DNA from: a virus
Lineage: Duplodnaviria > Caudoviricetes
IMG/VR virus record: IMGVR_UViG_3300008255_002541
Location: 1-40,318 of that record
DNA: 40,318 nucleotides
Direction: 5' to 3' (one strand)
Made by a program: the position numbers and the translations under genes. The notes under the pieces are model-generated. The model made no database searches, had not been told where the DNA came from, and saw only the letters and a program-made list of their open reading frames with translations. Numbering within the stretch: the first letter of the stretch is position 1; each line of letters begins with the position of its first letter. Below, piece by piece: positions 1 through 40,318 of the stretch.

Positions 1-382
1 CGCACTGGAGTCACCCGTCCCGATACTGTTGTTTTGCCCGAAGTGCGGACTCCAACATGTGGATACGGCAACTTCCGACTGGGACAATCCTCCCCATAAA
101 TCCCATCTTTGTCTTGGGTGCGGATACATTTGGCGTGTGTCCGATAGGCCGACTGTCGGGGTAGCTAGAATCAAAACCCGAGGTGATGCCGACAGCGCGG
201 AGTCACCCGTCCTATCGGATGAGGTGGCGCAGTTGGTGGCGTGGCTGAAATGGATAGCGGGTTCGCTTGGTCGTGCTCGCGAGAAAAGCATGGCGTCTCA
301 TGTCAACGATGCCGCCGCGCTGATCGAGCGGCTGTCCCGGCAGATCAAGACTCTCAAGAATCAACAACCGAAAGGAGACTAA
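1..382 (+). CDS. Partial hypothetical protein with a Cys/His zinc-binding module
   Basis: The frame is open from position 2 (ALESPVPILLFCPKC...), so the start lies upstream of the window. Contains CPKC..H and H..HLC.GC motifs; stop TAA at 380-382. Confidence 0.7.
   Translation, partial: ALESPVPILLFCPKCGLQHVDTATSDWDNPPHKSHLCLGCGYIWRVSDRPTVGVARIKTRGDADSAESPVLSDEVAQLVAWLKWIAGSLGRAREKSMASHVNDAAALIERLSRQIKTLKNQQPKGD
7..212 (+). repeat. 14-bp direct repeat GGAGTCACCCGTCC (7-20 and 199-212)
   Basis: Two exact copies 192 bp apart, in frame, both encoding ESPV. Confidence 0.85.
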
Positions 383-383
383 C

Positions 384-536
384 ATGTGGCAGGCTTTCGT
401 CGAATCCAAGAAGGGCGTAACCATCATCGAGTACGGACTCATCGGCGGTATCATTGCCATCGGGCTGGTCGCGGTCCTCGGCGACATTGGCACCGGACTC
501 AACACCGTGTTCACCACGATCAGCACCAGCGTTTGA
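384..536 (+). CDS. flp: Flp/Tad family type IVb prepilin (50 aa)
   Basis: Translates as MWQAFVESKKG|VTIIEYGLIGGIIAIGLVAVLGDIGTGLNTVFTTISTSV. Has Gly-1, Glu+5/Tyr+6 (Flp motif), a hydrophobic helix and a C-terminal Phe. RBS AAAGGAGA at 371-378, ATG 384, TGA 534-536. Confidence 0.93.
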   Translation: MWQAFVESKKGVTIIEYGLIGGIIAIGLVAVLGDIGTGLNTVFTTISTSV

Positions 537-544
537 CTTACGGC

Positions 545-575
545 GAATGCCGGGGATCACAAGTCTCCGGCATTC
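545..575 (+). promoter_or_regulatory. 13-bp stem-loop directly after the pilin gene (mRNA stabiliser or weak terminator)
   Basis: GAATGCCGGGGAT-CACAA-GTCTCCGGCATTC with two G-U pairs and no U-tract. Confidence 0.55.
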
Positions 576-604
576 ACAGCAAGTTAAAGGGAAACACTCA
601 ACAC

Positions 605-973
605 ATGCCTATCATTGACCTCGGGAATGGACTCAAGGTGAACGCCAACGGTCCCGCATTTCCCGGCAACACCACGCCGATCGGATGGCTGACTCGCGAC
701 GCTGCCTGCCAAGCCTTGTGGTATTTCTACAATATCGCACGCGAACGCAAGGCAATCGTCGGCAATTCCATCGACGATCAAATCATTCTTGAGGGGCAGG
801 ACTGGTTGCATACGTACTACCGTCAGCAGATGACGACTGTATGCAAGATATACGGTGTGACTCCTGAAGAAATGTACAAGTTCTGGCCCGCGGTTCGGCT
901 GGAAATTGCACGACTCAAGTGGCCAGAACCGCCAGCAGAAATCATGAACCTTAACGAAAGAAATGTGCAATGA
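605..973 (+). CDS. Hypothetical protein (122 aa)
   Basis: ATG 605 (MPIIDLG...) after AAGGGAA. The upstream part of track ORF 386..973 overlaps the pilin gene and is unlikely to be translated. ATGA overlap with the next gene. Confidence 0.75.
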   Translation: MPIIDLGNGLKVNANGPAFPGNTTPIGWLTRDAACQALWYFYNIARERKAIVGNSIDDQIILEGQDWLHTYYRQQMTTVCKIYGVTPEEMYKFWPAVRLEIARLKWPEPPAEIMNLNERNVQ

Positions 974-1341
974 GTCAGAAATCAAACGTACCCAACAGAC
1001 CGATTGCCGACAACGAAGGCAGCCAGCTATCGGGGAATCTCCTGTACTGGGATGACTTCGCAACGCTGACGCGGGGGTCTACCCTCACACGAGTCATCGA
1101 AGATGCCAACATGGCAGAGACGGACGTGGCGTTTGCGGCCCGCGCGATCTTGCGGCGGACGTACAGCGACGGAGTCTACGCCGCGCACGTTACCGGCGAA
1201 GTCACTGAGCGCATGGTGATTGTGCGGCGGGGGCAGGTGATCGTGAACACCGAGTTCGTCGCGCCCTTGCACGAGTTCCTGAAGCACTCCCGCATCACCA
1301 AGCGGATCGTCGAGGAGTCGATCTATGCCCCAACTCGATAA
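970..1341 (+). CDS. Hypothetical protein (123 aa)
   Basis: ATGA overlap with the previous gene and a short overlap with the next. Confidence 0.75.
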   Translation: MSQKSNVPNRPIADNEGSQLSGNLLYWDDFATLTRGSTLTRVIEDANMAETDVAFAARAILRRTYSDGVYAAHVTGEVTERMVIVRRGQVIVNTEFVAPLHEFLKHSRITKRIVEESIYAPTR

Positions 1342-2404
1342 CTTGCCGGATGCACAGCAGCTTGTAAAGGTTCTCAACATTGGGTTTTCCAAAGCAGGAA
1401 AGACTCACTGGACCATGCAGGCTGCCGAGCAGGGTTTCCGTTTGATCTTCCTCGACGGGGACCGCTCGTTGGCCACCCTCAATGCGCTGAGTCCTGAGGC
1501 CAAGAAGCGTGTGTTCTATGTGGACTGCCATGACACGGCAGGCCGGGCACGATTCGCAACTATCGTCAACAACATGTTCACGTCGCCGGTGTTCACATGG
1601 AATGATACGAAGCAGCAGCAAGTTGCGCCGTCTCAGCAGCCGGAAGTTGGCGACACCATCTGGGAAATCCGTCTGGACCAGGTTGACTCCCGCGACATTC
1701 TTGTCATTGACACATGGACGAGTCTGTCGTATTCGTGGCTCAGCGATGCGGCGGGCGGTGCAATCAATCTCACGAATGAAAAGATTGATCGCGGGGTGTA
1801 CGCCGCCAGCGGGAACCGCGCAACGTGGGCATTGAATCTGCTGTGCAGCGTACTGAAGTGTCACGTTGTGGTCAACGGCCACCCGGACGAGTTTCAGAAG
1901 CTGCGGAATCCTGAAGGGAAGCTGAAGAACCAGACGGAAACCGACAAGATTGTCGAGTGGACTCGGTCGATTCCCGCCAGCGTCAGCAAACCGCACGGTT
2001 CCCGCATGGCCAAGCACTTCACGGACGTGTTGAATCACCGCATCACCGCAGGTCGGGATCGGAAGATTGATTCCCGCTCGTTCGATGATGAAGATGGCGG
2101 CGGAGTCTGGAACGACTTCGAGGCGGCAAGTAAACGCACGTTCTCGGACCTCGCGAAAGCTCGCGGAGTCACACTGCCGGGCAAGGACGCACCGTTCTCG
2201 AACGCTATCACCGTCTATGAGTGGACGGAGGAACGCGCATCCGGGGGCGTGAAGGGTCCGGTGAAACAAGTCGCCACGCCAGTTACCGGCGGAACCGTGA
2301 AGGTGGCGATGCCGACGGTAATCCCCGGCAGCAAGGCAGACGGCGAAGTGAATCCCGTCAAGCCGAAGATGCCTGTGGGTATCGCCGCGTTGATGAAGAA
2401 GTAA
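1325..2404 (+). CDS. P-loop ATPase, Sak4/AAA_24-like ssDNA-annealing protein
   Basis: N-terminal Walker A GFSKAGKT and Walker B-like ILVIDTWT; RBS GAGGAG; lies next to a DUF669-like SSB gene. Confidence 0.75.
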   Translation: MPQLDNLPDAQQLVKVLNIGFSKAGKTHWTMQAAEQGFRLIFLDGDRSLATLNALSPEAKKRVFYVDCHDTAGRARFATIVNNMFTSPVFTWNDTKQQQVAPSQQPEVGDTIWEIRLDQVDSRDILVIDTWTSLSYSWLSDAAGGAINLTNEKIDRGVYAASGNRATWALNLLCSVLKCHVVVNGHPDEFQKLRNPEGKLKNQTETDKIVEWTRSIPASVSKPHGSRMAKHFTDVLNHRITAGRDRKIDSRSFDDEDGGGVWNDFEAASKRTFSDLAKARGVTLPGKDAPFSNAITVYEWTEERASGGVKGPVKQVATPVTGGTVKVAMPTVIPGSKADGEVNPVKPKMPVGIAALMKK

Positions 2405-2509
2405 AACACGAGATTCCCCGAAAGGGGATTGCGGCCCGGCGCATCCGGGACAACAAAGCAAGTAGCATGTAGTGAATCACACAGCATTTGCAATCGAAGG
2501 AACGAGTAC

Positions 2510-3001
2510 ATGAGCGAAGGTATGAGTCTTGCCGATCTGGCCGGTGTTGACATGGGTCAGGTGGATGCGGTTCGTTTCGAGAATCTCCCCGCCGGTGCCT
2601 ATGTTTTCAAGGTGAACGAAGCAGTCATCACCACCGTCGGCGCCGAAGAAAAGCCGGTCGTGCGATTCTCCATGGAGGTCGTCGAGTGCGTCGCCCTCAA
2701 TGAGGATCAGCGCGATCCTGAGTCCCTCGTCGGCCGCAAGTATCAGGAGATGATTTTCCTCAAGGAGGACACGCTTCTGGCAGACCTCGGCCGAGTCCGT
2801 GCCATGTTGCAGGACATGGGATTCAAGAACGAAGGGCCGCTCGGTGGGCGCCCGATGGACGGCAAGACGGGACTCCTGGATGAGATCGCGGAAGCGGAAC
2901 ATGTGTTTCCGGCCCGCGTGAAAATCCGCAAGGACCCGAGGGACTCCACTCGCGAGTTCGCCAACTTGCAGTTCGAGAAGCACAAGGCCGAAGCCGCCTA
3001 A
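2510..3001 (+). CDS. Putative single-stranded DNA-binding protein (DUF669-like)
   Basis: FENLPAGAYVFKV N-terminal motif typical of this family, located downstream of the Sak4-like gene. ATG 2510 after AAGGAA. Confidence 0.65.
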   Translation: MSEGMSLADLAGVDMGQVDAVRFENLPAGAYVFKVNEAVITTVGAEEKPVVRFSMEVVECVALNEDQRDPESLVGRKYQEMIFLKEDTLLADLGRVRAMLQDMGFKNEGPLGGRPMDGKTGLLDEIAEAEHVFPARVKIRKDPRDSTREFANLQFEKHKAEAA

Positions 3002-3022
3002 CAACCGGCGTCAGTTTTGTCT

Positions 3023-3057
3023 CGCCGGGGAGTGGATGTGTGCTTCGCTCCCCGGCG
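3023..3057 (+). terminator. GC-rich stem-loop after the SSB gene
   Basis: CGCCGGGGAG / CTCCCCGGCG perfect 10-bp stem, extendable with G-U pairs; weak U-tract. Confidence 0.5.
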
Positions 3058-3083
3058 TTGCAAAGATGATGGAGGGAATCAAA

Positions 3084-3425
3084 GTGCGCGTGCTTGTTTG
3101 TGGCGGCAGAGACTTCAGGGACCGTCAACATGTGTTCAGCGTTCTTGACGCAATACATGCAAAGACTCCTATTACATGCATCATCGAAGGCGGTGCATCC
3201 GGTGTTGATTCGATGGCGCGCGTATGGTCCACATCACGAAAGGTTGGACTGGCCGAGTATCCTGCACTTTGGCATAAGTATGGGCGCGCTGCCGGGTACA
3301 TCAGGAATGGGCAGATGTTGAATGAAGGATTCCCTGATCTTGTGGTGGCTTTCCCCGGAGGCGCGGGGACAAGAAACATGATAGAGCAAGCGCGAAAGTG
3401 CAATGTTCCGGTAGAGTTAAGGTAA
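3084..3425 (+). CDS. SLOG superfamily protein (DUF2493/YspA-related)
   Basis: Motifs VLVCGGRDF, IIEGGASGVD, YGRAAGYIRN.QM and VAFPGGAGTRNM. GTG start 7 nt after GGAGGG. Confidence 0.88.
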   Translation: MRVLVCGGRDFRDRQHVFSVLDAIHAKTPITCIIEGGASGVDSMARVWSTSRKVGLAEYPALWHKYGRAAGYIRNGQMLNEGFPDLVVAFPGGAGTRNMIEQARKCNVPVELR

Positions 3426-3440
3426 CTAAGGAAATCAAAG

Positions 3441-3638
3441 ATGGTAAAGAAACTCTATGACTTCAAGGATGTGGTCGTGCTGCGCGAAACCCCGCGCGCT
3501 GTTTGCATCCTGAGTCCGTTGGACAACAAGACAGAAGTGTGGTTGCCGCTGTCGCAGGTGGAGATCGACTACACGGAACCGCACCTTGCGGACGTAACGA
3601 TTCCTGACTGGCTCGCAGACGAGAAGGATTTGCTATGA
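3441..3638 (+). CDS. Small conserved phage protein
   Basis: RBS TAAGGA; ET..A...VWLPLSQ...IPDWLA pattern seen in small phage proteins. Confidence 0.75.
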   Translation: MVKKLYDFKDVVVLRETPRAVCILSPLDNKTEVWLPLSQVEIDYTEPHLADVTIPDWLADEKDLL

Positions 3639-3961
3639 CTGAGCGCATCTTCAAATTGATTGACGGCGTGACCGTCCTGCTTACATCGCGGGGCGCCACC
3701 GAGGAAACCCCGCTTGTGCATGATGACATGAATCATGTGTACTTCGGCAGGCTCGTGAAGCGCACGCAAGTGTGGCGGTACTACAAGTTGCTGGCGAACG
3801 GTCTGACGCTGCGAGTGGACCCGAAGGGAGGGATTGTGCACTGGCGGATTCCGCACCCGCAGCGTGCCTTGTTCAGCGAGGCGGACACCTCTGCTTGTGT
3901 CGGCAGTCTTTCCGGGGCGCGCCCGTTGATTTACATCGGGGAGCCGCAAGGGAATGAGTGA
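3635..3961 (+). CDS. Hypothetical protein (108 aa)
   Basis: ATGA overlap upstream and a short overlap with the polA start. Confidence 0.7.
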   Translation: MTERIFKLIDGVTVLLTSRGATEETPLVHDDMNHVYFGRLVKRTQVWRYYKLLANGLTLRVDPKGGIVHWRIPHPQRALFSEADTSACVGSLSGARPLIYIGEPQGNE

Positions 3962-6533
3962 GTTAGCTGCGCCGCCGCGAATCCTGTATTACATGGACAA
4001 GTCAGGCATCGCGTCTGGCTACCAACTCCTGTTCCAGAAGATGCATCTTAAGGCTGGAATCCAGCCCCGCGAAATCATCCCGATGAATGTCTACTCGTCG
4101 GGTGACGATGTTGTGAAACGCAAGGACGCGAAAAGCAGCACGTGGGTGTTGAATCCTGAGAAGGCCGACCTTGTTGCCAGTATGTTGCGGCGGGATATTG
4201 CACGCCTGAATCCCAGTATGCTTGTGACAGTTTGCCCGGCGGTGGCCGGTGTTGTATCAGGCGGCTACACATTGGAGCAAGCGCGCGGAGGAGTCTATGA
4301 CTTTGAAGGCATCCCGGTGGTGTGCACCTACCCTATCAACGCGATTCATCGAAGAAAAGATGACAGGGATCAGGACGAGGAAGGCGTCAGCAAGTACTCA
4401 GTCAAGTCAGGAGAATGGATTCTGGCGCAAGACTGGGGTAAGATTGGACGCATTTTCTCGGGCAAGCAGCGGAAGATTCCCGCCTTCAATTACAGCATCG
4501 TTCGCACGCTGGCAGATGCCGAGTGCGCTGAGCGGTTCCTTGCTGATTGCCTACTTATATCGACTGACATTGAGACAGTGGGTGCACGCACCCGTACAGA
4601 ACTTTCGTGCACTGGGTATACCGGAGTCAATGCGTTGGGAGTTTGCCGAACGTTTGTATTCCCACTGTACGACAGATTTGTCGACGGACATTGCTACTGG
4701 GACTTGGAAAGCCACGTTAAGATTTGGGAGTGCATCCAGCGAATCAACTCCATGAAGGCGTATTTCACGGCGCACAATGGCTCATACGATATGCAGTATC
4801 TTGTGCGGGACAACGCGCCGGTGGACAACTACTTGCTGGATTCCAGTAACATGTGGCATGCCCTGTATCCAGAGCAAAAGAAGAATCTTGATTTTGTCAC
4901 GTCAATCTGGCAGGACTCCTACCAGTACTGGAAGGCAGACATCAAGGGACTGGACGACAAGGACGAAACCAAGCGAGATACCAGTATGGAAAAGTACTGG
5001 CGATACAACGCGCTAGACTGCTACTGGACTCTGTGGAACACGGCCTTCATGCTGGTCGCGATGCGGCAGACCCCTTGGTATCAGCAGAATTTTCGCAAGG
5101 AATTCATGTTGAATCTTGGCGCGATCACTATGTCCATGCGCGGCGTGAAGGCAGACAAGAAACGACTCATGGATCACAGGCTGGACCTCGAAGAAAAGGC
5201 CAGTGCTGCACGCGTGCGATTCAAGTACCTTGTAGCGGACGAGGACTTTAACCCCAACTCGCCGCAGCAGGTGCAGTGGCTGTTGTATCAATTCCTCGGG
5301 GTGCCGGAACGCAAGGTTCGTGGCAAGACTGCATCGACCGATGAAGCATCGTTGAAGCTGGCGCGGCTGGATCACCCATTGTTCGCGGTGTTCATTGACG
5401 CACTGTGGGAAGCGAAGAAACCGGCGAAGCAGATCTCCAACATCTGCGATATGCCGATTTATACGGATCGTTTTCGCACCGCGTTCGGCGTCTCGACGGA
5501 AACGTGGCGACTCAATTCCCGCAAGAGCGTATTCTGGGACGGAACCAACGCGCAGAATATTACGAAGAAGATGCGGGACTGGCTAGTTGCGGACGAGGGG
5601 TATGTGCTGTTCGACTTCGACTACTCGCAGAGTGACGCTGTGTTTATGGCGTTCGAGTCGAATGACCCCGAGTACATCAAGACAATGACGGACAGCAGGG
5701 ACTCACATGCCGTACACGCCGAGGAATTCTTTCAAGTACCCTATGACAAAATCGTCAGAGGTAAGAAAGCTGACGATCCTTTCATCACTCACCCGACTAA
5801 TGGGATCAGGAATCTCGCTAAGAGAGTCGTGCACGGGAGTAATTTTCAGATGGCAGCCACGACACTTTACCTTACTATGGGTAAAGAGGCAGTCATTGCA
5901 GCAGCTGAGGCATTGGGTCACAAGGATGCAGCAGCCTGGCCTGAAAAAGCACTCATTGCACTCTGCGACAGGCTACTCCAAGCGTACCTGAGGAAGTACC
6001 CCGGACTCACGAAGTTCTTCACGACGATCAAGCAGATGCTGAAAACTGGCGGCACCGTCGAGAACGCGTTCGGCATGAAACGAATCATCATGGGGGATGT
6101 GAACGACGGAACCACGCAGCGGGAGGCCACCGCCTTCTTTGGGCAAAGCGATACCGCAGGTAATATGAATCGCTGCATCGAAGAAATGCTGTTCGGCCAC
6201 ATGCAGGAACGTTTCCGCGACGGCCCGAATCCGCATTTCAACGAACCTCCAATCATGTTGATGCGCGACCCCGACTTTGAGTTGCTGCTGCAAGTGCACG
6301 ATTCATTCGTGGGCCAAGTGAAGATTGAGCGGGCGCATGAGTTGCTAACAAAACTCTTGACAGTCATGCAGCGCCCGGTCATTATTAATGGTCACGAAGT
6401 TGTCGTGCGCGCAGAAGGCGAAGTTGGATTCAGGTGGTGCAAGGACATGATTCCCTTTAACCCCAACGATCCAACGTCGTTAGATGACTTGGTGAAATCT
6501 CGTAAAACTCTCTCCTTGCAAGGAAGGAACTGA
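3954..6533 (+). CDS. polA: Family A DNA polymerase with a 3'-5' exonuclease domain and a degenerate N-terminal UDG-like domain
   Basis: Exo I DIET, Exo II HNGSYD, Exo III YNALD; motif A DYSQ, motif B RNLAKRVVHGSNF, motif C LQVHDS. Confidence 0.95.
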   Translation: MSELAAPPRILYYMDKSGIASGYQLLFQKMHLKAGIQPREIIPMNVYSSGDDVVKRKDAKSSTWVLNPEKADLVASMLRRDIARLNPSMLVTVCPAVAGVVSGGYTLEQARGGVYDFEGIPVVCTYPINAIHRRKDDRDQDEEGVSKYSVKSGEWILAQDWGKIGRIFSGKQRKIPAFNYSIVRTLADAECAERFLADCLLISTDIETVGARTRTELSCTGYTGVNALGVCRTFVFPLYDRFVDGHCYWDLESHVKIWECIQRINSMKAYFTAHNGSYDMQYLVRDNAPVDNYLLDSSNMWHALYPEQKKNLDFVTSIWQDSYQYWKADIKGLDDKDETKRDTSMEKYWRYNALDCYWTLWNTAFMLVAMRQTPWYQQNFRKEFMLNLGAITMSMRGVKADKKRLMDHRLDLEEKASAARVRFKYLVADEDFNPNSPQQVQWLLYQFLGVPERKVRGKTASTDEASLKLARLDHPLFAVFIDALWEAKKPAKQISNICDMPIYTDRFRTAFGVSTETWRLNSRKSVFWDGTNAQNITKKMRDWLVADEGYVLFDFDYSQSDAVFMAFESNDPEYIKTMTDSRDSHAVHAEEFFQVPYDKIVRGKKADDPFITHPTNGIRNLAKRVVHGSNFQMAATTLYLTMGKEAVIAAAEALGHKDAAAWPEKALIALCDRLLQAYLRKYPGLTKFFTTIKQMLKTGGTVENAFGMKRIIMGDVNDGTTQREATAFFGQSDTAGNMNRCIEEMLFGHMQERFRDGPNPHFNEPPIMLMRDPDFELLLQVHDSFVGQVKIERAHELLTKLLTVMQRPVIINGHEVVVRAEGEVGFRWCKDMIPFNPNDPTSLDDLVKSRKTLSLQGRN

Positions 6534-6536
6534 ACT

Positions 6537-6767
6537 ATGGCGTTTCAAACCTACGCTGACGTTACCGGAGTCGTTGACGGTACTGCCGCTGGTGAAGTGG
6601 CCGCCCTCGGCGTGCTGCTTCTGGCAGCGATTCCCGATCCGGATACTGCCCCGGCCAATCAGGGCGTTGTCGGTCACCTCGACCAGATGACTCCCGTCTG
6701 CGCTTCGCAGTTGCGGGCGGAAATCACCGCGCTGCTGGCAGCGGTCGCGGCGGCACCGACGGTGTAA
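6537..6767 (+). CDS. Small Ala/Val-rich hypothetical protein (76 aa)
   Basis: RBS AAGGAA, fills the gap after polA, and is followed by a terminator-like hairpin. Confidence 0.75.
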   Translation: MAFQTYADVTGVVDGTAAGEVAALGVLLLAAIPDPDTAPANQGVVGHLDQMTPVCASQLRAEITALLAAVAAAPTV

Positions 6768-6785
6768 CGAACAGCATACCGCATT

Positions 6786-6818
6786 GGGGTGGGGAATCGC
6801 AAGGTTCCCCACCTTTCT
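6786..6818 (+). terminator. Rho-independent terminator
   Basis: GGGGTGGGGAATC-GCAA-GGTTCCCCACCTT followed by TCT; GNRA loop. Confidence 0.7.
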
Positions 6819-6838
6819 GTGATACCAAGGGGAAGAAG

Positions 6839-7456
6839 ATGGCAAAAATTATTGTACTTTGTGGCCCGCCCAAAAGTGGGAAGGACACGTTCGCAGGGTG
6901 GATTGATTCATACAAGCGAAAGCAGGAACCGCACGCGTCGATAGTTCACGTGCGCCTTGGGCTGCCGTTGCGCGAAATAACTCACGCGCTGTTCGGCGTG
7001 CCCGGTTCAGTCATGCAGTTTGAGCATACCAAGGATGCCCCGTCGGCGTACTTTAACGGCATGACTCCACGCGAGGCGTACATTTGGGTGGACAACGCTA
7101 TCGTGCGCCCGACCTTTGGCAACTCTCATTATGCCAAAATCACGTTGAGGCGTTTGACAAACGTACACGAGGATACGTTGATGGTTATCAACGGTCCACG
7201 GGATCATGAAGATACACAGCCATTCATCGACGAGTACGGCAAGGATAACGTGCTTGTGCTGAATCTGCATCAGGAAGGCACAACGTGGGAAGGCGATTCC
7301 CGCAGCTACCTGCCCTTGAATCTCGTTCCAATGATGGTGGACTTTCATGTTGCGCCCGGTAAATTCGACTTCACAAGAGAATCCCTCATCGACCTCTACC
7401 GGTTCTGGTCCGCCGGGAAATTCCAAGAAGGATTCAGTCCGACCGAGTGGCCGTGA
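6839..7456 (+). CDS. Deoxynucleoside monophosphate kinase-like P-loop protein
   Basis: N-terminal IIVLCGPPKSGKDT, plus PLRE and MTPRE segments typical of phage dNMP kinases. Confidence 0.75.
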   Translation: MAKIIVLCGPPKSGKDTFAGWIDSYKRKQEPHASIVHVRLGLPLREITHALFGVPGSVMQFEHTKDAPSAYFNGMTPREAYIWVDNAIVRPTFGNSHYAKITLRRLTNVHEDTLMVINGPRDHEDTQPFIDEYGKDNVLVLNLHQEGTTWEGDSRSYLPLNLVPMMVDFHVAPGKFDFTRESLIDLYRFWSAGKFQEGFSPTEWP

Positions 7457-8774
7457 CCTGCAACGCCCCAATTTCAAGAATCCCTATCTGAACACATACA
7501 TGCAGATGGTGGAGGAGACTGAGTCACCGAGAATGTACCATGTCTGGACTGCCTTGTTCAGCGTTGGCGCAGCACTCGGGAGGCGCTGTCACATCCCCTT
7601 CGGGAGTTCGCAAATTTTCCCGAACATGTATGTCGTGCTGACTGGTAACCCCGGAACGCGAAAGAGTCACGCGATGGGGTTCGGGAAAAAGCTGCTGCGA
7701 GACAGCACGGCGGTGCGCTTTGCGCCGCAAGATACGGCAGGGCAACGGCAGGGACTCGTGTCTGCTATGGTCAACGACGAACAGCAGGACGACATTGCGC
7801 GAATCACTGCGGCCATTGACCCCAACTCTCTCGGGGGATTGTCGCTTGGCGCGATTGCGGAACTGGATAACTCAGCCGGGGGTGACGCGAATGAAAGTCA
7901 CTATGGCGACCGCCACTCGTTGGTGGCAATGGCGGATGAGTTCAGCACGTTTATCGGGCAAGGCAGTGACGGACTCCTTGACTTCCTCACGTCGATGTGG
8001 GACGGCAGCGATTATGACTACAAGACGCTGAAGTCCCAGACGGTGTTGAAGGACGGGTTGCTGGGATTCATTGGGTGCACCACGCCTACGTCACTTGCGC
8101 GAGTGCTTCCTGCCCGCAGTTCAGGCCAAGGGTTTCTATCACGAGTCATTCTGGTGTACGGGGCGAACAAGTACAAAAGCATTCCATGGCCTGTTGCCCC
8201 GCAGGATTCGCTGATCGCCGCAGTCAAGGACCATTTGCATCAGGTGCACACGGAGTTTCGTGGGGAGTTTAACCCCTCCCCCGCAGGGAAGAATCACCTG
8301 GAAGAACTGTACCACTACACGTTGGATGTGAGTGACGCGCGGTTCACGTACTATCAGGAACGGCGGTTCACGCATCTGCTGAAGCTGTCGATGATTCTTG
8401 CGGCTAGCGGCGGACGACAAGTGATCGAGCCGCACGATGCAGAGGAAGCGCATTTGATTCTCGCTGCTACGGAACGTGGGATGCCTGACGCGCTCGGAGA
8501 GTTCGGGCTGTCTCCGCTGGCGCAGGTGAAGCAGGGAATCCTTGAGTTCTGTAGGGGCTTGACAGAGCCGGTGACGTTGGGTATACTCCGGCAGGTGTTT
8601 CACCGCGATGCTACAATCGCGGACATTACGTCGTGTGTCAATGACTTGTGCAATGCAGGGACATTGATACGCGCATCCACTCGCGAGGGTGGTGACGTGT
8701 TCATCGCGAAGCGCAAGCGCAAAGTGCTGGACGATGATATCTTGGGACTCCTTGCGGAAGGAGGCGACAAGTAA
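7347..8774 (+). CDS. DUF3987/YfjI-type P-loop protein, putative replicative helicase
   Basis: NMYVVLTGNPGTRKS Walker A, DEF Walker B and GFLSR arginine-finger-like motif. Start is uncertain: ATG 7347 after GGTGG, or ATG 7500. Confidence 0.8.
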   Translation: MLRPVNSTSQENPSSTSTGSGPPGNSKKDSVRPSGRDLQRPNFKNPYLNTYMQMVEETESPRMYHVWTALFSVGAALGRRCHIPFGSSQIFPNMYVVLTGNPGTRKSHAMGFGKKLLRDSTAVRFAPQDTAGQRQGLVSAMVNDEQQDDIARITAAIDPNSLGGLSLGAIAELDNSAGGDANESHYGDRHSLVAMADEFSTFIGQGSDGLLDFLTSMWDGSDYDYKTLKSQTVLKDGLLGFIGCTTPTSLARVLPARSSGQGFLSRVILVYGANKYKSIPWPVAPQDSLIAAVKDHLHQVHTEFRGEFNPSPAGKNHLEELYHYTLDVSDARFTYYQERRFTHLLKLSMILAASGGRQVIEPHDAEEAHLILAATERGMPDALGEFGLSPLAQVKQGILEFCRGLTEPVTLGILRQVFHRDATIADITSCVNDLCNAGTLIRASTREGGDVFIAKRKRKVLDDDILGLLAEGGDK

Positions 8775-8812
8775 TCCGCACCGTGTTAATCATCAACCAA
8801 GGGAACTGAGTC

Positions 8813-9427
8813 ATGAGTAAGAACCATCTGATGCTGGATATCGAAACGTTGGGAGCCAATCCCGGCTGTGTTGTGTTGTCGGTCGGAATCGCATCGTTCA
8901 AAATCGACGGCGATGGCGAGAACTGGTCGGCGTTTCACGCGCTGAATCTCCCCGAGCAGATCAAGCGGGGGTTCACCATTGAAGCGAACACGTTGCAGTG
9001 GTGGATGAAGCAGAGCGCCGACGCGGCGAGTGTATCGTTCAGCGATACGAGCAACTCGGTCAGCATGATGAGTCTGTTGATGAGCCTCTCGCAGCAGATT
9101 CGCCAGCTTGACCCGCAGTACCTGTTCGCTCGCGGGTATGATTTCGACTTCGGGATTCTCGGGCACCTGTTCGATGAATACGGAATCGGCCGCCCGTGGA
9201 AGTACAATCAGCTGCGGTGTGTCCGCACCGTCACCAGTATGGTACAGGCGGATGCGCTGGCCGAACATCTGGCGTCGAAAGGCATCGGAGTCGTGGACAG
9301 CGATGACGGCGACGGAGATACGGAAGTGCTCACGTTCGTTGCCCACTCGCCGGTGGATGACTGCATCAAGCAGATCGTCGAAGTGCAGGGCGCCTGTCGG
9401 ATTCTGGGAATCCCTGACTTCGAATAA
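8813..9427 (+). CDS. DEDDh 3'-5' exonuclease (phage type)
   Basis: Motifs HLMLDIETLG, ARGYDFDF and HSPVDD. Confidence 0.88.
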   Translation: MSKNHLMLDIETLGANPGCVVLSVGIASFKIDGDGENWSAFHALNLPEQIKRGFTIEANTLQWWMKQSADAASVSFSDTSNSVSMMSLLMSLSQQIRQLDPQYLFARGYDFDFGILGHLFDEYGIGRPWKYNQLRCVRTVTSMVQADALAEHLASKGIGVVDSDDGDGDTEVLTFVAHSPVDDCIKQIVEVQGACRILGIPDFE

Positions 9428-9450
9428 CCTGCGAGTTGACATTCGTGAAT

Positions 9451-9493
9451 AAAGAAACGGCCCCGGCGGATCACTCCATCGGGGCCGTTCTCA
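9451..9493. terminator. Convergent (probably bidirectional) terminator between the two arms
   Basis: AACGGCCCCG...CGGGGCCGTT stem at 9456-9489, flanked by AAAGA (U-tract on -) and a weak pyrimidine run on +. Confidence 0.8.
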
Positions 9494-9553
9494 TTGTGCG
9501 ACGAATCGTGAGGACATGCAGTCACGCCCGCCGCCAATTGGGTAGTTGCTTAA

Positions 9554-12500
9554 CTACTCATCAGCGCCCCACGCGGAACGAAGCTGTTGCCCGCGCCACA
9601 CATTGTCCATCTGCTGTGACTTGAGTTGGTCGAGGAACTGCAAGTCCTGGCGCTGATTGGTCGCCTTTTTCAAATGGTCGCGCAGGTAGCTGGGGAGTGA
9701 CGAGGGACGTCCACCTGTCTCGAAGTATTTGTTGACGATTTCCGGCATGTCGGAGTAGTCGCCGGAGCGCAGGCGAGAGTCAAGAGCGCGGTTCAGTTTG
9801 TCGCGAGCGGTTCGCTGCTTTGCGTCAACCTGCCCTTGGCGATAGTACGCGCGCCCTGCCTTGGCTTCTTCCAACTCCTTGGTGCCCGCCAGCTTGTACC
9901 CAAAGGACATGCCGTCGCGCACTTGGTTACTCACGACGTTACCACGGCGATCGGTGGCGTGTCCGAGGAACAATTGCGTGACTCCCGAGAGTGGACGAGA
10001 CGGAGAGAAGGCCGCGAAGATTTCGGCTGTCTGTGACAACGAGACACCGGGAACACCGTCAGTGAACTGGTCGATGCCGAGGCCGACTGCCTGAATCATA
10101 TCGCCCATGACCTTGATCGGGGCGGGCGCTCCTTGGACAATCGGCATACGAACGTTCGCGTCACCGCGCGTTGCTAATGCGACTCCGTCTCCACCAAGTA
10201 GCATCGGAAGCACGGCAGCCCCGCCCCACATGACTGCATCAGCGGTGTTCACTCCCATGTGCTTGTAGATCGCATCGTATGGATCACTCTGAGAGTTGTT
10301 GCTGGCGAGGTGCCACAAGTCACTGAACTGCTGGTAGCCCGGCTCGCTGGCGAGTCCGAACATCATGCCTTGCAGCGCGAACTGAGTCGCGAGCGCACGC
10401 ATGTCGCCCTGTTCAATGTAGCCGTAGAGACGCTGACCGTAGTTCCACCCGAAGGTTTGGAACAGCCCGACGCTACCGCCGATTGGGCCGTTGAAGATTC
10501 CGGGGCGATTGACTGCGGAGTAATTCCCCAGCAGCTTGTTCGCGAACGTGTGGGCAACGGAGTTCACGTTCTCCACGCCGGTGACGCCCATGGATTCTGC
10601 GAGTCGTATACCGATCACATGGGAGAATGTGCGCGCGTACTTTTCCGAATAATCCGAAGGCTTCGACAGCCACTTGTCCAGCTTGCGTCCCATCTCAGCA
10701 ATCTTGCCGGGGTCAGAGCGTACGTCACGCGAGAGGCGATTCATCTCCGCGACTTCCTGATCCAGCAGCTTGTGTGCGTGCGCGTGCTCCCAGTATTTCC
10801 CAAGGTACTTCTCAGGATTGAGTGCATCACGGGCTGCGAGTCCCATCATCTTGGTAGCGTTGGGAACCGCGATCGGGCCACGCGCCGTCGGAATGATGTT
10901 GGAACCCCAGCCGATACGTCGCATCCAGCTTTCGACTGGTTCACCCGGCTGCTGCTGGAAGTTGCGGATCACGACTGGCGCGATCACGGGCAGCGAAAGG
11001 GTGTTCACGATTCCGTGGGACAGCTCTCCCCAACGGAGTACACTGGACGCGATGACGAAGTTGAAATCGGTGGAGAGTTTCTGCACGCTGGTGGGAGTCT
11101 TGTAGTTGAACTTCTGGCGCAGCATCTCGTCGGCGCTCTCGAACGGCAACTGGCCGCCGAGAGATTCCTTGAGAGACTCGTAGGATTTAGTGTCAACGGC
11201 ACGGAAAACATTGCGAGCGCCTTTCGCGATTTTGCTGCGCATTGAGTCCTGCAGATTCAGCAACGCATTGTCGTATCGCGATTGCAGCAGCGTGTTCGCG
11301 AAGTCCGTTGTGGTACGCATCACGCTGCCGAGTCGCGACTGTGAGGACGCAGTTTGCTGCTGACCTCGGGCGAGTTGCAGGTAGAAGTCATAGACGTTCT
11401 TGCCGCCCGCTTTGTCCTCGGTGGTTTTTGCGTTGACGCGAGAAGGTGATTCGGAGCGAAGGGCCGAGCGGACTTCAGCGGCGCGCATCGCCGGATCATA
11501 GTTGAGTTTCACAATGTCGCGAGACATGCGCTCGTACTGGCGCTTGATGGAATCAATGTTATCTTCCCACCGATGGAACTCGACGAAGGGATTGAGAACG
11601 CTGCGAGTGTCTTCGAGGTCAACCAGCTTCTGAATCACAGGGATGGTTGGATCATGAAGCGCGCCCATGGGGTAGTCCCACACGTCCCGCCACCGCGCAA
11701 TGTCCTGATCGGTGGCGAATGTGTAGCCCGGCTGGTTCAGCAGGGAGTCGGGGTCGTTCTCAAGTTCCTTAATCATCCGGAGTTTCTCGCCGGAAGTGTT
11801 TCCCGCGATCACCATCACCGGCTTCTTCGAAGGATTCAGAATGAACACAGTGTGGCGTCCCTCAAGGCGCGTGGGCGACACGTGCCAAGGCTGCTCGTTG
11901 ATGGGCGTGAGTCCCTGGCTTCGCAGCAGCTGGTTGCCGTTTTCCAACAGGTCGCGCTGGATCTCCTGATTCGCGTTGAGATACCGCATACCCAAATCGT
12001 CGACCTCGATCGGCACGCCTGATTTGAACTTCAGGAAGTCCCCACTTGCGGGCATGGTGCGCCCGTAAAGTGTCTTGTACAGCGCGCGATTCTTGGCTGT
12101 GTTTTCAAGCGTGAATCGATAGCGCAGGTTGCCGTCTTTGGAGGTCAGCGAAACAGGCTTCACCGCAAGGTCCCAGCCCTGCCGCAGACTCATGAAGTTG
12201 TTCAGCATCTGCGAGGACGCCGCGTTCTCTTTCGCACGCAACGCGAGACTCGCAGTCTTCATGGAATACTGCTGCGCGTTGGCGGTTCCCTTGCCCCAAG
12301 TGAGTGGGCGTTCGAGAACGTCAGCGACGTGCGCGTCCATTCCGCGGGATGCGAGATTGAACTGACGCAGCATGGCGAGCAGCGTGGGATTGTCGCGCGC
12401 CGCAAACTCCTGTGTGAGCGTGAGTCCAAAGCCCTGCCGGTTCCACATGAATGGCAGCGAGCTGGTCAATCCCGCGTCGGAGAGATTCTCAACGCGCATA

Positions 12501-14761
12501 CCAGTTTCGTAGTCGGCGGAGTTGTGCAACCCGCCAGAGATTTTGGCGACGGCGGAATCACCCTGCATCAACGTCGTTGTGCGCCAGACGTGGGCGCTCG
12601 CGATACGCTCTTGCAACCGCAGCCGAGTCCATTCGGTGGGGTCAGCAGCGCGATCGGCAACGACAAAGTCAACGAGGGGAGTCTCTTTGAATTCGCCTAC
12701 GCCGCGCCCCAAGCCGAAGGAATTGCCATTCAGCTTGAACAAGTCACTCGTGTACTCGCCGAGCGTGTCGGTGATCTGGCGTTGCTCGCGCAGAAAGTTT
12801 TGAATGTCGTTGAAGGGCATCTTGCGAATCGTGTCAGGGTCAGTGGACAGCAAGAAGTCCTCGATGATCGTGCGGTTGTTCTCGCGAACCGCCGGTTCAA
12901 ATGACGTAGGAGTCGGGAGATTCAGCGTATCGTACAGCGCAACGCGTTCAGCGCCGAGTGCCCCGCCTGACTCCTTGATCGCGCGCTGAAATATCCCGGC
13001 CTTCTGCGCGAGGGACTCAACCAGCATCGACTCAGCCGTGTGACCGGCAGGCCAAGCGATCCGGGCACCGCCCTCGGAACGCTTGTTGAGTTCCAAGTGC
13101 ATGTCGATATCGAACCACGTGGGATTGTCGGAGACAGTGAACACGGTTGACTTCTGGCGAACTGCGCCGTCGATTGCCTTGTCAGCGGCAGTGAACAACG
13201 CGGTTTGCTGGTTGTAGGACATTGATTCCAGAGGAACTGCAACGTCTCCCTTGACGGGCAACTGCACCTTCAACTCATTGGTGACGCCAAACACCTGATT
13301 GGTGTATCCCTCGGGACGATACACAGCTTCGCCGCCGCCCGAAGTCTCCAGAGTCACCTTGCCACGAAACACGTTGGCGACGGAAGCGTATTCGTCCGCC
13401 GTCAGGCTGTGGCCCTGCCGGATGAATCGGAACGTGCGGTCCTTGGCCATGGGAATCATCAGCTTCAGCTGGTCTATCTCGGCGAGTTGACGCTCCGACG
13501 GAGACTTGGTGCCTTCGAGTTGTTTCAGCTTGGTCTCAAGGGACGCAGTGTGCGCTTCGTGCGAAGCAATGATTGCGTGCGCGTCTGAACCGGCAGGGAC
13601 CTGACCGATTTCGCCAGCGCGGTACGCCCAGAGAGGATCGTCCTGCTGGAGAATCATGAGATGCTGGCGCACTCCGGGGTCGCCAACTTCAAACCGCGTG
13701 TCGGGGGAGCCGCCGATTCCCTTCGTGGATACCTTGGAGATTTCGAGATTCGATTCTTCCAAGAAGGCAGTAGCGGAGCGGTTGCGCTGTGCGATCTGTG
13801 ACGCAGTGGCGCCTGTGGGGATTTGACCCGACGCGGAGGACGCTTGCAGCAGCAGCTGAGTCGCCTTGTCGGTGTTGCCGTCACCGTAGATGTTGTGCGC
13901 TTCGCCGCGCAGCGTGCCGTTCGGGTCGAACACCTTGTCCCCGAAGGATTCAACCCACGTACCGCCGCCCGAGTTGGCTTCTTGCAGCTTTCCGAGAGTC
14001 GCGCCGAACCTGCGGATTTGGGAACCTGCCTGCACAACTTCCCAAGTCACGGCTGCCGCGCCGCCAAAAGCGACAAGGCCGAGGTTGAGTCCAAAATCGT
14101 CCTCAGCGTACAGCATGGGATTCTGATTGCCCGCTACCGCAATGACGCCTTCTGCGATTGCCGTGTTAATGAGGCCCGCGCGAGTGGCTTCACGACGCGC
14201 AGTGCGCTTGGCCAACACCAGTGCTGAATCCTTCAGGCCGGTTTCGCCAGTCAGCAAGCCCTTGCCTGCCAGTTCCAGCTGGGTGCGATTGACTTTCGCC
14301 ACGCTTTGTGCGACTCGCAGATCAGCCTCGGCAATGTAGCGGCCAAAATTGCCAGCCTTGGCAACGGCACGGTTGAGTGACGTACCAACTTTGGTGACTT
14401 TGGTCGCGACTCCTGCACCAGTGAACACAGTGGCCACGCCGCCGACCAAGCTGAACGCGTTGCGATTCTCCACCATGAACTTGCCGGTCTCCGGCCCCAA
14501 GTGCGAGTACACGAAGTTGCTGAAGTCATCGTTTTCTAGATACGCACCGAAGTTGAGTGACGCAGCGGTATCATCCACGGTCTCGACGACAAGGCCGAGA
14601 GTCGCAGCAGGCGCGCTGGTGATCGTTTCCCACGAACTTGGCAGCGCTTTTGACGCGGCGGATTCCTGAGGGGCAACCGGCTCCGTCTGGCCGCGACCTG
14701 TGAGGACACCAACGGTTCCGCCAGCGTCACCGGCAGGATCATAGTCAGGAGTTATTGGCAT
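9554..14761 (-). CDS. Large internal virion / DNA ejection protein (T7 gp16-like position), 1735 aa
   Basis: Last and largest gene of the structural operon, with hydrophobic Gly/Ala helices near both ends. RBS AGGAG. No catalytic motif recognised. Confidence 0.7.
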   Translation of the reverse strand: MPITPDYDPAGDAGGTVGVLTGRGQTEPVAPQESAASKALPSSWETITSAPAATLGLVVETVDDTAASLNFGAYLENDDFSNFVYSHLGPETGKFMVENRNAFSLVGGVATVFTGAGVATKVTKVGTSLNRAVAKAGNFGRYIAEADLRVAQSVAKVNRTQLELAGKGLLTGETGLKDSALVLAKRTARREATRAGLINTAIAEGVIAVAGNQNPMLYAEDDFGLNLGLVAFGGAAAVTWEVVQAGSQIRRFGATLGKLQEANSGGGTWVESFGDKVFDPNGTLRGEAHNIYGDGNTDKATQLLLQASSASGQIPTGATASQIAQRNRSATAFLEESNLEISKVSTKGIGGSPDTRFEVGDPGVRQHLMILQQDDPLWAYRAGEIGQVPAGSDAHAIIASHEAHTASLETKLKQLEGTKSPSERQLAEIDQLKLMIPMAKDRTFRFIRQGHSLTADEYASVANVFRGKVTLETSGGGEAVYRPEGYTNQVFGVTNELKVQLPVKGDVAVPLESMSYNQQTALFTAADKAIDGAVRQKSTVFTVSDNPTWFDIDMHLELNKRSEGGARIAWPAGHTAESMLVESLAQKAGIFQRAIKESGGALGAERVALYDTLNLPTPTSFEPAVRENNRTIIEDFLLSTDPDTIRKMPFNDIQNFLREQRQITDTLGEYTSDLFKLNGNSFGLGRGVGEFKETPLVDFVVADRAADPTEWTRLRLQERIASAHVWRTTTLMQGDSAVAKISGGLHNSADYETGMRVENLSDAGLTSSLPFMWNRQGFGLTLTQEFAARDNPTLLAMLRQFNLASRGMDAHVADVLERPLTWGKGTANAQQYSMKTASLALRAKENAASSQMLNNFMSLRQGWDLAVKPVSLTSKDGNLRYRFTLENTAKNRALYKTLYGRTMPASGDFLKFKSGVPIEVDDLGMRYLNANQEIQRDLLENGNQLLRSQGLTPINEQPWHVSPTRLEGRHTVFILNPSKKPVMVIAGNTSGEKLRMIKELENDPDSLLNQPGYTFATDQDIARWRDVWDYPMGALHDPTIPVIQKLVDLEDTRSVLNPFVEFHRWEDNIDSIKRQYERMSRDIVKLNYDPAMRAAEVRSALRSESPSRVNAKTTEDKAGGKNVYDFYLQLARGQQQTASSQSRLGSVMRTTTDFANTLLQSRYDNALLNLQDSMRSKIAKGARNVFRAVDTKSYESLKESLGGQLPFESADEMLRQKFNYKTPTSVQKLSTDFNFVIASSVLRWGELSHGIVNTLSLPVIAPVVIRNFQQQPGEPVESWMRRIGWGSNIIPTARGPIAVPNATKMMGLAARDALNPEKYLGKYWEHAHAHKLLDQEVAEMNRLSRDVRSDPGKIAEMGRKLDKWLSKPSDYSEKYARTFSHVIGIRLAESMGVTGVENVNSVAHTFANKLLGNYSAVNRPGIFNGPIGGSVGLFQTFGWNYGQRLYGYIEQGDMRALATQFALQGMMFGLASEPGYQQFSDLWHLASNNSQSDPYDAIYKHMGVNTADAVMWGGAAVLPMLLGGDGVALATRGDANVRMPIVQGAPAPIKVMGDMIQAVGLGIDQFTDGVPGVSLSQTAEIFAAFSPSRPLSGVTQLFLGHATDRRGNVVSNQVRDGMSFGYKLAGTKELEEAKAGRAYYRQGQVDAKQRTARDKLNRALDSRLRSGDYSDMPEIVNKYFETGGRPSSLPSYLRDHLKKATNQRQDLQFLDQLKSQQMDNVWRGQQLRSAWGADE

Positions 14762-14775
14762 ATCTTATCTCCTAG

Positions 14776-17478
14776 TTACTTTACGGAAGTGCCCGCTGCA
14801 GGATTCTGCAGCATGCGAAGGATGTTCTCGAAGTTGGCGCCTTGTGTGGGCAGACTCGAACGCGGGTTCCCTTCTTGCGGACGCGCAGGCGGGAGAGCGC
14901 CCTGAGGAACCGGCGCGTAGGCACCGACTGATGGGCTGAGTCCGCCAAGACCACCCCACAACGAAATGTACGGCTGCTGTAACTCGCCCATGACTTTGTC
15001 AAGGCGTGCCTCGACTTCCTGCTGGTCCTTGCGTACGTTACTCAGAAGTTTCTCGTACGCCTTAGGGTCATTCAGGAGTCCTTCAACGAGACGTTTGCCG
15101 TCGGCGTTGAGCGAGTCGACGATGTTCTTCGGCAATAGCAGGTTGCCTTTCTCGTCCCGCGTCGCCATGAGCGCAGCCCGATCGGTAGGACTCAGTCCAC
15201 GAATTTCCGCAACGAAACTGGCAACTGCGGCAGTGCGCTTTTCGGGGGCCGCATAATCGCGCTTGATGCGCTGCAAGTCATTGATGCGCTGCTGTTTCTC
15301 GCGCGCTTCGAAGCCGTCAAACACCTGAAAGTTGGTCTTGTCGGCGTGGTTGATGATTCCACGTAGCGGGAGCCGGTTCTGCAGCGTGAATGCAACAGGG
15401 TCTTCCTTGCCAAGACTCGTAGCGGCATTGCTCAGCAACTGCTGGGAATACCCCGGCTGCCCCACGAATCCCATGAACACATCCCGAATGGGAACGCCCT
15501 TGTCATTGGTCCCCTGAAACTGCATACGCTCCATGAACGCGCTCGCCCAAAGGTTGCTTTGGTCATTCTGAGTCAAGTTGGGGTTGGCCTCTACGGCTTT
15601 CGCGACAACGCCCTTTGCCACCGCGTCGATAGCGGCGAATGACTCAGAGTCCTTGCCCTGCATTTCAGGGCGCTGGAACAAGTCGCGGAATGCACGGTCG
15701 GCGATTACGTTTGAGTAGGTTTTTCCTGTTTCCCGAAGGAAGGAGTTCATGTACTTGCGTTGAATCGCGATGCGGTCTTTCTCGGGCTTGTTCAGGAGAG
15801 CTGCAAATGCCGCAGCCCCGTCATCCTCGACTGCGACTCCTACCGCGTTCTGCAACTCTGTAAGAGCCACTGACCGCGCAGGCAAAAGAGAGGCGGCCAG
15901 CTGCGGATTCGCCGCGCCGACATTGCCAATTCCGTTCACTGTGTGGTCGTACAGGAACTGATCGGAGTAAGCGGCGTCAGGAACCGCAGTTTGAAACAGC
16001 TGTGCCTTCATGACAGCCGCTTCCTCTTTCGAGAATGTTTTGTCAATGACGGTCTCTGACTGACTCTGCCACTCATCCCGCGCCTTGCGAAGCACTTCTC
16101 CGTCGATGGAACCGGGACTCGCTTTGGCACGTTCCGCGAGGGCGCTGTAGGTGTTCCACGATGCCTGCATTTCCAGCGGCAACTCACGCCCAATGAACAA
16201 CGGCTTGGCGCGTTCAGCGAATCCTGCACCGTTGGATTCGTAGATGGAAATTTCAGATTCAATCACCGCGCCGTCCGTGCCCATTTCGGCAATGGCTCGT
16301 GAACCTTCCTGACGCGCTACTGCGTAGTTCTTGATCGCGTTAACAGTGAGTCCCATCGGGGCCTTGATGGGAACATGTTGAATCGTTCCGTCCGCGGCTG
16401 TTACTTCCGCGAACTTGAATTCTCCCGTAGCGGGATCAATCATGTGCCCACCGTTATCGAAGACTTTTTGCAGCTGTTCTTCATTGAGATTCGCGAGGTA
16501 GTGGTTGTACTGTGCGTCAGAGACTTCCAGCTTCCCTTTGGTTACATCTTGCGCGATCTTCTCAACTGCGAGTGACGCGTTGGTTCCCTTGTTGCCGTAT
16601 TCAAGGGCTTCGCCGATGCCGACAGAGATTCCGCCAATTTGCACAGAAGTCTCGCCGCGTGCACGCATTGTCTCAACGAGATTCAAAAGCGCGCCGGGGT
16701 CCTGTCGCCCGAGAACCAGATCGGTCTGCGCTTTCTGCATCGCCAGATTGGCGGCGCGGATTTCCTGCTGCTGACGCACCACCTTGCCGGGGAACAGAGT
16801 TTGTTCATTCTGGAAATTCACCCAGTCGATTCCCAGGCGTATGTCGGCGCGGGCCGAGTCAACATTCTGCCGAGCCTGTTCAACTTGGCTGTTTGCGATT
16901 TCTGAAAACGCGGCGAGTTTGTCCTTCTGGATTCCGAACAACGCGTTGGCGGTTTTGTATTGGGCCTCAGCCGCTGTTGCGCGATTCGCGCGCGCCTGCT
17001 CGCTGAACTGGAAGTCCTCCGCCGCCCATTTTACATCGCCGCGCAGGGACTCGGGAACGTACTTGCGATCGCCGCCGGACAGGAAGAAGTTCAGCATGTT
17101 GCTGAGTCCTCCGCGAGACTCGGCAGCCCGCAGCTGGTCCACCTTTCCGCGAATGGCACCGATCTCGGCGTTTGCTTCTTCCGTATTCTGCCGAATGATT
17201 TCCGACGTGCGGAATAGAGTCGGCATGACGGTTTCGTTGTAGCTGTTCCACAGGTCAGCGGTCGCCGCCTGCACTGCAAGCCGCGTGTTCTGCGCTTCCT
17301 CGACTTCTTGTTTGGCTGCCTGAATCCCCACGAAGGGGTTAGCCGGAGCCGGAGCCTGCGCAGGAGCCTTTACTTCAGGCTTTGCAGGCGGCGCGGAACC
17401 CTCCGGAACTTCACCCGGCTGCGGAATCCCCTGCTGCTTGTTCAGCAGCGAGGCACCTGTCTCAAACATATTTGCCAT
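14776..17478 (-). CDS. Internal virion / ejection protein (900 aa)
   Basis: Predicted helical and coiled-coil, Ala/Gln-rich; position in the ejection cluster; RBS AGGAG. Confidence 0.65.
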   Translation of the reverse strand: MANMFETGASLLNKQQGIPQPGEVPEGSAPPAKPEVKAPAQAPAPANPFVGIQAAKQEVEEAQNTRLAVQAATADLWNSYNETVMPTLFRTSEIIRQNTEEANAEIGAIRGKVDQLRAAESRGGLSNMLNFFLSGGDRKYVPESLRGDVKWAAEDFQFSEQARANRATAAEAQYKTANALFGIQKDKLAAFSEIANSQVEQARQNVDSARADIRLGIDWVNFQNEQTLFPGKVVRQQQEIRAANLAMQKAQTDLVLGRQDPGALLNLVETMRARGETSVQIGGISVGIGEALEYGNKGTNASLAVEKIAQDVTKGKLEVSDAQYNHYLANLNEEQLQKVFDNGGHMIDPATGEFKFAEVTAADGTIQHVPIKAPMGLTVNAIKNYAVARQEGSRAIAEMGTDGAVIESEISIYESNGAGFAERAKPLFIGRELPLEMQASWNTYSALAERAKASPGSIDGEVLRKARDEWQSQSETVIDKTFSKEEAAVMKAQLFQTAVPDAAYSDQFLYDHTVNGIGNVGAANPQLAASLLPARSVALTELQNAVGVAVEDDGAAAFAALLNKPEKDRIAIQRKYMNSFLRETGKTYSNVIADRAFRDLFQRPEMQGKDSESFAAIDAVAKGVVAKAVEANPNLTQNDQSNLWASAFMERMQFQGTNDKGVPIRDVFMGFVGQPGYSQQLLSNAATSLGKEDPVAFTLQNRLPLRGIINHADKTNFQVFDGFEAREKQQRINDLQRIKRDYAAPEKRTAAVASFVAEIRGLSPTDRAALMATRDEKGNLLLPKNIVDSLNADGKRLVEGLLNDPKAYEKLLSNVRKDQQEVEARLDKVMGELQQPYISLWGGLGGLSPSVGAYAPVPQGALPPARPQEGNPRSSLPTQGANFENILRMLQNPAAGTSVK

Positions 17479-17496
17479 TTGACCGATTCTCCTAAA

Positions 17497-18000
17497 TCAA
17501 GCGCCGGTGAGCCGCAGGATCCTTTTCAGGTCCATGAACGGTGGGGTGTCCTTGTCGAAATCGGCCAGCTTTGCCGCAGACTTGGCGAGTCCGTTATATT
17601 TGCGGTTGATGCCCTGCGCAGTGCCGCTAGCTTCCTTCGCGCCTTCGCGATTCACAGGCATCGAATTCATGAAGTCAGGCGTAGCTACTTTAACTCCGTC
17701 ACTCATGCTCTGGCCGATCTGGGCGAGCACGTTTGTGTTGCTCGCGTTTCCTTGAGGGGCCAACGCAGTCAAAGAGTCAGTGGAGATCTTGGAGAAATCC
17801 AATCCTTTGAGCGCGTCGGCGATTCCCACTCCGGAGGACGCCCCACCGACGGAAGCGGCGGCTGTGGTTCCTGCCGTTGCGGCAGTTCCTGCACCAGCAG
17901 CAGCGGCACCAGCGGAAGCACCGGCGGCGGAACCGGCGGCAGAAGCACCGCCAGCGCTGCCAAATAGCTGACCCAACAGGGCCAAGAATTGCGCGGCCAT
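17497..18000 (-). CDS. Small Ala/Gly-rich internal virion protein (167 aa)
   Basis: Hydrophobic N-terminus followed by an Ala/Gly low-complexity tract, as in small ejection proteins; RBS GGAG. Confidence 0.6.
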   Translation of the reverse strand: MAAQFLALLGQLFGSAGGASAAGSAAGASAGAAAAGAGTAATAGTTAAASVGGASSGVGIADALKGLDFSKISTDSLTALAPQGNASNTNVLAQIGQSMSDGVKVATPDFMNSMPVNREGAKEASGTAQGINRKYNGLAKSAAKLADFDKDTPPFMDLKRILRLTGA

Positions 18001-18009
18001 TTGACTCTC

Positions 18010-18993
18010 CTATCCTGCGAATACTGAAGCGAGTTTGCCGATTGCGCCCAGCAACGACCCGCGGCTTGTGCCCGAACCGGATGCTTCGGCAGTGCCCGAC
18101 TGCTCACTGGTTTCATCCAGCTGCATGATTTGATTCAGGAACTCGGCAACCTGCTGAGATTGCGTGGTATTGGTATCCGACGTACTCGTGCCGGAACGCC
18201 CAAGCAACTCAGAAAGCTGCGAAAGCACATTCTCCTGTTGCGTTGTCTGGACTGTCTGATTCGCATTGGAGATTGCGTTGACGCCCTGGATGAGTCCACC
18301 CTGTCCAGCGTTGGCAATGTCGGCCGCGCCTGTGAGGCCCGACTGACGCAGCTGCTCGCCTTTGAGCATTGCGTCCGCGCGCACACCGGCCAAGGAAGCT
18401 TCGAGATTCCTGCGTTCTTTTGAAGCAATCAGCGCCGACTGGCTGTTGGTCTTTTCTGACCCACCGGCTTGCGCGAATATCTCAACGAGTTTCGGAACCA
18501 CGTTGTCGTCGAACGCTTGGCGCGCACTAGCGACTGCACCGTCGGCAAGCATACTTGGGTCAAACGACGTAGCGCCACCAGCTGCTGTCGCGCCGAGAGC
18601 GTTCAAGCGCGCATTTGATTCGGCAGCAGTTCCAGAGGCGCCGGACAGGAAACTGGTTAGTTTCGCCAGCGTATCCGCATCGAGCGAAGACTTCTGGGTG
18701 ATTCCTGAGGAAGAAGTCGCCTGCTGCTGAGTGGCCTCGCGCTGCGATGCTTCAGTGGTGGAGGCAACCGTCGAAGAAGTCCCCGACTGTGTAGTCGTGC
18801 TGCCGCCAGTTTGCGCAACGGCCTGCGTACCACTCTTGGAACCCGTGACGTTTTGGGATTCTTCCTGCTTGGTCTTCTGCTTGGAGCCTGTGAGGAACCC
18901 AAGGAGTCCGTAGCAGATGTGACTTTCCATCCGGCGAAGAACGAATCCCTCGGCGGGAGTGGCGTTTGCGTGCGCGTCAATGTTGAATTTCAT
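18010..18993 (-). CDS. Putative ejection/pilot protein (327 aa) with an N-terminal leader
   Basis: Ser/Thr/Gln-rich, amphipathic GLLGFLTG and LLGAIGKLASVF ends, RBS GGGAG, first gene of the ejection cluster. Confidence 0.65.
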   Translation of the reverse strand: MKFNIDAHANATPAEGFVLRRMESHICYGLLGFLTGSKQKTKQEESQNVTGSKSGTQAVAQTGGSTTTQSGTSSTVASTTEASQREATQQQATSSSGITQKSSLDADTLAKLTSFLSGASGTAAESNARLNALGATAAGGATSFDPSMLADGAVASARQAFDDNVVPKLVEIFAQAGGSEKTNSQSALIASKERRNLEASLAGVRADAMLKGEQLRQSGLTGAADIANAGQGGLIQGVNAISNANQTVQTTQQENVLSQLSELLGRSGTSTSDTNTTQSQQVAEFLNQIMQLDETSEQSGTAEASGSGTSRGSLLGAIGKLASVFAG

Positions 18994-18997
18994 CGGC

Positions 18998-20149
18998 TTA
19001 GACTCCCGTGAACGCTATCCACGTATACGCCTTATACGGTGGAAGTGTGGAGGATGACCCAGTAGTGCCGCCGGTATGAGTGTGAGTGGCAGCAGCATCG
19101 CTGGTTGAGCCGCTGTGGCCGTGCGCGGTGCCGGAACCAACGCCGGAAGTGCGCCCCACGTCGGCGGTGTTTGTGGTATGCGAGAGTCCGTAGCGCGGTG
19201 TAGAGTCTCCCGTGCTGCGTGAGGAAGCGAGGAATTTCGCCGACGTCCAGCTGGCATTGTCGAGAGATTCCTCGACGGAAATCATCTGGTGGTAGTGGAC
19301 GGGGAGTTCAGCTTCGGTAAGCGCGTGAGTCGCGACGGTGATTGTATGGGAGTGCGCGCCGTCAGCGCCCGTTGTCCCGCCTGAGTGGGTGTGTGCCGCC
19401 GCCCCGCCAGTCGCGCCGACAGCGTAGGTGGTTCCTGCGCCCACGATGAAGTAGTCGCGGAGGTCAGGAGTCCCGTTAGTCCCGTCGCATACCTGCCAGC
19501 CTGCCGGGATCGAACCAACCGAGCCAGTCCACAGCATCGCCATGCTCGGAAGCAGGAAATCGAGGGCGGCAAGCGCGGCAACGAGTCCGCTGACTTTTGC
19601 CTGCGGGATTTGATCGTCCGCGAGCGTCAGCGTGCCCGCAGAAACGTCCACGTCGCCGACGAGATTGCCGGTCACGTCGCCTGTGAGATTCCCCGTGACA
19701 TCGCCAGTCACATTGCCGGTGACGTTGCCGGTCACGTTACCCGTCACGTTGCCGGTGACGGCGCCTGTGATTCCTCCAGAGAACGTAGTTGCCTGAGTGA
19801 TTTCAGCAGGCAGTGAAATCACCGGCGCGCCGCCAATGCCATCACCGTCAGTGACCGTGACTTGCCCAGCGGTTCCTGCGATTGTGCGGACGGCGAAGCT
19901 TTCAGCCGACAGCCGCACGAGAATCCCGCCATCATCGCCAAGTTCGCTGAGTGCGTCCAGTTCGACAGACTTCGGCTGGTAACGGAGGTCGTTTGCGTCC
20001 CGTGTGGGAATCTTGAGGCCTCCCTGAGTCAGACCATCATGCAAACGCAGTTCGCGATTTTCCGTATCGACGACGATTTCGCCTTCGAGTCCCGTATACC
20101 CGTCCGCTTCCGTGGCGGTGTATCGAATGAATTGCCGACGCTCAGCCAT
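18998..20149 (-). CDS. Tail fibre protein (N-terminal anchor, GNVT repeats, collar domain, HxH needle)
   Basis: GEIVVDT..ELRLHDG.T.GG anchor; IPAGWQVCDGTNGTPDLRDYFIVGAG collar; five HxH motifs; C-terminal LPPY. Confidence 0.88.
   Translation of the reverse strand: MAERRQFIRYTATEADGYTGLEGEIVVDTENRELRLHDGLTQGGLKIPTRDANDLRYQPKSVELDALSELGDDGGILVRLSAESFAVRTIAGTAGQVTVTDGDGIGGAPVISLPAEITQATTFSGGITGAVTGNVTGNVTGNVTGNVTGDVTGNLTGDVTGNLVGDVDVSAGTLTLADDQIPQAKVSGLVAALAALDFLLPSMAMLWTGSVGSIPAGWQVCDGTNGTPDLRDYFIVGAGTTYAVGATGGAAAHTHSGGTTGADGAHSHTITVATHALTEAELPVHYHQMISVEESLDNASWTSAKFLASSRSTGDSTPRYGLSHTTNTADVGRTSGVGSGTAHGHSGSTSDAAATHTHTGGTTGSSSTLPPYKAYTWIAFTGV
19649..19774 (-). repeat. Degenerate 12-bp coding tandem repeat, (G-N/D-V/L-T) about 10 times
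   Basis: GITGAVTGNVTGNVTGNVTGNVTGDVTGNLTGDVTGNLVGDV within the fibre protein. Confidence 0.9.
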
Positions 20150-20150
20150 G

Positions 20151-21920
20151 TTACAGTCTCCCGGCGGGGGTGCCGCTCAGTTCGAGATTCTTGATGTGAA
20201 AGTATTCTCCGACTTCATCGGCAGAGATTGTGACCCGGTGGTAGATTCCGAGGGTGTACACACCGTAGAAGTTTGTCAGCGGCGTGGCCTTTTTGAGTTC
20301 GCCAACGGACGAATTGACTGTGGTCTTGGAGTCATAGGAGGACTCAACGAGAACACCGTAGCTGATGACGTCGAAGAGCGACTCACCCATGTCAACGTCA
20401 ACTTCGGCGAGCGCTTCCATGTCAACGTCGGCATCGGCCAATTCTTCCATGTCGATGGCTTCCAGCGTATCATCGCCAGTTTCGGCGTTGCCGACTGACA
20501 GGTCGGTGATCAACGACAACTCGTCATCGTAACGTGACTCGTCCCACCGCAACAGGCCGACCTTGATGTAACTGTCGAGTCCAATTTGCGGCGGCTCTAC
20601 GACGAATTCACCCGTAACGTCGTACATGCCGAGATTCTTGCCCGCAAGGCCAAGAGCGTACTCGTCGATTCCCGAACGAATCCGCATCGCGTCGGGGAAC
20701 ACGATTGCGTCGCCGCTGGTGTAGGTGTACTGGCGCAGCGGAGGCTTGAACAAGTTGACGTCCGTGGCCACGCTGCTTGATTCGCGGTGCTCGAGGTCCT
20801 CATCCCAGAGGAAGAATCGGCGATCAGATTTGACTGCGCCCCAGTGGAATCCCACGTGCTTGTTCAGCCGGGAACCTGCGTAAGCGATGCTGTAGTGCGG
20901 TTCGTTGAAGATTCCGAACCGCTCCGTGGGAACGTCGAGGACATATGCGCGCTGGTAGATGGGGCGGGCGGAGTCATACGCGAGAGACAAGTACACCCGC
21001 TTGTTGTTTCCGTCCACCTGCAACCGCGCCGCGTATCCGTTGCGCTTCTGCACGTGCTTGAGTTCCTTTCGGAGGAACACGTTGAATAGAGGTTGCCATT
21101 CCTTCGGTGTATCTCCACGTGTCGTATACAACCCTGTTTCGTCAAGGAAAAGGACCTCATCGTTGTCAAGGACTTGGACACAGAAAGAGTTGAGGAGTCG
21201 GGTGCGTTCCTCGCCCACGCGAACGGGACGATGGCGGAACACCACGATGTCGGCAGTCAGTTCACTGCGGAGGATTCGTGACGTTGTGAACGCCAACACG
21301 CCGCCTTGGTAGGGAGCGAGCATGACTCCTTCGCCACCGATGATCGACAGAAGTTGCGTACCTGCGCCGGTCTGAAGGGACGGTGCGAGATCGAGTCCAT
21401 CGTCCTGAGCGCTCCACAGGATTCGCTTCTTGCCGAGTACCACGAGGCGGCCATACGCGCTGCTGACTGCGACAATTGAAGCAGGCAGCCACACACTGGT
21501 GACTTTGTAAACGCGCTTCAGGTCAGTGTCCCAGTACAGGAGTCCCACCGCAGGATGCGCGAAGAAGATTTTGTCGTTCACCAACGCGCTGGTCCAGCGG
21601 TACGGGCGATTCGCTGTGTTCGCGTGCACGTACAGAATGTCGTATTGCAGCGAGTAGGGGTTGAATCGCATGATGCAGCGCTGGCAAAAATGCCAAACTT
21701 CAGATTCGACTTCAATCGTCTGATGATACGCAGGATCGTAGAATTGTTCCTCGGTGAGGTACACGCCGCCGAATCCCGACTTGGGGCCGTCTGCGTCATG
21801 GAGGTAATTGCGCCCTGCCGTCACGTGAGGCTTGTTGACCTTGCGGGAGTCAAGCGATTGCTGAAGCCCCTCGATGTCGGGGACTTTGATAGCAAGTCTG
21901 CTGCGATCGCTGCTAGGCAT
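20151..21920 (-). CDS. Tail nozzle / tail tubular B-like protein (589 aa)
   Basis: Start at ATG 21920 (MPSSDRS) by TAATG coupling. Beta-propeller-like repeats such as YGRLVVLG..RILWS and VLFLDETGLY. The 5' extension in the track overlaps the upstream gene. Confidence 0.7.
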   Translation of the reverse strand: MPSSDRSRLAIKVPDIEGLQQSLDSRKVNKPHVTAGRNYLHDADGPKSGFGGVYLTEEQFYDPAYHQTIEVESEVWHFCQRCIMRFNPYSLQYDILYVHANTANRPYRWTSALVNDKIFFAHPAVGLLYWDTDLKRVYKVTSVWLPASIVAVSSAYGRLVVLGKKRILWSAQDDGLDLAPSLQTGAGTQLLSIIGGEGVMLAPYQGGVLAFTTSRILRSELTADIVVFRHRPVRVGEERTRLLNSFCVQVLDNDEVLFLDETGLYTTRGDTPKEWQPLFNVFLRKELKHVQKRNGYAARLQVDGNNKRVYLSLAYDSARPIYQRAYVLDVPTERFGIFNEPHYSIAYAGSRLNKHVGFHWGAVKSDRRFFLWDEDLEHRESSSVATDVNLFKPPLRQYTYTSGDAIVFPDAMRIRSGIDEYALGLAGKNLGMYDVTGEFVVEPPQIGLDSYIKVGLLRWDESRYDDELSLITDLSVGNAETGDDTLEAIDMEELADADVDMEALAEVDVDMGESLFDVISYGVLVESSYDSKTTVNSSVGELKKATPLTNFYGVYTLGIYHRVTISADEVGEYFHIKNLELSGTPAGRL

Positions 21921-22396
21921 TAGGGCAGAGTCCTCTGGTATTGGACCGTAAGGGGGCTGGCAGGAGTCACTGTGACACTGGCTGGCAGCGGCTCGCTGAT
22001 TGCAAACAACGTGCCCGCGTAACCAGTCTCCACGGTCGCCAGAAACAGGCGGTTGATTGACTTGTCGTAACCGATACCGGAAGCGGTGAAGGTGAGTTCC
22101 GACGACTTGAACAAGACGTGACCGTTGGCGTTTATAATCGTTGGCCAGCCTGTGGCATCGCGCGTGATGGCCTGTCTTGCGTAGCCGTTGACTCCGATGG
22201 TAGGCTCGCGCAGCACCGCGTCCTCCAAGGTGGGGAAATTGGCTGGATTCAACGAAGTCAAACCCAGCCAATAATTCCCGGCAGGCGCGATGACTGTGTT
22301 GTCGCCGCGAAACATCATCTTACCCCAGATTTCTGCGCCTTCTGGAGTCGTTGTATTGGGGATGATGCCCCACGGAGTGACAAATGCGCCTTCCAT
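21920..22396 (-). CDS. Virion structural protein (158 aa)
   Basis: ATG 22396 after AAGGA; YWLGL...EP..NGYARQAI...W...LTFTA pattern of small tail-associated proteins. Confidence 0.65.
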   Translation of the reverse strand: MEGAFVTPWGIIPNTTTPEGAEIWGKMMFRGDNTVIAPAGNYWLGLTSLNPANFPTLEDAVLREPTIGVNGYARQAITRDATGWPTIINANGHVLFKSSELTFTASGIGYDKSINRLFLATVETGYAGTLFAISEPLPASVTVTPASPLTVQYQRTLP

Positions 22397-22412
22397 GTGA
22401 ACCAGTTCCTTG

Positions 22413-22961
22413 TTAGTTGCCGCTCGGGGCGACGAGATTGTTGCCTTTGGAGAGGGAATCAGACGCGCCCTCACCCATCCGCGTCGCGGCGAGTCCGGTG
22501 GCGAAGTAACGCTGCGCGGACGAGTCGCTGTTGCCGCTGAACGCCGACGCCATGCCGGGAAGCGCCGCCGCCCAGTTTGACTGGCGCCCAAACGCCCCGA
22601 GGACGCTGCGTCCATCCACCACGTCGAGAGTGTTGGTGATGAGTACAGGCCGCCCGTCGATTCCTGTCATCTCGGTCGTCTCGGTGGACTTCCAAGTGGC
22701 AGTCAGCTGACGCACTTCCTTGGTAACAGTCCCGTCACTCTTGGAGAGCTTGTACACCCAAGTGTTGGGGACCTTAGCGCAGTTGGACTCGCCGTCGATG
22801 TTGACGAAAGGCGTAGGAATCGGGCCGCAGGCCTTGTCCTTGAACCCCACCATCACCAGACCGCTCGACGCTGTGAAGTAACTCGCCGCGTGATCCCCCG
22901 CGAACGCCAGGCTCGGGAGAATCAGCAACGGAATCAGACTCAGAAAGAACTTCTTCATCAT
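22413..22961 (-). CDS. Secreted/periplasmic protein with a Sec signal peptide
   Basis: MMKKFFLSLIPLLILPSLAFA signal with an A-x-A site; TAATG coupling; two Cys. Confidence 0.75.
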   Translation of the reverse strand: MMKKFFLSLIPLLILPSLAFAGDHAASYFTASSGLVMVGFKDKACGPIPTPFVNIDGESNCAKVPNTWVYKLSKSDGTVTKEVRQLTATWKSTETTEMTGIDGRPVLITNTLDVVDGRSVLGAFGRQSNWAAALPGMASAFSGNSDSSAQRYFATGLAATRMGEGASDSLSKGNNLVAPSGN

Positions 22962-23182
22962 TACATATCCTTAGTTGTTGAACCCGTGCCAGAACCGTCG
23001 CTTGGTTTGGGCTCAGACTCACCAGTGACGTTGTTGTCCTCGTCTCGTTGCACTGAAGTTTCGGCAATACCGAGCAAGCGCTTAAGCCGCTCGATAGAAT
23101 CAGCAGCGATATCGCCCCCCATGCGCGGAAACGAAGGAAACCTTGCGAATCTTGCGAATCTTGCGAATCTTCGGAAGCGCAT
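22961..23182 (-). CDS. Hypothetical 73-aa protein with an (RFA)n N-terminus
   Basis: ATG 6 nt after TAAGGA, immediately after the endolysin stop; its own stop overlaps the next ATG. Confidence 0.55.
   Translation of the reverse strand: MRFRRFARFARFARFPSFPRMGGDIAADSIERLKRLLGIAETSVQRDEDNNVTGESEPKPSDGSGTGSTTKDM
23142..23171. repeat. 9-bp tandem repeat (CTTGCGAAT)x3
   Basis: Exact copies at 23142, 23151 and 23160, creating three GAATC sites. Confidence 0.92.
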
Positions 23183-23191
23183 AGCATTTCC

Positions 23192-23611
23192 TTAGTAGGA
23201 CCAGAGAGCCGGGCGCGGATACTGCGGCGCCGCAAGCAGGTCCAAGTGAATGAATCGCGAAGGGAACGGCCCCTTCTGCTGCACGCCGATCCCTTTGAAC
23301 CCGAGATGAGTCGCGAAGGAAACCAGTGTCCAAGCGGGCGCCCCCGAAACCGCAATGTCCACAGCGAGTCCCGTGGTGTGTGGGCCGTTTTCGCCGGTGG
23401 AGGACACTTTCTTATTGTACTCGGGGGAGCGGTAGCCTGACGTGATGTGCAGCGGGAAACCGCACAGTATCCGCAAGGATTCAAGTTTGTCCAGCAGGCG
23501 GGGGTCGACGATCAGCGATCCAGTGCCCTTGCACTTTAACTCATCGAAGGAAAAATGCGGCCAGCGGAATTGCCCGCCTGTGGATTCCCAAGATTTCCTG
23601 TCATTTATCAT
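23192..23611 (-). CDS. Endolysin, peptidase M15 family (139 aa)
   Basis: Motifs HFSFDELKCK, ITSGYRSPEYN, H..GLAVD and FIHLD. ATG 23611 after AAGGTG. Confidence 0.92.
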   Translation of the reverse strand: MINDRKSWESTGGQFRWPHFSFDELKCKGTGSLIVDPRLLDKLESLRILCGFPLHITSGYRSPEYNKKVSSTGENGPHTTGLAVDIAVSGAPAWTLVSFATHLGFKGIGVQQKGPFPSRFIHLDLLAAPQYPRPALWSY

Positions 23612-23837
23612 TCGGCGGCACCTTGAATTTTTCCAAATCTTCGAGACTGTTCGGCATCCAGTCCTTAGTGAACACGCCAACCAGATACATGACGATTGCG
23701 GTGATGGACGCAGCCGTTTCATTCGTGAGGGGGTATTCGAATCCCACCCAATGCTGCAAACCGCCGTACAGCCACAGCAGAACGACCGTAATCGCTCCGC
23801 TGATACCGCTGAAGTTTACTGAACGAGTCGCACCCAT
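23601..23837 (-). CDS. Putative holin (78 aa, two TM segments)
   Basis: Two hydrophobic helices and a charged C-terminal tail; directly upstream of the endolysin; ATG 23837 after GGGAG. Confidence 0.75.
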   Translation of the reverse strand: MGATRSVNFSGISGAITVVLLWLYGGLQHWVGFEYPLTNETAASITAIVMYLVGVFTKDWMPNSLEDLEKFKVPPNDK

Positions 23838-23869
23838 GTGCTTGCTCCCAATTGCAGCAGTATAATGCA

Positions 23870-23898
23870 GCATTACAATCGAGAGCGCAAGTGTAAAT
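23870..23898 (-). promoter_or_regulatory. Possible lysis-cassette promoter/operator region
   Basis: AT-rich intergenic stretch upstream of the holin, next to the palindrome TAATGC-A-GCATTA (23863-23875). On - it reads TTGCGC-17-CATTAT. Confidence 0.3.
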
Positions 23899-23946
23899 TA
23901 CAGGAGTTGGAGGGAGTCGTGGGAATTACGCGTTATATAACGGTGA

Positions 23947-24618
23947 TCAGTTGATTCCATACAGGTCCGCAGTCGTGCCGTCGGTGAACGCTACGCCACC
24001 AGTGAGTTGCAGCTTGATTGACGTAACAAGAGTCGCGTCATTCAGCAGCCCGTATAAGTCCATAATCCTAGGTCCGCTAGCGTAGTACCCGCCTTTGGTA
24101 ATGATTGTGCGCGGCACCGCCTTGAGATACGACGGGATTCGCATGGTATAGCCTGCGCGCTGATACGCGTTCGAGTTCTGTGGGACATTGCCGCAGAACA
24201 GGTAGGCAAGCGCGCTGCCGTCACCTCCGCTGACTGATGCAGCGGCTGCGAGTAGGTACTGATGATTGTAATTGGAGGAGGTGATTCCGCTGATTATCAT
24301 TTCCATGCCGACGGTACCCGTCCCTGTCTGCGCCGCCTGCCCCTCGAAAACAACTTCTAGGTGCTTTGCGGTAGCGGGGATTCCAGAGAACGTAATGTCT
24401 GTTGCGCTGCCGGTGGTGGTGATAGAGTCAAACAGCTCTACTCCCGATGCCGCGCCAGCACTCAGGTCCGCCCATCCATCGACGGTGTTGTAATGACTCA
24501 TGACGGACGTGTCGGTTGCGTACCACCACGCTGTCATTCCCGCAGGAATGCTGGGAGTCACTGGCCGATCCGCTATGATACCGGAGCCGAGATAAACGTC
24601 AAGATTACCTGCACTCAT
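23947..24618 (-). CDS. Tail fibre-associated structural protein (223 aa)
   Basis: Beta-rich; ITFSGIPATAKHL and ITSI.L..G..F..GT...LYG-type patterns of phage fibre modules; ATGA coupling. Confidence 0.65.
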   Translation of the reverse strand: MSAGNLDVYLGSGIIADRPVTPSIPAGMTAWWYATDTSVMSHYNTVDGWADLSAGAASGVELFDSITTTGSATDITFSGIPATAKHLEVVFEGQAAQTGTGTVGMEMIISGITSSNYNHQYLLAAAASVSGGDGSALAYLFCGNVPQNSNAYQRAGYTMRIPSYLKAVPRTIITKGGYYASGPRIMDLYGLLNDATLVTSIKLQLTGGVAFTDGTTADLYGIN

Positions 24619-27600
24619 GGGGACACCTGTGTGTAAACGAGTTCGCCATCAACCGTGACAAAAGTGGGAGGATCGTCGCCGAGAGTCGTCGGCATGTGAA
24701 TCGCAACAGCGGGAACAACGAACGGCGCCGCGTAGGGACCAAGGTTGGCACGAATCTTTCGCGTGTACGCGCCGTCATTGAGCGCGGGGACTTCCGTATC
24801 CGGGTCCTCCTCGCCGTAGTTGATGACATAGAGTTGGACGTAGACTGCGTCATCGGGAATTGCCACGCCGTTAAGTGCAGCATCGCGCCAGGAATCGCTG
24901 GCAACCCAAGGGCTGTCGTGCGTTTCCAGCAACGTCGGCGTCGTATCGTAGAACTCCATGCGAATGAACATTGTGTCATTGGCGTTCACCGACTTGACGT
25001 CTGCCGCGAATGATAACGCCTCGCTGAACGCCCCGTCGGAGTCAGGGAAGAACCCGAGGGAGGCGAGCGCGACTTGCCCGCTGTCAAACAGGTTACCGCT
25101 GGCGGAGTAGATGGTCGCCGCGCTAGGAAGAATCAAGTTCGCGGGGTGCATCTGACGTTGCGCGAGAACCTCATTCGCCACACTCGCGATGCTGGCGTTT
25201 ACTCCCGCGACTTGTGCGTCGATCGCCGCCACCGCCGCAGCCAAAGCCGCTGCCGAATCCGCATTGCCTGCCGTGATGAGAGTGAGTGTTTCGGCGAGGG
25301 CGGTTGTGAGGGCGGCGAGGGCGGTATTGAGTGAATCAACGGCAGCGGAGAGGGCCGAAACGTCGTCAGCATTAGTTTCAATAAGCGCAAGCAGTTCGGT
25401 GCGAACATTCGTGAGACTCGCTACTGTGGCATTGAGATTTGTAACGCGTGTGTTCAGCGCGGCGATTGAAACGTCTTGCGCATCTTGCGATTCCTGCAGA
25501 ACTGCAACGGCAGCCAAGGCGTCAGCGCGTGCCGCATCACTGAGCGCACCCGCAGCGTCTGTTACACTCGCGAGTCCTGCTTCCAACGCGGCATTAAGCG
25601 CGGTGGTCCCTGACCCTTGCTGAAACAGGACGAGTTCAGCGGAACCATACCCGCTGCCGCTGTCTCGGTTCTCAGGAATCACATGCCGCCCAACGCTCCC
25701 ACCGAGTACAGTGGCGCTTACTTCTCCGTCGGCGCTCCACGTGACTTCTTGGTCTGGAGTGATAACTTCTCCCGATTTAATAGACAGCGGATACAGGTTT
25801 GTTCCTTCGACAAGGACCCATCCGTATTGTCCATTCGCTGGAATCCAGGGTTGTACCAGCAGCCCGAAACCTCGCACAGAGGACGATTTTGTAATATCAT
25901 TGGTGACTTTCCACGCGAAATCCTCGTTCGTGTAGTAGTAACCTACAGGCCCACCGAGTGCTTCGCCGTTCATTTCTTCGAATTGACAGTAGACTGCGTG
26001 CAGTAGCCCGTAGTCGTCATGCTTGAAACGCCCACGACTCCCAGGAATGTACCTCTGGTAGTCGTCCATGATTTCTAGATATTCCCACGGCTGGTCAGTC
26101 CCGCCGGTGTGCAGGCGCACGTGTTCTTCGCGCAGTTGCGCCTGCAGAGTCTTCATGTGCGCGTCAGCTTCGGGAGTGCCGAAGACGTTGTCTACATCAG
26201 GGACGTAGGGGATGGTCGGGCGATACGGAATCCACTCCTTCGGATCGCGAGGAATATGGGAATCCGCGACAACCGTAGTTGCGATATCAAACCGCGGCAC
26301 GCCCAAAAGGTTCACGGGAAGGAATTTTACTACGTTGTTGTGAATCGTATAGTTGGGCACGCCGAGCATGTTGACTGGCTCAAACACGTTGCGGACGTAG
26401 TTAACCGGGTAGCCTGTGTACAGAGTCTCACGGGCACCCCGAGCGAACCGCATGGAGTTGATGCCGTCGACCAGCGTAGCGCGCTTGACTCCAGTAATCA
26501 ACCCGCCGCGAGTAGAGCTTTGCAGCTCGTACATTGTCTCGCGCAGCAGGGAGTCGACTTCGCCCGCCGGATTGCTGCCCGGGTCCCAAGAGTCAAAGCC
26601 GGTTGGGAATGAGCCTGACGGCAGCGGGAACGCCTCAGCCCCGAAGTTTGCTTCACCAACGTCGGGATACCGAAGCAGAGAAGCTGCCGGGTAGAAGTCA
26701 CTCCCGACCATGTAGGAGATATCGACTCCGCCTGTACCCGCTCCCGGATCACCCGTCCCGTTGTTCCACTCAATGGGGTGATTCTCGTCGTCCCACGCAG
26801 GGATTCCAGTAGGCGCACTGACGGTAAAGTCGTCAACATGGAAGGAAGCTGTGATTTCCGAGTTGTCGTAGATGCTGGCGATTGCTTCGTACGGGCCTGC
26901 GCTGCCACCGCCGAGGGAGTTCATGTTCAGCGGATTCGTGTCCGTCTCCGGATCGGCGGTTCCTGAGCCGTTCCAGTTGTTCGTATTCGTGCGGACCCAG
27001 AAGTCCCCATTGTCGGGATTGAACACGACTTGAATCACGTCGCTAACAGACGCAGCACTAACGGTCGCAACAGACGAGCCGTTGCAGTAGACTACGCCAG
27101 TGGACGCGAGGTAGGAGATTCCGAGATTGCCCCCGAGGCCGACCTGCGCGCCGTCATCATTCGACACGTTGCCGACGGGCGCGACGCCGACTCGAAACTG
27201 CCCGCCACCACTGCCTGTGTAGATGACTTGCCACGTGATCTTCCCAGTGCCAGTCTTACGCCGGGAAGTGCTGCGAGTCGTGCGCCATGCGCCGGTCGCA
27301 TAGCCGATTACATTGAGATAGAGTCGCGGGCCGGTGGTACTGGCGTGCAGCAGGTACTGGCTACACCGATCGCGCCGCCACTCCCAGCAAGTCCCGCTAG
27401 TCGGCAACAGAGACTGCCAGTATAGCAGATTGTCGATGTCGATGCAGTGCAGCGTCCAGCCGAATCCGCGCGAGAGCACCGCAGCAAGCTGTTCGACGCC
27501 GTTGCCCAGCAGATTCCGGTTGTGCTTGTAGTTGCTGATGCCGCCAGCGAGTTCGCCCAGCCAATCTTCGTTGGCGATGGATTGGTTCTCGTCGGCGAAT

Positions 27601-27812
27601 CCCGGTAAGTGATCGTAGCGATCCGTGCCACTGACGGTAGTAGGGCGATACGCCCACATGTACTTGCCGGTGGTCTTGGGATTCGTCGCACGGATGGTGC
27701 CCCAGTGACTCCCCGAAGAGAAATCATTGATGCGCTGGATAAACTCGTCGTTCGCGCCTGAAACCTCAATGCGCGCGTTCTTGTCGCTTTCATTCCAGAC
27801 TGTGTTCGTCAC
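24615..27812 (-). CDS. Tail fibre / receptor-binding protein with SPRY-like domains, coiled coil and a C-terminal beta domain (1065 aa)
   Basis: SPRY-like motifs IRAT..KTTGKY, FYPAAS and ANFG..F..PTGF; Ala-rich heptad region; GTGA coupling. Confidence 0.75.
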   Translation of the reverse strand: MTNTVWNESDKNARIEVSGANDEFIQRINDFSSGSHWGTIRATNPKTTGKYMWAYRPTTVSGTDRYDHLPGFADENQSIANEDWLGELAGGISNYKHNRNLLGNGVEQLAAVLSRGFGWTLHCIDIDNLLYWQSLLPTSGTCWEWRRDRCSQYLLHASTTGPRLYLNVIGYATGAWRTTRSTSRRKTGTGKITWQVIYTGSGGGQFRVGVAPVGNVSNDDGAQVGLGGNLGISYLASTGVVYCNGSSVATVSAASVSDVIQVVFNPDNGDFWVRTNTNNWNGSGTADPETDTNPLNMNSLGGGSAGPYEAIASIYDNSEITASFHVDDFTVSAPTGIPAWDDENHPIEWNNGTGDPGAGTGGVDISYMVGSDFYPAASLLRYPDVGEANFGAEAFPLPSGSFPTGFDSWDPGSNPAGEVDSLLRETMYELQSSTRGGLITGVKRATLVDGINSMRFARGARETLYTGYPVNYVRNVFEPVNMLGVPNYTIHNNVVKFLPVNLLGVPRFDIATTVVADSHIPRDPKEWIPYRPTIPYVPDVDNVFGTPEADAHMKTLQAQLREEHVRLHTGGTDQPWEYLEIMDDYQRYIPGSRGRFKHDDYGLLHAVYCQFEEMNGEALGGPVGYYYTNEDFAWKVTNDITKSSSVRGFGLLVQPWIPANGQYGWVLVEGTNLYPLSIKSGEVITPDQEVTWSADGEVSATVLGGSVGRHVIPENRDSGSGYGSAELVLFQQGSGTTALNAALEAGLASVTDAAGALSDAARADALAAVAVLQESQDAQDVSIAALNTRVTNLNATVASLTNVRTELLALIETNADDVSALSAAVDSLNTALAALTTALAETLTLITAGNADSAAALAAAVAAIDAQVAGVNASIASVANEVLAQRQMHPANLILPSAATIYSASGNLFDSGQVALASLGFFPDSDGAFSEALSFAADVKSVNANDTMFIRMEFYDTTPTLLETHDSPWVASDSWRDAALNGVAIPDDAVYVQLYVINYGEEDPDTEVPALNDGAYTRKIRANLGPYAAPFVVPAVAIHMPTTLGDDPPTFVTVDGELVYTQVSP

Positions 27813-29353
27813 GTATCAATCTCGAATCCGTGGGTTGCAGCGTTGTGCGCGGCTTCCAGCCAAGCTATGTCCCCGTCAGGATTCAGTGTCTGGAATGACC
27901 CAAGCCACGTGTAGCTGGTGCCGACGGTTTGAGCGGCGCGATCACCCTCGCTGACGGTTGCGTTGGAGTCCACCAGTAGATTGAACAAGCGAGTACCAGT
28001 GTCGCTCTTGCGCACCAACGCCTTCGTGCAGACCGTGAAGATTGTCTCCGGAATCAGTGTCAGCGGAGCCATTTCATACAGATTGCGGTCCGCAACGACC
28101 GCGCTGGAGACGTAGCCAAGGTCGCCATCGGGAGTCGTTTCGTTCACTGCCGCCCAACTATCGACGAAGGTGTCACCGACTCCGAACAGCATGAACGTGT
28201 TCTGATCCACAGCAGGCGCAATTGGCCCAGCAGCGGCGCCACTAACGTAGGTATTCGCGATGCTGTAGCCGATCGCCGACGCATCCTGCAACCAGAACGA
28301 GCGAGTCGTGTCGCTGTAGAAGCCGATGTAGTAGGTAGTGGCGGCGGTCAGCGCCTGTGGAGTCGCGAGGGGCAGCACCAACTGCGTGCTGGCTACACAG
28401 CCGACAACTTCCGTACCATCTGACAGGAGGTTCCAGCTGGAGTCGTAGACAACGGCCTTGAACTTCTGGGTGGGATCGGTGGCGGCGGGAGTAACCCGCA
28501 CCTCGTTCAGCGTCACAGCAACTTCGGGAGTCACCCGCTGCAGCGCCATTGTGTTGGCGGCGAGCGCGACTGCACCAGCCGAGGCCAACAGCGAGTAAGG
28601 GCTGCCAACGACAATGGAGTCCTTGATGAAGTCATCGTCCACCGTGTCTGCAGTCGGGAGCGTAGTCTCGACGAGTGGGTCGGTAGTGATGAGCGCAGAG
28701 ATTCCGGTCGCAGTGGTGTTCGCGAGCCACAGGTGATCTACGACCAAAGTCGCACCGCCACTCTGCGAAGCTGTGGCGACTGTGACGTCCGTGCAGTTGG
28801 CGTTGGCTGTGGATTGCGTGTCACCCGTACCATTGAGAATCTCGACGCCATTCAGCCAGATTGAGTAGGCACCAGCGTTGCCAATCTCAATGTCGAACGC
28901 GAGGCTGTTCTCCTGCCCGTCGAGAATCGAAGCGCCGCTGACTTCAACCAGCTCGCTGCTGTAGTCGTGAAAATCGCCACGAGTCAACGCGATCGTGCCA
29001 TTCCCCATGATGTTGATGCTGCACTGAATCGCGTTGCCGATCTGGTCGAAGAACTGAATCCCGCCCGAACCGTAAAGTCCGCCAGTGGCAGTGAAGAAGA
29101 AGCCGCCAATGAGGCGGGACTCGGGACCGTCAGGCAGCGTCTTTCGGATTCCCGCCTGCGAGAATTGGGACGTGTGCTGTAACTGCACAGCCTGCCCAAG
29201 CCCGGCGAGTCCCTCTACGACCGCAAGCGTTCCTGAGCCGGTTACGATAACATTGTTATACTCCTGCGCGAGGAGATCAGCGAGGGAGGGATAGGAGTCG
29301 TCTGTCAGGCCAATTGGGCCGTACTTGTCGAATCCGTCGATATGAAGTTCCAT
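27809..29353 (-). CDS. Tail-associated structural protein (514 aa)
   Basis: N-terminal IDGFDKY motif and lectin-like beta-rich composition; located in the tail cluster. Confidence 0.65.
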   Translation of the reverse strand: MELHIDGFDKYGPIGLTDDSYPSLADLLAQEYNNVIVTGSGTLAVVEGLAGLGQAVQLQHTSQFSQAGIRKTLPDGPESRLIGGFFFTATGGLYGSGGIQFFDQIGNAIQCSINIMGNGTIALTRGDFHDYSSELVEVSGASILDGQENSLAFDIEIGNAGAYSIWLNGVEILNGTGDTQSTANANCTDVTVATASQSGGATLVVDHLWLANTTATGISALITTDPLVETTLPTADTVDDDFIKDSIVVGSPYSLLASAGAVALAANTMALQRVTPEVAVTLNEVRVTPAATDPTQKFKAVVYDSSWNLLSDGTEVVGCVASTQLVLPLATPQALTAATTYYIGFYSDTTRSFWLQDASAIGYSIANTYVSGAAAGPIAPAVDQNTFMLFGVGDTFVDSWAAVNETTPDGDLGYVSSAVVADRNLYEMAPLTLIPETIFTVCTKALVRKSDTGTRLFNLLVDSNATVSEGDRAAQTVGTSYTWLGSFQTLNPDGDIAWLEAAHNAATHGFEIDT

Positions 29354-29362
29354 CTGACCCTC

Positions 29363-29788
29363 TTATTCTGGCGGAGCAGTACGGACGAATCGGAAGATTT
29401 CGCCTTCGCCGTCATTCCACTTGAGCAACTGTGGGGAGCCATCGCCTGTGATCGGAAGGTCCACAGACTGATCGTTGTAGAACATCAGGGGACTTGTGGC
29501 CTCGACGCCCGTATCCTCGTAGATGATCGCAGCGTGGGCAGTGCCTGTCAACGGAGTCAATACCAGGTTGTCCGCACGAAACACGCCGTTGTCCACGCGA
29601 AGGTTACTCAGGAGTCCGGGGTCCCCCACACGCGCCAACGCGGGAATATCAGCTAGGAATACATGAGTCGCATTGAACGTATACACAGTCGTGTCCACGA
29701 GTTGCACGTAGATATTCACGACCTCCGGGTTGTTTCCCGTCTTGCGCAGGCAGGATTCCGCGTAAGAATTATACGTTGACGCAGTCAT
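29363..29788 (-). CDS. Virion structural protein (141 aa)
   Basis: LVD..YT...H.FLADIP..ARV, GVF.AD, IIYEDTG..ATSPL and LP...G....W..G.IF pattern of a common phage virion family. Confidence 0.7.
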   Translation of the reverse strand: MTASTYNSYAESCLRKTGNNPEVVNIYVQLVDTTVYTFNATHVFLADIPALARVGDPGLLSNLRVDNGVFRADNLVLTPLTGTAHAAIIYEDTGVEATSPLMFYNDQSVDLPITGDGSPQLLKWNDGEGEIFRFVRTAPPE

Positions 29789-30090
29789 GTGGGCGCTCCC
29801 GGCTTGCGCTGTTGCTTCTGCCGCTCGTCGAGCAGAACCATTCCTTGCTCAAGATTATTGACCTTGTGCCGCATTTGTGTAGCGAGTTCCTTAAACTCAA
29901 TAAGGAGATCGCGCTGGCCCAATTCGATGCGATTGAGATCATCCCGCAGTTCTTCGCGTGGGATGTACAGACGATTCAAACTGGCGATATCCTTTTCAAC
30001 CGCCTGGACTCTCGTGTACAGCCAGCCCATTGCTGCGAGGAATCCGCCCGCGATGAACAGCAGCCACATCCATGATACTTCATCAGCCAT
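29785..30090 (-). CDS. Membrane-anchored coiled-coil protein (holin-like or i-spanin-like)
   Basis: Single N-terminal TM segment followed by a heptad-rich region. Confidence 0.6.
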   Translation of the reverse strand: MADEVSWMWLLFIAGGFLAAMGWLYTRVQAVEKDIASLNRLYIPREELRDDLNRIELGQRDLLIEFKELATQMRHKVNNLEQGMVLLDERQKQQRKPGAPT

Positions 30091-30094
30091 GCGC

Positions 30095-30817
30095 TTATGC
30101 CCCCAATGATTCGAACAGTTCCGCAGTCAGCAGAATCTCCCGCTGAGTTTGGAACATGGAATAGTGAGTTCGCGCGCGCTCAATGTCCTGCAACAGCTTG
30201 AACAGCTTCGCAAGGGCACCTTCGCAAATCAAGTCGCTGTAGTCGAACAAGCGCCAATGAGTTACAAGTGCGCGCGCAGCCGTGTTCGCGTCAGCGTCAG
30301 CGGTGTAATCAGCTCCGCCGGAACCCGTAAGGTCATAGTAAGTCCAGCCGTCGTCGGGGTCGTATGTGGCGGGCCGCGAACCTGCCGCGTAGTACGTGAA
30401 TCGCCGCGGGCGCGCATAGTACGCAACGCCGATGGACGCATCGATTCCGCCGTACCCCTTGAACGCGAACTGGTCGCCGGTACGGTAGTAGTAATAGTCC
30501 TTCCCCTTGAGGATACGCCCGGGGAGTAGATACTCAGGGTAAACGATTTCGCCGTTTTCGTCGTAGACGTCCTGATATGAGACAGTGCGCATCCGCTCGA
30601 AGCTGGCGGGTGGCGTCCACAGATACTGTGACTCAACATCCGCTGTGAGTTCATCTTCGACAAGATCGCGAGCATAGTAAACGATCTTGCCTTCGGGCGA
30701 CGCACCAACCTCACGCAGCGTTTGATTCGCGAACGCGACTAAGTCGGCCTGACGGTCAGACCGCAAGGCACGCGCTACGAGCGTATCAATCAACTGGCTG
30801 AAGGTTTCTTGTGCCAT
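30095..30817 (-). CDS. Head-tail adaptor (tail tubular A-like)
   Basis: Position downstream of the capsid gene; T.SQLID...R.D N-terminus and D..CEGAL..LF C-terminal helix typical of adaptors. Confidence 0.7.
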   Translation of the reverse strand: MAQETFSQLIDTLVARALRSDRQADLVAFANQTLREVGASPEGKIVYYARDLVEDELTADVESQYLWTPPASFERMRTVSYQDVYDENGEIVYPEYLLPGRILKGKDYYYYRTGDQFAFKGYGGIDASIGVAYYARPRRFTYYAAGSRPATYDPDDGWTYYDLTGSGGADYTADADANTAARALVTHWRLFDYSDLICEGALAKLFKLLQDIERARTHYSMFQTQREILLTAELFESLGA

Positions 30818-30843
30818 CTGGACTCACTTCCAAAATAGGTGGA

Positions 30844-30878
30844 GGGCGGTGGCGAAACGGGAAGAAACTCCACCGCCC
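30844..30878 (-). terminator. Intergenic stem-loop
   Basis: GGGCGGTGG / CCACCGCCC 9-bp perfect inverted repeat. Confidence 0.5.
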
Positions 30879-30892
30879 CCAAGTCAAGGAGC

Positions 30893-31258
30893 CTACGACT
30901 CGTTGGAGCCTGACTTCTCGGCCTCGATTGACGGCGACGTGATCTGATTCTTTAGCGCCTTCAGGGCGACAGCGGCGGGATCAGCCGCCTGCACACCGTG
31001 CGTCGAAGTCATACCACCGCGCTGCGACGTGGGATTCGTCAGCTCCCGAATGGCTTCTTCAGCCGCCTTCGGGTCGATTGTCTTGATGAGTGCCCGGTCT
31101 TGCACAGAAAGGGTCTCAAGAAGTTCCTGAAACTTCGCGTCCTCGGCAGCGTCTTTCGGCTGATAGATTCCTTTGCGGAACTCGACGCGATTCACACCGC
31201 GGCGACCGAGGTTCATATTCTGCTGAGGCAGGCACGTATACGAACGATTGAAACTCAT
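30893..31258 (-). CDS. Hypothetical protein downstream of the capsid gene (121 aa)
   Basis: ATG 31258 lies 7 nt after GGGAG; the longer track start lies inside a hairpin. Confidence 0.7.
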   Translation of the reverse strand: MSFNRSYTCLPQQNMNLGRRGVNRVEFRKGIYQPKDAAEDAKFQELLETLSVQDRALIKTIDPKAAEEAIRELTNPTSQRGGMTSTHGVQAADPAAVALKALKNQITSPSIEAEKSGSNES

Positions 31259-31279
31259 CTTCATTCTCCCTGGTGAGTT

Positions 31280-31356
31280 GTGAGGGGCGGGACCGCCAAG
31301 GGAGACCACCCCCGCCCCTCACGTTGCTCCTACGGTTTTGCGCGTGACCGTAGAGA
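31280..31356 (-). terminator. Two tandem stem-loops after the major capsid gene
   Basis: CTACGGT/ACCGTAG (31330-31353) and a 12-bp perfect stem GTGAGGGGCGGG/CCCGCCCCTCAC (31280-31322). Confidence 0.65.
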
Positions 31357-31361
31357 GTCAG

Positions 31362-32624
31362 TTAGACCGCAGCCGGTGCCAGCGTGTAGCTGTGCTCGGC
31401 AACGTCGAGACTCGTCGCGATTCCGTGAACGGCGCCGACAACGACCTGCAAGCCGACTTCCGTGGTCAGCACGCCGTGATCCGCGTCACTGCCGTCGATA
31501 CGCGCACCGTCACGATCGTACGACTCGTCGATGGTCCGGCGCAGGTAGCGGGTCTTGATGGCGCCGGGATGAATCGCGTAGAGATCGTACGTCAGGACTG
31601 GATGCTCGTTGAACAGCGGATGAGTGATCAGCTTCAGCGTGCCGAACGGCGAGATGATCTTGGAGAAGTTCAGGCCGAAATCAGTCTCGCCTGTGGAAAT
31701 CTCCATGACTCCGTCCATCGCCGCCATGTTGTTCAGCGTCTCGAGAGCGCCCGAGCCGGTGAACGAGATTCGCTCATTCGGCTTGCCCTTGATGTTGTTC
31801 GCGAACACGTCCTTGAGGAACGACCGGAAATCGGCCATGTTCACAATGGTGTTCGTCTCAACGACGCCGCCATGGTTGCGAATCTGCGCGTCGAGGCCGT
31901 CGGTCAGCGTGAAGCGTTTGCTGTTGACGAGTCCGATGTGCTTCTTGCCCCACCAGAACGCGCGCTCCATATCTTCCGCGTGATACATGCCGCAGTCGGC
32001 CTTGTTCTTCGCGACCTGTGAGCCGGTGTGGAACTTGATGGCCTTCAGCGTGCCGGAGTAACTCCAAGCGTTGCGGAAAATCTGCACGTAGTTGGAACGG
32101 CTGGCGCCCTGATTCACCACGGCCGACGGGATGCCGGTCATGCCTTCTTCGAACGCGTTGCCGACGCGGTAGAGGTATTCGGATGAGGCCTGATTCGCAG
32201 CGGTGGTGCTGGCCATGGCGCGGACGACGGTGCAGGTGTTGCCGCTGACGGCAGTCACGTATACCAGTTCGCCCGAGGACTCATGCTTCAGCACGGTGCC
32301 GGGAACAACGGACGAGGCGTCGTCGAGAATCAGCGACGTACCGCCGGTGCCGGGGGAGTTGGTGAGCGCGTAACGCCCCAACGTGCGGGCTTCCTCGAAC
32401 CAGTTGAAGGCCGTGTCCATCGCGGACTCGGACTGCATACCGGCCGTGAGTCCGAACAGCGGCGCGTTGCCGTCGGGGTAGACCTGCAGGATGGTGCTTG
32501 CGAAGTCGCCGGTACGTGTGCCAACGATTCCCTGATCAGACGTGTAAAGGCCGGGCACCGCGTAGCAGATGCTTTTCGCGAGGCGGTCAGCCACAAAGTT
32601 TTCAGCAGTGCTGAATCCGTTCAT
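31362..32624 (-). CDS. Major capsid protein (DUF5309/SU10-like, HK97 fold)
   Basis: APLF..L, FNWFEE, VGNAFEEG, NYVQIFR, EDMERAFWWG and TPFG-like SPFG motifs. Strong RBS AAGGAG; follows the scaffold gene. Confidence 0.92.
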   Translation of the reverse strand: MNGFSTAENFVADRLAKSICYAVPGLYTSDQGIVGTRTGDFASTILQVYPDGNAPLFGLTAGMQSESAMDTAFNWFEEARTLGRYALTNSPGTGGTSLILDDASSVVPGTVLKHESSGELVYVTAVSGNTCTVVRAMASTTAANQASSEYLYRVGNAFEEGMTGIPSAVVNQGASRSNYVQIFRNAWSYSGTLKAIKFHTGSQVAKNKADCGMYHAEDMERAFWWGKKHIGLVNSKRFTLTDGLDAQIRNHGGVVETNTIVNMADFRSFLKDVFANNIKGKPNERISFTGSGALETLNNMAAMDGVMEISTGETDFGLNFSKIISPFGTLKLITHPLFNEHPVLTYDLYAIHPGAIKTRYLRRTIDESYDRDGARIDGSDADHGVLTTEVGLQVVVGAVHGIATSLDVAEHSYTLAPAAV

Positions 32625-32666
32625 GTGTCGCTCCTTGTGTAGCTGGCGCCTCGCGTCAGCGTTGGG

Positions 32667-33434
32667 TTATTTGAGTCCGAAGTAGTCAGACCAGTCAGTG
32701 TGGTTGGCGTTTCTGCTGCCGCCCGCAAAGTTGGGATTCAGGTCGCCACCATCTTCCGGAAAAACGGCGCCGCCTGCTTCGCGGGCCAGATTCCTGATGT
32801 ACGCCTGAGTCACTTCCACGGCCTTTTCCTTCGATCCGTGCTTCTTCATCGCCTGCGTGAACACCTGCGAGATGACAGGGGCCAGTACAGGATTCGCAGC
32901 TTGTGGGATTTTCTGAACCAGATACTGCTGCTGTTCGCGATTGTTCAGCGTCGTACCAACGTCGTTCTGAAACTGCTGAGCCATTTCTGCCTTCAGCTGC
33001 TTGAACATGTGTCCCACAACCGTCAGATTCGCCCGGAAAGATTCCCGGAGGAGGCCGTTGATCTGCTGGTTGAATCCATCGATGTTGCCATCGGCGAGTT
33101 CCTGCATGGTCTCCGGCTTCATGGCGACTCCGAAGTCGAGCGTTTTGATTGCTTCATCAAACTGCGCGACAGGATTCGCCTGAGTCTCTGACGTCGTACT
33201 TTCAGCCGGAGGAGTCCCAGACGCTTTGGTTTCCTCCGGCTCGACCCAAAGATTACCAAGATCGAGGGGGTCTTGTCCAGCGTTATTATCCACACCGCCC
33301 GGATTCCCCGCGGAATTGTTGCCTCCCTGCGCAGGAGGAGTCCCGGTGTTACCGCCGCCGCTACCGCCGCCAGCGCCTTCATCCGGCGGGCTGCGGTAGA
33401 TACGCTGCATGAGTGACTTATTCCGAATCAGCAT
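32667..33434 (-). CDS. Capsid scaffolding protein
   Basis: Between portal and capsid; Gly/Pro/acidic low-complexity N-terminus and a helical Gln-rich core. Confidence 0.75.
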   Translation of the reverse strand: MLIRNKSLMQRIYRSPPDEGAGGGSGGGNTGTPPAQGGNNSAGNPGGVDNNAGQDPLDLGNLWVEPEETKASGTPPAESTTSETQANPVAQFDEAIKTLDFGVAMKPETMQELADGNIDGFNQQINGLLRESFRANLTVVGHMFKQLKAEMAQQFQNDVGTTLNNREQQQYLVQKIPQAANPVLAPVISQVFTQAMKKHGSKEKAVEVTQAYIRNLAREAGGAVFPEDGGDLNPNFAGGSRNANHTDWSDYFGLK

Positions 33435-33666
33435 AGTTCAGGTCTCCTGTGAACTTAACGAGTTGTTGCCAATGGGCCAGTGCGGTGAGTATCTGACGCG
33501 CATGGGCGGCCAGGTTCTCTGACTCAGGATCTAGGCCCTGAAGTTCTTGAGTCAGAAGATTGATATTGAGTTCCGCGAACGCAAGGATGGCACCCTTTGC
33601 CTGTATGAGTCCGTGGACCATGACCGCGTCAATGGCGTTTTCAGCGGTCGGGTGGATGAGATTCAT
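33418..33666 (-). CDS. Small head-module protein (82 aa)
   Basis: Fills the portal-scaffold gap with tight spacing; helical composition. Confidence 0.7.
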   Translation of the reverse strand: MNLIHPTAENAIDAVMVHGLIQAKGAILAFAELNINLLTQELQGLDPESENLAAHARQILTALAHWQQLVKFTGDLNYADSE

Positions 33667-33668
33667 AG

Positions 33669-35606
33669 CTACGCTCCTGCGGGAGGCGCTTCTCCGCCCT
33701 GTCCCTGCGCTGCCGCCGCGCCCTCAGCAAGCTGCTGTTGCTGTTCAGGAGTCCGCCGGAACTGCGACAGGTCAACGTCGATATCAAGATGCTCGCCAAT
33801 GGAATCAAGCATGCCGAGCACGTCAATTTCGCCGAGGGCTTCCCGCGACTGAATGACGCGATCGAGGATGTTCATCATGAACGTCGCCGCTTGCTGCCGG
33901 TCCAGCGTCTTGAGTCCCTGGCCGATCATGTAGGACAAGTCGACCGAGTTCAGCGACTTCGGGTCGAATTCGACTTGCTGCCCTGTGTCGTTGTCAGTGA
34001 ACTCCACCGACGGCATGAACTGCTGGATGTTTTGAACCATATGACGCCGCGCGGGCTTGTAGGCTTGCTCGTCGATGAGTCGTGCCAGCTTCTGCTTGCG
34101 TCCGTTGGCGCCTTGCAGCACGGCCTGGACTTGATCGGTGACAGCGCGGTCAATTGACGCAATCTGTGCCGGGTTGCCCTGTACAGGGAAGAACTTCTCC
34201 TGCACCTCAAGAACCGTAGCAATGTCCTGAATGTTCTGCTTCGTGTCGAGATAGTTGTTGTCGTGATACACATGCTTGCGAATGTCGTCATCCATGCCGA
34301 GCATGTTTACAGGGATTCGCGCCACAACTTCGCCGTCAGGAATGGATTCGAGATCCACCTTCGACTTGTTGTAGTAGGTAATGCCCCAAAGATTCTTGCG
34401 CACCGCCTTCTTGTGCGTGTTCATGAGGAAGCTGGCGAACACCTGGAATGGGTCCATCAGTTCGCCCATGGACTTCAGGATTCCTGCGGAGTCCGGGTAG
34501 GGATTCGCGACGTAGACAGGAAGTTCCTGATGCAGGTTGACTTGCCGCGCAGCCGCCACGATGTACTTGTCGTTGCAGATGACGATTCGCCAGACTTCCA
34601 AGCCGTCGCGTGTTTTGTCATTTTGCGGCGCGAGTCCGAACATTTTCGGTGTGATGTGAATGTACATCGTGACAAATTCCAGCTGGCGCTGAGTCTCGGC
34701 CGGAGCGCCGCTGGCGCCGAGGTAATTCCGCCAGTAGTTTTGCCCGCCCGGCAGCGCGTTGCCTGCGATATCGTTGATGGAGATTCCGATCTCGCTGATG
34801 GGGTCACGATACCAGACGCACTGCGTGTTTGCATGCGATGCTTCCTTCAGCGCGGCGTCCATGTTGTAGATGATTCCCTGCTGATGCAGGCGCTGCGAGG
34901 TGAACAGATTCTTGAGTTCCGCGAACGCGAAGAACTCGCCGTTGCTGTAGCACTTGGTTCCGGGGACAGACGGGTCAAGGAACAAGTTGTACATGTCCAA
35001 TGACTGCATCTCGTTGCCCGCCCAAACGACTTCGGTGCCGATTTCCGCCTTCCCGTTTGCAGCCTGCGTGATTGTGTTCTGAGTCATTTCCTTCCAGCGG
35101 GTCGTGAAGGCCGCCATGTTGTACTTTAGCGAGTCCATGAGGTGCTTGTGTGTTTCCTCATAGTAGCCGAACACGCCAGCGGAGCGATTCATCACTTCCG
35201 TGAAGCCCGTCACCAACGCTTCCTTCTGCCGCTGTCTGCCGATGCCGTGGAAGAATCCGCTCTGCGGTGCGAACACTTGCAGGAAGAACGTCACGGCGTC
35301 ATCGAGCGTCAGCAGAGTCAGCGGGAGATTGCTGTCCTGCGCGATGGGCTTCCCGGTGCGGTTACGCTTGCGCTCCGCCTTGCGCTCTTCTTCGTTCTCG
35401 AGAATCCAACCCGCGATGTTTCGGTCGATTTTGGCAATTCGACCGATGCGAGCATCACGATCAGGCTTGGCCGATTCCAGCCGCTGCTTGATGTATCGCA
35501 GCAGCTTGTCGTGATTCATCACGTTCCGCGCAGGATGCCCCGGAGGGAAATCGCGGGCGCGCGCAAGGGTGGGGAGGTCGGGAATCATCAAGGGTTCGTC
35601 ACGCAT
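33669..35606 (-). CDS. Portal protein (645 aa)
   Basis: Directly after terL; LDMYNLFLDPS motif and a Gln-rich C-terminal tail typical of podovirus portals; RBS GGAG. Confidence 0.88.
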   Translation of the reverse strand: MRDEPLMIPDLPTLARARDFPPGHPARNVMNHDKLLRYIKQRLESAKPDRDARIGRIAKIDRNIAGWILENEEERKAERKRNRTGKPIAQDSNLPLTLLTLDDAVTFFLQVFAPQSGFFHGIGRQRQKEALVTGFTEVMNRSAGVFGYYEETHKHLMDSLKYNMAAFTTRWKEMTQNTITQAANGKAEIGTEVVWAGNEMQSLDMYNLFLDPSVPGTKCYSNGEFFAFAELKNLFTSQRLHQQGIIYNMDAALKEASHANTQCVWYRDPISEIGISINDIAGNALPGGQNYWRNYLGASGAPAETQRQLEFVTMYIHITPKMFGLAPQNDKTRDGLEVWRIVICNDKYIVAAARQVNLHQELPVYVANPYPDSAGILKSMGELMDPFQVFASFLMNTHKKAVRKNLWGITYYNKSKVDLESIPDGEVVARIPVNMLGMDDDIRKHVYHDNNYLDTKQNIQDIATVLEVQEKFFPVQGNPAQIASIDRAVTDQVQAVLQGANGRKQKLARLIDEQAYKPARRHMVQNIQQFMPSVEFTDNDTGQQVEFDPKSLNSVDLSYMIGQGLKTLDRQQAATFMMNILDRVIQSREALGEIDVLGMLDSIGEHLDIDVDLSQFRRTPEQQQQLAEGAAAAQGQGGEAPPAGA

Positions 35607-37146
35607 CCGCTATCTCCATTCCGTATTTAGCGACTCCTGGCCGCCCCAGTTGTTCAGGGTCTAGGCCCTGCCATTTGTCAAGAATCATTGTCATGTACAT
35701 CGTCAGCATGAGGAGGCCGTACGCGCACGAGTCAATGAGGTCGTCTTTGTTCTTCCGCTTCGTGCGGTCATAATGCGACAGCTGTGCTGCGATTCCTATG
35801 TCGCCACGCGGCAATGCGTAGCCGCCCTTCGCAATCAAGGATACCCACGCGCCGATGCGCTCAGCTTTCTGAGTGATACCTGCTGGCAGCGCGTGAATTT
35901 CCAGGACTTCTTCAAGGTGGTCCTGAATCGCGTACAGGCGAAACAGGGTTCCAAGCGCTCCCTGCGCCGCTACGCTTTCGATTCCCCACAGCCACGCACG
36001 CCACTCACGCGCGAGTTCGCGAGCGACAAGATACAATCCGTACTCGTCCCACTTGCCGACGCGGTAGTCTACGACCATGGGTGGAGCGTAGCGAGGAATC
36101 ACATGCACCACAACGGCGCAATCGTCTGCGGACGTTTTCTCGCTGAACGCGGGATCAATTGTGATGAACGCGCCGATGATATCAGCAGCGTCGGGAATGT
36201 CCGCGTACTTGAGTCCGTCAGTTGCGAATCCATTGACTCCCGCGCCGGGCATGTTCATCATCTCGGCGAACCAGCCCTCGACTTGTCCGAGGTCTTGGTA
36301 TTCTTCGAGGTCCGCAGCAAGGACTTCTAAGGGCCAGCGGTCTGGCCAGAGTGGTGACAGCGTTCCGTCCTCGCCGAACACAAGGGAGCCGAGAACCACA
36401 GGATTCCAGTTTGGGCGCTGCGACAAACGAAACAGGAGACATGTGTTGCTAATCATGTTTCCTAGCCAGATGACCTTGCAGCGTCTCCCCATGGCCTTCA
36501 GGAAGGTACGAAACATCCACGTGTCCAGCTTCTTCTGAAGCATTTCGGTGGCCGTGTTATCAATATCTTCAAGGTCGTCCACGACTGCGATGTCAGGGCG
36601 TGCGTTATCGACGTTGATTCCTCGCATCTGCTGTCCTGCACCGGCGGCGCGCAATATGCAACGCTTCGTGCCGATGGAGAATATCCAGAGTCCGATGGTT
36701 TCTGATTCTTTGTGAATCTCAATCTCGCCGAACAAGGAAACAAAGTTGGGAGATTTCATGTATTCCATAATGTCTCGGCACGCGCCGATCGCAATTGTGG
36801 ACGTGTTGGAGAGATACACAGCGAATCGGTAGTCGCTGAACAGGAAATACCAGAGGACTGCCAGCTTCGCCAGCGTGGTTTTCGCATGATCGCGAGGGAT
36901 CGCCAGCAGGACTCGCGCTAGTGTATCGTCCTTGAGTCGATCGAAGATTGTCTTATGAAACTCGGGAACAGGAAACGCAAGATGCTCCGCGAGAAATACC
37001 TCGATGAACACCTCGCTTGATTCCTTCAGCAGATGCTTGATCGCGTCAAAGTCGACGAGAACCTGCTGCGTGTCCGCGTTGGGACCTGCCCCCGCACTGA
37101 CTCCGTCAATGTCTTCCTCGAAATCGCTTTGCCGGAAATCGTTCAC
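35599..37146 (-). CDS. terL: Terminase large subunit
   Basis: Walker A PRDHAKTT, Walker B VVDDLE, and nuclease motifs IDPA and DDLIDS. Confidence 0.95.
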   Translation of the reverse strand: MNDFRQSDFEEDIDGVSAGAGPNADTQQVLVDFDAIKHLLKESSEVFIEVFLAEHLAFPVPEFHKTIFDRLKDDTLARVLLAIPRDHAKTTLAKLAVLWYFLFSDYRFAVYLSNTSTIAIGACRDIMEYMKSPNFVSLFGEIEIHKESETIGLWIFSIGTKRCILRAAGAGQQMRGINVDNARPDIAVVDDLEDIDNTATEMLQKKLDTWMFRTFLKAMGRRCKVIWLGNMISNTCLLFRLSQRPNWNPVVLGSLVFGEDGTLSPLWPDRWPLEVLAADLEEYQDLGQVEGWFAEMMNMPGAGVNGFATDGLKYADIPDAADIIGAFITIDPAFSEKTSADDCAVVVHVIPRYAPPMVVDYRVGKWDEYGLYLVARELAREWRAWLWGIESVAAQGALGTLFRLYAIQDHLEEVLEIHALPAGITQKAERIGAWVSLIAKGGYALPRGDIGIAAQLSHYDRTKRKNKDDLIDSCAYGLLMLTMYMTMILDKWQGLDPEQLGRPGVAKYGMEIADA

Positions 37147-37847
37147 GAGTCAATGTCCCCATCCAGCGGCGTGTCGAAGGAAATCTCAAACAGACTTTTC
37201 GGGCGCGCCGTCTTCTGCCGAATCGCGGTTGACGGAGAGGTGGACACATTGTTGGGTACACGTGGAGACTCGTGTGTAGGAATCTCCATGTCGATGATTT
37301 CATCCTTGACTCGACGGCGCCCCAACAGCGCGTTGACTGCGTTCATGTCGGGCCGTCCGTTGGGATTCAGCTTGTCAATGTTCACGCTGATTTTGCGTTC
37401 TTCCGCGATTGAATCCCCGGAGGCGAACTTCTGCACAATGCGCTCCGTAAGGACCAGCGGGATTCGCGTTCCCTGATTCCCGTCAAGCACACGGGGCGTG
37501 TTGCGCACCCGCCGAATTGCCTTGTTGGCAACAGCAGCGACTCGCAGATTGAGGTCCGGGTCTTTGTTGAACTTGAGGGCGAACGCGAGATTCCCCAGGG
37601 CTTTGTGTTCGAGGTCATCCCAGCCTTCGTCTGTCTCAACATCCCGTTTCGCAGTCGCTCCCTGTGCTTCGTCCTTGAGTTGCAGGAACACCGGGTGCGT
37701 TTGGAGAGTCGCGAACTCGTCCTGACTCAGGTCAAAGCTTTCGCAAATGGCGGACGCGGAAATCCCGTACACCATATACTTCGCCACAGTCCGCACATGC
37801 TCCAGCGGAATCGGCAGCTCATTGACGTCTTTAGTCAGCGCGTTCAC
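37143..37847 (-). CDS. terS: Probable terminase small subunit
   Basis: Immediately upstream of terL with GTGA coupling; N-terminal HTH-like segment; RBS AAGGA. Confidence 0.65.
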   Translation of the reverse strand: MNALTKDVNELPIPLEHVRTVAKYMVYGISASAICESFDLSQDEFATLQTHPVFLQLKDEAQGATAKRDVETDEGWDDLEHKALGNLAFALKFNKDPDLNLRVAAVANKAIRRVRNTPRVLDGNQGTRIPLVLTERIVQKFASGDSIAEERKISVNIDKLNPNGRPDMNAVNALLGRRRVKDEIIDMEIPTHESPRVPNNVSTSPSTAIRQKTARPKSLFEISFDTPLDGDIDS

Positions 37848-38106
37848 GCTTCAGTTCCTTTCAATTCCCGGCATTCCAGTACGCTGGCGATTCATTAGGA
37901 ACCTGCTGAATTTTTTGCGCAACAGAATGAGAGAGCCATATTTACCCTGCCGGGCGGCAGATTCTTTAGGGGGAGTACCCCCGGCCCTGCGTCCAGCTGC
38001 TGTTCCAGCGCAGTGAGTGGCCAGTGCGCACGCTGCGCATGGAGTTGGCTGGGCCGCTGGTTGATTCAGGATGAGGCAATGGTTCACTCGTTGCTGTTGA
38101 AGGCAT

Positions 38107-38135
38107 AGTGTGACAGCGGGCGTGCTGCGTGTCAA
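38107..38135 (-). promoter_or_regulatory. Sigma70-type promoter for the packaging/structural operon
   Basis: TTGACA, 17-bp spacer, CACACT, with TG at the extended -10 position. Confidence 0.7.
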
Positions 38136-38185
38136 GATGATAGAGTATATGTAATGTTAGGGTAACTAAATGGCCTGTGAGTGTG

Positions 38186-38448
38186 AGGCGCAGCCTGTGT
38201 CTATGCGATCTACGATTGACTCGTTGCGCAGCAACACATTAACACGGCGCAGCGCAGCGAGCATCTTCGTTAATAACTATGAGCGCAGCGAATCATAACA
38301 GGAGCGCAGCGATAGCATGTGCGACAGCACGGCTACGCATCTTGCGAATCAACCCTGAGCGTAGCGAATCGTTAACAAAACCGAGCGCAGCGAGTTCTTA
38401 CGAATTAACAATGAGCGAAGCGAACTTCATTAATCCCGAGCGAAGCGA
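38186..38448. repeat. Array of (G)AGCGNAGCGA repeats and GNA-loop mini-hairpins
   Basis: Copies at 38251, 38281, 38302, 38357, 38383, 38413 and 38438. Perfect hairpins AGGC-GCA-GCCT (38186) and GTTGC-GCA-GCAAC (38223). Confidence 0.9.
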
Positions 38449-38483
38449 GGAAAATTTTTTGACTAGGTGGTAACATAGGAGTC

Positions 38484-38518
38484 AAAAAGAAAGCAGCAAG
38501 TGATGATTTGCTGCTTTC
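38484..38518 (-). terminator. Rho-independent terminator ending the right-hand early operon
   Basis: 11-bp stem GAAAGCAGCAA/TTGCTGCTTTC followed by TTTTT on -. Confidence 0.85.
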
Positions 38519-38573
38519 AAGTATTCACGGCGTCGGTTGAAGTAATGACGCGGTGAGAGTGCGTAATGCCTAG

Positions 38574-38777
38574 CTACATCGTATCAAAAACCGCGCTGGC
38601 TGGTGCGATCCACTCGGCGGCGGTGAGACATAGGATCATGGCGAGAGTTAGGACGATGATGATGACGCAATCACGGCGCGTCTGGGCGCGGCGCTGGCGG
38701 GTGAGTTGGTGCCAGTAGTCCAGCGATGCGTCGCGAGGGTTGCGTTGGGCGCTGCAACGGCGCTTGTGATCGGTCAT
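38574..38777 (-). CDS. Small basic protein with a C-terminal TM helix (67 aa)
   Basis: ATGA coupling; Arg-rich N-terminus followed by VIIIVLTLAMILCLTAA. Confidence 0.6.
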   Translation of the reverse strand: MTDHKRRCSAQRNPRDASLDYWHQLTRQRRAQTRRDCVIIIVLTLAMILCLTAAEWIAPASAVFDTM

Positions 38778-38956
38778 GGTGCGACACTCGCGTTGGCGCG
38801 AATAAGCGTCACTTTGGTGTATCCGCGCACGTTATCAACTCGGTTCTGTCCGCGCGCGTGGCTGTAGGTGTAGCCATGCTGAGTGATAAGGCGCATCACT
38901 GCGCTGTATCCGAGCGTGGCTTCTGGCTCTGTGTGGCTGTAGCTGATCTGGATCAT
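38774..38956 (-). CDS. Hypothetical protein (60 aa)
   Basis: ATG 38956 (MIQISY...) 8 nt after GGAG. Confidence 0.65.
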   Translation of the reverse strand: MIQISYSHTEPEATLGYSAVMRLITQHGYTYSHARGQNRVDNVRGYTKVTLIRANASVAP

Positions 38957-38976
38957 TGGTGTAACTCCATGATGCG

Positions 38977-39034
38977 TGATTGCATCGGGTCGCTGGCGAC
39001 AGCGTGAACCATCGCCAGCGGGCCGCTGCAATCA
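38977..39034 (-). promoter_or_regulatory. Long imperfect intergenic hairpin (possible RNase III site)
   Basis: Nested arms TGATTGCA/TGCAATCA and CGCTGGCGA/TCGCCAGCG with an internal loop. Confidence 0.55.
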
Positions 39035-39943
39035 GGCGTCGGTGTCGTCGTCGCTCTCGTCGGTGTCGTCGTCATCGGTGGCGAACAGGGCGTCGAGGTC
39101 GTCAAGCCCGGTGGCGTCGTCGCCAGTCGTGAACGTGACTGTCGAGCGGTTCGCTTCCCATGTGTCGAACAACTCAGTGTCGAGAACAACGTCTGTCTTT
39201 TCGTCCAGTGCCGTCCCGGCTTCCTTCTTGGCCGCGAGGTCGGCGTTGTGCTTCGCGGCAAGCTGCCTGAACAAGGAATAGGCGCGGGTGAACACTCCGG
39301 CCTTTTCCAAGTCGGGATACATCGTCTCCGCGAATGCCTCGGACTGGAGCGCCTTACGCAGTAACTCACTGTTCAGGTTGTACCGGGCGATGGCGGCCGA
39401 CTTGTTCATGGTCGCCAGTACCAACGGACGCAGGGCCGAGTACGCGCCGAGGTCGATGCGGACGCCAGCGGTGCGCGTGCTGATTGCGAAGTCGTCCACG
39501 GTCACCGGGAGTTGCGCGGGAACATCCTCGGGAGCGATACCTGCATCCGGCTTGGTTGCCTGCAAGTAACGCTGCAACAGGCGGCGATTGATCCCGGTTT
39601 CCCACTGGGACGCAATCCACTCCTGCCCTTTCTCGTCGGCCATGAACTGTTCGAAAGTCGGCGCATGGGTAACGAGTAGGGCGCGATCCCGGCTGGTCTG
39701 CTTGGGCAGCTTCTCGCGCAAGCGCACGATGATGATGTTTGAATCAACCGGAAAGTCATAGGTGGGTTCCCCGGCGTCGTTCTCGATCACCGGGAGATTG
39801 ATGACTTGGTCCACCGTGTCGGGTTTCAACTCCAACACCTTCTTCATGTAGGCGGCAGCTTCGGCGTGCTGCGCGGGCGCGAACACTTCACGCTGTGAGA
39901 CGTCATCGAACTTGGTGAGTTTGTTGATTGTCTGCATGTCCAT
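39032..39943 (-). CDS. Early protein with a highly acidic C-terminal tail (303 aa)
   Basis: RBS TGAGGA; first gene after a near-consensus promoter; ends DDLDALFATDDDDTDESDDDTDA. Confidence 0.85.
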   Translation of the reverse strand: MDMQTINKLTKFDDVSQREVFAPAQHAEAAAYMKKVLELKPDTVDQVINLPVIENDAGEPTYDFPVDSNIIIVRLREKLPKQTSRDRALLVTHAPTFEQFMADEKGQEWIASQWETGINRRLLQRYLQATKPDAGIAPEDVPAQLPVTVDDFAISTRTAGVRIDLGAYSALRPLVLATMNKSAAIARYNLNSELLRKALQSEAFAETMYPDLEKAGVFTRAYSLFRQLAAKHNADLAAKKEAGTALDEKTDVVLDTELFDTWEANRSTVTFTTGDDATGLDDLDALFATDDDDTDESDDDTDA

Positions 39944-40010
39944 TGTATCGGTTCCTCAAGTGAGGCACTGCGGAATTGCGGTGCCGGTCCGGGTCTCGCC
40001 CGGTTCACAC

Positions 40011-40039
40011 ATTCTATGCGCGCTGCCGCATGTTGTCAA
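40011..40039 (-). promoter_or_regulatory. Near-consensus sigma70 promoter (early)
   Basis: TTGACA (40039-40034), 17-bp spacer, TAGAAT (40016-40011), about 70 nt upstream of the 303-aa gene. Confidence 0.85.
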
Positions 40040-40318
40040 GTTCAAGATCGGCGGGAAACTGCGGGTTCTGGGCGAGCGTACAGCATTTCAGGCTTGTTGC
40101 AGTGCAAGCGCCGCCGGGTCGGGGGATGGTCGTGAGTGGCGGATTTCTGCCATTCTGGCGAGTTGCGAAAACCTAAAAACGGCGCTGAGTGGCTGTCTCG
40201 ACGTTCTAGGTACCAGCACAGCGGGCGCGCGAGACGGCCATCAGGCGGGCGTCTGCGGGCGTTCTAGGGCCAATGAGTGAAATTGCCTAAAAAATAGGCA
40301 GGATTCCGGGCTGAAATC

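Follow-up and report, generated by a model that had tools for sequence, protein, structure and literature searches.

Background

Phages normally avoid the words that are read by methyltransferases and restriction enzymes. Phage phi29 produces about 700,000 copies per cell of the protein p6, which carries an acidic tail, binds as one dimer per 24 nt and is described as having roles in replication and in switching transcription from early to late (PMC10899789). Hosts of the methyltransferase CcrM deplete its word, GANTC, over two-fold, to about 1 per kb (PMC4647560, PMC7987155, PMC6787082, PMC8919816), and GcrA is reported to prefer the form YGAKTCK, around −20 and from +2 to +30 (PMC4647560). 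Pelagiphages are likewise described as avoiding GANTC (PMC9516812). HIP1 of cyanobacteria is a hyper-abundant palindrome containing a methylation site, which is selected and periodic (PMC5861425). In Chi-rich lambdoid phages the enriched word is an asymmetric 8-mer, which makes up for the lack of a recombination module (PMC12315714).

The DNA analysed here (the window) is the 40,318 nt of IMG/VR record IMGVR_UViG_3300008255_002541, from a virus of the Caudoviricetes. An earlier sequence-only reading had proposed that GANTC is enriched along its whole length and written in at synonymous codon positions. In this phage and its relatives GANTC is three to five times over expectation. A tentative explanation, which we place somewhat short of even odds, is that GANTC forms a selected array of nucleation sites for a two-fold symmetric protein that would coat double-stranded DNA in units of about 26 bp aligned with RNA polymerase. 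The literature searched, whose coverage leaves out most subscription papers, yielded no earlier account of such an array.

Enrichment of GANTC

The window contains 481 GANTC against the 151 expected from base composition (O/E 3.19), while the control pentamers GTNAC, CTNAG and GGNCC give 0.98, 0.53 and 0.37. When synonymous codons are shuffled in the 38 called genes, 461 sites stand against 198 ± 11 (O/E 2.33, z 24.6) and the controls show no equal enrichment (O/E 1.19, 0.86 and 0.62). The proposed enrichment is thereby confirmed, and the hand counts behind it (17 in 1-1200, 10 in 9601-10800 and 12 in 33061-33664) are exact. Selection for the word is supported by the codon shuffle and by the spacing described below. 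The claimed extent stands for positions 1-38483 and fails for 38484-40301, which is almost free of sites.

Each of the four middle bases is 2.0-2.4 times enriched over the codon shuffle, and GANTC exceeds that shuffle in each of the three reading frames. One-base variants of the word have O/E near or below 1, save GANTT/AANTC at 1.24. Intergenic DNA is as GANTC-rich as the genes, with 10.6 per kb in the window and 11.5-22.7 in relatives, and the bases flanking the sites are nearly unconstrained. Across lattice genomes the density is 12-19 per kb, or one site every 55-80 bp, amounting to about 600 GANTC per genome.

Glycine is encoded by GGA in 132 of 277 cases before F, I, L or V, against 96 of 753 at other places. 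The individual codons cited earlier were read correctly: CTC follows both GGA codons of the Flp/Fap pilin gene (384..536, plus strand), and GGA TTC, GGA ATC and GGA CTC are present in the capsid gene. The Asp/Glu-Ser dipeptide is also over-represented, with an O/E of 1.21-1.76 across 13 lattice genomes, where 8 other genomes give 0.89-1.03. Keeping the lattice costs the clade rare codons and altered amino acids.

Spacing of the Sites

The lattice occupies positions 1..38483 without regard to strand, with 479 sites (12.4 per kb) in genic and intergenic DNA, a gap coefficient of variation (CV) of 0.60 and a longest gap of 291 bp. The CV is 0.48-0.56 in 12 near-complete relatives and 0.71 in one partial relative. 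Random picking among the synonymously possible sites yields a CV of 1.01 ± 0.05 vs 0.69 observed. No other word is under-dispersed like GANTC in any of the 14 genomes scanned, and no substitute lattice word was found in 11 lattice-free genomes.

Neighbour distances are quantised at about 25, 34, 50, 59, 76 and 85 bp. The pooled gaps of the 12 relatives peak at 24-27, 33-36, 48-52, 57-61, 75-78 and 84-87 bp, and the window favours about 31-35, 47-63 and 78-89 bp. Peak and trough distances that were fixed on the relatives before being applied to the window hold there, with 190 vs 103 gaps (p 9e-8). The amplitude at 26 bp is 0.31 for GANTC vs 0.014-0.092 for 14 control words. This ruler is weak in one relative, G007 (ratio 1.25), weak in the 6.8 kb added on completing the genome (38 peak vs 29 trough) and shifted in another relative, G014. 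The repeat length of about 26 bp is estimated from site spacing and not from a footprint. Neither the even, quantised spacing nor the near-empty stretch at 38484-40301 had been noticed in the sequence-only reading.

Promoters and the Lattice-Free Operon

Among consensus-predicted promoters of the relatives, those of the conserved gene cl28 set aside, 21 of 30 have a GANTC at −19..−15 or −31..−27 from the −35 box; many of these promoters are orthologous, their start sites are predicted, and the position windows were chosen after inspection of the data. At 2,162 intragenic hexamers the same offsets are occupied in 16% of cases, and in lattice-free relatives at 3 of 54 promoters, counted by eye. 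The upstream sites cluster 17 or 29 bp before the −35 box, at about −50 and −62, and downstream sites lie at +62-69 from the box, at about +27 to +34. The promoter core is not enriched, with GANTC in the spacer (+7 to +12 relative to the −35 box) at only 3 of 30 promoters. The promoter of cl42 (L163:2966-3298, minus strand) in this phage, which was left out when the position windows were set, has GANTC at −29 and +62. None of the 13 cl28 promoters has an upstream GANTC at these offsets.

The sole large hole in the window's lattice, at 38484..40301 (minus strand), holds a single site (39741) in its 1,818 bp, where genome density would give about 22 and dinucleotide shuffles give 7.5 (P 0.01). 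It corresponds to one predicted sigma70 operon, which is predicted to be expressed first. Its predicted promoter (40011..40039, minus strand; TTGACA-17-TAGAAT, 11/12 consensus) is GANTC-free for about 260 bp around. The operon includes cl28 (39032..39943, minus strand; 303 aa) and two small ORFs without GANTC (38774-38956 and 38574-38777, together 38574..38956, minus strand). A predicted intrinsic terminator follows (38489..38518, minus strand), in whose T tail the lattice restarts, at site 38479.

The sequence of the hole is identical in two runs and in L163, and a chimeric assembly is not supported. High expression does not account for the hole either: the gene of the major capsid protein (SU10_MCP; 31362..32624, minus strand) holds 16 sites, so high expression by itself does not exclude GANTC, and cl34, with its weak codon bias, is also low, having 5 GANTC in 1,152 bp, a neutral level. 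The 660-bp intergenic stretch between the two depleted early genes carries the full lattice (13.6 per kb), and depletion therefore tracks transcription units rather than nearness to an end. Relatives carry sites across the region matching the hole, and their cl28 genes show mild GANTC depletion only (O/E 0.84).

Relatives and Host

A near-identical contig completes the genome to ~49 kb. Megablast of positions 1-20000 found no close cultured relative, and the best protein matches are of 25-32%; the family A DNA polymerase (3954..6533, plus strand) lies near those of PaP2/PaMx41/Tiera-like podoviruses at 25-26% identity. The lattice is present in 30 of 53 related loci and is absent from distant relatives, including Caulobacter phage Kuura. 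The lattice clade spans a depth of at least 45-50% capsid identity. Several lattice-free relatives, and Kuura, avoid GANTC (O/E 0.25-0.40), so that the word is of consequence in this group of phages.

The genome G016, a sister of the lattice genome G014, has no lattice. BLAST had suggested cl34 and cl42 as lattice-specific families, but HMM searches find both in lattice-free relatives. Since cl28, cl34 and cl42 all occur in such relatives, G016 included, no candidate reader co-segregates with the lattice; the G014 record (92% complete) is without cl28. Only the tail-fibre module co-segregates, which would suit a host-determined factor equally well.

At Pfam/PHROG sensitivity, which would still allow an unrecognised fold, no methyltransferase was found among the 45 ORFs of the window, the 13 ORFs of the added region or 100 of 147 family representatives, and PF01555 is absent from all 20 near-complete virus records. 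The earlier remark that no methyltransferase gene is visible in the window now extends, at that sensitivity, to the completed genome. An orphan phage methyltransferase guarding its own genome is likewise unsupported, since neither the completed genome nor the 20 near-complete relatives show such a gene at that sensitivity.

Look-ups with the pilin, the endolysins and the gene clusters assigned no host. The pilin, which does not fix the host, has one weak Burkholderia match among plasmids; among 300 genomes its best three matches fall in genomes without a GcrA match and the next two in genomes with one. The endolysins match phages of many Proteobacteria, and MAG labels on short phage contigs were not relied on. 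None of the 300 sampled Pseudomonadota has the lattice; one bacterial genome (G279) with many triple-site matches owes these to a Ser-Asp coding repeat.

Candidate Reader Proteins

The leading candidate for the GANTC reader is cl28. Its codon use is capsid-like (rank 1-8 of 29-42 genes in 14 genomes) and its tail is acidic; counting against it are a net acidic core (−8 in this phage) and the lack of a known fold. It is predicted to form a symmetric homodimer, with a score of 0.68 where the best control gives 0.00, on a scale whose mark 20 of 30 solved dimers attain but just 1 of 23 monomers; at least 93% of contacts recur between runs, with pLDDT of at least 76. A Foldseek search with the model returned no match under E 0.001, and the best VIA match (Z 5.3, rmsd 5.0 over 94 residues) is to unrelated globin domains, in a search that took in p6 only where it served as a representative chain. 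For the second candidate, cl42, possibly an Alba-like chromatin protein of Alba/IF3-C fold, the best-ranked Foldseek matches are Alba proteins of archaea (best E 0.005, TM 0.33-0.42), and VIA gives Alba Z 5.0 beside Z 6.1 for the best match.

Possible Explanations for the Array

In the proposed coat, each bound unit would cover about 25-26 bp, and neighbouring sites would be bridged by one to three units, packed end to end or with about one helical turn to spare. Polymerase-sized holes would remain at promoters, where the upstream unit would touch the −35 box (site at −17) or sit one turn off (−29). That the reader would be phage-made is a weaker part of the proposal, suggested because the conserved early gene cl28, whose product is predicted to be abundant and dimeric, is driven by the one promoter that never has an upstream site. 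The phage would gain DNA that is organised and shielded, and early promoters that are tuned. GANTC would make a good self-tag, since in many hosts the word is scarce or methylated. The fuller proposal is a phage-made coat of 26-bp repeat on this tag, phased against RNA polymerase as nucleosomes are at promoters, that sets phage DNA apart from host DNA that is poor in GANTC or CcrM-methylated, protects the phage DNA and switches early promoters; in that form it is possible but doubtful. Enzymes of the CcrM/HinfI type are the only known readers of GANTC whatever its middle base, which is a point against a coat. If a protein coat does read the array, it would represent sequence-encoded phage chromatin and a new discrimination between self and host DNA. 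The 26-bp ruler, the promoter positions (−17/−29/+62-69), the exempt operon, the two candidate proteins and the lattice-free sister all provide handles for testing.

Alternatively, the factor could belong to an alphaproteobacterial host, whose CcrM would bind or methylate the sites, with CcrM or a reader of m6A-GANTC forming the phased array and so protecting the DNA or licensing transcription. The missing phage methyltransferase, the use of all four middle bases, which CcrM allows, and the avoidance of GANTC by Kuura and several lattice-free relatives all agree with this, and G016, which retains the candidate genes without the trait, is what a host switch would leave. No paper on a CcrM footprint was found in the literature searched. 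However, the best three pilin matches lie in genomes without a GcrA match, though the next two do not, and a factor that the host supplies from the outset leaves unexplained, taken alone, why no upstream site is ever found at the strongest early promoter; we consider this explanation rather unlikely. It is improbable that the sites act instead as grips or checkpoints for an ejection ratchet or the terminase, moving in steps of ~26 bp and checking for self DNA. Even spacing would keep ungripped stretches short, and the site-free operon adjoins a candidate genome end. The small terminase candidate (37143..37847, minus strand; 19.9 GANTC per kb) is among the densest genes in the window, and its gene exceeds the genome-wide mean in each of 13 relatives and is the most enriched core gene. 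Near it, five or six short direct repeats (38261..38448, plus strand; core GAGCG-x-AGCGA, followed in three by GAATC) start 76, 26, 30 and 25 bp apart, sharing the 25-26-bp spacing, and possibly serve as a packaging or end signal; in Kuura, a terminal repeat of 606 bp precedes the small terminase (PMC9959647). Such a motor would not account for the constant placement of sites relative to predicted promoters, and both the fully latticed 660-bp stretch and the sites of relatives throughout the region of the hole speak against it.

It is very improbable that the sites act singly, whether they are read out by GcrA-sigma70, titrate CcrM or GcrA, or block overlapping restriction sites; titration and blocking were among the purposes suggested in the sequence-only reading. 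Set beside the 4,542 of the whole Caulobacter chromosome (PMC4647560), the ~600 sites per phage genome would titrate a binder, and the downstream promoter position borders the GcrA zone. Yet neither titration nor restriction-site blocking would call for evenly spaced sites, a 26-bp ruler or a phase relative to promoters, and the nearly free flanks run counter to overlap with particular restriction sites. Read-out by GcrA is a poor fit to its described preferences: YGAKTCK makes up 88 of 481 window sites (0.18) and 0.21-0.37 in five lattice relatives, against about 0.25 expected, while the upstream sites at −50 and −62 are not GcrA positions and sites inside the promoter spacer are few. Mimicry of host site density is not supported either, as methylating Alphaproteobacteria are described as depleting GANTC (PMC8919816) and the lattice is absent from the Pseudomonadota sampled. 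The idea that the excess arises neutrally, from mutation bias, codon use or the make-up of the proteins, finds a foothold in the maximal-order Markov model, where GANTC has an O/E of just 1.21 (rank 5 of 256 gapped words); this value is low because the excess itself inflates the component 4-mers. With the codon shuffle, the equally enriched intergenic DNA, the flat one-base variants and an under-dispersion unique among the words scanned, the shuffles and spacing tests rule the neutral reading out.

Comparison with Known Systems

The Chi-rich lambdoid phages share the genome-wide enrichment of a short word, Chi being read by the host. GANTC differs in being palindromic and evenly ruled, and this phage keeps its own Sak4-like annealing protein, exonucleases and Dda-like helicase; with a palindromic word and its own recombination genes, it does not fit a Chi-type recombination signal. 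HIP1, as described, is likewise an over-abundant, selected palindrome with a periodic distribution, but it is an 8-mer that occurs about once per gene in host chromosomes, whereas the phage array is a gapped 5-mer repeated every 55-80 bp and quantised at the base-pair level. Together with the pelagiphages and Kuura, the present clade shows phage lineages divided by GANTC density; they deplete the word and this clade saturates and phases it.

With the CcrM/GcrA system, as reported, the array shares the word itself, the tolerance of any middle base and a tie to sigma70 promoters. It departs from that system in a density of 12-19 per kb, the absence of a flank preference, sites near −50/−62 and a genome-wide ruler. 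Phi29 p6 is an abundant dimer with a fixed repeat and an acidic tail (PMC10899789); the proposed coat would resemble it in the repeat, and cl28, predicted to be dimeric and abundant, in the acidic tail, while the cl28 model fits no solved fold among the chains searched. Where p6 is described as being guided by the bendability of DNA, the array of this phage would guide its reader by hundreds of copies of a palindromic word.

GANTC Excess and Spacing

The window carries 481 GANTC sites where base composition predicts 151, and the hand counts of the sequence-only reading for three stretches (17, 10 and 12) are exact on recount. The enrichment persists under synonymous-codon shuffling of 38 genes (O/E 2.33, z 24.6), with every frame and each of the four middle bases contributing; control words stay at 0.5–1.2. 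Intergenic DNA is as dense in GANTC as the genes. A maximal-order Markov model returns an O/E of only 1.21, as the 4-mer halves of GANTC are inflated by the same excess. The suggested placement of GGA before NTC codons is borne out, with Gly encoded as GGA in 48% of cases ahead of F/I/L/V versus 13% elsewhere. Asp/Glu-Ser dipeptides have an O/E of 1.21–1.76 in 13 genomes with excess, evenly spaced GANTC (the lattice), the window being the lowest, versus 0.89–1.03 in eight others. Together with the GGA usage, this indicates that GANTC has been written in at a cost. CCWGG is strongly avoided in the window (22 versus 128 after codon shuffling) and absent from the related phage G012 (0 in 47 kb). 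This is ordinary restriction avoidance, side by side with the GANTC excess.

The gaps between sites are far more even than chance, with a CV of 0.60 in the window (up to 38.3 kb) and 0.48–0.56 in 12 near-complete relatives, and they remain more even than when sites are drawn at random from all those that synonymous codons would allow. In 11 lattice-free relatives, no other word shows comparable under-dispersion. Pooled neighbour distances in the 12 relatives peak at 24–27, 33–36, 48–52, 57–61, 75–78 and 84–87 bp, with troughs between. When these peak windows, fixed on the relatives beforehand, are applied to the window, 190 gaps fall in peaks versus 103 in troughs (p 9e-8 against a smooth fit); no such period is seen for 14 control words. 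The relative G007 has a weak ruler, as does the 6.8 kb of added sequence (38 peak versus 29 trough gaps). G014 (L134–L136) has the 26-bp period of the other lattice genomes with its phase shifted by ~10 bp. Multiples of ~25.5 bp with an optional 9–10 bp would be the expected trace of a protein that tiles dsDNA through phase-dependent contacts. As a genome architecture, the GANTC lattice is genuine, under selection and, in the literature searched, undescribed.

Phage Identity and Distribution of the Lattice

The gene set is podovirus-like (family A polymerase, Sak4-like protein, primase, SU10-type capsid, portal and terminase), with PaP2/PaMx41, Tiera and Kuura as distant relatives at 25–32% protein identity. 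A 49,156-bp contig, L163, matches the window at 99.97% identity along 11.3 kb and fills in the ~8.7 kb that the window lacks, encoding a helicase, an exonuclease, a pyrophosphatase and small genes. The earlier statement that no methyltransferase gene is visible holds, at Pfam/PHROG sensitivity, for the window and this added part, for 20 near-complete related records (PF01555) and for the 100 of 147 gene-family representatives scanned. One base is probably missing from the window at non-coding position 37968, where all four runs compared have an extra G. The phage carries a Flp/Fap pilin gene (384–536, + strand; PF04964, E 2e-15) that the comparison did not turn up in related genomes. Its product may obstruct or modify a Tad pilus receptor. 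The ~1 kb non-coding region L163:8188–9200, flanked by divergent early genes, has AT-rich stretches, short repeats and GANTC in 93–101-bp steps; it is a possible replication origin.

Among 53 loci with a capsid identity of at least 43%, a few of them near-duplicates, 30 carry 10.7–18.9 GANTC per kb and the other 23 no more than 5.4. Enrichment is absent from all 37 loci that are more distant. Kuura, a real Caulobacter phage, is depleted (O/E 0.25), as are several lattice-free relatives. The terminase tree gives the lattice a single origin (support 91). In a five-protein tree, lattice-free G016 is sister to lattice-bearing G014 (SH-aLRT 100), implying one loss or two gains. The window branches deeply within the lattice group. 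G016 encodes a dATP/dGTP diphosphohydrolase domain (L137:15059–15691) and G014 a family 2 glycosyltransferase near the polymerase (L135:5691–6665), which may point to base modification.

A Site-Poor Predicted Operon and Promoter Phasing

The predicted operon at 38484–40301 contains one GANTC, where the genome-wide density would give ~22 and dinucleotide shuffling gives 7.5. It is bordered by a predicted near-consensus sigma70 promoter (40039–40011, − strand) and by a predicted terminator, in whose tail the next GANTC lies. A chimeric assembly is an unlikely cause, since two runs, which come from two studies and are each marked as a possible source, contain the same sequence, as does L163. The divergent early gene cl34 likewise has few sites (5 in 1,152 bp), and the intergenic stretch between it and the operon bears the full lattice. 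In relatives, depletion of the operon's cl28 family is slight (O/E 0.84, under the average in 11 of 12), and its promoter lies in one of the longest GANTC gaps. Short direct repeats adjoin the terminator (38261–38448, spaced 76, 26, 30 and 25 bp), and the circular contig of run X2 opens at 38483–38512; the two mark a candidate genome end or packaging signal.

At other genes of lattice relatives, 21 of 30 promoters, which are consensus predictions and many of them orthologous, have a GANTC starting 15–19 or 27–31 bp upstream of the −35 hexamer, against a background of 16% for windows that were drawn after the data were seen. Nine have it at exactly 17 bp, none at 20–25 bp, and many of the 30 have a downstream site at +62–69. 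The cl28 promoter has the upstream site in 0 of 13 cases and the downstream site in 8 of 13; lattice-free relatives have the upstream site in 3 of 54 (counted by eye). The promoter of cl42 in this phage, found later in L163, has GANTC at −29 and +62. Textbook values are used for the positions of class I activators and for the footprint of the polymerase. A 26-bp unit centred on an upstream site would lie flush with the −35 box or one turn away from it, and one centred on the downstream site would border the open complex at its downstream edge. A cl42-type promoter of lattice-free G019 (near 35731, L147) has GANTC at −30 and −18, by chance or as a remnant. Promoters predicted in lattice relatives frequently have an extended −10 of TGA-GACNNT or TGC-TAGNNT type, resembling those of Kuura and not the TATAAT type of lattice-free relatives, which may be a weak hint to the host group.

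Candidate Readers and Competing Explanations

The tail-fibre module is the only gene set that tracks the trait. By its position and its exemption from the lattice, cl28 (39032–39943, − strand) is the best candidate for a GANTC-recognising reader. The family (651 clusters) has capsid-like codon use and an acidic tail, and fold searches with a confident model found no known fold. A symmetric dimer is predicted at 0.68 versus 0.00 for the best control; of structures already solved, 20 of 30 dimers attain the mark applied, as does 1 of 23 monomers. Counting against cl28 are the net acidic character of its core and its retention in lattice-free relatives. The small, basic cl42 (L163:2966–3298, − strand), conserved across the wider clade, shows a weak model likeness to archaeal Alba chromatin proteins.

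A protein coat laid down by a phage-made reader is tentatively the preferred explanation, at somewhat less than an even chance. An array built on host CcrM is a less probable competitor. CcrM reads exactly GANTC and a host switch would explain lattice-free G016, but its contacts are concentrated on five base pairs, and methylating Alphaproteobacteria deplete the word (PMC8919816). No lattice occurs in any of the 300 Pseudomonadota genomes sampled; triple-site matches reach at most ~34 per Mb there, one coding repeat aside, versus 283–2,286 in four lattice phages. The earlier idea of a GcrA read-out fits poorly, as neither the motif nor the positions of GcrA (PMC4647560) match the sites here. 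A ruler for a motor is improbable, uses of single sites are more doubtful still, and a neutral by-product is scarcely credible.

Comparison with Known Systems

HIP1 (PMC5861425) is a precedent for an enriched word but is without the lattice geometry of this phage, and Chi-rich phages (PMC12315714) offer another from which that geometry is absent. The putative reader coat would be closest in working to the phi29 p6 complex (PMC10899789), and is set apart in that no homology between the two was found and the arrangement here is inferred from sequence.
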